Assembly (NCBI RefSeq): GCF_036365525.1
Contig: NC_090404.1
Coordinates: 18,111,134 to 18,175,133 of the forward strand
Source: Heterodontus francisci
Taxonomy: Eukaryota
Length of the DNA stretch: 64,000 nucleotides
Reading direction: 5' to 3'
Shown: positions 1-64,000 of the stretch, one piece after another
Layout of the letters: the number at the start of each line of letters is the position of its first letter
How positions within the stretch are numbered: the first letter of the stretch is position 1
Position numbers and translations under genes: made by a program
Notes under the pieces: generated by a model
Databases searched by the model: none
Told to the model about the DNA's origin: nothing
Seen by the model: the letters and a program-made list of their open reading frames with translations, nothing else

Positions 1-2204
1 AAAAAGCACCGATCACAGTGGGGAGAAACTGTACACGTGTTCTGTGTGTGGCCAAGGTTTTAGCCGATCATCTGACCTGTCGAAACACAAGTGTAGTCAC
101 ACTGGGAAGAAACCATGTAAATATGGGGACTGTGGGAAGGGATTGAAGTATCCAGTTGAGCTGGAAACTCATTCACGTAGTCGCACCCTGGAGAGGCCGT
201 TCAACTACTCCGAGTGTGGGAAGGGATTCACTCAATCATCCAACCTGCTGGCACATCAACGGGTTCACGCTGACAAGAGACAGTTTAAATGTCTAGACTG
301 TGGGAATTGCTATTTAGGTTCTGCGGAATTGATGTCCCATCAACGTGTTCACACTTGCGAGACCATTCAGGTCCACTCACTGCGGGACTGGGTTCAGGCA
401 ATCCTCTAATCTCACTGTACGCCAACATATTCACACTGGGGAGAGGCCGTTCACCTGCTCTGAGTGTGGGAAAGGATTCACTCGGTGATCCCATCTGCTG
501 ACACACCAGAGAGTTCACATTGGGGAGAGGCCATTCTCCTGCTCAGAGTGTGGAAAGGGATTCAAAACTTCATCTAGCCTACTGTCACACCAGCGAGTTC
601 ACACTGGGGAGAGGCCATTCTCCTGCTCTGAGCGTGGGAAAGGATTCACTAAGTCATCAAACCTGCTGATACACCAGCGAGTACACACTGGGGAGAGGCC
701 GTTCACCTGCTCTGAATGCGGGAAGGGATTCACTCGTTCCTTCAACCTTCTGACACACCAGCGAGTTCACACTGGGGAGAGGCCGTTCACCTGCTCAGAG
801 TGTGGGATGGGATTCAAAACTTCGTCTAACCTGCTGTCACACCAGCGAGTTCACACTGGGGAGAAGCCGTTTCCCTGCTCAGAGTGTGGGAAGGAATTCA
901 AAACTTCATCCCACCTGCTGAGACACCAGCGAATTCACGTTGGGGAGAGGCCGTTCACCTGCTCAGAGTGTGGGAAGGGATTCAAAACTTCATCCCACCT
1001 GCTGTCACACCAGCGAGTTCACATTGGGGAGAGGCCGTTCACCTGCTCAGAGTGTGGGAACGGATTCAAAACTTCATCGAACCTGCTGTCACACCAGCGA
1101 GTTCACACTGGGGAGAGGCCGTTCACCTGCTCTGAGTGTGGGAAGGGATTCAAAACTTCATCCGAGCTGCAAAGACACCAGCGAGTTCACACTGAGGAGA
1201 GGCCATTCACCTGCTCTGAGTGTGGGAAGGGATTCAAAACTTCATCCGAGCTGCAAAGACACCAGCGAGTTCACACTGAGGAGAGGCCATTCTCCTGCTC
1301 AGAGTGTGGGAAGGGTTTCAAAGCTTCATCCATCCTGCTGTCACACCAGCGAGTTCACACTGGGGAGAGGCCATTCTCCTGCTCTGAGTGTGGGAAAGGA
1401 TTCACTCGGTCATCCCACCTGCTGAAACACCAGCGAGTTCACACTGGGGAGAGGCCATTCACCTGTTCGGTGTGTGGCAAGGAATTCGAAACTTCATCCG
1501 ATCTGCTGAGACACCAGCGAGTTCACACTGGGGAGAGGCCGTTCACCTGCTCAGAGTGTGGAAAGGGATTCAAAAGTTCATCTAACCTGCTGTCACACCA
1601 GCAAGTTCACATTGGGGAGAGGCTGTTCACCTGCTCAGAGTGTGGAAAGGAATTCAAAACTTCATCTAACCTGCTGTCACACCAGCGAGTTCACACTGGG
1701 GAGAGGCCGTTCACCTGCTCAGAGTGTGGGAAGGGATTCACTCGGTCATCCCACCTGATGTCACACCAGCGAGTTCACACTGGGGAGAGGCCATTCACCT
1801 GTTCGGTGTGTGGCAAGGAATTCAAAACTTCATCCAAACAGCTGACACACCAGCGAGTTCACACTGGGGAGAGGCCGTTCACCTGCTCAGAGTGTGGAAA
1901 GGGATTCAAAACTTCATCTAGCCTACTGTCACACCAGCGAGTTCACACTGCGGAGAAGCCGTTCAGCTGCTCAGAGTGTGGTAGGGGATTCAAAACTTCA
2001 TACGAAGTGCTGTCACACCAGCGAGTTCACACTGGGGAGAGGCCGTTCACCTGCTCCAAGTGTGGGAAGGGATTCACTTGTTCATCCACCCTGCTGGCGC
2101 ACCGGCGAGTTCACACTGGGGAGAGGCCGTTCACCTGCTCTGAATGCGGGAAGGGATTCCCTCGGTCCTCCAGTCTTCTGACACACCAGCGAGTTCACAA
2201 GTAG
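1..2204 (+). pseudogene. C2H2 zinc-finger array gene, copy 1 (5' end outside window; disrupted N-terminus; ORF 807-2204 retains ~16-17 fingers)
   Basis: 84-bp repeats encoding CxxC...HxxxH with TGERPF linkers. Frameshift at ~357-362, in-frame TGA at 486-488, Cys>Arg at 633. About 21 core fingers plus 5 degenerate N-terminal ones. Confidence 0.85.
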
Positions 2205-2603
2205 ATCGGGGATGAGAAGTTTCTGCCAAATGGCGGATTTCCAACATTGGGGTTTCGGAAATCAACTAATGGTTTCTCCCTTTCCAACCTTAACTGCTGA
2301 TAGTTCTGATTTTCTTTAATGCCGGTACAACCACAAACCGTTTTTAAGTCGTCTTTGTTTTTTATTTTCTTCCACCTCGGTGGAAATGAGCTTCAACCAG
2401 GAAAGCAAGTGGTTGCAACTGCATACTCCTTCACAACTTTAGTGTGTCAGTCTTCTGTAAATGGCAAAACAGGAGGTGTGTGTATACTCAGAGCAGTCGT
2501 GGGGAAGGGGTCAGAATCATTCATTAAGGAGGCTCTAACTGGTCACTTATAAAAACTCAATGTAATCGGGAATAGTCAGCACAGTTTTGTGAAAGGGAGA
2601 TCA

Positions 2604-3834
2604 CTTCAACATGGCGGTACCTCATCAGACGCCTTTCCTATCCTGAGTGGCGTGAAACAGGGCTATGTTATCGCACCCACACTTTTTGGGATTTTCTTCT
2701 CCCTGCTGCTCTCACATGCATTCAAGTCTTCTGAAGAAGGAATTTTCCTCCACACAAGATCAGGGGGCAGGTTGTTCAACCTTGCCCGTCTAAGAGCGAA
2801 GTTCAAAGTACGGAAAGTCCTCATCAGGGAACTCCTCTTTGCTGACGATGCTGCTCTAACATCTCACACTGAAGAGTGCCTGCAGAGTCTCATCGACAGG
2901 TTTGCGGCTGCCTGCAATGAATTTGGCCTAACCATCAGCCTCAAGAAAAGGAACATCATGGGACAGGACGTCAGAAATGCTCCATCCATCAATATTGGCA
3001 ACCACGCTCTGGAAGTGGTTCAAGAGTTCACCTAACTAGACTCAACTATCACCAGTAACCTGTCTCTCGATGCAGAAATCAACAAGCGCATGGGAAAGGC
3101 TTCCACTGCTATGTCCAGACTGACCAAGAGAGTGTGGCAAAATGGCGCACTGACATGGAGCACAAAAGTCCGAGTGTATCAACCCTGTGTCCTCAGTACC
3201 TTGCTCTGTGGCAGCGAGGCCTGGACAACGTATGTCAACCAAGAGCGACGTCTCGTTTCATTCCATCTTCGCTGCCTCCGGAGAATACTTGGCGTCAGGT
3301 GGCAGGACCGTATCTCCTACACAGAAGTCCTCGAGGCGGCCATCATCCCCAGCATATACACCCTACTGAGTCAGCGGCGCTTGAGATGGCTTGGCCATGT
3401 GAGCCGCATGGAAGATGGCAGGATCCCCAAAGACACATTGTATAGCGAGCTCGCCACTGGTACCAGACCCACCGGCCGTCCATGTCTCCGCTTTAAAGAC
3501 GTCTGCAAACGCGACGTGAAGTCCTGTGACATTGATCACAAGTCATGGGAGTCAGTTGCCAGCGTTCGCCAGAGCTGGTGGGCAGCCATAAAGGTGGGGC
3601 TAAAGTATGGCGAGTCGAAGAGACATAGCAGTTGGCAGGAAAAAAGACAAAAGCGCAAGGAGAGAGCCAACTGTGTAACAGCTCCGACAAACAAATTTTT
3701 CTGCAGCACCTGTGGAAGAGCCTGTCACTCCAGAATTGGCCTTTATAGCCACTCCAGGCGCTGCTCCACACACCACTGACCACCTCCAGGTGCTTACCCA
3801 TTGTCTCTCGAGATAAGGAGGCCAAAGAAAGAAA
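2604..3834 (+). mobile_element. 5'-truncated RTE-clade LINE
   Basis: RT motif LLFADD, C-terminal CSTCGRACHSRIGLYSH, (GAAA)n tail. Flanked by GAGATCA/GAAATCA; empty site visible near 50135. Confidence 0.93.
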
Positions 3835-4227
3835 GAAATCATGTTTAACCAATTTACTGGAGTTCTTTGAAGGAGTAACATGTGCTGTGGATAAAGGGGA
3901 GCCCGTTAACGACTGTACTTGGATTTCCAGAAGGCATTTGACAAGGTGCCACAGAAAAGATTATTGCACAAAGTAGAAACTCATGGTGTAGTGGGGTAAC
4001 ATATTAGCATGAATAGAAGATTGGCTGGCAGAAAACAGAGTATACATAAATGGGTCCTTTTCTGATTGGCAGGATTTGACGAGTGGAGTCCTGCAGGGGC
4101 CTCAACTTTTTCCAATTTATATCAATGACTTAGATGAGGGGAGTGTAGGCATGGTAGCTAAATTGGCAGATGACACAAAGATAGGTAGGAAAATATGTTG
4201 TGAAGAGGACATAAGGAGGTTGCAGAC

Positions 4228-7200
4228 GGTGAGAACAGAAATTTCAAGAACAGAATAATATGGGGACATTTAAGATGAAATAATTAATCATGTATTACTA
4301 ACAAACTAACTTCGGAGCTGCACAGACAGCTTATCAGTAATGACTTCATAGCTTTAGAGCTTCAGCAGACAGCTTATCAGAAATTAATAGTAGCCTATTC
4401 AGTGCTGTAGGGACAGCTTATCAGTACAAATAGACTAACCAGCAAAAACCTAGCAGGACAGCTGCAGCTGTTGAAGACTAACCCTTTGTATGACAATCAG
4501 CCCAACGTTCCCAGGAGATTCTTTTGGGCCTCCTTATCTCGAGAGACAATGGATACGCGCCTGGAGGTGGTCAGTGGTTTGTGAAGCAGCGCCTGGAGTG
4601 GCTATAAAGGCCAATTCTGGAGTGACAGGCTCTTCCACAGGTGCTGCAGAGAAATTTGTTTGTTGGGGCTGTTGCACAGTTGGCTCTCCCCTTGCGCCTC
4701 TGTCTTTTTTCCTGCCAACTACTAAGTCTCTTCGACTCGCCACAATTTAGCCCTGTCTTTATGGCTGCCCGCCAGCTCTGGCGAATGCTGGCAACTGACT
4801 CCCACGACTTGTGATCAATGTCACACGATTTCATGTCACGTTTGCAGACGTCTTTATAACGGAGACATGGACGGCCGGTGGGTCTGATACCAGTGGCGAG
4901 CTCGCTGTACAATGTGTCTTTGGGGATCCTGCCATCTTCCATGCGGCTCACATGGCCAAGCCATCTCAAGCGCCGCTGACTCAGTAGTGTGTATAAGCTG
5001 GGGGTGTTGGCCGCTTCAAGGACTTCTGTGTTGGAGATATAGTCCTGCCACCTGATGCCAAGTATTCTCCGAAGGCAGCGAAGATGGAATGAATTGAGAC
5101 GTCGCTCTTGGCTGGCATACGTTGTCCAGGCCTCGCTGCCGTAGAGCAAGGTACTGAGGACACAGGCCTGATACACTCGGACTTTTGTGTTCCGTGTCAG
5201 TGCCCCATTTTCCCACACTCTCTTGGCCAGTCTGGACATAGCAGTGGAAGCCTTACCCATGCGCTTGTTGATTTCTGCATCTAGAGACAGGTTACTGGTG
5301 ATAGTTGAGCCTAGGTAGGTGAACTCTTGAACCACTTCCAGAGCGTGGTCGCCAATATTGATGGATGGAGCATTTCTGACATCCTGCCCCATGATGTTCG
5401 TTTTCTTGAGGCTGATGGTTAGGCCAAATTCATTGCAGGCAGACGCAAACCTGTCGATGAGACTCTGCAGGCATTCTTCAGTGTGAGATGTTAAAGCAGC
5501 ATCGTCAGCAAAGAGGAGTTCTCTGATGAGGACTTTCCGTACTTTGGACTTCGCTCTTAGACGGGCAAGGTTGAACAACCTGCCCCCTGATCTTGTGTGG
5601 AGGAAAATTCCTTCTTCAGAGGATTTGAACGCATGTGAAAGCAGCAGGGAGAAGAAAATCCCAAAAAGTGTGGGTGCGAGAACACAGCCCTGTTTCACAC
5701 CACTCAGGATAGGAAAGGGCTCTGATGAGGAGCCACCATGTTGAATTGTGCCTTTCATATTGTCATGGAATGAGGTGATGATACTTAGTAGCTATGGTGG
5801 ACATCCGATCTTTTCTAGTAGTCTGAAGAGACCACGTCTGCTGACGAGGTCAAAGGCTTTGGTGAGATCAATGAAAGCAATGTAGAGGGGCATCTGTTGT
5901 TCACGGCATTTCTCCTGTATCTGACGAAGGGAGAACAGCATGTCAATAGTCGATCTCTCTGCACGAAAGCCACACTGTGCCTCAGGGTAGACGCGCTCGG
6001 CCAGCTTCTGGAGCCTGTTCAGAGCGACTCGAGCAAAGACTTTCCCCACTATGCTGAGCAGGGAGATTCCACGGTAGTTGTTGCAGTCACCGCGGTCACC
6101 TTTGTTTTTATAGAGGGTGATGATGTTGGCATCGCGCATGTCCTGGGGTACTGCTCCCTCGTCCCAGCACAGGCATAGCAGTTCATGTAGTGCTGAGAGT
6201 ATAGCAGGCTTGGCACTCTTGATTATTTCAGGGGTAATGCTGTCCTTCCCAGGGGCTTTTCCGCTGGCTAGGGAATCAATGGCATCACTGAGTTCCGATT
6301 TGGTTGGCTGTATGTCCAGCTCATCCATGACTGGTAGAGGCTGGGCTGCATTGAGGGCAGTCTCAGTGACAGCATTCTCCCTGGAGTACAGTTCTAGGTA
6401 GTGCTCAACCCAGCGGTCCATCTGTTTGCGTTGGTCAGTGATTATGTCCCCCGATTTAGATTTGAGGGGGGTGATCTTCTTGATGGTTGGCCCAAGAGCT
6501 CTCTTCATGCCATCATACATTCCTCTGATGTTTCCGGTGTCTGAGGCCAGCTGAATATGACTGCATAGGTGTTGCCAGTAGTCGTTTGCGCAACGCCTAG
6601 CTGTTCTTTGTGCAGTACTTCTGGCTGCTTTAAGTGCTGCGGATGTTAAATCGCTGGGGGCTTTCTTGTAGTTCAAAAGTGCAATGCGCTTAGCGGCTAT
6701 GACAGGTTCCAGCTCTTCATTATGAGATTCAAACCAGTCTGCATTTCTCTTCGCACTTTTGCCGTAGGTGGTCAAAGCTGACTCATAGATGGCGTCTCTG
6801 ATGTGGGCCCACTTGGTCTCAGCATCCCCTGTGGGAGTGTTTTGAAGGGCTGTTACAAGTGAATTTAGAAATTTTTGTAACAGCTGTGGGTGAGAAATTC
6901 TGCTCGTGTTGATGCGCGGGTGGCCCTTCTGCTTGGAATGATGCAACTTCTTTGGTCTGAGTCTAACCTTGCTGCACACCAGGGAGTGGTCGGTGTCGCA
7001 GTCCGCACTGTGGAAGCTGCGTGTGATTTGAACACTGTTTAAGGCGGCTCGCCTTGTGACAATGAGGTCTAGCTGGTGCCAACGACGTGATCTTGGGTGC
7101 CTCCATGAAACCTGGTGACAGGGTTTAGTGTGAAAGAACGAGTTGGTGATGCAGAGGATATGATAGGTACACAACTCAAGCAGTCTCTGCCCGTTCTCAT

Positions 7201-7947
7201 TCATCCTTCCAACGCCATAGCGCCCAAGGCAGGAGGGCCATGAGTCATGGTCAGCCCCAACCCTGGCATTAAAGTCCCCCAGCAGGAATAGGTGTTCGGT
7301 GTTGGGGATGCTGCTAATGATATGGAGTTGTTCATAGAACTGGTCTTTAGCTTCAGGTGCGGAGCAGAGTGTTGGAGCATAGATGCTGAGTAGGTGTACT
7401 GGACCAGAGGTGGTGAGCAGTCGGATGGACAGTATGCGTTCCGAGCCATTTGAGGGAGGCTCTATCATGCTGAGCAAGGAGTTTCTGATGGCGAAGCCCA
7501 CTCCATGCTGTCTTGGTTCTTCAGGATCCCTGCCCTGCCAGAAGAAGGTGTAGTCTTGCTCTGCTAGAGAGCCACTCGCGGGGAGGCGAGTCTCCTGAAG
7601 TGCTGCAATGTCCACAATGTCCCAGGAGATAGGGGAATAAGAAACTGCTTGAGGAGAGGGCGACAAGGCAGTGCCCCAATCAGGCCCTGACACCAAGAAA
7701 CTGCAAAGTTTGTGAACCAATTGGGAACATAAAGGGGGTGTCACTAATTTGTGAGAAGAACTATAAGAAAGGCTTGAATTCCCTCCTCCAGCACGGAGGA
7801 AGAGGGAGGAGAGCCCAGGTGTTGTTGTTGTTCGCTTTGCTGATGATGTAACCACTAAGTACTACAATAAAGTTTCTTAAAGCTCCAGTCGGACTTCGTC
7901 TCTTTTTGGTGTAACCAATGAGAACATAAAAAAACTGAGATCCAACA
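4228..7947 (+). mobile_element. ERV solo LTR (~610 bp) split by an RTE insertion
   Basis: CAGAC 5-bp TSD (4223-4227 / 7948-7952), ends CCAACA, TATAAG and AATAAA (7866). Same LTR as the provirus at 62408. Confidence 0.9.
4520..7619 (-). mobile_element. Young near-full-length RTE-clade LINE (APE endonuclease + RT; one in-frame TAG at 5792-5794)
   Basis: ALQETR, LGDFNARVG, TDH (EN); NYRGISLL, FIDLTKAFD, FADD (RT). 11-bp TSD TCCCAGGAGAT (4509-4519 / 7620-7630). ORFs 5792-7855 and 4571-5758 are in the same frame. Confidence 0.95.
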
Positions 7948-9253
7948 CAGACCAATATATATAGGTTGAGTGAGTGGGCAAAATCTGGCAGATGGAGTAT
8001 AATGTGGGAAATGTGAAGTTGTTCACTTTGGCAAGAGGAATAAAAAAGCAGAGTTTTACTTAAATAGAGAGGGCTGTATGTATTTTAGTGCATGAGTCAC
8101 AAAAAGTAATAAAGAAGGTGAATGGAACGCTACCCGATTATGAGAGGAATTGAAAATAAAAGTAAGGATGTTATGCTTCAGTTATACAGGGCATTGGTGA
8201 GACCACATCTCGAATACTGTGTGCAGTTTTGGTATCCTTACTTAAGAAAGGATGTAAATGTGTTAAAGGAGGTTTAGAGGAGGTTTACTAGATTGATACC
8301 TGGAATGAGCTTGTTGTCTTATGAGGAAAGTTTGGACAGACTGGGCTTGTTTTCACTGGAGTTTAGAAGAGTGAGGGAGACTTAACTGAAGTATATAAGA
8401 TCCTGAATGGTTTTGACAAGGTGGATGTGGAAAGGATGTTTCCTCGTATGGGTGAGTCCAGAACTAGGGGACACTGTTTTAAAATTAGGGGTCGCCCTTT
8501 TAGGACAGAGATGAGGAGAGATTTTGTCTCTGAGGGTTTGGGCAACCTTGGAACTCTCTGCCTCAGAAGGTGGTGGAGGCGGGGTCATTGAATATGTTTA
8601 AAGCCGGGGTAGATAGATTCTTGTTAGGCAAGGGAATTGAAGGTTATCGAGGGTAGATGGGAGTTTGGAATTCGATACACAAACAGATCAGCCATGATCT
8701 TATTGAATGGCAGAGCAGGCTAGAGGGGCAGAATGGCCAATTTCTGCTCCTAATTCGTATGTTCATATGTATGACCAATTCCGAGTGTTTGTTTTTGCCT
8801 TCGTGGGATATCTTAGCAGAGACTACTTGAGAACTGACACAGCTCATTTGACATGGTTTAAAATTAATGGTGCAGGATCAGTAGCTGGCAAGTCACTGGT
8901 CTGCAGCAAAAACATTGGTCTGTCAATAGGAAATTGAAACTTGCTTCCATTTACACAACAGTGTGTTTGAAGTAATTTCTGAAAACCCTGCACAAACTGA
9001 TTACTGTATGTGAATATCCTGCAGTGAGCATGAGCTGTATAAACTGAATATGTCCTGTACTTTGCAGCAACTGAAGTGATCTGGAATTTCCACTTATCGG
9101 TTTGCTCAGGTGTATGGCTGAATTCCATTCATTGTTCATCTTCACTTTCACTGTCTACTGCCCCAGTCACACTGTGAACCTTGAGTCAGTGTGAAGCTGT
9201 CTTTTGCACCACACTGATGCAAGGCAAGGAGTATAACTCTGGCCATCTTTCTT

Positions 9254-12200
9254 CAAGGCAGCTAAAATGGCCAACTGAGACCTGGTCCCTTTTAATACAA
9301 AGCAAGCTAACTGGAAAAGCACTTGAGGTTTATTCCTTGTTTCCAGGTGGGAGTTCATCACATTATGAACTGACCAAAAATGCTATCTTCGGGCATATGA
9401 ATTTAGTACCCAAAGCCTGCCGCCAAAAGTTTAGAACCCTCAAAAAGCAAGCTAATCAAACTTATCTGGAGGTAAGCAGCTGGCTTTTGACCAGTGGATG
9501 AGGGCTCTTAAAATACAGCTCAGCTATGAGACTCTCTGAGGAGTAATTCTGTTAGAGGAATTTAAAAACTCTCTCCCACTCTCAATAAAGACCCATGTAG
9601 AGGAGCAGTGGGTTCAGGGAGCCCGGCAAGCGGCCGTTCTGGTTGATGAGTTTTCTTTAATATGTAAGTCCGTTTCCCAGGGGAGAACCTTTCCTAATCA
9701 CCTCCACAAATCCAAAAAGGACAAAGGGTGGGAAGGTGATCTCCGCCCAGCCAATCCTGAGAGAGAAAGGAAAGCAGGAGACACAGGGGGCCCTCCTCCA
9801 GCCAAGAGGGAAGGTGCTGTGAGCAAGAGTGAGACCTGGAGACCTGTGTGATTCCATTGTAATAAAGCAGGGCATTTAAAAGCTGACTGCTGGAAACTAA
9901 AGGGGAAACCAATAGGTTTAATCAGGGCACACCTGCTCAGTGAACACAGGGACCTGATGCAAAGCACAGCAGAACAAGCTGTGGCTTTAACTACAGTAAG
10001 AGTCAGACCCAGGAAGATTACTACGGCCAGTGCAGGAAAAGCTAATAGGATTCCTGAAGGTTATCAGGGTTTTGTGTCTGAAGGGAAAGTAACCGCATAC
10101 CCCTTGAGTGGGGCAAGCAAGCCCATAGTGATTCTTTGGGACCACGAGATCCCTTCTTAGGGACACAGGGGCCACTTGATCTCTTTTACTGGGAAAAGGC
10201 CTGACCTTTCCCCCAGAGCGTGCAGTGAACACCAACATGGTGGTGAATGGTATTGGAGGTCAGTGTATGCCTGTACCTGGACACCGGGTGCACTTGGAGT
10301 GTGACCTAGTTTCGGGATCGGTGACCGTAGGGATTGTCCCTAGTTTGCCTGTGGACAGGGTTGACCTGCTCCTAGGTAACGGTCTGTTGGCGGTGAAGGT
10401 GGTAGTCCCCCAGACGTGAAAGAAAGACCGCAGGAGGTCAGAGAGACAGGGCTGTGGCAGGAGACGGTTCCCTGCAGTTTCCCTAAATGTGTAGTGGATC
10501 AGGCCATGAGCAAACCAGTTCCTGCAGAGGAGACTGCAATGGCACTGTGTGCAAATGAGCTCGAGGTCTGCCTGTCCGAGACTTTCTTTGGAAAGTTAGG
10601 AGACCCAGGGAATGAATTAAATGGATTTTCCCGAGGTGAGGCTCAGCGAGCCGACCCAGTATTGCGAGAGTTAGCACGCTGCCCAGTCTGAAAGTGAAGC
10701 AGAGGGAGTCCCTGATTGCTACTATTTAAAAATGAGGTACTGATGAGGAAATGGAATTCTCCTCACAGACCTGAGGGAAAAGAGTGGACAGTAGTTCATC
10801 AGTTCATTGTGCTACAGAGGTACTGGGGAGAAATATTGAGAAAGGCCCATGTGACTGAACATGCCGGTATATGAAAGACCAAAGCCCACATAAGACAGTA
10901 GTTTGACTGGCCAAAACTCCACAAAGATGTGGTGGAGTACTGCAGGAGTTGCTACATGTGCCAGGTTGAGGAGAAACACCAACCTACAGTGAAACCTCCT
11001 CAGTCCTGTACCGGTGATAGGAGGACCCTCCAGCCAAGGGCTGGTGAACTGTACAGGATCCATGCTGAGAACAAAAGGGGACAAGCAGGCACATGGCTGG
11101 CATAGATTTGGAAAGAGAAGGGGAAAACGTGACCAAGAGGGCAGGTTAAAGAAAGTCCGGGAGGAATCCGGATAAAAACCCCTACTGTGTGGTCAGCCAA
11201 CCACAAAAAATTTGAAAAGTTAGACCCCGCCTCTCAGTGGCACAGATACATGAGGGTGATGCCTCACCTAGTCGAAGTGCCAAGGGAGAGTGCAGTCGAG
11301 TCTGCACACATAGCTGCAGGTAGGAGTGTCCCAGAGAACAGAGGGGAGTTTAACAAAGAATCCTCCCCCACAGTCAGAGGAAAAGTGCACCACCTATCCC
11401 CTGAAGGCAAAAGGCTTTGCATGATTCAGCAAACCACTGAGAGAGAGTTCAGGATAGACCCACCCACCACTAACTCTTGGGGGAAAAAAATGACCCGAAA
11501 AGGAACAAAACCTGAGGCAGTCATGGCAATGGGCAAACTGAAGAAAAGCTTCCCCTGAAAGAACTACCTGGTTACTGGGATGCCAAAAAAGGGGACATTA
11601 AAGCAACACCGGCACCCAGAAAAGACAATTCTAATTGGCTTTAAGATTGCTGAAGGAATGGAAATGAATGAGAGAAATGTATCTTATATTTCTCTCAAAA
11701 TTGTAATGAAATGTGCCATTTTTTTTTCAAATTGCATTTCATTCCCCTGGGTGTGGAGGTGTCATGCAGGCCCCCACCTGCCAAGAATGAGACACATTAA
11801 TTTTGCCACATGGACATTAAAACTTATCGTCGTTGCTGGGAAGAAAAGAGGGCCGATCACAAGGAATTGCCAGGCCCCTCATCAGAAAGGCCTTTTCTGC
11901 ATACTGGCAGACAGCATTGGAACAAAGGATCCAGTCCCTGCTTCCCAATACAGAGAAGACGTGGTCAGACCAGTTTAGTCACATGACTAACTGGCTGTGG
12001 CAGGAATTTGAACTTGCCACAGAGTTTTGAACTGAAACTCAGAAAGCTGTTTGCTCCTGGACTGAAAAGACCTCTCTCCTTTCTGCTCTCATTTCTTTCT
12101 CACCAGCTTTGGAATCCATTGAAGATACAGGAACCCCAAGAGAGAAATGTCTCCTACAGTGAACAAGGTTTAAGACTATCGGGCCCCAACGAAAAGCAAG

Positions 12201-12619
12201 AATAACTTACAAGCAAGAACTACCTACAAAAGGACTGCAATGAGCCCGAAGCACAGTAACAAGAAACTCTTCTGATATTGCCTCAAACTTCTCCACTTTA
12301 TTTTTTTCTTCCACTCTTTTCTGTCTCTACTTGCATGTGCATATTGCATATGCATGCAAACTTGGGGCACGACGTGTATCCATAGTTTCTTAACCGAATT
12401 AGAGTTTAAGTTTAAATTTTAATAAATTTCACTTTTCTTCTTTGAACCTAAGAAGGCCTGTCTGTGTCATTTCTTTGCTTTATAATTGGAAAGCAGTGAT
12501 CAAGGATTCGCTAAGGGGGAGCTCAAAACACACCGTGTTTAAAAATTAATTCATGTTACAGTAAGATCAGGTGAAGGCTGAAAGACACCCCTAGACATCT
12601 TTCTCACCTGGTCGTAACA
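9254..12619 (+). mobile_element. Degenerate Gmr1-like Ty3/gypsy LTR element (gag-PR-INT zinc finger, RT absent, 3' LTR only)
   Basis: Gag WSLLIQSKLTGKA, RQKFR, ILLEEFKNSL and CCHC knuckle; protease LRDTGA and DLLLGN; then directly the integrase HHCC region (WPKLHKDVVEYCRSC..CQ); PPT followed by LTR. Confidence 0.8.
11760..12619 (+). mobile_element. 3' LTR of the Gmr1-like element
   Basis: TGTCAT...GTAACA termini, purine-rich GGGTGTGGAGG immediately upstream, internal AATAAA. Confidence 0.85.
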
Positions 12620-13695
12620 TTATGGAATTGGCTGAGTGACAGGAAACAAAGAGTAGTGGTGAAGAGATGTTTTTCAGGCTGGAGGAAGGTTTGTAGTGGA
12701 GAACCCCAGAGGTCAGTGTTGGGACCTTTGCTTTTCCTGATATATATTAATGGTCTAGACCTTGGTGTACAGGACACAATTTAAAAGTTTGCAGATGATA
12801 TGAAACTTGGAAGCATTGAGAACTGAGGAGGCTAGTGTAGAATTCAAAAAGGACACAGACAAGTTGGTGGAATGGGCCGACAGGTGTCAGATGAAGCTCA
12901 ATGCAGAGGTGAGAAGTGATTCATTTTGGTAGGAAGAACATGGAGACACAGTATAAAATAAAGGCAACAATTCTAAAGGGGGTGCAGGAGCAGAGGGACC
13001 TGGGTGTATACGTGCATAAGTCATTGACGGTGTTAGGATAGGGTGAGAGAGCAGTTAATAAAGTATACAGCATCCTCGGCTTTATTAACAGAGGAATAGT
13101 GGACAAGAGCAAGGAAGATATGTTGAAGTTGTGGATGACACTAGTTTGACCTCAGCTGGTGTATTGCGTCCAGTTCTGGGTGCCGCACTTTCAGAAAGAC
13201 GTGTGGGCATACGGAAAAACATTTACAAATGGTTCCAAGTATTAGGAACTTCAGTTATGAAGACAGATTTAAGAAGTTAAGACTGTTTTCCTTGGAGAAG
13301 AGAAGGCTGAGAGGTGATTTGAAAGAGGTATTCAAAATAATGAGGGGTCTGGACAGAGTAGATCGAGAGAAACTCTTCCCACTGGTGAAAGGATCGAGAA
13401 CCAGAGGGCACAGATTTACAGTATTTGGGAAGAGAAGCAAAAGTGACATGAGGGAAAACTTTTTCATGTAGCTCGTGGTTAAGGTCTGGAATGTGCTGCC
13501 TGAGAGTGCGGTGGAGGCAGGTTCAGTGAAAGCATTCAAAAGGGAAATAGACTGTTGTTTGGAAAGGAAGAATGTGCAAGGTTATGGGGAGAAGATGGGG
13601 GAATGGAACTGAATGCATTGCTCTTTCGGAGAGCAGGTACGGACACAATGGGACGAATGGCCTCCTCCTGCACTGGAACAATTCTGTGATTCTGC
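12620..13695 (+). mobile_element. Old CR1 LINE 3' fragment (host B)
   Basis: NWLSDRKQRVVV, SVLGPLLFLIYIN, KFADD, LFSLEKRRLRGD; ends in a TTCTGTGATTCTG tail. Confidence 0.88.
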
Positions 13696-13696
13696 A

Positions 13697-14070
13697 AGCC
13701 CGCCGCCCTCTCCCCCGCGACCACCTCCCCCTCGGATTCAGACCGGTCTGGTCGCGCATGCTCACCTCACACCGCCCGCCAGGCTGATGGACATCAGTTC
13801 CGGACCAATTGGAAGAGCCGTGGGGGGGGGGGCGGGGCTGGATGCCAGCTCGGGCCACGGGTCCTCCAAGGAATCGGAGCTTGCGAGGGGGCGGGGCCTC
13901 GGAAATGTCCCGCCCCACTCGCGCTCTTGGTCGGCAAAGGCCGTCATAGACACGGAAATTGCGTTCTCAGGTCAGAGATCAAGAGACTTGTGCGCAGACT
14001 CGTTTTCCTCCTGGGCTGTTTTACTGGAGTCGTGTTGCTGAGTGTGTCTAAACTCTGTCTCCCTATCCCG
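13697..14070 (+). promoter_or_regulatory. CpG-island promoter and non-coding exon 1 of ZF copy 2
   Basis: CpG-rich; GCGCATGC (NRF1-like), CCAATTGG, GGGGCGGGG GC boxes, CGGAAAT (ETS-like). Candidate donor CCG|GTAATG at 14071; conserved in all units. Confidence 0.7.
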
Positions 14071-14182
14071 GTAATGTCGGTGGATTGGAGGTTGCTGTGA
14101 GTGTTGGACTATGTTGCCTTTCCTCATTCTTCCTCCTTCTCCCACTCCGAGTTCCAGGCTGCAGGCTCTGGTGGCTCAATGC

Positions 14183-14305
14183 ACCTGTAACGTTAACCCT
14201 GTTTCTCTCTCCACAGATGCTGCCTGACCTGCTGAGCATTTCCAGCATTTCCTCCTTTTAATTTCAGATTTTCAGCATCCCCAATATTTTGGTTTTATTT
14301 TATTG
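14183..14305. mobile_element. Short interspersed-repeat fragment resembling a Penelope-like terminal repeat (also ~32604, ~44736, ~56548)
   Basis: ACGTTAAC..TTTCTCTCTCCACAGATGCTGCCTGACCTGCTGAG..TTTCCAGCATT motif. Family assignment is from recollection, not a search. Confidence 0.45.
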
Positions 14306-14640
14306 CAAGTGTTGCTCACAGAACTGAGTCAAGAAACACAGACGGACCAGTTAAGAGCTGGTGTTTATTGGGAGTGGGAGTTGGATGTGGCATTTGCTCT
14401 CTAACCTCCTGTGTTGGTCTTTTTTGTTGCATCAGTTTGATCTGGAGTGGAGATGGAGGAGAAGCAGCTTTAATCCCGAGAACTTGTGAGCCCAGTCGGG
14501 CCCAACAGTTTCCAATGTGAGACGGTCAAGGGTGGGGAGGCCGCTCAATAAACACCAACCACTCAATGTGAAAGAGTATTGTTTCAGTAACAAGTATTTC
14601 TGTGGAGGCTTTTAAGCCATTTTACATATACAGAAGTTGT

Positions 14641-15776
14641 TCCTTCATTCTTGGGAGATGGCCGTCACTAGCCAGACCAGCATATATTGCCAGTCCCGTG
14701 CTGTCCATCGAGATGGTGATGGTGGGCCTTCTTCTTAAACCGCTGCAGTCCGTGTGGTGAAGGTGCTCCCACAGTGGTGTTTGGGAAGGAGTTACAGGAT
14801 TTTCACCCAGTGATGGAGAAGGAATGGTGATATATGTCCAAGTTAACATCAACCTGTATTTATATAGCACCTTTAATGTAATAAAATGTACCAGAGCATT
14901 TCATAGGAGTGTTATAAAGCAACATTTGACACTGAGCCACATAAGATATTCGGGCAGATGATCAAAACCTTGATCAAAGAGATGTGTTATAATCAGTGTC
15001 TGAATCACGGAAGGTGAGGTAGAGAGGATTAGGGAGGGATTTCCAAAACTTATGGCCTTGGCAGCTGAAGTCACGGCCACCTGTGATGGAGGAATGAAAA
15101 GCAGGGATGTTCAAGGTGTCAGAATTAGATGAGCCCTGATCTCTCGGAGGGTTGTAGGTCTGGAGGAGATTATAGAGATAGTGAGGGGTGAGGGAATGGA
15201 GGGATTTGAAAGCAAGGATGAGGATATTGAAATTGAGGTGCTGCTTAACTGGGAGCCTGTGTAGGCCAGTGAGCACAGTGGTGATGTGTGAACAGGACTG
15301 GGTTCGAGTAAGGACACAGACAGCAGAGTTTTGGATGATCTCAAGCTGACAGAGTAGAATGTGGGAGGCCGGCCAGGAGTGTGTTAGAATAGTCAAGTTG
15401 AGAGGAAAGAAATACATGGATGTAAGTTTCAGAGGTAGATGAGCTGAGACAGTGGTGATGTTACTGAGGTGGAAATAGGTGGTCTGAGTGATGGCACCGA
15501 TTTGCAGTCGGAATTTCATCTCGGGGTCAAATATGACTAAGGTTATGAGCAGTCTGGTTTAGCCTCAGACAGTTTCCAGGGAGAGGGATAGAGTTGGTGA
15601 CTAGAGACAGGAATTTGCAGCAGGAGCTCAAGACAATGGCTTCAGACTTCCAATATTTAATTGGAGGTAATTTCTGTTCATCCAGTACTGGATGTCAGAC
15701 AAGTCAGGATGCTGTGTGACTTGGAGGGCAACGTGGAGGTGATGGTGTTCACATACACCTGATACCCTGGTCCTTC
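14641..15776 (-). mobile_element. LINE 3'-end fragment split by the L2 insertion (present in each intron)
   Basis: ...TATATGTCCAAGT resumes as CAAGTCAGGATG... after the L2, with CAAGT on both sides. Confidence 0.55.
14844..15699 (-). mobile_element. L2-clade LINE 3' fragment (intronic, antisense)
   Basis: LSDIQYWMNRNYLQLNIGKSEA, LTGLHRLPVKQHLNFNILILAFKSLH, GGRDFS..GHKFWKSLP; tail GTGCTATATAAATACAGGTTG. Confidence 0.85.
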
Positions 15777-16116
15777 TGGATGATGGAAGTTGAGGGTTTG
15801 GGAGGTTCTGTCAAAGTTCTGGTCGAGTTGTACATATATGAAATACCTCTCCTCTCCCTGCCCCTCCTCCTCCCTCTCTTTCCTCCCAAAGAGAGCAGAG
15901 TCTTGTGTAGGTCCAGACTGGGTGGGAACTTCCCTTCCCTGAAGGACATTAATGAACCAGTTGGGTTGTACATCAATCCAGCAGCTTTCATGGTCACTTT
16001 TTCTCGTACTGCCCCCAAAAATTACCAGATTCATTCAGCTCCATTTCACACACTGCCTTTGTGTTTTTGTGAGTTCTGTCACAATTTTTTTTTCTGTTTT
16101 TAAATCAATTTCACAG

Positions 16117-18422
16117 GGTTTTCGAAGGGGAGGAATTGCAGCCGTGAAATGCAAAGCAAACATCTGATCGGGATCTGAAGTCGTTGCCCAATTTAGCGTA
16201 ACCCGAAAACCACTGGATTTTGAACGTGTTAGGAAAAAGCACTGATCACAGTGGGGAGAAACTGTACACGTGTTCTGTGTGTGGCCAAGGTTTTAGCCGA
16301 TCATCTGGCCTGTCGAAACACAAGTGTAGTCACACTGGGAAGAAACCATGTAAATATGGGGACTGTGGGAAGGGATTGAAGTATCCAGTTGAGCTGGAAA
16401 CTCATTCACGTAGTCGCACCCTGGAGAGTCCGTTCACCTACTCCGAGTGTGGGAAGGGATTCACTCAATCATCCAACCTGCTGGCACATCAACGGGTTCA
16501 CGCTGACAAGAGACATTTTAAATGTCTAGACTGTGGGAATTGCTATTCAGGTTTTGCGGAATTGATGTCCCATCAACGTGTTCACACTGACGAGACCATT
16601 CAGGTCCACTCACTGCGGGACTGGGTTCAGGCAATCCTCTGATCTCACTGTACACCAACATATTCACACTGGGGAGAGGCCGTTCACCTGCTCTGAGTGT
16701 GGGAAAAGATTCACTCAGTCATCAAACCTGCTGACACACCGGCGAGTTCACACTGGGGAGAGGTCATTCTCCTGCTCTGAGTGTGGGAAAGGATTCGCTC
16801 AGTTATCCACCATGCTGACACACCAGCGAGTTCACACTGGGGAGAGGCCATTCACCTGCTTTGAGTGTGGGAAAGGATTCACTCAGTCATCAAACCTGCT
16901 GATACACCAGCGAGTGCACACTGGGGAGAGGCCGTTCACCTGCTCTGAATGCGGGAAGGGATTCACTCGGTCCTTCGACCTTCTGACACACCAGCGAGTT
17001 CACACTGGGGAGAGGCCGTTCACCTGCTCAGAGTGTGGAAAGGGATTCAAAACTTCATCTAACCTGCTGGCACACCAGCGAGTTCACATTGGGGAGAAGC
17101 CGTTTCCCTGCTCAGAGTGTGGGAAGGAATTCAAAACTTCATCCAACCGGCTGAGACACCAGCGAATTCACGTTGGGGAGAGGCCGTTCACCTGCTCAGA
17201 GTGTGGGAAGGGATTCAAAACTTCATCGAACCTGCTGTCACACCAGCGAGTTCACATTGGGGAGAGGCCGTTCACCTGCTCAGAGTGTGGGAAGGGATTC
17301 AAAACTTCATCGAACCTGCTGTCACACCAGCGAGTTCACACTGGGGAGAGGCCGTTCACCTGCTCAGAGTGTGGGAAGGGATTCAAAGCTTCATCCCAGC
17401 TGCAAAGACACCAGCGAGTTCACACTGAGGAGAGGCCATTCACCTGCTCTGAGTGTGGGAAGGGATTCAAAACTTCATCCGAGCTGCAAAGACACCAGCG
17501 AGTTCACACTGGGGAGAGGCCATGCACCTGCTCAGAGTGTGGGAAGGGTTTCAAAGCTTCATCCATCCTTCTGGCACACCAGCGAGTTCACACTGGGGAG
17601 AGGCCATTCTCCTGCTCTAAGTGTGGGAAAGGATTCACTCGGTCATCCCACCTGCTGAAACACCAGCGAGCACACACTGGGGAGAGGCCATTCACCTGTT
17701 TGGTGTGTGGCAAGGAATTCGAAACTTCATCCGATCTGCTGAGACACCAGCGAGTGCACACTGGGGAGAGGCCGTTCACCTGCTCTGCATGTGGGGAGGG
17801 ATTCAAAACTTCATCCCACCTGCTGATACACCAGCAAGTTCACACTGGGGAGAGGCCGTTCACCTGCTCAGAGTGTGGAAAGGGATTCAAAAGTTCATCT
17901 AACCTGCTGAGACACCAGCGAGTTCACATTGGGGAGAGGCTGTTCACCTGCTCAGAGTGTGGAAAGGGATTCAAAACTTCATCTAGCCTGTTGTCACACC
18001 AGCGAGTTCACACTGGGGAGAGGCCATTCACCTGCTCTGAGTGTGGGAAGGGATTCACTCGGTCATCCCACCTGCTGAGACATCAGCGAGTTCACACTGG
18101 GGAGAGGCCATTCACCTGCTCTGAGTGTGGGAAGGGATTCACTCGGTCATCCCACCTGCTGACACACCAGCAAGTACACACTGGGGAGAAGCCATTCACC
18201 TGTTCGGTGTGTGGCAAGGAATTCAAAACTTCATCCGAACAGCTGACACACCAGCGAGTTCACACTGGGGAGAGGCCGTTCACCTGCTCAGAGTGTGGGA
18301 AAGGATTCACTAAGTCATCAAACCTGCTGATACACCAACGAGTACACACTGGGGAGAGGCCGTTCACCTGCTCAGAGTGTGGGAAGGGATTCCCTCAGTC
18401 CTCCAGTCTTCTGACACACTAG
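16117..18422 (+). pseudogene. C2H2 zinc-finger array gene, copy 2 (21 core fingers; frameshift ~16592; TAG in last finger)
   Basis: ORFs 16220-16642 and 16578-18422 are offset by a 2-bp deletion. CAG>TAG at 18420 removes the last His. In-frame CCACCATG at 16812 could start a shorter protein. Confidence 0.8.
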
Positions 18423-18836
18423 CAAGTTCACAAGTAGATCGGGGATGTGAAGTTTCTGCCAAATGGCGGATTTCCAACATTGGGGTTTCGGAAATCATCT
18501 AATGGTTTCTCCCTTTCCAACCTTTACTGCTGATAGTTCTGATTTTCTTTAATGCCGGTACAACCACAAACCATTTCTAAGTCGTCTTTGTTTTTTATTT
18601 TCTTCCACCTCGGTGGAAATGAGCTTCAACCAGGAAAGCAAGTGTTTGAAACTGCATACTCCTTCACAACTTCAGTGTGTCAGTCTTCTGTAAATGGCAA
18701 AACAGGAGGTGTGTGTATACTCAGAGCAGTCGTGGGGAAGGTGTTAGAATCGATCATTCAGGAGGCTCTAACTGGTCACTTATAAAAACTCAATGTAATC
18801 GGGAATAGTCAGCACAGTTTTGTGAAAGAGAGATCA

Positions 18837-20066
18837 CTTCAACATAGCGGCGCCTCATCAGACCCCTTTCCTATCCTGAGTAGCGTGAAACAGGACTATG
18901 TTATCGCACCCACATTTTTGGGATTTTCTTCTCCCTGCTGCTCTCACATGCGTTCAAGTCTTCTGAAGAAGGAATTTTCCTCCACACAAGATCAGGGGGC
19001 AGGTTGTTAAACCTTGCCTGTCTAAGAGCGAAGTTCAAAGTACGGAAAGTCCTCATCAGGGAACTCCTCTTTGCTGACGATGCTGCTTTAACATCTCACA
19101 CTGAAGAGTGCCTGCAGAGTCTCATCGACAGGTTTGCGGCTGCCTGCAATGAATTTGGCCGAACCATCAGCCTCAAGAAAAGGAACATCATGGGACAGGA
19201 CGTCAGAAATGCTCCATCCATCAATATTGGCGACCACGCTCTGGAAGTGGTTCAAGAGTTCACCTACCTAGGCTCAACTATCACCAGTAACCTGTCTCTC
19301 GATGCAGAAATCAACAAGCGCATGGGAAAGGCTTCCACTGCTATGTCCAGACTGGCCACGAGAGTGTGGGAAAATGGCGCACTGACGTGGAGCACAAAAG
19401 TCCGAGTGTATCAACCCTGTGTCCTCAGTACCTTGCTCTATGGCAGCGAGGCCTGGACAACGTATGTCAACCAAGAGCGACGTCTCGTTTCATTCCATCT
19501 TCGCTGCCTCCGGAGAATACTTGGCGTCAGGTGGCAGGACCGTATCTCCAACACAGAAGTCCTCGAGGCGGCCAACATCCCCAGCATATACACCCTACTG
19601 AGTCAGCGGCGCTTGAGATGGCTTGGCCATGTGAGCCGCATGGAAGATGGCAGGATCCCCAAACACACATTGTATAGCGAGCTCGCCACTGGTATCAGAC
19701 CCACCGGCCGTCCATGTCTCCGCTTTAAAGACGTCTGCAAACGCGACGTGAAGTCCTGTGACATTGATCACAAGTCGTGGGAGTCAGTTGCCAGCGTTCG
19801 CCAGAGCTGGTGGGCAGCCATAAAGGTGGGGCTAAAGTATGGCGAGTTGAAGAGACATAGCAGTTGGCAGGAAAAAAGACAAAAGCGCAAGGAGAGAGCC
19901 AACTGTGTAACAGCTCCGACAAACAAATTTTTCTGCAGCACCTGTGGAAGAGCCTGTCACTCCAGAATTGGCCTTTGTAGCCACTCCAGGCGCTGCTCCA
20001 CACACCACTGACCACCTCCAGGTGCTTACCCATTGTCTCTCGAGATAAGGAGGCCAAAGAAAGAAA
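18837..20066 (+). mobile_element. 5'-truncated RTE LINE, unit 2
   Basis: Same junctions as 2604-3834; 335-aa RT ORF 19004-20011. Confidence 0.93.
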
Positions 20067-20459
20067 GAAATCATGTTTAACCAATTTACTGGAGTTCTTT
20101 GAAGGAGTAACATGTGCTGTGGATAAAGGGGAGCCCGTTAACGACTGTACTTGGATTTCCAGAAGGCATTTGACAAGGTGCCACATAAAAGGTTATTGCA
20201 CAAAGTAGAAACTCATGGTGTAGTGGGGTAACACATTAGCATGAATAGAAGATTGGCTGGCAGAAAACAGAGTATACATAAATGGGTCCTTTTCTGATTG
20301 GCAGGATTTGACGAGTGGAGTCCTGCTGGGGCCTCAACTTTTTCCAATTTATATCAATGACTGAGATAGGGGGAGTGTAGGCATGGTAGCTAAATTGGCA
20401 GATGACACAAAGATAGGTAGGAAAATATGTTGTGAAGAGGACATAAGGAGGTTGCAGAC

Positions 20460-21069
20460 CGTGAGAACAGAATTTTCAAGAACAGAATAATATGGGGACA
20501 TTTAAGATGAAATAATTAATCATGTATTACTAACAAACTAACTTCGGAGCTGCACAGACAGCTTATCAGTAATGACTTCATAGCTTTAGAGCTTCAGCAG
20601 ACAGCTTATCAGAAATTAATAGTAGCCTATTCAGTGCTGTCGGGACAGCTTATCAGTACAAATAGACTAACCAGCTAAAACCTAGCAGGACAGCTGCAGC
20701 TGTTGAAGACTAACCCTTTGTATGACAATCAGCCCAACGTTCCCAGGAGATAGGGGAATAAGAAACTGCTTGAGGAGAGGGCGACAAGGCAGTGCCCCAA
20801 TCAGGCCCTGACACCAAGAAACTGCAAAGTTTGTGAACCAATTGGGAACATAAAGGGGGTGTCACTAATTTGTAAGAAGAACTATAAGAAAGGCTTGAAT
20901 TCCCTCCTCCAGCACGGAGGAAGAGGGAGGAGAGCCCAGGTGTTGTTGTTGTTCGCTTTGCTGATGATGTAACCACTAAGTACCACAATAAAGTTTCTTA
21001 TAGCTACAGTCGGACTTCGTCTCTTTTTGGTGTAACCAATGAGAACATAAAAAAAACTGAGATCCAACA
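20460..21069 (+). mobile_element. ERV solo LTR, unit 2
   Basis: CAGAC TSD on both sides; AATAAA at 20987. Confidence 0.92.
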
Positions 21070-24000
21070 CAGACCAATATATATAGGTTGAGTGAGTGGG
21101 CAAAATCTGGCAGATGGAGTATAATGTGGGAAATGTGAAGTTGTTCACTTTGGCAAGAGGAATAAAAAAGCAGAGTATTACTTAAATAGAGAGGGCTCTA
21201 TGTATTTTAGTGCATGAGTCACAAAAAGTAATAAAGAAGGTGAATGGAACGCTACCCCTGATTGAGAGGAATTGAAAATAAAAGTAAGGATGTTATGCTT
21301 CAGTTATACAGGGCATTGGTGAGACCACATCTCAAATACTGTGTGCAGTTTTGGTATCCTTACTTAAGAAAGGATGTAAATGTGTTAAAGGAGGTTTAGA
21401 GGAGGTTTACTGGATTGATACCTGGAATGAGCTTGTTGTCTTATGAGGAAAGGTTGGACAGACTGGGCTTGTTTTCACTGGAGTTTAGAAGAGTGAGGGA
21501 GACTTAACTGAAGTATATAAGATCCTGAATGGTTTTGACAAGGTGGATGTGGAAAGGATGTTTTCTCGTGTGGGTGAGTCCAGAACTAGGGGACACTGTT
21601 TTAAAATTAGGGGTCGCCCTTTTAGGACAGAGATGAGGAGAGATTTTGTCTCTCAGGGTTTGGGCAAACATGGAACTCTCTGCCTCAGAATTTGGTTGAG
21701 GCCGGGTCATTGAATATGTTTAAAGCCGGGGTAGATAGATTCTTGTTAGGCAAGGGAATTGAAGGTTATCGAGGGTAGATGGGAGTTTGGAATTCGATAC
21801 ACAAACAGATCAGCCACGATCTTATTGAATGGCAGAGCAGGCTAGAGGGGCAGAATGGCCAACTTCTGCTCCTAATTCGTATGTTCATTTGTATGACCAA
21901 TTCCGAGTGTTTGTTTTTGCCTTCGTGGGATATCTTAGCAGAGACTACTTGAGAACTGACACAGCTCATTTGACATGGTTTAAAATTAATGGTGCAGGAT
22001 CAGTAGCTGGCAAGTCCCTGGTCTGCAGCAAAAACATTGGTCTGTCAATCGGAGTTTGAAACTTGCTTCCATTTACACAGCAGTGTGTGTTTGAAGTAAT
22101 TTCTGAAAACCCTGCACAAACTGATTACTGTATGTGAATATCCTGCAGTGAGCATGAGCTGTATAAACTGAATATATCCTGTGCTTTGCAGCAATTGAAG
22201 TGATCTGGAATTTCCACTTATCGGTTTGCTCAGGTGTATGGCTGAATTCCATTCATTGTTCATCTCCACTTTCACTGTCTACTGCTCCAGTCACACTGTA
22301 AACCTTGAGTCAGTGTGAAGCTGTCTTTTGCACCATACTGATGCAAGGCAAGGAGTATAACTCTGGCCATCTTTCTTCAAGGCAGCTAAAATGGCCAACT
22401 GAGACCTGGTCCCTTTTAATACAAAGCAAGCTAACTGGAAAAGCACTTGAGGTTTATTCCTTGTTTCCAGGTGGGAGTTCATCAAGTTATGAACTGACCA
22501 AAAATGCTATCCTCGGGCATATGAATTTAGTACCCAAAGCCTGCCGCCAAAAGTTTAGAACCCTCAAAAAGCAAGCTAATCAAACTTATCTGGAGGTAAG
22601 CAGCTGGCTTTTGACCAGTGGCTGAGGGCTCTTAAAATACAGCTCAGCTATGAGACTCTGAGGAGTAATTCTGTTAGAGGAATTTAAAAACTCTCTCCCA
22701 CTCTCAATAAAGACCCATGTAGAGGAGCAGTGGGTTCAGGGAGCCCGGCAAGCGGCCGTTCTGGTTGATGAGTTTTCTTTAATATGTAAGTCCGTTTCCC
22801 AGGGGAGAACCTTTCCTAATCACCTCCACAAATCCAAAAAGGACAAAGGGTGGGAAGGTGATCTCCGCCCAGCCAATCCTGAGAGAGAAAGGAAAGCAGG
22901 AGACACAGGGGGCCCTCCTCCAGCCAAGAGGGAAGGTGCTGTGAGCAAGAGTGAGACCTGGAGACCTGTGTGATTCCATTGTAATAAAGCAGGGCATTTA
23001 AAAGCTGACTGCTGGAAACTAAAGGGGAAACCAATATGTTTAATCAGGGCACACCTGCTCAGTGAAGACAGGGACCTGATGCAAAGCACAGCAGAACAAG
23101 CTGTGGCTTTAACTACAGTAAGAGTCAGACCCAGGAAGCTTACTACGGCCAGTGCAGGAAAAGCTAATAGGATTCCTGAAGGTTATCAGAGTTTTGTGTC
23201 TGAAGGGAAAGTAACCCCATACCCCTTGAGTGGGGCAAGCAAGCCCATAGTGATTCTTTGGGACCACGAGATCCCTTCTTAGGGACACAGGGGCCACTTG
23301 ATCTCTTTTACTGGGAAAAGGCCTGACCTTTCCCCCAGAGCGTGCAGTGAACACCAAAATGGTGGTGAATGGTATTGGAGGTCAGTGTATGCCTGTACCT
23401 GTACACCGGGTGCACTTGGAGTGTGACCTAGTTTCGGGATCGGTGACCGTAGGGATTGTCCCTAGTTTGCCTGTGGACAGGGTTGACCTGCTCCAAGGTA
23501 ACGGTCTGTTGGCGGTGAAGGTGGTAGTCCCCCAGACGTGAAAGAAAGACCGCAGGAGGTCAGAGAGACAGGGCTGTGGCAGGAGACGGTTCCCTGCAGT
23601 TTCCCTAAATGTGTAGTGGATCAGGCCATGAGCAAACCAGTTCCTGCAGAGGAGACTGCAATGGCACTGTGTGCAAATGAGCTCGAGGTCTGCCTGTCCG
23701 AGACTTTCTTTGGAAAGTTAGGAGACCCAGGGAATGAATTAAATGGATTTTCCCGAGGTGAGGCTCAGCGAGCCGACCCAGTATTGCGAGAGTTAGCACG
23801 CTGCCCAGTCTGAAAGTGAAGCAGAGGGAGTCCCTGATTGCTACTATTTAAAAATAAGGTACTGATGAGGAAATGGAATTCTCCTCACAGACCTGAGGGA
23901 AAAGAGTGGACAGTAGTTCATCAGTTCATTGTGCTACAGAGGGACCAGGGAGAAATATTGAGAAGGGCCCATGTGACTGAACATGCCGGTATATGAAAGA

Positions 24001-24996
24001 CCAAATCCCACATAAGACAGTAGTTTGACTGGCCAAAACTCCACAAAGATGTGGTGGAGTACTGCAGGATTTGCTACATGTGCCAGGTTGAGGAGAAACA
24101 CCAACCTACAGTGAAACCTCCTCAGTCCTGTACCGGTGATAGGAGGACCCTCCAGCCAAGGCCTGGTGAACTGTACAGGATCCATGCTGAGAACAAAAGG
24201 GGACAAGCAGGCACATGGCTGGCATAGATTTGGAAAGAGAAGGGGAAAACGTGACCAAGAGGGCAGGTTAAAGAAAGTCCGGGAGGAATCCGGATAAAAA
24301 CCCCTACTGTGTGGTCAGCCAACCACAAAAAATTTGGAAAGTTAGACCCCGCCTCTCAGTGGCACAGATACATGAGGGTGATGCCTCACCTAGTCGAAGT
24401 GCCAAGGGAGAGTGCAGTCGAGTCTGCACACATAGCTGCAGGTAGGAGTGTCCCAGAGAACAGAGGGGAGATTAACAAAGAATCCTCCCCCACAGTCAGA
24501 GGAAAAGTGCACCACCTATCCCCTGAAGGCAAAAGGCTTTGCATGATTCAGCAAACCACTGAGAGAGAGTTCAGGATAGACCCACCCACCACTAACTCTT
24601 GGGGGAAAAAAATGACCCGAAAAGGAACAAAACCTGAGGCAGTCATGGCAATGGGCAAACTGAAGAAAAGCTTCCCCTGAAAGAACTACCTGGTTACTGG
24701 GATGCCAAAAAAGGGGACATTAAAGCAACACCGGCACCCAGAAAAGACAATTCTAATTGGCTTTAAGATTGCTGAAGGAATGGAAATGAATGAGAGAAAT
24801 GTATCTTATATTTCTCTCAAAATTGTAATGAAATGTGCCATTTTTTTTTCAAATCGCATTTCATTCCCCTGGGTGTGGAGGTGTCATAGAACATAGAACA
24901 TAGAACATAGAAAATACAGCACAGAACAGGCCCTTCGGCCCACGATGTTGTGCCGATCCTTTGTCCTCTGTCAAGGACAATTTAATCTATACCCCA

Positions 24997-27912
24997 TCAT
25001 TCTCCTTTATCCATATACCTATCTAAAAGCCGTTTGAAAGTCCCTAAAGTTTCTGACTCAACAACTTCCCCAGGCAAGGCATTCCATGCCCCGACCACTC
25101 TCTGGGTAAAGAACCTTCCCCTGACATCCCCCTTATATCTCCCACCCTTCACCTTAAATTTATGACCCCTTGTAACGCTTTGCTCCACCCGGGGAAAAAG
25201 TTTCTGACTGTCTACCCTATCTATTCCCCTGATCATCTTATAAACCTCTATCATGTCACCCCTCATCCTTCTCCGTTCTAATGAGAAGAGGCCTAGAATG
25301 TTCAGCCTTTCCTCGTAAGACTTATTCTCCATTCCAGGCAACATCCTGGTAAATCTCCTCTGCACCCTCTCCAAGGCTTCCACATCCTTCCTAAAATGAG
25401 GCGACCAGAACTGCACACAGTACTCCAAATGAGGCCTTACCAAGGTCCTGTACAGCTGCATCATCACCTCACGGCTCTTAAATTCAATCCCTCTGCTAAT
25501 GAACGCTAACACCCCATATGCCTTCTTCACAGCCCTATCCACTTGAGTTGCAACTTTCAACGATCTATGCACATAGACCCCAAGGTCTCTCTGCTCCTCC
25601 ACATGCCCAAGAACCCTACCGTTAACCCAGTATTTTGCATTCGTGTTTGTCCTTCCAAAATGGACGACCTCACACTTTTCAGGGTTAAACTCCATCTGCC
25701 ACTTTTCAGCCCAGCACTGCAACCTATCCAAGTCCCTTTGCAGACGACAATAGCCCTCCTCGGTATCCACAACTCCACCAACCTTTGTATCATCTGCAAA
25801 TTTACTGACCCACCCTTCGACTTCCTCAAACAAGTCGTTAATAAAAATCACAAACAGGAGAGGACCCAGAACTGATCCCTGTGGCACGCCACTGGTAACT
25901 GGGCTCCAGGCTGAGTATTTACCATCTAAGACCACTCTCTGCCTTCTATCAGTTAGCCAATTCTTAATCCAACTGGCCACATTCCCCACTATCCCATGCC
26001 TCCTGACTTTCTCCATAAGTCTACCATGGGGGACCTTATCAAATGCCTTACTAAAATCCATGTACACCACATCCACTGGTTTACCCTCATCCACTTGCTT
26101 GGTCACCTGCTCAAAGAATTCAATCAGGCTTGTGAGGCAAGACCTACCCCTCACAAAACCGTGTTGACTGTCCCGAATCAAGCAGTGTCTTTCCAGATGC
26201 TCAGAAATCCTATCCCTCAGCACCTTTTCCATCAACTTGCCTACCACCGAAGTAAGACTAACTGGCCTGTAATTCCCAGGGTTGTTCCTATTCCCTTTCT
26301 TGAACAGGGGCACAACATTTGCCACCCTCCAATCACCTGGTACCACCCCCGTCAACAGAGAAGATGAAAAGATCATTGCCAGCGGCTCTGCAATTTCATC
26401 CCTTGCTTCCCATAACATCCTTGGATATACCCCGTCAGGCCCGGGAGACTTGTCTATCTTCAAGTTATTCAAAAACCCCAACACATCTTCCCTCCTAACG
26501 AGCACTTCCTCGAGCTTACCAGTCTGTTTCACACCGTCCTCTTCAGTAATACACCCCTTCTCATTCGTAAATACCGAAGAGAAGTACTCATTCAAAACCT
26601 CACTTATCTCTTCCGGCTCAACACACAGTCTCCCGCTATTGTCCTTGACCGGACCTACGGTCCCCCTAGTCATCCTCATATTTCTGACATACGCGTAAAA
26701 GGCCTTGGGGTTTTCTTTTATCCTACCCGCCAAGCATTTTTCATGCCCTCTCTCAGCTCTCCTAATCCCTTTCTTCAGATCCTTCCTGGCCATCTTGTAT
26801 CCCTCCAGAGCTATGCCTGTGCCCTTTTTCCTCAACCTTATATACGCATCCTTCTTCTTCCTAACAAGACTCTCAACCTCTCTTGTCAACCACGGTTCCC
26901 TCACATGACCATCCCTTCCCTGTCTGACAGGGACATGCTTATCAATGGCCCCTACTATCTGCTCCTTGAAAAAGTTCCACATTTCGACCGTGCCCTTCCC
27001 TGCCAGCATATGCTCCCAACTTATGCTCCTCAGTTCCTGCCTGACAGCATCATATCTACCCTTCCCCCAATTGTAAACCTTGCCCTGTTGCACATACCTA
27101 TCCCTCTCCATTACCACAGTGAATGCTACAGAATTGTGATCACTATCTCCAAAGTGCTCGCCCACCAACAGCTCTATCACTTGCCCTGGTTCATTACCTA
27201 GTACCAAATCCAATATTGCCTCCCCTCTGGTCGGGCAGTCTACATACTGAGTCAGAAAAGCTTCCTGGACATACTGCACAAACACTACCCCATCCAAACT
27301 ATTCGATCTAAAGAGTTGCCAATCAATATTTGGGAAGTTGAAATCCCCCATAATTACTACCCTGTGACTTCTGCTCCTTTCCAAAATCTGTTTCCCAATC
27401 TGCTCTTCCACCTCCCTGCTGCTATTGGGGGGCCGATAGAAAACTCCCATCAAGGTGACTGCTCCTTTCCTGTTCCTGACCTCAACCCACAGTGCCTCAG
27501 TCGGCAGATCCTCCTCGAAAATTCTTTCAGCAGTTGTTACACTATTTCTAACTAACAATGCCACCCCCCCACCTCTTTTACCACCATTCCTAATCTTATG
27601 AAAACATCTATAACCAGGTACCTCCAAGAACCATTCCTCCCCCTCACCTATCCACGTTTCAGTGATGGCCACAACATCGTAGTCCCAAGTGCCCATCCAC
27701 GCCTTCAATTCACTCACCTTATTCCTGATGCTTCTTGCGTTGAAGTATACGCACTTTAACCCTTCTCCGTGCCCATCTGTCCTCTGCGACAGTGCTACCT
27801 TCCCCAATACCTCACTACACTCTTTGTCTTTCTGAGTGGACCCACTGGTCCCTGGACTACAAGTCCGGTTCCCATCCCCCTCCCAAACTAGTTTAAACCC
27901 TCCCGAACAGTA
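24997..27912 (-). CDS. CR1 ORF2: APE endonuclease + reverse transcriptase
   Basis: YFNARS, ITETW, MGDFNFP, SDHN; [37 protein letters not shown]. Frame is open from 27912; the first ATG is at 27696. Confidence 0.95.
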   Translation of the reverse strand, partial: YCSGGFKLVWEGDGNRTCSPGTSGSTQKDKECSEVLGKVALSQRTDGHGEGLKCVYFNARSIRNKVSELKAWMGTWDYDVVAITETWIGEGEEWFLEVPGYRCFHKIRNGGKRGGGVALLVRNSVTTAERIFEEDLPTEALWVEVRNRKGAVTLMGVFYRPPNSSREVEEQIGKQILERSRSHRVVIMGDFNFPNIDWQLFRSNSLDGVVFVQYVQEAFLTQYVDCPTRGEAILDLVLGNEPGQVIELLVGEHFGDSDHNSVAFTVVMERDRYVQQGKVYNWGKGRYDAVRQELRSISWEHMLAGKGTVEMWNFFKEQIVGAIDKHVPVRQGRDGHVREPWLTREVESLVRKKKDAYIRLRKKGTGIALEGYKMARKDLKKGIRRAERGHEKCLAGRIKENPKAFYAYVRNMRMTRGTVGPVKDNSGRLCVEPEEISEVLNEYFSSVFTNEKGCITEEDGVKQTGKLEEVLVRREDVLGFLNNLKIDKSPGPDGVYPRMLWEARDEIAEPLAMIFSSSLLTGVVPGDWRVANVVPLFKKGNRNNPGNYRPVSLTSVVGKLMEKVLRDRISEHLERHCLIRDSQHGFVRGRSCLTSLIEFFEQVTKQVDEGKPVDVVYMDFSKAFDKVPHGRLMEKVRRHGIVGNVASWIKNWLTDRRQRVVLDGKYSAWSPVTSGVPQGSVLGPLLFVIFINDLFEEVEGWVSKFADDTKVGGVVDTEEGYCRLQRDLDRLQCWAEKWQMEFNPEKCEVVHFGRTNTNAKYWVNGRVLGHVEEQRDLGVYVHRSLKVATQVDRAVKKAYGVLAFISRGIEFKSREVMMQLYRTLVRPHLEYCVQFWSPHFRKDVEALERVQRRFTRMLPGMENKSYEERLNILGLFSLERRRMRGDMIEVYKMIRGIDRVDSQKLFPRVEQSVTRGHKFKVKGGRYKGDVRGRFFTQRVVGAWNALPGEVVESETLGTFKRLLDRYMDKGE

Positions 27913-28808
27913 CTAGCAAACCTCCCTCCCAGGATATTGGTGCCCCTCTGGTTCAGATGCAGCCCGTCCTGTTTGAACAGGTCCCATCTTCCCCAGAATG
28001 CAGTCCAATTATCCAAGAACTGGAAGCCCTCCCTCCTACACCATTCCTGCAGCCACGTGTTCAGCTGTGCTCTCTCCCTATTCCTAGCCTCACTATCACG
28101 TGGCGCCGGCAACAAACCAGAGATAACAACTCTGTCCGTCCGAGCTTTCAGCTTCCAGCCTAACTCCCTAAACTCACTTCTAACATCTGTGCCACCCTTC
28201 CTTCCTACGTCGTTGGTGCCAATGTGCACCACGACCTCTGGCTGCTCCCCCTCCCCTTTAAGGATCCTGAAGACGCGATCACAAACATCACGGACCCTGG
28301 CACCAGGGAGGCAACAAACCATCCGTGCGTCTCGCTTGCTCCCACAGAACCGCCTGTCGGTACTCCTCACCATCGAGTCCCCGATGACTAGTGCTCTCCC
28401 GTTCTCCCTCCTTCCCTTCTGAGCCACAGTGCAGGACCCCGTGCCAGAGGCCCGTTCACTGCAGCCTGCCCCCGATAGGCCGCCCCCCCCAACAGTATCT
28501 AAAACTGTATACTTGTTGTTGAGGGGAACGACCACAGGAGATCCCTGCACTGACCTCTTCCCACCTCTAACTGTTACCCAGCTGCCTTTGTTTTGTGGAG
28601 TAACGACATCCCTGTAGCTTCTATCTATCACCCCCTCAGCTTCCCGAATGATCCTCAGTTCATCCAGCTCCAGCTCCAGTTCCCTAACACGGTCTGATAG
28701 GAGCTGGAGACGGATGCACTTCCAGCAGGTAAAGTCGGCAGGGTCCCCGGAGGTTCCCCTCACCTCGAACATACTGCAGGAGGAGCACTGCACTCCCCTG
28801 GCTGCCAT
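27888..28808 (-). CDS. CR1 ORF1: zinc finger/leucine zipper + SGNH (GDSL) esterase, 306 aa
   Basis: CxxC..CxxC, heptad LLSDRVRELELEL, IGDS, HIGTND, DGLHL. Confidence 0.95.
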   Translation of the reverse strand: MAARGVQCSSCSMFEVRGTSGDPADFTCWKCIRLQLLSDRVRELELELDELRIIREAEGVIDRSYRDVVTPQNKGSWVTVRGGKRSVQGSPVVVPLNNKYTVLDTVGGGGLSGAGCSERASGTGSCTVAQKGRRENGRALVIGDSMVRSTDRRFCGSKRDARMVCCLPGARVRDVCDRVFRILKGEGEQPEVVVHIGTNDVGRKGGTDVRSEFRELGWKLKARTDRVVISGLLPAPRDSEARNRERAQLNTWLQEWCRREGFQFLDNWTAFWGRWDLFKQDGLHLNQRGTNILGGRFASTVREGLN

Positions 28809-28987
28809 TTCTTTTACTCAATTACCCCTTAATTAAGTACAAATATAGATATTAACAAAAACAGTGAAATAGCTTACCTGTTCAGTCCTTTTTGGTTAGA
28901 GGAGGAGGGTAAAAAGGGTCTTATTATTAGGTTAGAGGAGGAGGATGGGTGGGAGACACTACATGTGTAGTGTCTCGGGTTAACTCT

Positions 28988-30193
28988 GCTCCGCACCTTT
29001 AAAGAAAATACCTACCCAGGAGTCCTTGCTGCCGTCCAGCTTCCGGTTCCTCCCGCGCCAAAAGTAACTTGAACACAAGGAAAACAGTAAGTACAACTTT
29101 TAAAACACAGCTCCTGGTGCCTTCACTTACCCACCGAAGAGTCGCTACCTTCTCCTGCTGCTCCGCCGGGAAATGAGGCCGAGTCCACGGAGCTCCGCAC
29201 CTTTAAAGAAAATACCTACCCAGGAGTCCTTGCTGCCGTCCAGCTTCCGGTTCCTCCCGCGCCAAAAGTAACTTGAACACAAGGAAAACAGTAAGTACAA
29301 CTTTTAAAACACAGCTCCTGGTGCCTTCACTTACCCACCGAAGAGTCGCTACCTTCTCCTGCTGCTCCGCCGGGAAATGAGGCCGAGTCCACGGAGCTCC
29401 GCACCTTTAAAGAAAATACCTACCCAGGAGTCCTTGCTGCCGTCCAGCTTCCGGTTCCTCCCGCGCCAAAAGTAACTTGAACACAAGGAAAACAGTAAGT
29501 ACAACTTTTAAAACACAGCTCCTGGTGCCTTCACTTACCCACCGAAGAGTCGCTACCTTCTCCTGCTGCTCCGCCGGGAACTGAGGCCGAGTCCACGGAG
29601 CTCCGCACCTTTAAAGAAAATACCTACCCAGGAGTCCTTGCTGCCGTCCAGCTTCCGGTTCCTCCCGCGCCAAAAGTAACTTGAACACAAGGAAAACAGT
29701 AGGTACAACTTTTAAAACACAGCTCCTGGTGCCTTCACTTACCCACCGAAGAGTCGCTACCTTCTCCTGCTGCTCCGCCGGGAAATGAGGCCGAGTCCAC
29801 GGAGCTCCGCACCTTTAAAGAAAATACCTACCCAGGAGTCCTTGCTGCCGTCCAGCTTCCGGTTCCTCCCGCGCCAAAAGTAACTTGAACACAAGGAAAA
29901 CAGTAAGTACAACTTTTAAAACACAGCTCCTGGTGCCTTCACTTACCCACCGAAGAGTCGCTACCTTCTCCTGCTGCTCCGCCGGGAAATGAGGCCGAGT
30001 CCACGGAGCTCCGCACCTTTAAAGAAAATACCTACCCAGGAGTCCTTGCTGCCGTCCAGCTTACGGTTCCTCCCGCGCCAAAAGTAACTTGAACACAAGG
30101 AAAACAGTAAGTACAACTTTTAAAACACAGCTCCTGGTGCCTTCACTTACCCACCAAAGAGTCGCTACCTTCTCCTGCTGCTCCGCCGGGAAA
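28988..30193 (-). repeat. 204-bp tandem monomers (5 full + 1 partial) in the CR1 5' UTR
   Basis: Units start at 28988, 29192, 29396, 29600, 29804 and 30008; near-identical and CpG-rich. Confidence 0.97.
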
Positions 30194-31038
30194 AAAAAAA
30201 AAAGAATGAGACACATTAATTTTGCCACATGGACATTAAAACTTATCGTCGTTGCTGGGAAGAAAAGAGGGCCGATCACAAGGAATTGCCAGGCCCCTCA
30301 TCAGAAAGGCCTTTTCTGCATACTGGCAGACAGCATTGGAACAAAGGATCCAGTCCCTGCTTCCCAATACAGAGAAGACGTGGTCAGACCAGTTTAGTCA
30401 CATGACTAACTGGCTGTGGCAGGAATTTGAACTTGCCACAGAGTTTTGAACTGAAACTCAGAAAGCTGTTTGCTCCTGGACTGAAAAGACCTCTCTCCTT
30501 TCTGCTCTCATTTCTTTCTCACCAGCTTTGGAATCCATTGAAGATACAGGAACCCCAAGAGAGAAATGTCTCCTACAGTGAACAAGGTTTAAGACTATCG
30601 GGCCCCAACGAAAAGCAAGAATAACTTACAAGCAAGAACTACCTACAAAAGGACTGCAATGAGCCCGAAGCACAGTAACAAGAAACTCTTCTGATATTGC
30701 CTCAAACTTCTCCACTTTACTTTTTTCTTCCACTCTTTTCTGTCTCGACTTGCATGTGCGTATTACATATGCATGCAAACTTGGGGCACGACGTGTATCC
30801 ATAGTTTCTTAACCGAATTAGAGTTTAAGTTTAAATTTTAATAAATTTCACTTTTCTTCTTTGAACCTAAGAAGGCCTGTCTGTGTCATTTCTTTGCTTT
30901 ATAATTGGAAAGCAGTGATCAAGGATTCGCTAAGGGGGAGCTCAAAACACACCGTGTTTAAAAATTAATTCCTGATACAGTAAGATCAGGTGAAGGCTGA
31001 AAGACACCCCTGGACATCTTTCTCACCTGGTCGTAACA

Positions 31039-32113
31039 TTATGGAATTGGCTGAGTGACAGGAAACAAAGAGTAATGGTGAAGAGATGTTTTTCAGGCTG
31101 GAGGAAGGTTTGTAGTGGAGAATCCCAGAGGTCAGTGTTGGGACCTTTGCTTTTCCTGATATATATTAATGGTCTAGACCTTGGTGTACAGGACACAATT
31201 TAAAAGTTTGCAGATGATATGAAACTTGGAAGCATTGAGAACTGAGGAGGCTAGTGTAGAATTCAAAAAGGACACAGACAAGTTGGTGGAATGGGCCGAC
31301 AGGTGTCAGATGAAGCTCAATGCAGAGGTGAGAAGTGATTCATTTTGGTAGGAAGAACATGGAGACACAGTATAAAATAAAGGCAACAATTCTAAAGGGG
31401 GTGCAGGAGCAGAGGGATCTGGGTGTATACGTGCATAAGTCATTGACGGTGTTAGGATAGGGTGAGAGAGCAGTGAATAAAGTATACAGCATCCTCGGCT
31501 TTATTAACAGAGGAATAGTGGACAAGAGCAAGGAAGATATGTTGAAGTTGTGGATGACACTAGTTTGACCTCAGCTGGTGTATTGCGTCCAGTTCTGGGT
31601 GCCGCACTTTCAGAAAGACGTGTGGGCATACGGAAAAACATTTACAAATGGTTCCAAGTATTAGGAACTTCAGTTATGAAGACAGATTTAAGAAGTTAAG
31701 ACTGTTTTCCTTGGAGAAGAGAAGGCTGAGAGGTGATTTGATAGAGGTATTCAAAATAATGAGGGGTCTGGACAGAGTAGATAGAGAGAAACTCTTCCCA
31801 CTGGTGAAAGGATCGAGAACCAGAGGGCACAGATTTACAGTATTTGGGAAGAGAAGCAAAAGTGACATGAGGGAAAACTTTTTCATGTAGCTCGTGGTTA
31901 AGGTCTGGAATGTGCTGCCTGAGAGTGCGGTGGAGGCAGGTTCAGTGAAAGCATTCAAAAGGGAAATAGACTGTTGTATGGAAAGGAAGAATGTGCAAGG
32001 TTATGGGGAGAAGGTGGGGGAATGGAACTGAATGCATTGCTCTTTCGGAGAGCAGGTACGGACACAATGGGACGAATGGCCTCCTCCTGCACTGGAACAA
32101 TTCTGTGATTCTG
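31039..32113 (+). mobile_element. CR1 host B, unit 2
   Basis: Paralogous to 12620-13695. Confidence 0.87.
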
Positions 32114-32115
32114 CA

Positions 32116-32491
32116 AGCCCGCCGCCCCCTCCCCCGCGACCACCTCCCCCTCGGATTTAGACCGGTCTGGTCGCGCATGCTCACCTCACACCGCCCGCCT
32201 GGCTGATGAACATCAGCTCCGGACCAATTGGAAGAGCGGTCGGGGGGGGGGGGCGGGGCTGGAGGCCAGCTCGGGCCACGGGTCCTCCAAGGAATCGGAG
32301 CGTGCGAGGGGGCGGGGCCTCCGAAATGACCCGCCCCACTCGCGCTCTTGGTCGGCAAAGGCCGTCATAGACACGGAAATTGCGTTCTCAGGTCAGAGAT
32401 CAAGAGACTTGTGCGCAGACTCGTTTTCCTCCTGGGCTGTTTTACTGGAGTCGTGTTGCTGAGTGTGTCTAAACTCTGTCTCCCTATCCCG
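32116..32491 (+). promoter_or_regulatory. CpG-island promoter/exon 1 of ZF copy 3
   Basis: Same motifs as 13697-14070; donor GT at 32492. Confidence 0.7.
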
Positions 32492-33271
32492 GTAATGTCG
32501 GTGGATTGGAGGTTGCTGTGAGTGTTGGACTATGTTGCCTTTCCTCATTCTTCCTCCTTCTCCCACTCCGAGTTCCAGGCTGCAGGCTCTGGTGGCTCAA
32601 TGCACCTGGAACGTTAACCCTGTTTCTCTCTCCACAGATGCTGCCTGACCTGCTGAGCATTTCCAGCATTTCCTCCTTTTAATTTCAGATTTTCAGCATC
32701 CCCAATATTTTGGTTTTATTTTATTGCAAGTGTTGCTCACAGAACTGAGTCAAGAAACACAGACGGACCAGTTAAGAGCTGGTGTTTATTGGGAGTTGGT
32801 GTTGGATGTGGCATTTGCTCTCTGACCTCCTGTGTTGATCTTTTTTGTTGCATCAGTTTGATCTGGAGTGGAGATGGAGGAGAAGCAGCTGCTGGCTTTA
32901 ATCCCGAGAACTTGTGAGCCCAGTTGGGCCCAACAGTTTCCAATGTGAGACGGTCAAGGGTGGGGAGGCTGCTCAATAAACACCAACCACTCAATGTGAA
33001 AGAGTATTGTTTCAGTAACAAGTATTTCTGTGGAGGCTTTTAAGCCATTTTACATATACAGAAGTTGTTCCTTCATTCTTGGGAGATGGCCGTCACTAGC
33101 CAGACCAGCATATATTGCCAGTCCCGTGCTGTCCATTGAGATGGTGATGGTGGGCCTTCTTCTTAAACCGCTGCAGTCCGTGTGGTGAAGGTGCTCCCAC
33201 AATGGTGTTTGGGAAGGAGTTACAGGATTTTCACCCAGTGATGGAGAAGGAATGGTGATATATGTCCAAGT

Positions 33272-34127
33272 TAACATCAACCTGTATTTATATAGCACCT
33301 TTAATTTAATAAAATGTACCAGAGCATTTCATAGGAGTGTTATAAAGCAACATTTGACACTGAGCCACATAAGATATTTGGGCAGATGATCAAAACCTTG
33401 ATCAAAGAGATGTGTTTTAATCAGTGTCTGAATCACGGAAGGTGAGGTAGAGAGGATTAGGGAGGGATTTCCAAAACTTATGGCCTTGGCAGCTGAAGTC
33501 ACGGCCACCTGTGATGGAGGAATGAAAAGCAGGGATGTTCAAGATGTCAGAATTAGATGAGCCCTGATCTCTCGGAGGGTTGTAGGTCTGGAGGAGATTA
33601 TAGAGATAGTGAGGGGTGAGGGAATGGAGGGATTTGAAAGCAAGGATGAGGATATTGAAATTGAGGTGCTGCTTAACTGGGAGCCTGTGTAGGCCAGTGA
33701 GCACAGTGGTGATGTGTGAACAGGACTGGGTTCGAGTAAGGACACAGACAGCAGAGTTTTGGATGATCTCAAGCTGACAGAGTAGAATGTGGGAGGCCGG
33801 CCAGGAGTGTGTTAGAATAGTCAAGTTGAGAGGAAAGAAATACATGGATGTAAGTTTCAGAGGTAGATGAGCTGAGACAGTGGTGATGTTACTGAGGTGG
33901 AAATAGGTGGTCTGAGTGATGGCACCGATTTGCAGTCGGAATTTCATCTCGGGGTCAAATATGACTAAGGTTATGAGCAGTCTGGTTTAGCCTCAGACAG
34001 TTTCCAGGGAGAGGGATAGAGTTGGTGACTAGAGACAGGAATTTGCAGCAGGAGCTCAAGACAATGGCTTCAGACTTCCAATATTTAATTGGAGGTAATT
34101 TCTGTTCATCCAGTACTGGATGTCAGA
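33272..34127 (-). mobile_element. L2 fragment, intron of copy 3
   Basis: Paralogous to 14844-15699. Confidence 0.85.
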
Positions 34128-34544
34128 CAAGTCAGGATGCTGTGTGACTTGGAGGGCAACTTGGAGGTGATGGTGTTCACATACACCTGATACCCTGTTC
34201 CTTCTGGATGATGGAAGTTGAGGGTTTGGGAGGTTCTGTCAAAGTTCTGGTCGAGTTGTACATATATGAAATACCTCTCCTCTCCCTGCCCCTCCTCCTC
34301 CCTCTCTTTCCTCCCAAAGAGAGCAGAGTCTTGTGTAGGTCCAGACTGGGTGGGAACTTCCCTTCCCTGAAGGACATTAATGAACCAGTTGGGTTGTACA
34401 TCAATCCAGCAGCTTTCATGGTCACTTTTTCTCGTACTGCCCCCAAAAATTACCAGATTCATTCAGCTCCATTTCACACACTGCCTTTGTGTTTTTGTGA
34501 GTTCTGTCACAATTTTTTTTTCTGTTTTTAAATCAATTTCACAG

Positions 34545-37368
34545 GATTTTCGAAGGGGAGGAATTGCAGCCGTGAAATGCAAAGCAAACATCTGATCGGG
34601 ATCTGAAGTCGTTGCCCAATTTAGCGTAACCCGAAAACCACTGGATTTTGAACGTGTTAGGAAAAAGCACTGATCACAGTGGGGAGAAACTGTACACGTG
34701 TTCTGTGTGTGGCCAAGGTTTTAGCCGATCATCTGGCCTGTCGAAACACAAGTGTAGTCACACTGGGAAGAAACCATGTAAATATGGGGACTGTGGGAAG
34801 GGATTGAAGTATCCAGTTGAGCTGGAAACTCATTCACGTAGTCGCACCCTGGAGAGTCCGTTCACCTACTCCGAGTGTGGGAAGGGATTCACTCAATCAT
34901 CCAACCTGCTGGCACATCAACGGGTTCACGCTGACAGAGACATTTTAAATGTCTAGACTGTGGGAATTGCTATTTATGTTGTGCGGAATTGATGTCCCAT
35001 CAACGTGTTCACACTGACGAGACCATTCAGGTCCACTCACTGCGGGACTGGGTTCAGGCAATCCTCTGATCTCACTGTACACCAACATATTCACACTGGG
35101 GAGAGGCCGTTCACCTGCTCTGAGTGTGGGAAAAGATTCACTCAGTCATCAAACCTGCTGACACACCGGCGAGTTCACACTGGGGAGAGGTCATTCTCCT
35201 GCTCTGAGTGTGGGAAAGGATTCACTCAGTCATCCCACCTGCTGACACACCAGCGAGATCACACTGGGGAGAGGCCATTCACCTGCTCTGAGTGTGGGAA
35301 AGGATTCGCTCAGTTATCCACCATGCTGACACACCAGCGAGTTCACACTGGGGAGAGGCCATTCACCTGCTTTGAGTGTGGGAAAGGATTCACTCAGTCA
35401 TCAAACCTGCTGATACACCAGCGAGTGCACACTGGGGAGAGGCCGTTCACCTGCTCTGAATGCGGGAAGGGATTCACTCGGTCCTTCAACCTTCTGACAC
35501 ACCAGCGAGTTCACACTGGGGAGAGGCCGTTCACCTGCTCAGAGTGTGGAAAGGGATTCAAAACTTCATCTAACCTGCTGGCACACCAGCGAGTTCACAT
35601 TGGGGAGAAGCCGTTTCCCTGCTCAGAGTGTGGGAAGGAATTCAAAACTTCATCCAACCGGCTGAGACACCAGCGAATTCACGTTGGGGAGAGGCCGTTC
35701 ACCTGCTCAGAGTGTGGGAAGGGATTCAAAACTTCATCTAACCTGCTGTCACACCAGCAAGTTCACAATGGGGAGAGGCCGTTCACCTGCTCAGAGTGTG
35801 GGAAGGGATTCAAAACTTCATCGAACCTGCTGTCACACCAGCGAGTTCACACTGGGGAGAGGCCGTTCACCTGCTCAGAGTGTGGGAAGGGATTCAAAGC
35901 TTCATCCCAGCTGCAAAGACACCAGCGAGTTCACACTGAGGAGAGGCCATTCACCTGCTCTGAGTGTGGGAAGGGATTCAAAACTTCATCCGAGCTGCAA
36001 AGACACCAGCGAGTTCACACTGGGGAGAGGCCATGCACCTGCTCAGAGTGTGGGAAGGGTTTCAAAGCTTCATCCATCCTTCTGGCACACCAGCGAGTTC
36101 ACACTGGGGAGAGGCCATTCTCCTGCTCTAAGTGTGGGAAAGGATTCACTCGGTCATCCCACCTGCTGAAACACCAGCGAGCACACACTGGGGAGAGGCC
36201 ATTCACCTGTTTGGTGTGTGGCAAAGAATTCGAAACTTCATCCGATCTGCTGAGACACCAGCGAGTACACACTGGGGAGAGGCCGTTCACCTGCTCTGCA
36301 TGTGGGGAGGGATTCAAAACTTCATCCCACCTGCTGATACACCAGCAAGTTCACACTGGGGAGAGGCCATTCACCTGCTCAGAGTGTGGAAAGGGATTCA
36401 AAAGTTCATCTAACCTGCTGAGACACCAGCGAGTTCACATTGGGGAGAGGCTGTTCACCTGCTCAGAGTGTGGAAAGGGATTCAAAACTTCATCTAGCCT
36501 GTTGTCACACCAGCGAGTTCACACTGGGGAGAGGCCATTCACCTGCTCTGAGTGTGGGAAGGGATTCACTCGGTCATCCCACCTGCTGAGACATCAGCGA
36601 GTTCACACTGGGGAGAGGCCATTCACCTGCTCTGAGTGTGGGAAGGGATTCACTCGGTCATCCCACCTGCTGACACACCAGCAAGTACACACTGGGGAGA
36701 AGCCATTCACCTGTTCGGTGTGTGGCAAGGAATTCAAAACTTCATCCGAACAGCTGACACACCAGCGAGTTCACACTGGGGAGAGGCCGTTCACCTGCTC
36801 AGAGTGTGGAAAGGGATTCAAAACTTCATCTAGCCTGCTGTCACACCAGCGAGTTCACACTGGGGAGAGGCCGTTCACCTGCTCAGAGTGTGGAAAGGGA
36901 TTCAAAACTTCATCTAGCCTACTGTCACACCAGCGTGTTCACACTGCGGAGAAGCCGTTCAGCTGCTCAGAATGTGGTAGGGGATTTAAAACTTCATACG
37001 AAGTGCTGTCACACCAGCGAGTTCACACTGGGGAGAGGCCGTTCACCTGCTCAGAATGTGGGATGGGATTCACTCATTCATCCACCCTGCTGGCGCACCG
37101 GCGAATTCACACTGGGGAGAGGCCGTTCACCTGCTCCGAGTGTGGGAAGGGATTCACTTGTTCATCCACCCTGCTGGCGCACCGGCGAGTTCACACTGGG
37201 GAGAGGCCGTTCACCTGCTCCGAGTGTGGGAAGGGATTCACTTGTTCATCTAACCTGCTGAAACACCAGCGAGTTCACACTGGGGAGAGGCCGTTCACCT
37301 GCTCTGAATGCGGGAAGGGATTCCCTCAGTCCTCCAGTCTTCTGACACACCAGCGAGTTCACAAGTAG
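34545..37368 (+). pseudogene. C2H2 zinc-finger array gene, copy 3 (27 core fingers, longest; N-terminal frameshifts)
   Basis: 787-aa ORF 35005-37368. A 1-bp deletion at ~34937 and a 2-bp deletion at ~35018 lie upstream. CCACCATG at 35323. Confidence 0.75.
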
Positions 37369-37767
37369 ATCGGGGATGAGAAGTTTCTGCCAAATGGCGG
37401 ATTTCCAACATTGGGGTTTCGGAAATCAACTAATGGTTTCTCCCTTTCCAACCTTAACTGCTGATAGTTCTGATTTTCTTTAATGCCGGTACAACCACAA
37501 ACCATTTTTAAGTCGTCTTTGTTTTTTATTTTCTTCCACCTCGGTGGAAATGAGCTTCAACCAGGAAAGCAAGTGGTTACAACTGCATACTCCTTCACAA
37601 CGTCAGTGTGTCAGTCTTCTGTAAATGGCAAAACAGGAGGTGTGTGTATACTCAGAGCAGTCGTGGGGAAGGTGTTAGAATCGATCATTAAGGAGGCTCC
37701 GACTGGGCACTTATAAAAACTCAATGTAATCGGGAATAGTCAGCACAGTTTTGTGAAAGAGAGATCA

Positions 37768-38987
37768 CTTCAACATAGCGGCGCCTCATCAGACCCCTTT
37801 CCTATCCTGAGTGGCGTGAAACAGGACTATGTTATCGCACCCACACTTTTTGGGGATTTTCTTCTCCCTGCTGCTCTCACATGCGTTCAAGTCTTCTGAA
37901 GAAGGAATTTTCCTCCACACAAGATCAGGGGGCAGGTTGTTCAACCTTGCCCGTCTAAGAGCGAAGTTCAAAGTACGGAAAGTCCTCATCAGGGAACTCC
38001 TCTTTGCTGACGATGCTGCTTTAACATCTCACACTGAAGAGTGCCTGCAGAGACTCATCGACAGGATTGCGGCTGCCTGCAATGAGTTTGGCCTAACCGT
38101 CAGCCTCAAGAAAAGGAACATCATGGGACAGGATGTCAGAAATGCTCCATCCATCAATATTGGCAACCACGCTCTGGAAGTGGTTCAAGAGTTCACCTAC
38201 CTAGGCTCAACTATCACCAGTAACCTGTCTCTCAATGCAGAAATCAACAAGCGCATGGGAAAGGCTTCCACTGCTATGTCCAGACTGGCCAAGAGAGTGT
38301 GGGAAAATGGCGCACTGACACGGAACACAAAAGTCTGAGTGTATCAACCCTGTGTCCTCAGTACCTTGCTCTATGGCAGCGAGGCCTGGACAACGTATGT
38401 CAGCCAAGAGCGACGTCTCATTTCATTTCATCTTCGCTGCCTCCGGAGAATACTTGGCATCAGGTGGCAGGACCGTATCTCCAACACAGAAGTCCTCGAG
38501 GCGGCCAACATTCCCAGCATATACACCCTACTGAGTCAGCAGCGCTTGAGATGGCTTCGCCATGTGAGCCGCATGGAAGATGGCAGGATCCCCAAAGACA
38601 CATTGTACAGCGAGCTCGCCACTGGTATCAGACCCACCGGCCGTCCATGTCTCCGCTTTAAAGACGTCTGCAAATGTGACGTGAAGTCCTGTAACATTGA
38701 TCACAAGTCGTAGGTGTCTGTTGCCAGCGTTCACCAGAGCTGGTGGGCAGCCATAAAGGTGGGGCTAAAGTATGGCGAGTCGAAGAGACATAGCAGTTGG
38801 CAGGAAAAAAGACAAAAGCGCAAGGAGAGAGCCAACTGTGTAACAGCCCCGACAAACCAATTTTTCTGCAGCACCTGTGGAAGAGCCTGTCACTCTAGAA
38901 TTGGCCTTTATAGCCACTCCACACACCACTGACCACCTCCAGGTGCTTACCCATTGTCTCTCGAGATAAGGAGGCCAAAGAAAGAAA
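37768..38987 (+). mobile_element. 5'-truncated RTE LINE, unit 3
   Basis: Same junctions as the other units; several stops. Confidence 0.93.
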
Positions 38988-39380
38988 GAAATCATGTTTA
39001 ACCAATTTACTGAAGTTCTTTGAAGGAGTAACATGTGCTGTGGATAAAGGGGAGCCCGTTAACGACTGTACTTGGATTTCCAGAAGGCATTTGACAAGGT
39101 GCCACATAAAAGGTTATTGCACAAAGTAGAAACTCATGGTGTAGTGGGGTAACATATTAGCATGAATAGAAGATTGGCTGGCAGAAAACAGAGTATACAT
39201 AAATGGGTCCTTTTCTGATTGGCAGGATTTGACAATTAGAGTCCTGCAGGGGCCTCAACTTTTTCCAATTTATATCAATGACTTAGATGGGGGGAGTGTA
39301 GGCATGGTAGCTAAATTGGCAGATGACACAAAGATAGGTAGGAAAATATGTTGTGAAGAGGACATAAGGAGGTTGCAGAC

Positions 39381-39989
39381 TGTGATAACAGAATTTTCAA
39401 GAACAGAATAATATGGGGACATTTAAGATGAAATAATCAATCATGTATTACTAACAAACTAACTTCGGAGCTGCACAGACAGCTTATCAGTAATGACTTC
39501 ATAGCTTTAGAGCTTCAGCAGACAGCTTATCAGAATTTAATAGTAGCCTATTCAGTGCTGTAGGGACAGCTTATCAGTACAAATAGACTAACCAGCTAAA
39601 ACCTAGCAGGACAGCTGCAGCTGTTGAAGACTAACCCTTTGTATGACAATCAGCCCAACGTTCCCAGGAGATAAGGGAATAAGAAACTGCTTGAGGAGAG
39701 GGCGACAAGGCCGTGCCCCAATCAGGCCCTGACACCAAGAAACTGCAAAGTTTGTGAACCAATTGGGAACATAAAGGGGGTGTCACTAATTTGTAAGAAG
39801 AACTATAAGAAAGGCTTGAATTCCCTCCTCCAGCACGGAGGAAGAGGGAGGAGAGCCCAGGTGTTGTTGTTGTTCGCTTTGCTGATGATGTAACCACTAA
39901 GTACTACAATAAAGTTTCTTAAAGCTCCAGTCGGACTTCGTCTCTTTTTGGTGTAACCAATGAGAACATAACAAAACTGAGATCCAACA
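39381..39989 (+). mobile_element. ERV solo LTR, unit 3
   Basis: TGT...ACA termini, CAGAC TSD (39376-39380 / 39990-39994), AATAAA at 39908. Confidence 0.94.
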
Positions 39990-40506
39990 CAGACCAATAT
40001 ATATAGGTTGAGTGAGTGGGCAAAATCTGGCAGATGGAGGATAATGTGGGAAATGTGAAGTTGTTCACTTTGGGAAGAGGAATAAAAAAGCAGAGTATTA
40101 CTTAAATAGAGAGGGCTCTAGGTATTTTAGTGCATGAGTCACAAAACGTAATAAAGAAGGTGAATGGAACGCTACCCCTGATTACGAGAGGAATTGAAAA
40201 TAAAAGTAAGGATGTTATGCTTCAGTTATACAGGGCATTGGTGAGACCACATCTCAAATACTGTGTGCAGTTTTGGTATCCTTACTTAAGAAAGGAAGTA
40301 AAAGTGATGATGGAGGTTCAGAGGAGGTTTACTAGATTGATACCTGGAATGAGCTTGTTGTCTTATGAGGAAAGGTTGGACAGACCGGGCTTGTTTTCAC
40401 TGGAGTTTAGAAGAGTGAGGGAGACTTAATTGAAGTATATAAGATCCTGAATGGTTTTGACAAGGTGGATGTGGAAAGGATGTTTCCTCGTGTGGGTGAG
40501 TCCAGA

Positions 40507-43500
40507 GTAATTCTGTTCGAGGAATTTAAAAACTCTCTCCCACTCTCAATAAAGACCCATGTAGAGGAGCAGTGCGTTCAGGGAGCCCGGCAAGTGGCCG
40601 TTCTGGTTGATGAGTGTTCTTTAATATGTAAGTCCGTTTCCCAGTGGAGAACCTTTCCTAATCACCTCCACAAATCCAAAAAGGACAAAGGGTGGGAAGG
40701 TGATCTCCCCCCAGCCAATCCTGAGAGAGAAAGGAAAGCAGGAGACACAGGGGGCCCTCCTCCAGTCAAGAAGGAAGGTGCTGTGAGCAAGAGTGAGACC
40801 TGGAGACCTGTGTGCTTCCATTGTAATAAAGCAGGGCATTTAAAAGCTGACTGCTGGAAACTAAATGGGAAACCAATATGTTTAATCAGGGCACACCTGC
40901 TCAGTGAAGACAGGGACCTGATGCAAAGCACAGCAGAACAAGCTGTGGCTTTGACTACAGTAAGAGTCAGACTCAGGAAGCTTACTACGGTCAGTGCAGG
41001 AAAAGCTAATAGGATTCCTGAAGGTTATCAGGGTTTTGTGTCTGAAGGGAAAGTAACCCCATACCCCTTGAGTGGGGCAAGCAAGCCCATAGTGATTCTT
41101 TGGGACCACGAGATCCCTTCTTAGGGACACAGGTGCCACTAGATCCCTTTTACTGGGAAAAGGCCTGACCTTTCCCCCAGAGCGTGCAGTGAACACCAAC
41201 ATGGTGGTGAATGGTATTGGAGGTCAGTGTATGCCTGTACCTGTACACCGGGTGCACTTGGAGTGTGACCTAGTTTCGGGATCGGTTACCGTTGGGATTG
41301 TCCCTAGATTGCCTGTGGACAGGGTTGACCTGCTCCTAGGTAACGGTCTGTTGGGGGTGAAGGTGGTGGTCCCCCAGACGTGAAAGAAAGACCGCAGGAG
41401 GTCAGAGAGACAGGGCTGTGGCAGGAGACGGTTCCCTGCAGTTTCCCTAAATGTGTAGTGGATCAGGCCATGAGCAAACCAGTTCCTGCAGAGGAGACTG
41501 CATTGGCACTGTGTGCAAATGAGCTCGAGGTCTGCCTGTCCGAGACTTTCTTTGGAAAGTTAGGAGACCCAGGGAATGAATTAAATGGATTTTCCCGAGG
41601 TGAGGCTCAGCGAGCCGACCCAGTATTGCGAGAGTTAGCACAGGCTGCCCAGTCTGAAAGTGAAGCCGAGGGAGTCCCTGATTGCTACTGTTTAAAAATG
41701 AGGTACTGATGAGGAAATGGAATTCTCCTCACAGACCTGAGGGAAAAGAGTGGACAGTAGTTCATCAGTTCATTGTGCTACAGAGGGACCAGGGAGCAAT
41801 ATTGAGAAGGGCCCATGAGACTACAGTAACTGAACATGCCGGTATATGAAAGACCAAAGCCCACATAAGACAGTAGTTTGACTGGCTAAAACTCCACAAA
41901 GATGTGGTGGAGTACTGCAGGAGTTGCTACATGTGCCAGGTTGAGGAGAAACCCCAACCTACAGAGAAACCTCCTAAGTCCTGTACCGGTGTTAGGAGGA
42001 CTCTCCAGCCAAGGGCTGGTGAACTGTACGGAATCCATGCTGAGAACAAAAGGGGACAAGCAGGCACACGGCTGGCATAGGTTTGGAAAGAGAAGGGGAA
42101 AACGTGACCAAGAGGGCAGGTTAAAGAAAGTCCGGGAGGAATCCGGATAAAAACCCCGACTGTGTGGTCAGCCAACCCCAAAAAATTTGAAAAGTTAGAC
42201 CCCGCCTCTCGGTGGCACAGATCCATGAGGGTGATGCCTCACCTAGTCGAAGTGCCAAGGGAGAGTGCAGCCGAGTCTGCACACATACCTGCAGGTAGGA
42301 GTGTCCCAGAGAACAGAGGGGAGATTAACAAAGAATTCTCCCCCACAGTCAGAGGAAAAGTGCACCACCTATCCCCTGAAGGCAAAAGGCTTTGCATGAT
42401 TCAGCAAAGCACTGAGAGAGAGTTCAGGATAGACCCACCCACCACTAACTCTCCTGGGGGAAAAAAATGACCCGAAAAGGAACAAAACCTAAGGCAGTCA
42501 TGGGAATGGGCAAACTGAAGAAAAGCTTCCCCTGAAAGAACGACCTGGTTACTGGGATGCCAAAAAAGGGGACATTGAAGCAACATCGGCACCCAGAAAA
42601 GACAATTCTAATAGGCTTTAAGATTGCTGAAGGAATGGAAATGAATGAGAGAAATGTATCTTATATTTCTCTCAAAATTGTAATGAAATGTGCCATTTTT
42701 TTTTCAAATCGCATTTCATTCCCCTGGGTGTGGAGGTGTCATGCAGGCCCCCACCTGCCAAGAATGAGACACATTAATTTTGCCACATGGACATTAAAAC
42801 TTAACATTGTTGCTTGGAAGAAAAGAGGGCCTATGACAAGGAATTGCCAGGCCCCTCGTCAGAAAGGCCTTTTATGCATACGAGCAGACAGCATTGGAAC
42901 AAAGGAACCAGTCCCTGCTTCCCAATATACAGAAGACGTGGTCAGACCAGTTTAGTCACATGACTAACTGGCTGTGGCAGGAATTTGAACTTGCCACAGA
43001 GTTTTGAACTGAAACTCAGAAAGCTGTTTGCTCCTGGACTGAAAAGACCTCTCTCCTTTCTGCTCTCATTTCTTTCTCACCAGCTTTGGAATCCATTGAA
43101 GATACAGGAACCCCAAGAGAGAAATGTCTCCTGCAGTGAACAAGGTTTAAGAATACCGGGCCCCAACGAAAAGCAAGAATGACTTCCAAGCAAGAACGAC
43201 CTACAAAAGGACTACAATGAGCCCGAAGCACAGTAACAAGAAACTCTTCTGATATTGCCTCAAACTTCTCCACTTTATTTTTTTTCTTCCACTCTTTTCT
43301 GTCTCGACTTGCATGTGTGTATTGCATATGCATGCTAACTTGGGGGCACGGCGTGTATCCATAGGTGTTAACCGAATTAGAGTTTAAGTTTAAATTTTAA
43401 TAAATTTCACTTTTCTTCTTTAAACCTAAGAAGGCCTGTCTGTGTCATTTCTTTGCTTTATAATTGGAAAGCAGTGATCAAGGATTCGCTAAGGGGGAGC

Positions 43501-43597
43501 TCAAAACACACCGTGTTTAAAAATTAATTCCTGTTACAGTAAGATCAGGTGAAGGCTGAAAGACACCCCTAGACATCTTTCTCACCTGGTCGTAACA
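40507..43597 (+). mobile_element. Gmr1-like gypsy remnant, unit 3 (LTR 42737-43597)
   Basis: Intact CFHCNKAGHLKADC knuckle in ORF 40465-41124; PR, INT-HHCC and LTR. Confidence 0.82.
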
Positions 43598-44217
43598 ATA
43601 TGGAATTGGCTGAGTGACAGGAAACAAAGAGTAGTGGTGAAGAGATGTTTTTCAGGCTGGAGGAAGGTTTGTAGTGGAGTTCCCCAGGGGTCAGTGTTGG
43701 GACCTTTGCTTTTCCTGATATATATTAATGGCCTAGACCTTGGTGTACGGGACACAATTTAAAAAGTCTGCAGATGATATGAAAATTGGAAGCATTGAGA
43801 ACTGAGGAGGCTCGTGTCGAACTCAAAAAGGACACAGACAAGTTGGTGGAATGGGCCGACAGGTGTCAGATGAAGCTCAATGCAGAGAGGTGAGAAGTGA
43901 TTCATTTTGGTCGGAAGAACATGGAGACACAGTATAAAATAAAGGCTACAATTCTAAAGGGGGTGCAGGAGCAGAGGGACCTGGGTGTATACGTGCATAA
44001 GTCATTGACGGTGTTCGGATAGGTTGAGAGAGCAGTTAATAAAGTATACAGCATCCTCGGCTTTATTAACAGAGGAATAGTGGACAAGAGCAAGGAAGTT
44101 ATGTTGAAGTTGGAGATGACACTAGTTTGACCTCAGCAGAAGGCAGGGGAATATTGCTCTTTCGGAGAGCAGGTACGGACACAACGGGCCGAATGGCCTC
44201 CTCCTTCTGTGATTCTG
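43598..44217 (+). mobile_element. CR1 host B, unit 3 (internal ~430-bp deletion at ~44137)
   Basis: CCTCAGC joins directly to AGAAGGCAGGGGAAT near the CR1 3' end. Confidence 0.8.
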
Positions 44218-44219
44218 CG

Positions 44220-44623
44220 AAGCCCCGCCCCACTCTCTCCCGCGACCACCTCCCTCTCCGCCTCCGCCCCGGTCTGGTCGCGCATGCTCACCTCACACCG
44301 CCCGCCTGGCTGATGGACATCAGCTCCGGACCAATTGGAAGAGCGTTTGGGGGGAGGGGCGTGGCTGGAGGCCCGCTCGGGCGACGGGTCTGCCAACGAA
44401 ACGGAGCGTGCGAGGGGGCGGGGCTTGCGCCAAGGAGGGGGCGCGGTCTTTCCCTTCAGTCCCGCCCCACTCGCGCTATTGGTCGACAGCCGCCGTCAAC
44501 TCATCGGAAAAGCGTTCTCTCAGGTCAAAGATCAAGAGCCGTGTGCGCAGACTCGTTTTCCTCCTGGGATGTTCTACTGGAGTCGTGTTGCTGAGTGTGT
44601 CTAAACTCTGTCTCCCTATCCCG
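44220..44623 (+). promoter_or_regulatory. CpG-island promoter/exon 1 of ZF copy 4 (most diverged)
   Basis: GCGCATGC, CCAATTGG and GC boxes retained; donor GT at 44624. Confidence 0.7.
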
Positions 44624-45396
44624 GTAATGTCGGTGGATTGGAGGTTGCTGTGAGTGTTGGACTATGTTGCCTCTCCTCATTCTTCCTCCTTCTCCCACTC
44701 CGAGTTCCAGGCTGCAGGCTCTGGTGGCTCAATGCACCTGGAACGTTAACCCTGTTTCTCTCTCCACAGATGCTGCCTGACCTGCTGAGCATTTCCAGCA
44801 TTTCCTCCTTTTAATTTCAGATTTTCAGCATCCCCAATATTTTGGTTTTATTTTATTGCAAGTGTTGCTCACAGAACTGAGTCAAGAAACACAGACGGAC
44901 CAGTTAAGAGCTGGTGTTTATTGGGAGTGGGAGTTGGATGTGGCATTTGCTCTCTGACCTCCTGTGTTGGTCTTTTTTGTTGCATCAGTTTGATCTGGAG
45001 TGGAGATGGAGGAGAAGCAGCTTTAATCCCGAGAACTTGTGAGCCCAGTCGGGCCCAACAGTTTCCAATGTGAGAGGGTCAAGGGTGGGGAGGCCGCTCA
45101 ATAAACACCAACCACTCAATGTGAAAGAGTATTGTTTCAGTAACAAGTATTTCTGTCGAGGCTTTTAAGCCATTTTACATATACAGAAGTTGTTCCTTCA
45201 TTCTTGGGAGATGGCCGTCACTAGCCAGACCAGCATATATTGCCAGTCCCGTGCTGTCCATTGAGATGGTGATGGTGGGCCTTCTTCTTAAACCGCTGCA
45301 GTCCGTGTGGTGAAGGTGCTCCCACAATGGTGTTAGGGAAGGAGTTACAGGATTTTCACCCAGTGATGATGAAGGAATGGTGATATATGTCCAAGT

Positions 45397-46257
45397 TAAC
45401 ATCAACTTGTATTTAAACTGCACCTTTAATGTAATAAAATGTACCAGAGCATTTCACAGGAGTGTTAGAAAGCAACATTTGACACTGAGCCACATAAGAT
45501 ATTTGGGCAGATGATCAAAACCTTGATCAAAGAGATGTGTTTTAAGAAGTGTCTAAAGCATGGAAGGTGAGGCAGAGAGGATTAGGGAGGGATTTCCAAA
45601 GCTTATGGCCTTGGCAGCTGACGTCACGGCCACCTGTGATGGAGGAATGAAAAGCAGGGATGCTCAAGATGTCAGAATTAGATGAGCCCTGATCTCTCGG
45701 AGGGTTGTAGGTCTGGAGGAGATTATAGAGATAGTGAGGGGCGAGGGCATGGAGGGATTTGAAAGCAAGGATGAGGATTTTGAAATTGAGGTGCTGCTTA
45801 ACTGGGAGCCTGTGTAGGCCAGTGAGCACAGTGGTGATGTGTGAACAGGACTGGGTTCAAGTAAGTACACAGGTAGCAGAGTTTTGGATGATCTCAAGTT
45901 TACAGAGGGTAGAATGTGGGAGGCCGGCCAGGCGTGTGTTAGAATAGTCAAGTTGAGAGGTAACAAATACATGGATGTAAGTTTCAGAGGTAGATGAGCT
46001 GAGGCACTGGTGATGTCACTGAGGTGGAAATAGGCGGTCTGAGTGATGGCGCCGACATGCAGTCGGAATCTCATCTCGGGGTCAAATATGACACTAAGGT
46101 TATGAACAGTCCGGTTTAGCCTCAGACAGTTTCCAGGGAGAGGGATAGAGTTGGTGACTAGGGAGAGGAATTTGTAGCAGGAACTGAAGACAATGGCTTC
46201 AGACTTCCCAATATTTAATTGGAGGTAATTTCTGTTCATCCAGTACTGGATGTCAGA
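45397..46257 (-). mobile_element. L2 fragment, intron of copy 4
   Basis: Paralogous to 14844-15699. Confidence 0.85.
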
Positions 46258-46672
46258 CAAGTCAGGATGGTGTGTGACTTGGAGGGCAACTTGGAGGTGA
46301 TGGTGTTTGCGCACACCTGATACCCTGGTTTTCTGGATGATGGAAGTTGAGGGTTTGGGAGGTTCTGTCAAACGTCTCGTCGAGTTGTACATATATGAAA
46401 TACCTCTCCTCTCCCTGCCCCTCCTCCTCCCTCTCTCTCCTCCCAAAGAGAGCAGAGTCGTGTGTAGGTCCAGACTGGGTGGTAAGTTCCCTTCCCTGAA
46501 GGACATTAATGAACCAGTTGGGTTGTACATCAATCCATCAGCGTTCATAGTCACTTTTTCTCGTACTGCCCCCTAAAATTACCAGATTCATTCAGCTCCA
46601 TTTCACACCCTGCCTTTGTGTTTTTGTGAGTTCTGTCACAATTTTTTTTTCTGTTTTCAATCAATTTCACAG

Positions 46673-49600
46673 GGTTTTCGAAGGGGAGGAATTGCAGCCG
46701 TGAAATGCAAAGCAAACATCTGATCGGGATCTGAAGTCGTTGCCTAATTTAGCGGAACCCGAAAACCACCGGATTTTGAACGTGTTGGGAAAAAGCACCG
46801 ATCACAGTGGGGAGAAACTGTACACGTGTTCTGTGTGTGGCCAAGGTTTTAGCCGATCATCTGGCCTGTCGAAACACAAGTGTAGTCACACTGGGAAGAA
46901 ACCATGTAAATATGGGTACTGTGGGAAGGGATTGAAGTATCCAGTTGAGCTGGAAACTCATTCACGTAGTCGCACCCTGGAGAGTCCGTTCACCTACTCC
47001 GAGTGTGGGAAGGGATTCACTCAATCATCCAACCTGCTGGCACATCAACGGGTTCACGCTGACAAGAGACATTTTAAATGTCTGGACTGTGGAAATTGCG
47101 ATTCAGGTTTTGCGGAATTGATGTCCCATCAACGTGTTCACACTGACGAGACCATTCAGGTCCACTCACTGCGGGACTGGGTTCAGGCAATCCTCTGATC
47201 TCACTGTACACCAACATATTCACACTGGGGAGAGGCCGTTCACCTGCTCTGAGTGTGGGAAAGGATTCGCTCAGTTATCCACGCTGCTGATACACGAGCA
47301 AGTACACACTGAGGAGATGCCGTTCACCTGCTCTGAATGCGGGAAGGGATTCACTCGGTCCTTCAATCTTCTGACGCACCAGCGAGTTCACAATGGGGAG
47401 AAGCCGTTCACCTGCTCAGAGTGTGGGAAGGGATTCAAAACTTCATCTAGCCTGCTGTCACACCAGCGAATTGACATTGGGGAGAGGTCATTCACCTGCT
47501 CAGAGTGTGGGAAGGGATTCAAAACTTCATCCCACCTGCTGAGACACCAGCAAGTTCACATTGGGGAGAGGCCGTTCACCTGCTTAGAGTGTGGAAAGGG
47601 ATTCAAAACTTCATCTAACCTGCTGTCACACCAGCAAGTTCACATTGGGGAGAGGCCGTTCACCTGCTCAGAGTGTGGGAAGGGATTTAAAACTTCATCT
47701 AACCTGCTGTCACACCAGCGAGTTCACATTGGGGAGAGGCCATTCACCTGTTCACAGTGTGGGAAGGGATTCAAAACTTCACCCCACCTGCTGAGACACC
47801 AGCGAGTTCACACTGGGCAGAGGCCATTCACCTGCTCAGAGTGTGGGAAGGGATTCAAAATTTCATCCCACCTGCTGAGACACCAGCGAGTTCACACTGG
47901 GGAGAGGCCATTCACCTGCTCAGAGTGTGGGAAGGGATTCAAAACTTCATCCACCCTGCTGATACACCAGCGAGTTCATTCTGGGGAGAGGCCATTCTCC
48001 TGCTCTGAGTGTGGGAAAGGATTCACTCGGTCATCCCATCTGCTGACACACCAGCGAGTTCACACTGGGGAGAGGCCATTCTCCTGCTCTGAGTGTGGGA
48101 AAGGATTCACTCGGTCATCCAATCTGCTGACACACCAGCGAGTTCACACTGGGGAGAGGCCATTGTCCTGCTCAGAGTGTGGGAAAGGATTCACTCAGTT
48201 ATCCACCCTGCTGACACACCAGCGGGTTCACACTGGGGTGAGGCTGTTCACCTGCTGTGAATGCGGGAAGGGATTCACTTGGTCCTTCAACCTTCTGACA
48301 CACCAGCGAGTTCACACTGGGGACAGGCCATTCAACTGCTCAGAGTGTGGAAAGGGATTCAAAACTTCATCTAACCTGCTGTCACACCAGCGAGTTCACA
48401 TTGGGGAGAGGCCGTTCACCTGCTCAGAGTGTGGAAAGGGATTCAAAACTTCATCTAACCTGCTGTCACATCAGCGCGTTCACACTGGGGAGAGGCCGTT
48501 CACCTGTTCTGAGTGTGGTAGGGGATTTAAAACTTCATCTAACCTGCTGTCACACCAGCGAGTTCACATTGGGGAGAGGCCGTTCACCTGCTCAGAGTGT
48601 GGAAAGGGATTCAAAACTTCATCTAACCTGCTGTCACATCAGCGCGTTCACACTGGGGAGAGGCCGTTCACCTGTTCTGAGTGTGGTAGGGGATTTAAAA
48701 CTTCATCTAACCTGCTGTCACACCAGCGAGTTCACATTGGGGAGAGGCCGTTCACCTGCTCAGAGTGTGGAAAGGGATTCAAAACTTCATCTAACCTGCT
48801 GTCACACCAGCAAGTTCACACTGGGGAGAGGCCGTTCACCTGCTCTGAATGTGTGGAAGTGAGCAGAACGACATGGCACTATGCTGGATGGGAAATATAG
48901 CCAAGTTAGGAGTAGTCACTTTGCTGAGCTCTGATGAAATGATTTAAAGCTTGAGAAACTGCAATGAAATAGTTAAAAGTAAAGGCTGAGAGTGTGAGAT
49001 CGTATAAACTTACAGGCACTGGTAATTGCAAGGACATTTATTCATTCATGACTTGATTGTGTGACTCCTTGTGGTTTGGAACAAATGGATTCCTGTGAGA
49101 GATGCTGGCCATCCCTGTGTGAGTGATGATAAGGAATGAAAGGCCACACTATCACTGTATACTGTTGCTGCTTGGTGTTACTTCATGATGTGACTTGATA
49201 GAGATTACAGGATCCCAGGACTTATGACAATTGTGGGAAGCAAAAGCAGTATCTGTGGGAATCAAAATCAGTATCTTGTTTCTAACTCCTCTTCCTTTGC
49301 TAATTGTCTTAATGTCTGTTTTCTTTTAATCTTGCTGATACAAAACGATATTTTATTAGTAACAAGTATGTATTGAGAATGGAGTGTATTGTAACCTCAG
49401 TAACAGATGTACTGCATGTCACCACGTGGGTGAAGTCGAATTGTACCGCACTGATTGGTTAAACAAGGAGGTGTAGCATGAATCTTAATGTATAAACAGT
49501 AGTACCTGTATCACAAACTTCACTTACTCTGGGGGGGGACCCGACAGACTCTGGTGGAGTCAGTGCCGCTGTTCTCAGAGTAAGTCCGCTGGCGACTGCG

Positions 49601-49746
49601 CAAATAAAGTAATTGATTTTACCTACACATCCGACTCGGTATATTTACTGAACCAGACTGAAGGCAAAAAGAACTCAGATTTACAAATGCGGGAAGGGAT
49701 TCCCTCGGTCCTCCAGTCTTCTGACACACCAGCGAGTTCACAAGTA
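46673..49746 (+). pseudogene. C2H2 zinc-finger array gene, copy 4 (19 intact core fingers; last finger split by an LTR)
   Basis: ORF 47134-48900 reads into the LTR. The ancestral end GGGAAGGGATTCCCT...CACAAGTAG resumes at 49690. Shared frameshift at ~47148. Confidence 0.8.
48852..49685 (+). mobile_element. Solo LTR (834 bp) of a second LTR family
   Basis: TGT...ACA termini, 4-bp TSD AATG (48848-48851 / 49686-49689), ATTGG 49454, TATAAA 49491, AATAAA 49603. Confidence 0.92.
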
Positions 49747-50036
49747 GCTCGAGGATGAGAAGTTTCTGCCAAATGGCGGATTTCCAACATTGGGGTTTCG
49801 GAAATTTACCACTGGCTTCTCCCTTTCCAACCTTAACCACTGATAGTTCTGATTTTCTTTAATGCCGGTACAACCACAAACCGTTTCTAAGTCGTCTTTG
49901 TTTTTTATTTTCTTCCACCTCGGTGGAAATGAGCTTCAACCAGGAAAGCAAGTGGTTGCAACTGCATACTCCTTCACAACTTCAGTGTGTCAGTCTTCTG
50001 TAAATGGCAAAACAGGAGGTGTGTGTATACTCAGAG

Positions 50037-50922
50037 CAGTCGTGGGGAAGGTGTTAGAATCGATCATTAAGGAGGCTCCAACTGGGCACTTATAAAAACT
50101 CAATGTAATCGGGAATAGTCAGCACAGTTTTGTAAAGGGTAAATCGTGTTTAACCAATTTACTGGAGTTCTTTGAAGGAGTAACATGCGCTGTGGATAAA
50201 GGGGAGCCCGTTAACGATTGTACTTGGATTTCCAGAAGGCATTTGACAAGGTGCCACATAAAAGGTTATTGCACAAAGTAGAAACTCATGGTGTAGTGGA
50301 TAACATATTAGGATAAATAGAAGATTGGCTGGCAGAAAACAGAGAGTATACATAAATGGGTCCTTTTCTGATTGGCAGGATTTGACGAGTGGAGTCCTGC
50401 TGGGGCCTCAACTTTTTCCAATTTATATCAATGACTTAGATGAGGGGAGTGTAGGCATGGTAGCTAAATTGGCAGATGACAAAAAGATAGGTAGGAAAGT
50501 ATGTTGTGAAGAGGACATAAGGAGGTTGCAGACCAATATATATATATAGGTTGAGTGAGTGGGCCAAACTTGGCAGATGGAGTATAATGTGGGAAATGTG
50601 AAGTTGTTCACTTTGGCAAGAAGAATAAAAAAAGCAGAGTATTACTTAACTAGAGATGGCTCTAGGTATTTTAGTGCATGAGCCACAAAAAGTAATAAAG
50701 AAGGCGAATGGAACGCTACCCCTGATTATGAGAGGAATTGAAAATAAAAGTAAGAATGTTATGCTTCAGTTATACAGGGCATTGGTGAGACCACATCTCA
50801 AATACTGTGTGCAGTTTTGGTATCCTTATTTAAGAAAGGATGTAAATGTGCTGAAGGAGGTTCAGAGGAGGTTTACCAGATTGATACCTGGAATGAGCTT
50901 GTTGTCTAATGAGGAAAGGTTG
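50037..50922 (+). mobile_element. CR1 host A, unit 4 - uninterrupted (no RTE, no ERV LTR), 3' end deleted
   Basis: Empty sites GTAAAGGGTAAATCGTG (~50132) and TTGCAGACCAATAT (~50526). Confidence 0.88.
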
Positions 50923-51386
50923 TTTTTGCCTTCGTGGGATATCTTAGCAGAGACTACTTGAGAACTGACACAGCTCATTTGACATGGTTTAAAATTAATG
51001 GTTCAGGATCAGTAGCTGGGAAGTCGCTGGTCTGCAGCAAAAACATTGGTCTGTCAATAGGAAATTGAAACTTGCTTCCATTTACACAGCAGTGTGTGTT
51101 TGAAGTAATTTCTGAAAACCCTGCACAAACTGATTACTGTATGTGAATATTCTGCAGTGAGCATGAGCTGTATAAACTGAATATATCCTGTGCTTTGCAG
51201 CAACTGAAGTGATCTGGAATTTCCACTTATCGGTTTGCTCAGGTGTCTGGCTGAATTCCATTCATTGTTCATCTCCACTTTCACTGTCTACTGCCCCAGT
51301 CACACTGTAAACCTTGAGTCAGTGTGAAGCTGTCTTTTGCACCATACTGATGCAAGGCAAGGAGTATAACTCTGGCCATCTTTCTT

Positions 51387-54300
51387 CAAGGCAGCTAAAA
51401 TGGCCAACTGAGACCTGGTCCCTTTTAATACAAAGCAAGCTAACTGGAAAAGCACTTGAGGTTTATTCCTTGTTGCCAGGTGGGAGTTCATCACATTATG
51501 AACTGACCAAAAATGCTATCCTCGGGCATCTGAATTAGTACCCAAAGCCTACCGCCAAAAGTTTAGAACCCTCAAAAAGCAAGCTAATCAAACTTATCTG
51601 GAGGTAAGCAGCTGGCTTTTGACCGGTGGCTGAGGGCTCTTAAAATACAGCTCAGCTATGAGACTCTCAGGGGAGTAATTCTGTTCGAGGAATTTAAAAA
51701 CTCTCTCCCACTCTCAATAAAGACCCATGTAGAGGAGCAGTGGGTTCAGGGAGCCCGGCAAGCGGCCGTTCTGGTTGATGAGTTTTCTTTAATATGTAAG
51801 TCCGTTTCCCAGGGGAGAACCTTTCCTAATCACCTCCACAAATCCAAAAACGACAAATTGTGGGAAGGTGATCTCCACCCAGCCAATCCTGAGAGAGAAA
51901 GGAAAGCAGGAGACCCAGGGGGCCCTCCTGCAGCCAAGAAGGAAGGTGCTGTGAACAAGAGTGAGAACTGGAGACCTGTGTGCTTCCATTGTAATAAAGC
52001 AGGGCATTTAAAAGCTGACTGCTGGAAACTAAAGGGGAAACCAATATGTTTAATCAGGGCACACCTGATCAGTGAAGACAGGGACCTGATGCAAAGCACA
52101 GCAGAACAAGCTGTGGCTTTAACTACAGTAAGAGTCAGACCCAGGAAGCTTACTACGGCCTGCGCAGGAAAAGCTAATAGGATTCCTGAAGGTTATCGGG
52201 TTTTGTGTCTGAAGGGAAAGTGACCCCATACTCCTTGAGTGGGGCAAGCAAGCCCATAGTGATTCTTTGGGAACACGAGATCCCTTCTTAGGGACACAGG
52301 GGCCACTAGATCCCTTTTACTGGGAAAAGACCTGACCTTTTCCCCAGAGCATGCAGTGAACACTAAAATGGTGGTGAATGGTATTGGAGGTCAGTGTATG
52401 CCTGTACCTGTACACCGGGTGAACTTGGAGTGTGACCTGGTTTCGGGATCGGTGAACGTAGAGATTGTCCCTAGTTTGCCTGTGGACAGGGTTGACCTGC
52501 TCCTAGGTAACGGTCTGTTGGGGGTGAAGATGGTAGTCCCCCAGACGTGAAAGAAAGACCGCAGGAGGTCAGAGAGACAGGGCCGTGGCAGGAGACGGTT
52601 CCCTGCAGTTTCCCTAAATGTGTAGTGGATCAGGCCATGAGCAAACCAGTTCCTGCAGAGGAGACTGCATTGGCAGGGGAGGTGGTGGAAGCAGATACGA
52701 TAGCGACGTTGAAGAGACATTTTGACAAACATATGAATAGGAAGGGAATAGAGGGATATGGGCCACGGAAGTGCAGAAGGTGTTAGTTTCAACAGGCATC
52801 AAGATCGGCGCAGGCTTGGAGGGCCGAATGGCCTGTTCCTGTGCTGTACTGTTCTTTGTTCAAAGCCAGTTCCTGCAGAGGAGACTGCATTGGCACTATG
52901 TGCAAATGAGCTCGAGATCTGCCTGTCCGAGACTTTCTTTGGAAAGTTAGGAGACCCAGGGAATGAATTAAATGGATTTTCCCGAGGTGAGGCTCAGCGA
53001 GCTGACCCAGTATTGTGAGAGTTAGCACAGGCTTCCCAGTCTGAAAGTGAAGCAGAGGGAGTCCCTGATTGCTACTGTTTAAAAATGAGGTACTGATGAG
53101 GAAATGGAATTCTCCTCACAGACCTGAGGGAAAAGAGTGGACAGTAGTTCATCAGTTAATGGTGCTACAGCGGTACTGGGGAGAAATGTTGAGAAGGGCC
53201 CATGAGACTACAGTAGCTGAACATGCCGGTATATGAAAGACCAAAGCCCACATAAGACAGTAGTTTGACTGGCTAAAACTCCACAAAGATGTGGTGGAGT
53301 ACTGCAGGATTTGCTACATGTGCCAGGTTGAGGAGAAACCCCAACCTACAGTGAAACCTCCTAAGTCCTGTACCGGTGTTTGGAGGACCCTCCAGCCAAA
53401 GGGTGGTGAACTGTACGGGATCCATGCTGAGAACAAAAGGGGACAAGCAGGCACACGGCTGGCATAGGTTTGGAAAGAGAAGGGGAAAAAGTGACCAAGA
53501 GGGCAGGTTAAAGAAAGTCCGGGAGGAATCCGGATAAAAACCCCTACTGTGTGGTCAGCCAACCACAAAAAAATTGAAAAGTCAGACCCCGCCTCTAGGG
53601 GGCACAGATACATGAGGGTGTTGCCTCACCTAGTCGAAGTGCCAGGGGAGAGTGCAGTCGAGTCTGCACACATACCTGCAGGTAGGAGTGTCCCAGAGAA
53701 CAGAGGGGAGATTAACCAAGAATCCTACCCCACAGTCAGAGGAAAAGTTCACCACCTATCCCCTGAAGGCAAAAGGCTTTGCATGATTCAGCAAAGCACT
53801 GAGAGAGTGTTTAGGATAGACCCACCCACCACGAACTCTCCTGGGGGGAAAAATTGACACCAACAGGAACAAAACCTGAGGCAGTCATGGCAATGGGCAA
53901 ACTGAAGAAGAGCTTCCCCCAAAGAACCACTTGGTTACTGGGATGCCAAAAAAGGGAACATCAAAGGAACACCGGCAACCAGAAAAGACAATTCGAATAG
54001 GCTTTAAGATTGCTGAAGGAATGGAAATGAATGAGAGAAATGTATCTTATATTTCTCTCAAAATTGTAATGAAATGTGCCATTTTTTTTTCAAATCGCAT
54101 TTCATTCCCCTGGGTGTGGAGGCGTCATGCAGGCCCCCACCTGCCAAGAATGAGACACATTAATTTTGCCACATGGACATTAAAACTTATCGTTGTTGCT
54201 GGGAAGAAAAGAGGGCCTATCACAAGGAATTGCCAGGCCCCTCGCCAGAAAGGCCTTTTTTGCATACCAGCAGACAGCATTGGAACAAAGGAACCAGTCC

Positions 54301-54982
54301 CTGCTTCCCAATACACAGAAGATGTGGTCAGACCAGTTTAGTCACATGACTAACTGGCTGTGGCAGGAATTTGAACTTGCCACAGAGTTTTGAACTGAAA
54401 CTCAGAAAGCTGTTTGCTCCTGGACTGAAAAGACCTCTCTCCTTTCTGCTCTCATTTCTTTCTCACCAGCTTTGGAATCCATTGAAGATGCAGGAACCCC
54501 AAGAGAGAAATGTCTCCTGCAGTGAACAAGGTTTAAGACTATCGGGCCCCAACGAAAAGCAAGAATTACTTACAAGCAAGAACTACCTGCAAGAGGACCG
54601 CAATGAGCCCGAAGCACAGTAACAAGAAACTCTTCTGATATTGCCTCAAACTTCTCCACTTTATTTTTTTCTTCCACTCTTTTCTGTCTCTACTTGCTTG
54701 TGCATATTGCATATGCATGCTAACCTGGGGCACGACGTGTATCCATAGTTTCTTAACCGAATTAGAGTTTAAGTTTAAATTTTAATAAATTTCACTTTTC
54801 TTCTTTAAACCTAAGAAGGCCTGTCTGTGTCATTTCTTTGCTTTATAATTGGAAAGCAGTGAACAAGGATTCACTAAGGGGGAGCTCAAAACACACAATG
54901 TTTAAAAATTAATTCCTGTTACAGTAAGATCAGGTGAAGGCTGAAAGACACCCCTAGACATCTTTCTCACCTGGTCGAAACA
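51387..54982 (+). mobile_element. Gmr1-like gypsy remnant, unit 4 (LTR 54123-54982)
   Basis: Paralogous to 9254-12619. Confidence 0.8.
52676..52865 (+). mobile_element. Very short CR1 3'-end insertion with a 30-bp TSD
   Basis: GEVVEADTIATLKRHFDKHMN, GGCCGAATGGCCTGTTCCTGTGCTGTAC tail; duplication 52646-52675 / 52866-52895. Confidence 0.9.
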
Positions 54983-56057
54983 TTATGGAATAGGCTGAGT
55001 GACAGGAAACAAAGAGTCGTGGTTAAGAGATGTTTTTCAGGCTGGAGGAAGGTTTGTAGTGGAGTTCCCCAGGGGTCAGTGTTGGGACCTTTGCTTTTCC
55101 TGATATATATTAATGGTCTAGACCTTGGTGTACAGGACACAATTTAAAAGTTTGCAGATGATATGAAACTTGGAAGCATTGAGAACTGAGGAGGCTCGTG
55201 TAGAATTCAAAAAGGACACAGACAAGTTGGTGGAATGGGCCGACAGGTGTCAGATGAAGCTCAATGCAGAGGTGAGAAGTGATTCATTTTGGTAGGAAGA
55301 GCATGGAGACACAGTATAAAATAAAGGCAACAATTCTAAATGGGGTGCAGGAGCAGAGGGACCTGGGTGTATACGTGCATAAGTCATTGACGGTGTTAGG
55401 ATAGGTTGAGAGAGTAGTTAATAAAGCAGACAGTGTCCTCGGCTTTATTAGCAGAGGAATAGTGGACAAGAGCAAGGAGGTTATGCTGAAGTTGGAGATG
55501 ACACTAGTTTGACCTCAGCTGGTGTATTGCGTCCAGTTCTGGGTGCCGCACTTTCAGAAAGACGTGAGGGCATACGGAAAAACATTGACAAATGGTTCCA
55601 AGGATTAGGAACTTCAGTTATGAAGACAGATTTAAGAAGTTAAGACTGTTTTCCTTGGAGAAGAGAAGGCTGAGAGGTGATTTGATAGAGGTATTCAAAA
55701 TAATGAGGGGTCTGGACAGAGTAGATAGAGAGAAACTCTTCCCACTGGTGAAAGGATCGAGAACCAGAGGGCACAGATTTACAGTATTTGGGAAGAGAAG
55801 CAAAAGTGACATGAGGGAAAACTTTTTCATGTCGCTCGTGGTTAAGGTCTGGAATGTGCTGCCTGAGAGTGCGGTGGAGGCAGGTTCAATTAAAGCATTC
55901 AAAAGGGAAATAGACTGTTGTATGGAAAGGAAGAATGTGCAAGGTTATGAGGAGAAGGTGGGGGAATGGAACTGAATGCATTGCTCTTTCGGAGAGCAGG
56001 TACGGACACAATGGGACGAATGGCCTCCTCCTGCACTGGAACAATTCTGTGATTCTG
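54983..56057 (+). mobile_element. CR1 host B, unit 4
   Basis: Paralogous to 12620-13695. Confidence 0.87.
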
Positions 56058-56435
56058 CAAGCCCGCCGCCCTCTCCCCCGCGACCACCTCCCCCTCGGAT
56101 TCAGACCGGTCTGGTCGCGCATGCTCACCTCACACCGCCCGCCTGGCTGATGGACATCAGCTCCGGACCAATTGGAAGAGCGGTCGGGGGGGGGCGTGGC
56201 TGGAGGCCAGCTCGGGCGACGGGTCCTCCAAGGAATCGGAGCGCGCGAGGGGGGCGGGGCCTCCCCGTCCTGACCCGCCCCACTCGCGCGATTGGTCGGC
56301 AAGTGCCGTCATAGACACGGAAATTGCGTTCTCAGGTCAGAGATCAAGAGCCGTGTGCGCAGACTCGTTTTCCTCCTGGGCTGTTTTACTGGAGTCGTGT
56401 TGCTGAGTGTGTCTAAACTCTGTCTCCCTATCCCG
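56058..56435 (+). promoter_or_regulatory. CpG-island promoter/exon 1 of ZF copy 5
   Basis: Same motifs as the other promoters; donor GT at 56436. Confidence 0.7.
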
Positions 56436-57205
56436 GTAATGTCGGTGGATTGGAGGTTGCTGTGAGTGTTGGACTATGTTGCCTCTCCTCATTCTTCCTC
56501 CTTCTCCCACTCCGAGTTCCAGGCTGCAGGCTCTGGTGGCTCAATGCACCTGGAACGTTAACCCTGTTTCTCTCTCCACAGATGCTGCCTGACCTGCTGA
56601 GCATTTCCAGCATTTCCTCCTTTTAATTTCAGATTTTCAGCATCCCCAATATTTTGGTTTTATTTTATTGCAAGTGTTGCTCACAGAACTGAGTCAAGAA
56701 ACACAGACGGACCAGTGAAGAGCTGGTGTTTATTGGGAGGGGGTGTTGGATGTGGCATTTGCTCTCTGACCTCCTGTGTTGGTCTTTTTTGTTGCATCAG
56801 TTTGATCTGGAGTGGAGATGGAGGAGAAGCAGCTTTAATCCCGAGAACTTGTGAGCCCAGTCGGGCCCAACAGTTTCCAATGTGAGAGGGTCAAGGGTGG
56901 GGAGGCTGCTTAATAAACACCAACCACTCTGTGAAAGAGTATTGTTTCAGTAACAAGTATTTCTGTCGAGGCTTTTAAGCCATTTTACATATACAGAAGT
57001 TGTTACTTCATTCTTGCTAGATGGCCGTCACTAGCCAGACCAGCATTTATTGCCAGTCCCGTGCTGTCCATTGAGATGGTGATGGTGGGCCTTCTTCTAA
57101 ACCGCTGCAGTCTGTGTGGTGAAGGTGCTCCCACAATGGTGTTAGGGAAGGAGTTACAGGATTTTCACCCAGTGATGGTGACGGAATGGTGATATATGTC
57201 CAAGT

Positions 57206-58065
57206 TAACATCAACTTGTATTTATATCGTACCTTTAATGTAATAAAATGTACCAGAGCATTTCATAGGAGTGTTATAAAGCAACATTTGACACTGAGCC
57301 ACATAAGAAGATATTCGGGCAGATGATCAAAACCTTGATCAAAGAGATGTGTTTTAAGAAGTGTCTAAAGCATGGAAGGTGAGGCAGAGAGGATTAGGGA
57401 GGGATTTCCAAAGCTTATGGCCTTGGCAGCTGAAGTCACGGCCACCTGTGATGGAGGAATGAAAAGCAGGGATGCTCAAGATGTCAGAATTAGATGAGCC
57501 CTGATCTCTCGGAGGGTTGTAGGGCTGGAGGAGATTATAGAGATAGTGAGGGGCGAAGGCATGGAGGGATTTGAAAGCAAGGATGAGGATTTTGAAATTG
57601 AGGTGCTGCTTAATGGAGAGTCTGTGTAGGCCAGTGAGCACAGTGGTGATGGGTGAACAGGACTGGTTACGAGTAAGGACACAGGTAGCAGAGTTTTGGA
57701 TGATCTCAAGCTGACAGAGTAGAATGTGGGAGGCCGGCCAGGGATGTGTTAGAATAGTCAAGTTGAGAGGAAAGAAATGCATGGATGTCAGTTTCAGAGG
57801 TAGATGAGCTGAGACAGTGGTGATGTTACTGAGGTGGAAATAGGCGGTCTGAGTGATGGCACCGATTTGCAGTCGGAATTTCATCTCGGGGTCAAATATG
57901 ACTAAGGTTATGAACAGTCCAGTTTCGCCTCAGACGGTTTCCAGGGAGAGGGATAGAGTTGGTGACTAGAGAGAGGAATTTGTAGCAGGAACTGAAGACA
58001 ATGGCTTCAGACTTCCCAATATTTAATTGGAGGTAATTTCTGTTCATCCAGTACTGGATGTCAGA
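57206..58065 (-). mobile_element. L2 fragment, intron of copy 5
   Basis: Paralogous to 14844-15699. Confidence 0.85.
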
Positions 58066-58586
58066 CAAGTCAGGATGCTGCGTGACTTGGAGGGCAACTT
58101 GGAGGTGATGGTGTTTGCGTACACCTGATAACCTGGTCCTTCTGGATGATGGAAGTTGAGGGTTTGGGAGGTTCTGTCAAAGTTCTGGTCGAGTTGTACA
58201 TATATGGAATACCTCTCCTCTCCCTGCCCCTCCTCCTCCCTCTCTCTTTCCTCCAAAAGAGAGCAGAGTCTTGTGTAGGTCCAGACTGGGTGGTAAGTTC
58301 CCTTCCCTGAAGGACATTAATGAACCAGTTGGGTTGTACATCAATCAGCAGCTTTCATGGTCACTTTTTCTCGTACTGCCCCCAAAAATTACCAGATTCA
58401 TTCAGCTACATTTCACACACTGCCTTTGTGTTTTTGTGACTTCTGTCACAATTTTTTTTTCTGTTTTTAAATCAATTTCACAGGATTTTCGAAGGGGAGG
58501 AATTGCAGCCGTGAAATGCAAAGCAAACATCTGATCGGGATCTGAAGTCGTTGCCCAATTTAGCGTAACCCGAAAACCACCAGATT

Positions 58587-60386
58587 TTGAACGTGTTCGG
58601 AAAAAGCACCAATCACAGTGGGGAGAAACTGTACACGTGTTCTGTGTGTGGCCAAGGTTTTAGCCGATCATCTGGCCTGTCGAAACACAAGTGTAGTCAC
58701 ACTGGGAAGAAACCATGTAAATATGGGGACTGTGGGAAGGGATTGAAGTATCCAGTTGAGCTGGAAACTCATTCACGCAGTCGCACCCTGGAGAGTCCGT
58801 TCAACTACTCCGAGTGTGGGAAGGGATTCACTCAATCATCCAACCTGCTGGCACATCAACGGGTTCACGCTGACAAGAGACATTTTAAATGTCGAGACTG
58901 TGGGAATTGCTGTTTAGGTTCTGTGGAACCGATGTCCCATCAACGTGTTCACACTGACAAGAGACCATTCAGGTCCACTCACTGCGGGACTGGGTTCAGG
59001 CAATCCTCTGATCTCACTGGACACCAACATATTCACACTGGGGAGAGGCCGTTCACCTGCTCTGAGTGTGGGAAAGGATTCGCTCAGTTATCCACCATGC
59101 TGACACACCAGCGAGTTCACACTGGGGAGAGGCCCTTCACATGCTCTGAATGCGGGAAGGGATTCACTCAGTCCTTCAACCTTCTGACACACCAGCGAAT
59201 TCACACTGGGGAGAGGCCGCTCACCTGCTCTGATTGTGGGAAGGGATTCAAAACTTCATCCGAGCTGCAAAGACACCAGCGAGTTCACACTGAGGAGAGG
59301 CCATTCTCCTGCTCTGAGTGTGGGAAGGGATTCAAAACTTCATCCGAGCTGCAAAGACACCAGCGAGTTCACACTGGGGAGAGGCCATTCTCCTGCTCTG
59401 AGTGTGGGAAAGGATTCGCTCAGTTATCCACCATGCTGGCACACCAACGAGTTCACACTGGGGAGAAGCCGTTCACCTGCTCAGAGTGTGGAAAGGGATT
59501 CAAAACTTCATCTAACCTGCTGTCACACCAGCAAGTTCACACTGGGGAGAGGCCATTCACCTGCTCTGAGTGTGGGAAGGGATTCACTCGGTCATCCCAC
59601 CTGCTGACACACCAGCGAGTACACACTGGGGAGAGGCCATTCACCTGCTCTGAGTGTGGGAAGGGATTCACTCGGTCATCCCACCTGCTGAGACACCAGC
59701 GAGTACACACTGGGGAGAGGCCATTCACCTGTTCGGTGTGTGGCAAGGAATTCAAAACTTCATCCAAACAGCTGACACACCAGCGAGTTCACACTGGGGA
59801 GAGGCCGTTCACCTGCTCAGAGTGTGGAAAGGGATTCAAAACTTCATCTAGCCTGCTGTCACACCAGCAAGTTCACACTGGGGAGAGGCCGTTCACCTGC
59901 TCAGAGTGTGGAAAGGGATTCAAAACTTCATCTAGCCTACTGTCACACCAGCGTGTTCACACTGCGGAGAAGCCGTTCAGCTGCTCAGAATGTGGTAGGG
60001 GATTTAAAACTTCATACGAAGTGCTGTCACACCAGCGAGTTCACACTGGGGAGAGGCCGTTCACCTGCTCAGAATGTGGGATGGGATTCACTCATTCATC
60101 CACCCTGCTGGCGCACCGGCGAATTCACACTGGGGAGAGGCCGTTCACCTGCTCCGAGTGTGGGAAGGGATTCACTTGTTCATCCACCCTGCTGGCGCAC
60201 CGGCGAGTTCACACTGGGGAGAGGCCGTTCACCTGCTCCGAGTGTGGGAAGGGATTCACTTGTTCATCTAACCTGCTGAAACACCAGCGAGTTCACACTG
60301 GGGAGAGGCCGTTCACCTGCTCTGAATGCGGGAAGGGATTCCCTCAGTCCTCCAGTCTTCTGACACACCAGCGAGTTCACAAGTAG
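58587..60386 (+). CDS. C2H2 zinc-finger protein, copy 5 (only continuous frame; 5 partly degenerate + 16 core fingers)
   Basis: 599-aa open frame; GACAAGAGACCA lacks the 2-bp deletion. Start uncertain: GTG at 58593, first ATG at 58932. Confidence 0.8.
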
Positions 60387-60675
60387 ATCGGGGATGAGAA
60401 GTTTCTGCCAAATGGCGGATTTCCAACATTGGGGTTTCGGAAATCAACTAATAGTTTCTCCCTTTCCAACCTTAACTGCTGATAGTTCTGATTTTCTTTA
60501 ATGCCGGTACAACCACAAACCATTTTTAAGTCGTCTTTGTTTTTTATTTTCTTCCACCTCGGTGGAAATGAGCTTCAACCAGGAAAGCAAGTGGTTGCAA
60601 CTGCATACTCCTTCACAACGTCAGTGTGTCAGTCTTCTGTAAATGGCAAAACAGGAGGTGTGTGTATACTCAGAG

Positions 60676-62407
60676 CAGTCGTGGGGAAGGTGTTAGAATC
60701 GATCATTAAGGAGGCTCCGACTGGGCACTTATAAAAACTCAATGTAATCGGGAATAGTCAGCACAGTTTTGTGAAAGGGAGATCACTTCAACATGGCGGT
60801 ACCTCATCAGACCCCTTTCCTATCCTGAGTGGCGTGAAACAGGGCTATGTTATCGCACCCACATTTTTGGGGATTTTCATCTCCCTGCTGCTCTCACATG
60901 CGTTTAAGTCGTCTGAAGAAGGAATTTTCCTCCACACAAGATCAGGGGGCAGGTTGTTCAACCTTGCCCGTCTAAGAGCGAAGTTCAAAGTACGGAAAGT
61001 CCTCATCAGGGAACTCCTCTTTGCTGACGATGCTGCTTTAACATCTCACACTGAAGAGTGCCTGCAGAGTCTCATCGACAGGTTTGCGGCTGCCTGCAAT
61101 GAATTTGGCCTAACCATCAGCCTCAAGAAAAGGAACATCATGGGACAGGACGTCAGAAATGCTCCATCCATCAATATTGGCGACCACGCTCTGGAAGTGG
61201 TTCAAGAGTTCACCGACCTAGGCTCAACTATCACCAGTAACCTGTCTCTCAATGCAGAAATCAACAAGCGCATGGGAAAGGCTTCCACTGCTGTGTCCAG
61301 ACTGGCCAAGAGAGTGTGGGAAAATGGCGCACTGACACGGAACACAAAAGTCCGAGTGTATCAACCCTGTGTCCTCAGTACCTTGCTCTATGGCAGCGAG
61401 GCCTGGACAACGTATGTCAGCCAAGAGCGACGTCTCATTTCATTTCATCTTCGCTGCCTCCGGAGAATACTTGTCATCAGGTGGCAGGACCGTATCTCCA
61501 ACACAGAAGTCCTCGAGGCGGCCAACATCTCCAGCATGTACACCCTACTGAGTCAGCAGCGCTTGAGATGTCTTGGCCATGTGAGCCGCATGGAAGATGG
61601 CAGGATCCCCAAAGACACATTGTACAGCGAGCTCGCCACTGGTATCAGACCCACCGGCCGTCCATGTCTCCGCTTTAAAGACGTCTGCAAATGTGACGTG
61701 AAGTCCTGTAACATTGATCACAAGTCGTAGGTGTCTGTTGCCAGCGTTCACCAGAGCTGGTGGGCAGCCATAAAGGTGGGGCTAAAGTATGGCGAGTCGA
61801 AGAGACAGCAGTTGGCAGGAAAAAAGACAAAAGCGCAAGGAGAGAGCCAACTGTGTAACAGCCCCGACAAACAAATTTTTCTGCAGCACCTGTGGAAGAG
61901 CCTGTCACTCTAGAATTGGCCTTTATAGCCACTCCAGGCGCTGCTCCACACACCACTGACCACCTCCAGGCGCTTACCCATTGTCTCTCGAGATAAGGAG
62001 GCCAAAGAAAGAAAGAAATCATGTTTAACCAATTTACTGGAGTTCTTTGAAGGAGTAACATGTGCTGTGGATAAAGGGGAGCCCGTTAACGACTGTACTT
62101 GGATTTCCAGAAGGCATTTGACAAGGTGCCACATAAAAGGTTATTGCACAAAGTAGAAACTCATGGTGTAGTGGGGTAACATATTAGCATGAATAGAAGA
62201 TTGGCTGGCAGAAAACAGAGTATACATAAATGGGTCCTTTTCTGATTGGCAGGATTTGTCGAGTGGAGTCCTGCAGGGGCCTCAACTTTTTCCAATTTAT
62301 ATCAATGACTTAGATGAGGGGAGTGTAGGCATGGTAGCTAAATTGGCAGATGACACAAAGATAGGTAGGAAAATATGTTGTGAAGAGGACATAAGGAGGT
62401 TGCAGAC
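60676..62407 (+). mobile_element. CR1 host A, unit 5 (5' part)
   Basis: Paralogous to host A up to the ERV integration site. Confidence 0.83.
60786..62014 (+). mobile_element. 5'-truncated RTE LINE, unit 5
   Basis: Same junctions as the other units; ORF 60771-61730. Confidence 0.93.
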
Positions 62408-63020
62408 TGTGATAACAGAATTTTCAAGAGCAGAATAATATGTGGACATTTAAGATGAAATAATTAATCATGTATTACTAACAAACTAACTTCGGAGCTG
62501 CACAGACAGCTTATCAGTAATGACTTCATAGCTTTAGAGCTTCAGCAGACAGCTTATCCGAAATTAATAGTAGCCTATTCAGTGCTGTAGGGACAGCTTA
62601 TCAGTACAAATAGACTAACCAGCTAAAACCTAGCAGGACAGCTGCAGCTGTTGAAGACTAACCCTTTGTATGACAATCAGCCCAACGTTCCCAGGAGATA
62701 GGGGAATAAGAAACTGCTTGAGGAGAGGGCGACAAGGCAGTGCCCCAATCAGGCCCTGACACCAAGAAACTGCAAAGTTTGTGAACCAATTGGGAACATA
62801 AAGGGGGTGTCACTAATTTGTAAGAAGAACTATAAGAAAGGCTTGAATTCCCTCCTCCAGCACGGAGGAAGAGGGAGGAGAGCCCAGGTGTTGTTGTTGT
62901 TCGCTTTGCTGATGATGTAACCACTAAGTACTACAATAAAGTTTCTTAAAGCTACAGTCGGACTTCGTCTCTTTTTGGTGTAACCAATCAGAACATAAAA
63001 AAAACTGAGATCCAACAACT

Positions 63021-63038
63021 TGGTGTAGTCGGCAGGAT
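63021..63038 (+). promoter_or_regulatory. Primer binding site complementary to tRNA-Ser 3' end
   Basis: TGGTGTAGTCGGCAGGAT versus the vertebrate tRNA-Ser(AGA/TGA) end ATCCTGCCGACTACG-CCA: 17/18, the mismatch giving a G:U pair. Lies 3 nt after the LTR's CA. Confidence 0.88.
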
Positions 63039-63344
63039 CGCTGGAGGATCGAGACCAAAGCACTGGACATCGGTCCTTTATGGGGCCCCAGAGGTAAGGA
63101 TTCCTCTTTGTTTGAAAAGTCATTGGCCGTTGTCTAGGCTCGGTACTCCACCACGCGATCCCGAACCTCTTTGTTCAGTAACTCAAGTCCATTCGGGGGG
63201 AATACGGAAGACGAAAACCCCATATTTAGGCGCCTGATTTGGCGTTATTCGGCGTAATACCGACCCACGGGCTTCGACGGAAGCTCCATCGGCTTGAGTT
63301 TCTGTAGAAATACCCGGTTATACCGACCCTACGGCATTGATAAA

Positions 63345-64000
63345 ATGACCAACGAAGACAACCGACAGTTACCAACTACCGTCAAAGGTGGGCGGGCCCT
63401 GCCTGATGTTCCCGAAGATGAAATACTTGGTCAGTTAATAGAATGTATGGAGCAATGGTTTAATTTGGCTAAAACATACACAGACATTGGGCAAAAATAT
63501 GGCACCGCCACGGGACAGTGGTCCCTGGAAGAGATAAAGAGAGTCTGGGGGAAAAACAACCTGTTTAAAGGATAGAGAACGGACCCAATGGTCCCTAGCC
63601 GTCATGGGCCAGATCAGCGTAATGAAATTATCCAACAAGCTCAACGTGACCTAACTAATGTGAAGGACCAATTGAAGGCGGTCTGCGAACAATTGAAAGA
63701 GGAAAAGCTTAAAGTGGAACAGTTAGAAGCTGCCCATAAAAAGCTAGAAATTGGAAATAGAGAACTTAAAAGACAACTACAGGATGAACGAGCGATCCAA
63801 TTGAAGGGACCGCTTTACGGACCCCCCCCCCAACCACCACCACCGACTAACATATATCCGAGTTTGAAGATGTTACAAAAAGAACAACACCTACTGCAAC
63901 TGCATGATGCAGGTCTAGCGGAGGACGAGTCCTCCAGTGAAGAAAGTGACACTGATGATGATGGTTTGCCTTTCCCGCGACTAGCTCCCCTCAAACAGAA
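63345..64000 (+). pseudogene. Retroviral gag-like N-terminal region (one in-frame TAG at 63573)
   Basis: ATG at 63345. After the stop the frame stays open to the window end: coiled coil, PPPQPPPP, YPSL (63855-63866), acidic stretch. Confidence 0.65.

Follow-up and report, generated by a model that had tools for sequence, protein, structure and literature searches.

Part of a probably mostly decaying cluster of tandem C2H2 zinc finger genes in the shark Heterodontus francisci, with PRDM9-like array turnover

It is useful to begin with the systems that most resemble the locus described here. The zinc finger (ZF) minisatellite of PRDM9 is an 84-bp coding repeat that undergoes concerted evolution (PMC5519329, PMC3890296), and tetrapod KRAB-ZFP and SCAN-ZFP clusters show tandem duplication, birth and death, surroundings rich in transposable elements (TEs) and selection on contact residues (PMC4592553), all of which recur at our locus. 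So do the features of two non-tetrapod, clustered groups, the cyprinid FiNZ-ZNFs (PMC10547256) and ray-finned fishes' KRAB-like ZNFs (PMC11603059), whose genes have two exons with the array in the last and positive selection on the fingers; FiNZ itself is a conserved 28-aa domain in an upstream exon (PMC10547256). A loss of KRAB families from cartilaginous fishes has been reported (PMC8455134), and for catshark chromosomes 13 and 17 there is mention of clustered ZF duplicates of recent origin (PMC11979771). In the open-access literature, supplements excluded, we found no paper dissecting cartilaginous-fish tandem ZF clusters, and PMC13100897 contains no zinc-finger passage.

The window that we analysed, a continuous stretch of 64 kb, holds five plus-strand ZF units (U1-U5) arranged head to tail (Table 1). 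The 5' end of U1 lies beyond the window, leaving U2-U5 as the four units with complete 5' ends, and the whole cluster is probably larger than these five copies. Each gene consists of two exons, the C2H2 array with its TGEKP-type linkers lying in the last, and the repeat unit of ~12-13 kb comprises a promoter, a short exon 1 that supplies eight codons only, a 2-kb intron, a single ZF exon and TE remnants. All four complete units retain undamaged promoters and splice sites, with a CpG o/e of 0.76 at the U2 promoter, 0.84 at the U5 promoter and 0.41 over the whole window, and every core array is preceded by five additional N-terminal fingers, three of which are degenerate. Flanking DNA is 93-99% identical between units, in keeping with the near-identity claimed by the sequence-only reading, and diverges block-wise by 0.5-5.3%; the segment from promoter to ZF exon, plus TE remnants, was copied head to tail. 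The locus thus presents arrays, recent head-to-tail duplicates and pseudogenised members, as a tandem C2H2 birth-and-death cluster does, and we think it probable that it forms part of such a cluster, within a shark KRAB-less tandem C2H2 family with PRDM9-like array dynamics, and that it consists mostly of pseudogenes. Tandem repeats of such high similarity are prone to assembly error, so that one might suspect a single locus expanded through mis-assembly, but this seems very improbable given the divergence between units, the private TE insertions with target duplications, one empty insertion site, and contigs that match single specific copies exactly over 125-239 bases. A search against Rfam gave 0 matches.

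Table 1. Positions of gene parts, lesions and transposable elements within the window
Feature	Position	Strand	Remarks
U1 remaining ZF exon	1..2204	+	five N-terminal fingers, then core array
U1 core array	435-2198	+	21 fingers
U1 lesions			2-bp deletion near 358; stop 486-488 in finger 1; Cys-to-Arg in finger 3
RTE-like LINE	4520..7619	-	U1 only; 11-bp target duplication
Decayed Gypsy LTR retrotransposon in repeat unit	9290..12620	+	
U2 CpG-island promoter and exon 1	13690..14096	+	start approximate; ATG 14074 in frame with exon 2
U2 intron	14097..16116	+	GT..AG, 2020 bp
U2 exon 2, coding part	16117..18437	+	21 core fingers 16668-18431
U2 leader lesions			TGA 16145-16147, TAA 16199-16201, GTG at usual start 16226
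U2 array lesions			2-bp deletion near 16592; last-finger stop 18420-18422
Further Gypsy copies	~22412-31040, 40505-43600, 51422-54980		first split by CR1; second 5' deleted
CR1-like LINE	24888..30201	-	U2 only
U3 promoter and exon 1	32110 to 32517	+	start approximate; ATG 32495
U3 intron	32518-34544	+	
U3 exon 2	34545..37368	+	27 core fingers 35095-37362
U3 lesions			leader stops and GTG as in U2; 2-bp deletion common to U1-U4; own 1-bp deletion near 34936
U4 promoter and exon 1	44240 to 44649	+	start approximate; ATG 44627
U4 intron	44650-46672	+	
U4 exon 2	46673..49747	+	19 core fingers 47224-48819; last finger split by solo LTR
U4 lesions			leader TGA 46701-46703 only; GTG; shared 2-bp deletion
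Solo-LTR-like insertion in U4 last finger	48852..49685	.	834 bp, TG..CA, 4-bp target duplication
U5 CpG-island promoter and exon 1	56050..56461	+	start approximate; ATG 56439
U5 intron	56462..58483	+	GT..AG, 2022 bp; agrees with RNA-like joint 56462/58486
U5 exon 2	58484..60386	+	16 intact core fingers 59037-60380
U5 leader lesions			TGA 58512-58514, TAA 58566-58568, GTG 58593
U5 LTR and downstream	62408..64000	+	LTR ~610 bp (62408-63017); primer-binding-site-like motif, gag-like frame

The closest relatives are shark proteins, at 59-64% identity over residues 1-200, which bears out the non-tetrapod context that had been proposed. Identity is highest with KRAB-less tandem C2H2 genes of sharks ('zinc finger protein 271-like / 239-like'; in Heterodontus francisci P0007 and P0020, Cetorhinus maximus XP_078425778.1 and XP_078426599.1, Pristiophorus japonicus P0124), and these share with our units the first fingers, an apparent exon boundary and, at 50-58% identity (E 8e-10 to 4e-6), a leader that is missing from models P0007 and P0020, which start downstream. 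By this shark-type leader and the first fingers the units belong to the shark KRAB-less family. Unlike their relatives, however, all copies here are damaged, and their arrays are longer and more homogeneous (array P 0.37-0.41 as against 0.19-0.27 in six cartilaginous-fish proteins), with a KT-type helix set found in none of those six. Both array P and finger identity (0.77-0.79) exceed those of most of 115 comparison proteins (medians 0.28 and 0.63). With PRDM9 the arrays have in common the 84-bp coding repeat, concerted evolution, variation at -1, 3 and 6 and change in copy number; the concerted, contact-biased evolution is weaker in degree here, set against three bat PRDM9-like proteins that are not species-matched (finger amino-acid identity 0.82-0.83, P 0.40-0.52). 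In contrast to PRDM9 there is no KRAB, SSXRD or PR/SET domain, and the locus is a multi-copy cluster.

The leader deserves attention in its own right. It sits in exon 2, is conserved in two other shark genera and is stopped in U2-U5; three of its six matches were shark ZF proteins and the other three unrelated repeat proteins. Word searches with it (0/6 and 0/11 candidates) are weak evidence, and its best Atlas score, 0.82, is at chance level. Where FiNZ genes have their domain upstream, our units have an eight-codon exon 1 and a stopped leader, and the models of other sharks carry unrelated peptides ahead of the common exon boundary. As for known effectors, a 17-sequence KRAB profile that recovers 82/120 control proteins reached E 1.5 at best across the six reading frames of the window (the region upstream of U1 lying outside it), and a 5-sequence PR/SET profile gave a best E of 6.7. 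A tblastn comparison of 114 N-terminal regions with the window gave no match at E 0.01, a search that must be insensitive because even the SCAN remnants described below escaped it. The expected absence of KRAB and SET therefore stands, that of SCAN does not, and neither a KRAB domain upstream of the array nor a SCAN domain of the SCAN-ZFP kind is found in the window. With the gene structure settled, attention turns to the conserved shark leader in the family's intact members.

Repeat detection gives 21.1, 20.6, 27.1, 19.5 and 16.1 copies of the 84-bp repeat in U1-U5; exact counting agrees with the core counts first read as 21, 21, 27 and 16 and corrects the 20 of U4 to 19 plus one finger split by an insertion. 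The 104 fingers use 43 distinct helices, among them every helix named at the outset as a shared vocabulary. The idea that these helices are freely shuffled into different orders was mostly wrong: in finger-level alignments U1, U2, U3 and U5 are collinear in 6/6 pairs, with 0/200 order shuffles as good in each, and only U4 is weakly collinear (equalled by 11, 15, 0 and 2 of its 200 shuffles). The turnover is nevertheless minisatellite-like, as had been suggested, with array lengths differing by whole-finger indels, one in-register crossover and patch conversion, and with four-gamete incompatibility rising from 0.19 to 0.51 with distance (0/2000 permutations). The crossover made U3 a chimera, fingers 1-20 resembling U2 (0.7-1% divergence upstream) and fingers 21-27 plus the first 390 bp downstream resembling U5 (0 differences across six fingers; 2/392 downstream), and in U4 fingers 15-16 are exactly duplicated as 17-18. 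In these arrays whole fingers are gained and lost, units cross over where their fingers are homologous, as in U3, and short patches are converted from one finger to another. Synonymous diversity is 0.22 among fingers and 1-5% between flanks, so the helix vocabulary is probably older than the unit duplications. We see the locus as a clean worked case of shark tandem ZF array turnover.

That the units are damaged had been missed, and a reading as intact genes is not supported: stops, frameshifts or an LTR damage every one of the five copies. In 4/4 complete units the frame from the exon-1 start ends after 17 codons at a stop at codon 18 and the usual start is GTG, so that neither start opens a functional frame; in addition, a 2-bp-deletion frameshift is common to U1-U4. 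At the sites matching the shared lesions other sharks have Gly and Met in the alignment, and the leader frame and usual start codon may well have been lost in an ancestor before amplification. An open array is kept only in U5, in the sole continuous frame (58569-60386, 605 codons), whose first in-frame ATG at 58932 gives 484 aa. U1-U4 are presumably pseudogenes now, and the most that U5 could yield is a protein of 16 fingers, effector-less and begun at a weak start. Because all copies are damaged, we regard the locus as a mostly decaying part of an ordinary fast-evolving gene cluster and not as a new defence system; for the family as a whole, sequence-specific binding of repeats or TEs would be a possible role by analogy only.

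One might instead suppose a living headless family, U5 above all, in which leader and N-terminal fingers decayed but the core arrays are still translated, beginning at the GTG or at an ATG further in, as fingers-only proteins. These would bind TEs or act as competitors of other ZFs, with selection keeping specificities made by conversion. The open 605-codon frame with its 16 intact fingers, the marked difference between a decayed head and an intact core, and the unusual array P and finger identity all speak for this, and, as is generally known, stops in a last exon would escape junction-dependent decay. Against it stand the frameshifts, stops or LTR in U1-U4, the five earlier ATGs of U5, the fifth of which overlaps the first ATG that is in frame, and a junction contig from run X9 that has the base of U2/U4 type and not that of U5. 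We therefore consider it unlikely, and the selection analyses below bear on it too.

Amino-acid variation is highest at -1, 3, 6 and -2, as expected if helix codons vary most, but position +2 is nearly invariant (Ser in 94/104 fingers; omega 0.45, which led us to reject it as a diversifying site) and scaffold third positions are highly variable. Across finger types omega is 2.5 at -1/3/6, 0.51 in the scaffold and 0.06 at zinc ligands, calculated on 74/104 fingers (30 recent twins or, in two cases, fingers with stops being dropped) and on a single tree, an assumption that conversion breaks. The ancestor was thus probably a working DNA-binding protein, positively selected at -1/3/6 and with its fold kept by purifying selection. 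So the contacts had evolved fast, as first supposed, and the ligands were conserved; ongoing selection in these copies did not hold up. Between U1 and U3, 11 of the 19 in-register pairs show a contact-residue difference and contact codons differ by 8.2% versus 2.7% elsewhere, which would suit the headless family, yet 42/52 differences reuse alleles found elsewhere, and the contact share of 0.33 is that expected of neutral conversion, 0.32 (p 0.37-0.54; 19 aligned pairs with <=6 differences, one pair with 8 left out). Private mutations in 76 fingers (28/104 dropped as recent twins, here and in the ligand test) number 27 N and 10 S, omega 0.70, p 0.21. Recent helix change thus fits neutral conversion, and point mutations that arose lately come close to neutrality; the helix changes of U1-U4 would be mostly a neutral re-dealing of old alleles. 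Rapid paralogue change at contacts can arise in this way, and is therefore not by itself a sign of an ongoing arms race. Zinc ligands are intact at 414/416 core positions, N-terminal fingers having lost 4/20 (Fisher p 1.5e-4 on 76 fingers, which are not independent), and private replacements at ligands and the core Phe number 5 where the flank rate predicts 18 (Poisson p 3e-4, or 0.07 after allowing for the lower overall count), so that a measure of constraint may still act or may have ended not long ago. These figures, like the intact promoters and splice sites, count against the decay reading. The U4 split finger is excluded from all finger analyses.

Splicing is indicated at the family level. 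The exon junction is present in runs X1, X2 and X9 (two organisms), whose RNA nature is presumed and not on record, and was not seen in X5, where counting was incomplete; it may be a sign of expression for the family, assignable to no single copy. The U5 intron joint occurs in these RNA-like runs and the U2 intron is homologous to it; a donor site 26 bases upstream was dropped, the RNA-like joint indicating the adopted donor, and the joint 56600/58457 was rejected as a splice (13 foreign letters, non-canonical ends, presence in a DNA run too). ZF-exon depth sums over paralogues and was not taken as expression. Over 58600-59120 most contigs differ from U5 at fixed sites, so many further family members exist. 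With such relatives available, broken copies might be kept, or act, as conversion donors of helices to intact paralogues in the cluster: inter-unit exchange is seen in the U3 chimera and in U4, whose N-terminal fingers are 1.15% divergent from U2 where the intron is 3.7% divergent, and intact ligands would be expected if tracts also come from selected copies. No intact sibling is visible within the window, however, exchange by itself is no proof of benefit, and private mutations are near neutral, which makes a reservoir of this kind quite improbable. A broader proposal, a shark TE-tracking ZF system in which a headless subfamily diversifies its recognition code by PRDM9-like micro-conversion, broken copies serve as a helix library for living ones such as U5, and the conserved 45-residue leader is an undescribed FiNZ-like effector in the remaining family, strikes us as distinctly unlikely.

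Finally, there are the TEs themselves. The Gypsy element at 9290, which we take to be Gmr1-like, comprises a SCAN-like and zinc-knuckle gag remnant, an integrase-like remnant and a 3' LTR-like end. Its SCAN-like sequence matches Pfam PF02023 at E 1e-5 and 3e-3, both under the curated cut-off, and such matches lie on the ZF strand ~4.5 kb upstream of each promoter; in addition, RNA-like contigs are identical (0 differences) to the gag copy between U4 and U5. One could imagine from this an incipient SCAN-ZF gene, in which the gag remnant is spliced to the ZF exon in a repeat of the amniote SCAN origin. But frameshifts or deletions affect the SCAN part of 4/4 copies, exon 1 with a CpG promoter of its own stands between it and the ZF exon, that exon starts with the leader stop, and no intact SCAN exon is joined to fingers in the window, nor does such a join occur among the 15 listed of 796 joints, so that we hold this to be extremely improbable; unlike in tetrapod SCAN-ZFP genes, the SCAN-like stretch is what remains of a broken gag and is not fused. 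TE insertions into single units show exposure, not co-evolution. At the site of the U5 LTR, U1-U3 have a solo LTR with a 5-bp target duplication and the U4 site is empty. The solo-LTR-like insertion in U4 carries an AATAAA at 49603, and the CR1-like LINE in U2 has an open ORF2 (971 codons), an ORF1 of esterase type and a tandem repeat of 204 bp.

The locus belongs to a shark family of zinc-finger (ZF) genes without KRAB, and we think it probable that it is a mostly pseudogenised part of a fast-evolving shark ZF cluster. Its five copies in the window, U1–U5, stand head-to-tail on the plus strand as copies of one unit, with 16.2, 18.4, 12.1 and 11.8 kb from one ZF exon start to the next. The base unit measures about 12–13 kb, and the longer spacings are due to insertions in single units. 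The flanks are highly similar, with a measured divergence of 0.5–5.3%. The suspicion that the five-unit structure might be an assembly artefact is argued against by the private insertions, by a site left empty in one unit and by public contigs identical to one specific copy across 125–239 bases.

The core arrays of 84-bp units hold 21, 21, 27, 19 and 16 fingers, as counted earlier for all except U4, where the supposed twentieth is a last finger split by an LTR. Turnover is minisatellite-like, as had been proposed, with finger order mostly retained and not reshuffled: all six pairs among U1, U2, U3 and U5 are collinear in finger-level alignment (0 of 200 shuffles each), collinearity being weak for U4. 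Fingers 1–20 of U3 and the sequence upstream resemble U2 (0.7–1% difference), while fingers 21–27 resemble U5 (six with no differences), as do the next 390 bp (2 differences), and on this pattern U3 is the product of a crossover at homologous fingers, between arrays each already missing different blocks. An exact duplication of two fingers is seen in U4, and the increase of incompatible site pairs within the 84-bp unit, from 0.19 at 1–6 bp to 0.51 at >30 bp (0 of 2000 permutations), indicates recombination inside fingers.

Each of U2–U5 has a CpG island (GC 0.61–0.63, CpG o/e 0.76–0.89 vs 0.41 in the window) and two exons, a short exon 1 and a single ZF exon, separated by an intron of 2020–2027 bp with GT..AG ends. 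The exon-1 ATG is in frame with exon 2, yet the frame ends after 17 codons in all four complete units, at a stop replacing a Gly of other shark leaders (the leader being a stretch of ~45 residues in exon 2); a second leader stop is present in U2, U3 and U5, and the copies here carry GTG where other shark models begin with, or contain, Met. Three of the five N-terminal fingers lack full zinc ligands (4 of 20 positions lost), a 2-bp deletion ahead of the core is common to U1–U4, U3 has an additional 1-bp deletion, and core-finger stops occur in U1 and U2. U5 alone keeps an open frame across the whole array (605 codons); translation from the first in-frame ATG, which five other ATGs precede, would give 484 aa, and a GTG start would yield 597 aa. 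The N-terminal fingers of U4 differ from U2 by 1.15%, its intron by 3.7%, which suggests that the shared deletion was passed between units via conversion.

Four public runs were aligned to 50900–59120. A splice joint (short side 28–35 bases; from the 15 joints listed of 796) is present in X1, X2 and X9, whose RNA status is a guess, and absent from DNA-like X5, where counting is incomplete; X1, X2 and X5 come from one sample. The joint equals the predicted intron provided that the second exon-2 base is G, and the G shown for X9 is the U2/U4 state, unlike U5. This supports splicing at family level in two organisms, and expression of no particular copy.

Regarding effector domains, profiles built from fetched proteins and run against six frames of the window bear out the reported lack of KRAB (none, best E 1.5) and SET (none, best E 6.7). 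The lack of a SCAN exon needs qualifying, since SCAN-like sequence is present: the profile finds three of four gag remnants at E < 0.03, the fourth weakly, and Pfam SCAN matches (E 1e-5 and 3e-3, under the cut-off) lie beside a zinc knuckle. These remnants, broken in all four copies, sit in a decayed Gypsy element whose distance upstream from the promoter is ~4.5 kb. In one, a protease-like region is succeeded by an integrase-like stretch without an intervening reverse transcriptase, as in Gmr1-like elements; deletion could also have produced this adjacency. We infer a Gmr1-type element, and SCAN derives from Gmr1-like gag according to PMC4592553. For the remnant lying between U4 and U5, both X1 and X2 yield RNA-like contigs that show 0–2 differences from it at depth 26–79, the alternatives being read-through, pre-mRNA or DNA carry-over. 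The sole head candidate is the leader, 50–58% identical in two other shark genera; Pristiophorus models have different peptides ahead of it, Heterodontus models begin downstream, and further leader searches gave no match or a chance-level score. It may be a domain or a conserved 5′ UTR.

The analysis of selection has two layers. For the old one, 74 of the 104 fingers were used, with a synonymous diversity of 0.22 when pooled; the ratio of pairwise dN to pooled dS is 3.5 at helix positions −1/3/6, 0.42 at +2, 0.27 in the scaffold and 0.02 at the ligands; tree parsimony gives 2.5, 0.45, 0.51 and 0.06, assuming a single tree, which conversion breaks (a point also made in PMC5519329). Amino-acid change is in excess at −1, 3 and 6 (2.5–3.5), and +2 (0.42–0.45) is rejected as a diversifying site. 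The array statistic P from the same PRDM9 paper is 0.37–0.41 for these copies. Among 115 fetched proteins (a set not species-matched) its median is 0.28 and its 95th percentile 0.38; it is 0.19–0.27 in six cartilaginous-fish proteins and 0.40–0.52 in three bat PRDM9-like proteins. Two gar ZF proteins with no KRAB or SET listed, P0045 and P0077, resemble these arrays (P 0.42–0.44, finger identity 0.78–0.81).

In the recent layer, 19 in-register U1/U3 finger pairs differ at 8.2% of contact-codon sites (−1/3/6) and 2.7% elsewhere, with a contact residue changed in 11 pairs. Of the 52 differences, 42 are alleles present in other fingers, and their contact-codon share matches that of array-wide diversity (0.33 vs 0.32; p 0.37–0.54), so that neutral conversion suffices to explain recent helix change; close within-array pairs have a lower share, 0.23, so this null varies with the choice of donor fingers. 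Private mutations in 76 fingers (27 replacement or stop, 10 silent) give omega 0.70 (p 0.21), and the idea of present-day selection at contacts in these copies finds no support in either comparison. There may be residual constraint on the core arrays, where 2 of 416 ligands are lost and replacements at ligands and core Phe number 5 against 18 expected from the flank rate (p 3e-4, or 0.07 once the lower total is allowed for).

As to origin, the top identities among 120 listed matches are shark proteins (64, 63 and 59%), and the six leader matches comprise three ZF proteins (Cetorhinus maximus, Pristiophorus japonicus) and three unrelated repeat proteins; the shark matches in both point to a shark origin. 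The suggested likeness to PRDM9 and KRAB-ZFP clusters holds for array dynamics in the first and for birth and death in the second, as it does for birth and death in FiNZ clusters, but the locus belongs to neither of the first two and probably not to the third. Ray-finned fish, too, have homogenised arrays without PRDM9 domains. The literature describes recent catshark ZF duplicates in clusters (PMC11979771), loss of KRAB families in cartilaginous fishes (PMC8455134) and TE-linked ZNF evolution across animals (PMC10547256, whose main text does not use the word ‘shark’, though supplementary tables may carry shark counts), with further points of comparison in ray-finned-fish KRAB-like ZNFs (PMC11603059) and the PRDM9 minisatellite (PMC3890296); our searches of an open-access library turned up no work on how the ZF arrays of sharks turn over. 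By analogy, these copies might have targeted transposable elements.

Coordinates of features in and around the five ZF copies
Feature	Position	Strand	Remarks
Older RTE 3′ fragment	2590–3829	+	
RTE-like LINE	4520–7619	-	U1 only; 11-bp target duplication; 5′-truncated, one in-frame stop
LTR insertion site	62408–64000 (U5 copy); solo copies end 7947, 21069, 39989; empty near 50530		
Gypsy remnant, protease-like/integrase-like	10050–11050		
CR1-like LINE	24888–30201	-	U2 only; open ORF2 (971 codons), esterase-type ORF1
N-terminal fingers of U4	46790–47223		
Solo LTR in U4	834 bp		splits last finger
Gypsy remnant between U4 and U5	51387–54639		
Splice joint	56462/58486		
Possible GTG start, U5	58593		
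First in-frame ATG, U5	58932		

Transposable elements have inserted into single units. The RTE-like LINE of U1 sits within that unit's solo LTR, and each of U1, U2, U3 and U5 has an older RTE 3′ fragment, 93% similar, ~390 bp past its ZF stop codon. A single LTR site exists in three states, empty in U4, solo in U1–U3, and with internal sequence in U5, where the LTR is followed by a primer-binding-site-like motif, putatively of tRNA-Ser type, and a gag-like frame. The CR1-like LINE of U2 is young-looking; its 5′ end is a 204-bp repeat (5.9 copies, 99% identity), and its insertion removed ~17 bp at the site with no target duplication.

Follow-up and report, generated by a model that had tools for sequence, protein, structure and literature searches.

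How can a single ERV integration be missing from one copy of a duplicated gene, reduced to a solo LTR in others and kept as a provirus in yet another? We addressed this question in a window of 64,000 nt from Heterodontus francisci (GCF_036365525.1, NC_090404.1:18,111,134-18,175,133, forward strand), to which the coordinates below refer; features lie on the forward strand unless stated. The window holds five units, each a duplicated C2H2 zinc-finger exon with its downstream spacer. The exons occupy 2-2204 in U1 (an 84-bp repeat array at 430-2199, with 19 fingers in the main frame), 16202-18422 in U2, 34630-37368 in U3 (27 fingers), 46704-48900 in U4 and 58569-60386 in U5 (a 605-aa open frame); units U6-U9 lie outside the window. 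We conclude that one old insertion is represented in nine such units as an empty site, a solo LTR, a provirus and a stump, and that recombination likely removed or swapped its interior more than once.

One target site in four states

The initial annotation had described a CAGAC site that is empty in U4, filled by a solo LTR in U1, U2 and U3, and followed by an LTR, a primer binding site and an internal region in U5, and each of these descriptions held. In U4, CAGAC is single (50529-50533) inside a LINE fossil. It is doubled around the LTR in U1 (4223-4227 and 7948-7952, LTR 4228-7947), U2 (20455-20459 and 21070-21074, LTR 20460-21069) and U3 (39376-39380 and 39990-39994, LTR 39381-39989). The U1 LTR is split by a young full-length RTE element (4520-7619, minus strand) that encodes an endonuclease and a reverse transcriptase (RT) in a frame broken by one stop and that is flanked by an 11-bp target duplication (4509-4519 and 7620-7630). 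In U5, CAGAC (62403-62407) is followed by a 5′ LTR (62408-63017), a primer binding site (63021-63038) and the leader with the start of a broken gag (63039-64000), and the provirus continues past the window.

A junction and unit search of the 6.0-Gb genome identified nine paralogous units: five with solo LTRs (U1, U2, U3, U7 and U9, each a whole LTR between intact target copies), one with a decayed provirus (U5), two with empty sites (U4 and U6) and one with a stump (U8), which consists of a 5′ LTR, 220 bp of leader and a 13-bp LTR tail. Units U6-U9 and the stump state were unseen in the initial annotation because they are outside the window. CAGAC is likewise single in U6, so that both empty units have the one-copy target of a pre-integration site. 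The junction patterns had exactly seven left and seven right matches in the genome, all in the array family, and reversed-pattern controls had none on either side. At both junctions the seven filled copies agree in target duplication and in flanks, and in these seven of the nine units the ERV site lies about 2 kb behind the zinc-finger exon. Dispersed copies of this host LINE fossil have no LTR at the CAGAC site (0 of 14). Independent insertions at a hot spot were rejected on the grounds that the array LTRs are 97-99% alike and have diagnostic bases in common; the other copies among the 40 candidates scored, out of 1286, are at most 95% alike.

We also weighed whether the array might be an artefact of assembly, in which haplotypes or alleles were set end to end. 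Over 5 kb, U4 and U6 are 99.7% identical, and the order of the units is that of the assembly. However, the other units differ by 1-5% and have private insertions and deletions, the zinc-finger exons before U4 and U6 differ (88% versus 98.5% identity to ZNF2), and there is not one N in the window or in 20 neighbouring stretches (L011-L030). Such an artefact is highly improbable.

Public sequencing runs were also searched, and part of the interval 60300-63300 was found in 20 of 24 runs among the matches listed. Placement of four runs at 90% identity was swamped by LINE copies. At 96% identity, run X1, which is presumed RNA and comes from the same sample as the best DNA runs and so is not independent, had contigs that crossed the left junction by 29 and 35 letters per side, under the 31-letter bar, and one contig that continued past the LTR end into leader of the U5 type. 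Two runs from a second organism (X9 and X13) gave left-junction contigs that include no more than 15 and 10 letters of flank, together with LTR pieces that are 97-99% alike and have the long form of a 4-bp LTR indel. We take these as hints, not counted as evidence, that the insertion is common to a relative and is perhaps read through from the zinc-finger gene.

The unit-5 provirus and its class

The initial annotation had called for a search downstream of position 64000 for a 3′ LTR followed by CAGAC, whose absence would have spoken against its proposal. Both are present 11 kb past the window, the LTR at window-equivalent 74427-75023 (contig 18185560-18186156), with a polypurine tract before it and CAGAC at 75024-75028 after it. 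This LTR was also considered as the solo LTR of a next unit and rejected, as it is preceded by the polypurine tract and env-like sequence and not by the left flank. The U5 copy thus has two LTRs of the form TG...CA, a primer binding site, a polypurine tract and a target duplication; 5-bp duplications were also found at family copies L008, L009, L047/L048, L057, L060, L063 and L064. The primer binding site pairs with the 3′ end of tRNA-Ser(AGA) at 17 of 18 bases, and at all 18 in three other family copies. An AATAAA motif is present in the LTR.

Between the LTRs, gag, protease, RT, RNase H, integrase and env follow in this order, with every frame broken. Pfam matches cover the pol region (RVP 7e-9, RVT_1 4e-29, RNase_H 1e-21, rve 1e-11 and MLVIN_C 2e-13); the gag match (zf-CCHC, 0.0045) and the env match (HR1-HR2, 7e-4) both fall under the curated cut-offs. 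Against solved chains, the best match of pol was to 'RT/RNase H p80' (E 4e-83), followed by Pr125Pol (1e-16) and Ty3 (2e-10). We take the p80 entries to be MLV/XMRV enzymes (3p1g names XMRV). The nearest named matches are shark and bony-fish proteins. The p80 matches and the MLVIN_C domain mark the U5 element as a class I (gamma/epsilon-like) ERV with a pol closest to MLV-type enzymes.

Phylogenetic position of the solo units

An old, 5′-truncated RTE insertion in U1 (2597-3835) and its counterparts in U2 (18830-20067), U3 (37761-38988) and U5 (60779-62015) provided markers next to the ERV site; this insertion is absent in U4, U6 and U8. The grouping of its variants as U1 and U2 versus U3 and U5, which the initial annotation had polarized with the young RTE, was confirmed when three other RTE copies were used as the outgroup: a derived TGGAGC is common to U1 and U2 (U2 positions 19388 and 19392), and a derived stop with a neighbouring base is common to U3 and U5 (U2 positions 19779 and 19782). 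The RTE tree joined U3 with U5 (100/98) and U1 with U2 (99/97) and rejected a clade of solo units (p-AU 3e-8). Three of four downstream blocks also rejected it (AU p=0.002, 1.5e-85 and 0.0003), with U3 and U5 together at 93/96 and 98/96, and U3 and U5 have a deletion of about 430 bp in common. In quartets, the pairing of U3 and U5 against U1 and a fourth unit was best on the left (14:3:1, with U9), at 1.6-3 kb on the right (8:2:5, with U8) and further right (46:7:3, with U8). The expectation that windowed trees would keep U1, U2 and U3 from forming one clade throughout is therefore borne out in the RTE and in three downstream blocks. It did not extend to the three 390-bp segments nearest the element, which have too little signal to reject the solo clade (p-AU 0.147, 0.136 and 0.144), or to the fourth downstream block (U1:9541-11765), which weakly grouped U1, U2 and U3 (54/42).

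On these trees the solo unit U3 is placed as the sister of the provirus unit U5 on either side of the element, and at least two events must therefore have removed or moved the internal region. This supports the initial proposal, that LTR-LTR recombination happened at least twice or that the solo state moved between paralogs, as an either/or whose arms are not separated. The second arm would have the interior excised once, after which the solo state spread, or the provirus was restored to the U5 frame, through a double crossover or an extended conversion tract between paralogs, with bounds at about -660 and +1700 relative to the LTR. Two events would be enough, which equals the minimum under repeated collapse; the array is visibly mosaic, and the near flanks are statistically compatible with a solo clade. 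Within the core (from the RTE 3′ end to +110) the quartets split, and U3 goes with U8 (4:0:0) against U5 and U1: it has U8/U7-type derived bases at -147, -143, 294 and 593 that are absent in U5, between flanks that are U5-like. This pattern looks more like an imported patch than a collapse in place. However, no derived LTR base is common to the five solos, and LTR position 6 splits them. In the right flank, U7 has derived bases at +42 and +46 with U8 alone, and U1, U2, U3 and U9 have the one at +90 with U5; a single solo junction would therefore call for additional crossovers less than 90 bp from the LTR. We consider a single excision somewhat unlikely.

Mosaic LTRs and the U8 stump

Among 35 variable LTR sites, none sets all five solos apart from U5 and U8, the two LTRs with a leader, and the most parsimonious LTR tree lengthens from 14 to 17 steps when the solos are held together. 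The derived base at position 6 is found in solos U3 and U7 and in leader-bearing U5 and U8, and not in solos U1, U2 and U9; the alternative base is present in all 19 family copies. The informative LTR sites were incompatible in 18 of 28 pairs (p 0.001-0.014 in a no-recombination simulation, a rough one with one tree shape, 45 mutations and only runs with 6-10 informative sites kept), and in a neighbour-compatibility test on 427 sites none of 500 permutations was as low. These patterns mark the LTRs as an apparent patchwork of recombined segments and the units as mosaic. Mapping of crossover points from 5′/3′ LTR differences, as the initial annotation had envisaged, failed because none of the five solos has a base private to the U5 3′ LTR. 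All solos have the short form of the 4-bp indel, like the 5′ LTRs; this indel sits in a short repeat, and one unrelated copy of the family (L063) has it as well.

A LTR of 5′ type almost to its end could also be made in two steps, in which a microhomology deletion first produces the U8 state and a deletion between 13-bp repeats then leaves a perfect solo made of the 5′ LTR (U7 and perhaps also U3). Capture of leader sequence by a solo, the same process in reverse, would look no different, and the scheme is compatible with repeated collapse. The U8 junction leaves a 13-bp direct repeat 233 bp apart, and an ordinary crossover would not readily give 5′-type bases as far as position 593 of 610. 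U8 has derived states in common with U7 (6, 294, 542, 593, +42 and +46) and with U3 (-147, -143, 6, 294, 547 and 593), and only position 6 with U5, the other 5′ LTR; its LTR differs from those of U3, U7 and U5 at 9, 10 and 13 of 608 bases, and the U5/U8 leader divergence (4/220) is similar to that of their LTRs. Yet the sites are few and homoplasy is extensive, U7 does not share the U8 bases at 69 and 547 and carries the old RTE, which is absent from U8, and the right flank of U3 is not U8-like. Moreover, a 300-bp conversion of the U8 LTR by a solo gives the same bases, and position 593 lies in an A-run. This route is distinctly doubtful. If true, some solos attributed to LTR-LTR homologous recombination would have another origin, and the array would display substrate, intermediate and product together.

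Origin of the empty units

The mosaic structure extends to the empty units. Between U6 and U4 there are 13 differences in 5096 bases on the left and 94 in 2657 on the right, where U6 is U1-like (29/2661). We considered whether U4 and U6 became empty secondarily, by precise loss between the 5-bp repeats or by overwriting from an empty allele or paralog. At four left-flank sites U9, a filled unit, has the ancestral base and U1-U8, including the empties, are derived, and the empties therefore are no clean outgroup; on this side the empty-filled distance (3.35%) is near that among filled units (2.76%). Against this, both empties are without the old RTE, have the ancestral base at -35 where all seven filled units are derived, carry 10 derived sites of their own within the host fossil and have the longest right-flank branch; on that flank the empty-filled distance is 4.9%, versus 3.1% among filled units. 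Secondary loss is quite improbable on this balance, and the ancestor of U4 and U6 was likely a unit that had always been free of the element.

Discussion

We put at roughly 0.6 the probability that one ERV insertion was amplified with its unit, that the interior was then lost repeatedly by LTR-LTR recombination and that conversion shuffled LTRs and flanks. A single class I ERV integrated behind a zinc-finger exon, with a 5-bp target duplication, and likely spread by unequal crossing-over of the unit. In the order that we infer, an empty unit received the integration, the old RTE insertion and the 4-bp loss in the 5′ LTR followed, and duplications came next; separate collapses of the interior would then have occurred in the U1/U2, U3, U7 and U9 lines. 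LTR-LTR recombination likely removed the interior on two or more occasions, three or four being the probable number, and each collapse may have joined LTRs of the same provirus or of different paralogs. Gene conversion in short tracts is the likely cause of the shuffling of LTRs and flanks, and U8 would have lost its interior by another route, a join at a 4-base microhomology.

The array amounts to a natural replicate experiment, with one integration in seven paralogs and the interior kept in only one. In this tandem zinc-finger array the provirus, solo or empty state does not follow one tree, and solo counts and LTR dating would therefore mislead in such arrays. A literature search, with most subscription journals outside it, gave no match for shark, zinc finger, tandem duplication and solo LTR together and only unrelated matches for the paralog state pattern. 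The locus adds a clear new instance to a process described before for human amylase, the C4 genes and dimorphic HERVs.

In one account of the primate amylase cluster, which cites Samuelson 1990, AMY2B is without the ERV, AMY1 has it and AMY2A has an ectopic ERV deletion (PMC12363942). There, as here, one ERV in a gene unit was duplicated with the unit and is absent, complete or deleted across paralogs, and an earlier retroposon insertion nested with the ERV orders the events. That account has one deletion and a resolved tree, whereas the shark array has nine units, five solos that are no clade and a fourth, stump state; and the amylase ERV lies upstream with a proposed regulatory effect, whereas ours lies downstream of the exon. 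Dimorphic HERV loci, in the portion of the source that we used, likewise occur as empty site, provirus and solo LTR through LTR-LTR recombination with unchanged junctions, and inter-LTR conversion has been noted, but they are alleles at one locus in a population rather than paralogs in one assembly (PMC6298018). The RCCX/C4 modules with HERV-K(C4) share ERV presence and absence among tandem modules, unequal crossover and conversion, but in the excerpted text have two states, insertion or none (PMC8362596). Class I fish and shark ERVs (gamma/epsilon-like), as far as the consulted part of their survey goes, resemble the U5 element in MLV-like pol, shark host and LTR divergence of a few percent (PMC4422223). 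Finally, young mouse KRAB-ZFP clusters are C2H2 clusters that multiply resident ERVs by segmental duplication and bear recombination scars; they are mammalian KRAB genes, and the word 'solo' is absent from the main text of that source (PMC12575710). Our array extends this behaviour of ERVs and duplication to a shark.

One ERV insertion in four states

The initial annotation had described the target site of a single endogenous retrovirus (ERV), CAGAC, as empty in one unit, occupied by a solo LTR in three and by an LTR with primer-binding site and internal region in another; each state was recovered. U4 (U1-U9 denote nine paralogous units, U1-U5 lying in the window) has a single CAGAC at 50529. 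In U1, U2 and U3 two copies of the motif flank a single LTR (4228-7947, 20460-21069 and 39381-39989, respectively), that of U1 being interrupted by a young RTE that has an 11-bp duplication; in U5 the motif precedes an LTR, primer site and leader. Beyond 64000, where a 3′ LTR with CAGAC had been suggested as a check, both were found for U5 after a polypurine tract (L012:427-1023, in a neighbouring stretch). Across the nine units there are solo LTRs in U1, U2, U3, U7 and U9, a provirus in U5, empty sites in U4 and U6, and in U8 a stump (L038:1830-2670 = C34:18581822-18582670, minus strand) consisting of 5′ LTR, primer site, leader, LTR tail and CAGAC, its leader joined after 220 bp to the last LTR bases at a 4-base microhomology. 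Genome-wide, junction patterns returned seven left and seven right ends (controls 0), and the empty-site sequence two full matches. The target sits in an abundant LINE fossil, and since 14 of 14 dispersed fossil copies carry no LTR there, the empty site shows the state before integration. A second marker, an old truncated RTE upstream of the LTR, is missing from U4, U6 and U8. Between U1 and U2 the old RTEs are ~2% apart and the spacers 1.1% (96/8691); the first LTR base is altered differently in these close relatives (G at 4228, C at 20460).

The U5 provirus and its age

The U5 element spans 12.6 kb, including 4.7 kb contributed by a nested LTR element, and its reading frames are broken. Protease, RT, RNase H, integrase and the MLV integrase C-terminal domain score above the Pfam cut-off, gag and env below it. 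MLV-type RTs are the best relatives among solved structures, and the named proteins nearest to the pol pieces are those of sharks, Heterodontus francisci (89% and 88%) and Pristiophorus japonicus (77%). The primer site is complementary to tRNA-Ser(AGA), all four loci examined for the matching 3′ end being called tRNA-Ser, and 5-bp target duplications also occur at other copies of this LTR family. The nested element (L011:2007-6679, window-equivalent 66007-70679) lies in the RT gene and has TG...CA LTRs with 9 differences in 472 bases, a 5-bp target duplication with one mismatch, a likewise tRNA-Ser-type primer site and an LTR family with many copies at 95-97%. Although necessarily younger than its host, it has LTRs no less diverged (1.9% versus 1.4-1.5%), a hint that the outer U5 LTRs may have been partly homogenised.

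Between the two U5 LTRs there are 8-9 base differences in ~590 and four gaps; for six further pairs of neighbouring LTRs in the family the divergence is 1.2-3.5%. As orders of magnitude only, and as minimum values should the LTRs have been homogenised, 1.5% would correspond to ~11 million generations at 7e-10 per generation (CI 1.4-14e-10; PMC10587355) or ~34 million years at an assumed 2.2e-10 per year (PMC4422223).

The zinc-finger array

In the window (C34:18111134-18175133 of this 6.0-Gb genome), a C2H2 zinc-finger exon recurs in each of five tandemly arranged units, which are 12-18 kb long. The segment behind that exon has nine genomic copies at 95-100% (next best 87%), U1-U7 in tandem and U8 and U9 inverted, 0.4 Mb distant. 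About 30 further copies (78-87%) lie at C34:19.7-45.6 Mb, all on this one contig, which makes the nine units a young offshoot of a ZNF family spread along the chromosome. The early exon part (window 344, 16577, 35004, 47133 and 58944; L012:8509; L013:9912; L037; L038) is in a different frame from the finger array in exons Z1, Z2, Z3, Z4, Z6 and Z7, a break that splicing could bypass; Z5, Z8 and Z9 are open throughout (605, 510 and 549 aa), and the open form is present in both leader-bearing units, U5 and U8. Sequence upstream of ZNF2, ZNF3, ZNF6 and ZNF7 (U1 spacer coordinates ~13900-16660; L012, L013) is 0.2-1.4% diverged over 1.5-2.5 kb, compared with 3-6% for other units: a block directly 5′ of the exon that has spread recently. 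A decayed Gypsy-like gag (51588-52223, with paralogous counterparts in every spacer) lies on the same strand as the next ZNF exon and ~6 kb upstream of it, with a Pfam SCAN match just below cut-off (E 1e-5) and a CCHC knuckle; it recalls the retrotransposon origin proposed for SCAN-ZNF genes. U2 alone carries a young LINE (24890-30200, minus strand) encoding a 971-aa endonuclease-RT frame and an esterase-type ORF1, with 5.9 copies (99% alike) of a 204-bp repeat unit in its 5′ end; a 99% similar copy of the LINE lies in L017/L018.

Recombination and the empty units

Recombination across the unit is plain: the observed local compatibility over 427 sites was reached in 0 of 500 permutations, and U6 changes from U4-like (13/5096 differences) to U1-like (29/2661). 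The empty units are the most distant on the right flank (4.9% versus 3.1%) and ancestral at -35 (offset from the LTR), but four derived left-flank bases are common to them and the rest of U1-U8, with U9 standing apart. They most likely represent a never-invaded lineage with later patch exchange. Three different right-flank deletions were seen, in U5 (from +110; L012:1134 region), U4/U6 (50920) and U3 (40505), the first two having end points only a few bases apart.

Do the solo LTRs form a clade?

The RTE markers that had been read as grouping U1 with U2 and U3 with U5 were confirmed. An RTE tree of six units and three outgroups has the same two pairs (support 99/97 and 100/98), and a solo clade was rejected there (p=3e-8); a grouping of U1, U2 and U3 throughout had been proposed as the counter-test. 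In downstream blocks, which leave out U7 and U9 because both end too early, U3 and U5 were again joined in two (93/96 and 98/96), and U1+U2+U3 found weak support (54/42) in the nearest of the four blocks but was rejected in the other three. Quartets favoured U3 with U5 by 14:3:1 on the left, 8:2:5 near right and 46:7:3 far right, with 4:4:2 in a stretch where U5 resembles U4. To the left and to the right of the element, therefore, solo U3 and provirus U5 are nearest to one another. This should be read with caution: in three 390-bp segments close to the element a solo clade could not be rejected (p 0.14-0.15).

Within the LTR, none of the 35 variable sites unites the solos; 8 are informative, 18 of 28 informative pairs conflict, and the best of 10395 trees takes 14 steps, or 17 with the solos held together. 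Near position 60 a 4-bp shortening is common to the five solos and both 5′ LTRs; the U5 3′ LTR has the long form, as do 16 of the 17 family copies that could be read there. Taken at face value this would place the crossovers to the right of the indel, but the motif is slippery and its U3 form is that of an unrelated copy. None of the solos carries any of the bases private to the U5 3′ LTR, so crossover points cannot be mapped from 5′/3′ differences. Derived bases are shared at 294 and 593 by U3, U7 and U8, at -147 and -143 by U3 and U8, and at +42 and +46 by U7 and U8; these may be conversion patches, or else mark a lineage directly relating the U8 stump to these solos. The stump leaves a 13-bp repeat, and deletion between its copies would yield a perfect solo, although we consider such a two-step route improbable.

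With irreversible loss, the RTE tree would imply three or four collapses; were transfer allowed, two events would suffice, U8 adding one more. The original reading, LTR-LTR recombination at least twice or transfer between paralogs, was correct, and the mechanism is of a known kind, with at least two events plus U8.

Comparison with known systems

Textbook ERV loci come in three states, empty, proviral and solo (PMC6298018). The same states are known across paralogs of the amylase cluster (PMC12363942), C4 shows ERV presence or absence among tandem modules (PMC8362596), and in mouse zinc-finger clusters ERVs were multiplied by duplication (PMC12575710). Our literature search found the pattern described neither for sharks nor for ZNF arrays. 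New here are the instance itself, the number of replicates, the apparent non-monophyly of the solos and the stump.

Follow-up and report, generated by a model that had tools for sequence, protein, structure and literature searches.

A decayed shark provirus from a fish retroviral lineage probably sister to gamma- and epsilonretroviruses, with a likely -1 frameshift between gag and pol

The provirus, its duplicates and its leader

The window, by which we mean the whole 64,000-nucleotide stretch analyzed here (G000:C34:18111134-18175133, in a 6.0-Gb genome), is set in a tandem array of zinc-finger gene units and holds the 5' end of a provirus that extends 12.6 kb beyond the window edge (Table 1). 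Named proteins matched at 90% and 79% identity carry the annotation Heterodontus francisci, and the host is most likely a horn shark or a closely related species. The provirus runs in the order LTR, tRNA-Ser primer-binding site (PBS), gag, pol, gamma-type env, polypurine tract (PPT) and LTR, of which the remainder of gag with its one CCHC zinc knuckle after the capsid region, pol, env, the purine tract and the 3' LTR lie past the window. Its pol comprises protease, RT (YVDD), tether, RNase H and an integrase with an MLV-type tail (MLVIN_C, 1e-13), and its env is of gamma type (TLV_coat 3e-8 and syncytin-2 5e-13, in an open stretch of another copy); a domain search of the provirus returned no dUTPase family match and a weak Retrotrans_gag match below the cut-off. 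This order, together with a target duplication, is that of the Retroviridae, as are the tether with RNase H and an RT apart from Ty3/gypsy. It bears out an earlier note on this window, which had inferred a retrovirus rather than a gypsy element and had advised a search for env downstream; the 610-bp LTR, Ser PBS, 5-bp target duplication and splice donor of that note also stand. Stops or shifts of frame disrupt all three of gag, pol and env, and the RT additionally contains a nested LTR element of 4.7 kb (L001 4141-8813). The provirus is a real retroviral insertion, decayed and part of a multi-copy family, and the locus shows no signs of function.

Table 1. Features of the provirus 5' end and of its duplicate LTRs, by position in the window
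Feature	Position	Strand	Remarks
Left target duplication, CAGAC	62403..62407	+	In CR1-like LINE remnant; right copy after 3' LTR, L002 5158-5162
5' LTR, 610 bp, TGT...ACA	62408..63017	+	TATA-like 62831, AATAAA 62935; 3' LTR at L002 4561-5157
PBS, tRNA-Ser(AGA)	63021..63038	+	17/18 match; most other copies carry the matching base
Palindromic hexamer GGGCCC (sister subfamily GGCGCC)	63083..63088	+	Candidate dimer-initiation site
Splice donor AG/GTAAG, GT at 63094	63090..63107	+	Within predicted 5-bp hairpin
gag, 5' part	63345..64000	+	ATG at 63345, no Gly2; in-frame stop 63573-63575; A_AAA_AAC_UAG end at L001 3044-3053
Coiled-coil-like heptad region of Gag	63630..63790	+	Heptad score against shuffles; right end read from sequence
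Proline run and YPSL (YPxL-type late-domain candidate)	63822..63866	+	YPSL at 63855
Duplicate solo LTR	20460..21069	+	Flanked by CAGAC at either end, with an additional base at left
Duplicate solo LTR	39381..39989	+	Segmental duplicate of provirus insertion, CAGAC duplication
Third duplicate solo LTR	4229..7947	+	Pieces 4229-4519 and 7620-7947, split by minus-strand LINE

CAGAC flanks the whole provirus at both ends, interrupting a CR1-like LINE remnant. The solo LTRs of the window have the same flanks as the provirus insertion and diverge from it by 1.4-1.7%, and are therefore read as later duplicates that lack the interior; separate insertions were ruled out, flanks and duplication being the same. 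We propose that insertion into the LINE remnant of a zinc-finger gene unit was followed by tandem duplication of that unit, that most duplicates of the insertion then collapsed to solo LTRs, and that a non-autonomous chimeric element inserted into the RT of the provirus copy. The solo LTR is kept in three array units, with additional duplicates found at L003 and in L012-L013. Array units in window positions 1-62400 measure about 12-19 kb, and each has one long exon of C2H2 zinc fingers together with fragments of LINEs and the remains of a gypsy element; a CR1-like LINE on the minus strand (24997-28817) has two long open frames of 971 and 309 aa. A database model, P0138, named 'zinc finger protein 850-like', combines zinc fingers with parts of the LTR, gag and pol of the provirus family, and probably reflects an error of gene prediction in an array of the same sort.

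The two LTRs of the provirus differ by a K2P distance of 0.0136, and its age is only loosely set, since this distance corresponds to about 31 million years if the shark rate assumed in the available part of PMC4422223 is applied, and to about 3 million years with the mammalian rate quoted there; twelve other proviral pairs of the family have LTR distances of 0.006-0.029. A search of the genome with the LTR gave 1286 first-look candidates, of which 40 were scored, and a search with the protease gave 428, of which the 150 scored fall into two identity bands (about 86-92% and 73-81%). Exact 5-bp duplications were found at 16 of 32 loci, one of them a duplicate of the provirus insertion, and five more had one mismatch; a 4-bp reading came from a single locus. 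The remaining loci were either unmatched or placed wrongly by the script, and two of them have exact 5-bp duplications by eye.

Compared with the host's tRNA, as the earlier note had advised, the PBS is complementary to the 3' 18 bases of tRNA-Ser(AGA) at 17 positions (of six pattern matches, the three examined for identity were all tRNA-Ser(AGA)), and tRNA-Ser would accordingly be the primer of reverse transcription in this family. That note had also singled out a 10-bp palindrome just before the donor. The palindrome TGGGGCCCCA is present, but some 10-bp palindrome occurs in 570 of 2000 shuffles of the 328-nt leader and TGGGGCCCCA itself in only 1 of 31 family leaders (those located among 39 loci), and as a chance-level, copy-specific match it was rejected as a signal. 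A shorter palindrome no more than 16 nt before the donor is GGGCCC in 12 of 14 near-subfamily leaders and GGCGCC in 11 of 17 leaders of the sister subfamily, a change that preserves self-complementarity and is compatible with a role in dimer initiation; the hexamer is a possible dimer-initiation site. Leader folds place it in no predicted loop, and a dimer-initiation hairpin was set aside because the predicted folds do not expose the hexamer in one.

The splice donor is conserved in 26 of 31 leaders, within its predicted hairpin, and a pyrimidine-rich AG in the integrase, about 230 nt upstream of the env start, is a candidate acceptor; we propose that env RNA would be spliced from one to the other. 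One contig of run X1 (of four runs examined, their RNA nature guessed) joins the leader to exactly that integrase AG; on the reference used, its leader side breaks off before reaching the donor. The env splicing predicted in the earlier note thus has its donor and its acceptor in place, and this single contig is suggestive only of their use. In nine sister-subfamily copies (L047, L048, L050-L052, L056, L057, L061, L062) pol deletions starting from two distinct 5' points end exactly at the candidate acceptor, a pattern that may reflect template switching, or splicing that preceded reverse transcription.

The gag-like frame described earlier also holds in most respects: the provirus lacks Gly2, the best five heptads beat 500 of 500 shuffles, and the proline run and YPSL are there, although the in-frame stop had been left out. 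Across the family none of the 16 Gag starts located in 36 copies carries Gly2, and YPxL is present in 27 of the 36. Such a non-myristoylated, coiled-coil Gag would bud through YPxL. Some copies have an open Gag frame over about 40 codons 5' of the ATG (L005 and L006 leaders; about 63230-63345 in the window), and in these two leaders a glyco-Gag-like upstream start is possible.

Position in the retroviral tree

A piece of the RT scores 93 bits with MLV, 83 and 69 with foamy viruses, and 41 with Ty3. Two quick trees were made, of RT (105 rows, after removal of 28 near-duplicates from 133) and of RT with tether (55 rows), and a careful RT-tether tree from 35 of the latter, with long, partial and redundant rows dropped. 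In the careful tree the shark copies form one clade with rows from gar, Coilia and Astyanax and unlabelled rows (100/98), and this clade is sister (100/99) to a crown that holds WEHV1 and REV and is itself supported at 100/99; both quick trees give the same topology. WEHV1 and REV are the only named viruses among the matches listed (including the best 120 of 172 and the best 120 of 179), and SnRV, ERV-L, foamy, loki and class II viruses are absent by name from the rows, a cluster look-up having named none of them either. SnRV is represented by proxy, through six rows whose RT motifs match, by eye, those of SnRV and CmiERV lineage I in supplements. Constraining the clade together with these six rows, which were picked after the tree was seen, was rejected (AU p=0.0014), and identity in RNase H is 46-58% with class I rows versus 26-28% with four of the proxy rows. 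The shark family is therefore placed outside the gamma/epsilon crown and, on the features tested, outside class III and the SnRV group, and the pol and env of the provirus resemble those of a simple class I retrovirus.

Directly observed are the anatomy, the target duplication of 5 bp, the PBS for tRNA-Ser, the -1 phase of pol in most copies and, among the sequences available, the tree position. We consider it probable that the window holds the 5' end of a provirus whose RT belongs to a fish lineage sister to gamma- and epsilonretroviruses and whose Gag-Pol was likely made by a -1 frameshift at A_AAA_AAC. The family could otherwise be an ordinary epsilon-like class I ERV of clade Mu, with a sister position produced by sampling and with such fish elements already kept under ERV1. 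It shares with epsilon- and gammaretroviruses (WEHV1, REV, MLV and class I ERVs), besides the sister RT, an RNase H and GPY/F-type integrase tail of class I kind, the single knuckle, YPxL, the gamma-type env and the lack of a dUTPase match; moreover, in the accessible portions of the sources clade Mu is broad and fish-rooted (PMC6001957) and target duplication length is reported to vary within classes (PMC4299795). We nevertheless think this improbable. The crown with WEHV1 and REV separates at 100/99 without the fish clade, the duplication is 5 bp where class I has 4 bp, Gag has a coiled-coil front and lacks the myristoylation glycine of class I in all 16 located starts, and pol is in the -1 phase, unlike class I, whose pol lies in frame behind a stop in the available text of PMC1224870 and PMC5009743. 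This placement outside the crown gives the family no home among the named genera, which fits one of the options in the earlier note, 'another basal lineage'.

SnRV takes an Arg primer, has accessory genes and starts env upstream of gag; no additional long frame was noticed in the provirus. The first options of the earlier note, class III or SnRV-like, would now have to mean a class III or SnRV-like ERV carrying a class I env, in the manner of XtERV-S or CmiERV lineage I, and this we regard as distinctly unlikely. In its favour, the tRNA-Ser PBS, 5-bp duplication and TGT...ACA ends are those of XtERV-S/ERV-S, which also lack myristoylation and have a class I-like env TM, unlike the provirus in their ERV-L-type gag/pol, absence of a knuckle, dUTPase and in-frame stop (PMC8278194 and bioRxiv 2024.03.17.585361, as far as the available text of each goes). 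SnRV and Ovex1 have a non-myristoylated coiled-coil Gag like that of the provirus, in SnRV likewise with one knuckle, and differ in their accessory genes and in read-through of an in-frame stop (available part of PMC2717909). CmiERV lineage I of the elephant shark, in the available part of PMC4422223, has an identical Ser PBS, a coiled-coil Gag with one knuckle and, by eye, a closely similar env transmembrane region, whereas its RT, tether and RNase H are SnRV-like and its gag and pol look in frame by eye; given the closeness of env and PBS, those parts may have been exchanged.

Against a class III or SnRV-like origin stand, in addition to the rejected constraint, the CCHC knuckle and MLV-type integrase tail, neither of which ERV3/ERV4 have in Table 1 of PMC4299795 (the part of that source available), the RT sister to class I among the rows compared, and the -1 pol phase, gag and pol of SnRV and XtERV-S being in one frame in the accessible sources. 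The RT signature of SnRV, its motifs seen in supplements, matches CmiERV lineage I and a second shark family, F (below), and not the provirus. A 5-bp duplication, Ser priming and a coiled-coil Gag are thus insufficient alone for assignment to class III. Lokiretroviruses have a dual RNase H, as the provirus does (PMC7947760), and their Bik relatives a coiled-coil Gag (PMC12067270), but in the available text of PMC7947760 they carry an F-type env and a distinct RT, and the provirus has neither, its env being gamma-type.

Members of the fish clade seem to have been sampled in print without a lineage name. Oste.ERVi.1 and Eluc.ERVi.2, unclassified ray-finned fish ERVs of about 8.4 kb, a size similar to the provirus family, have RT motifs that match the clade by eye, and Oste.ERVi.1 reads nearly as P0091, a row within it; in the available portion of PMC10435555 they lack a lineage name, and many elements there cannot be placed in a genus. 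Its 14 supplement files give no match for Chondrichthyes, that is, no cartilaginous-fish member, and the available portion does not treat the gag-pol junction of its ERVi. The suggestion of an undescribed fish ERV in the earlier note therefore needs narrowing: it holds for the shark family, no description of which, or of its frameshift signal, was found in the open-access literature, and does not extend to the teleost members that this supplement already appears to contain. Viral-contig scans gave no matches, and a scan of metagenomes found a single locus.

The gag-pol junction

In the shark family A_AAA_AAC_UAG closes gag, and protease lies in the -1 frame relative to it: a heptamer of the form X_XXY_YYZ stands in the gag frame with pol in -1, an arrangement newly noted here. 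Junctions were compared in 36 copies, 16 of the near and 20 of the sister subfamily by list order. The phase from knuckle to protease, read in the 28 copies with a recognisable knuckle, is -1 in 20, +1 in 4 and 0 in 4, and -1 occurs in both subfamilies; among the off-phase copies, several have a C or A run that is longer or shorter. The heptamer is present in 34 of the 36, and the junction is nearly invariant in an alignment of 30 of them, from which six with local indels were excluded. Gamma- and epsilonretroviruses and SnRV use one frame with stop suppression, according to the available text of PMC1224870, PMC2717909 and PMC5009743; an in-frame gag stop with read-through is not the arrangement of the shark family and is found in one teleost relative.

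That relative, a contig and the only one with DNA, has gag and pol in frame across UGA-CUAG in a read-through context. Its Gag is 34% identical over 230 residues, its pol falls within the fish clade, and the CUAG after the junction is common to it and the shark family. A search with Gag found 132 relatives, and those that carry names belong to catsharks, minnow, carp, pike and polar cod. Among relatives with a knuckle 25-80 residues from the end, to which the count was limited, 7 of 14 close ones have a Gly-Asn or Lys-Asn C-terminus (0.6% expected for each row), versus 1 of 26 distant ones, as G_GGA_AAC or A_AAA_AAC before a stop would encode; these rows are related and come without DNA, so that the sign is indirect and the rows are not independent.

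A hairpin or pseudoknot that stimulates frameshifting normally lies 5-9 nt downstream of such a site. Pseudoknot-free folds of the 60 nt after the junction give z of -0.8 to -1.4 and revealed no stimulator, and the only candidate hairpin lacks compensatory changes. Gag-Pol of the shark family was likely made by -1 ribosomal frameshifting at A_AAA_AAC, which would replace read-through. We treat the frameshifting as inferred because the signs in relatives are indirect, the teleost contig is in frame and no stimulator was found.

The offset might also be no decoding signal at all, if a read-through ancestor had given rise to a defective, frame-shifted master that spread with help in trans. The in-frame teleost relative with the same CUAG, the position of the site within an indel-prone A run and the failure to find a stimulator would all suit such a history, which we judge very unlikely, since two subfamilies that differ by about 22% in protease have retained the junction and Gag relatives in minnow, pike and others end in Gly/Lys-Asn. 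Least credible of all, and of negligible probability, is a Ty3/gypsy or BEL retrotransposon, for which the weak Retrotrans_gag match could speak and against which stand the tether with RNase H, the gamma-type env and an RT far from all gypsy rows.

Recombination with a second family

A second large LTR family, F (L033-L036, L040; for example G000:C22:68118000-68127999), has a tRNA-Lys PBS, a coiled-coil Gag and 4-bp duplications in all three copies read. Its RT is about 40% identical to that of the provirus, groups with coelacanth and frog rows, and matches SnRV and CmiERV lineage I in its motifs by eye; a lokiretrovirus identity was dropped because these motifs look SnRV-type. Its env resembles the F proteins of gypsy, baculovirus and paramyxovirus (atlas score 0.96, with low recognition; Pfam Baculo_F 4e-4, below the cut-off).

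At three loci (L011, L037 and L038) LTR and leader of the provirus family surround a family F interior with its F-like env. Their 5' side consists of the provirus-family LTR, PBS, leader and gag start followed by family F internal sequence, their 3' side of the last 209 nt, PPT and LTR of the provirus family, and the breakpoints agree across copies. The element nested in the RT of the provirus (copies L074-L085) is a three-way chimera, in which a third LTR (478 bp) and a Ser PBS enclose a family F core and about 80 nt of provirus-family U3; the F core lies behind the third LTR in 12 of 12 copies and the provirus-family 3' tail is present in 11 of 12. No autonomous parent of the nested element was seen among these 12 sampled copies. 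All 11 copies with both ends have a 5-bp duplication (nine by script, two by eye), versus the 4 bp of family F, which suggests that the chimeras were integrated by the provirus family's type of integrase. The provirus family has thus recombined with a family carrying an F-like env, and the chimeras record recombination between deeply separated retroviral families, with different types of fusion protein, in one germ line.

We put forward a wider proposal, whose chances we hold to be about even: that a fish-wide lineage of sharks, gar and teleosts, sister to all gamma- and epsilonretroviruses, is mostly frameshifting with at least one read-through member, and that, in this shark, an F-like env of an SnRV-type family came under the LTRs and leader of that lineage and gave rise to a large family of non-autonomous chimeras. 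Translational strategy is treated as a global marker in the available part of PMC1224870, separating a gamma branch (one frame, read-through) from a beta branch (frameshift). If the proposal is true, the lineage records a switch between these two Gag-Pol strategies at the base of class I, and a frameshifting sister of class I with a read-through member that shares CUAG would make the origin of class I read-through testable by short reporter inserts.

A genome search with the family F env gave 6489 first-look candidates, of which 150 were scored, and in this genome the F-like env was seen only in family F and its derivatives and is not the env of the provirus; a single-sequence fold of it reached pLDDT 36. 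The pairing of an F-like env with an SnRV-type pol, in a shark, may not have been described before.
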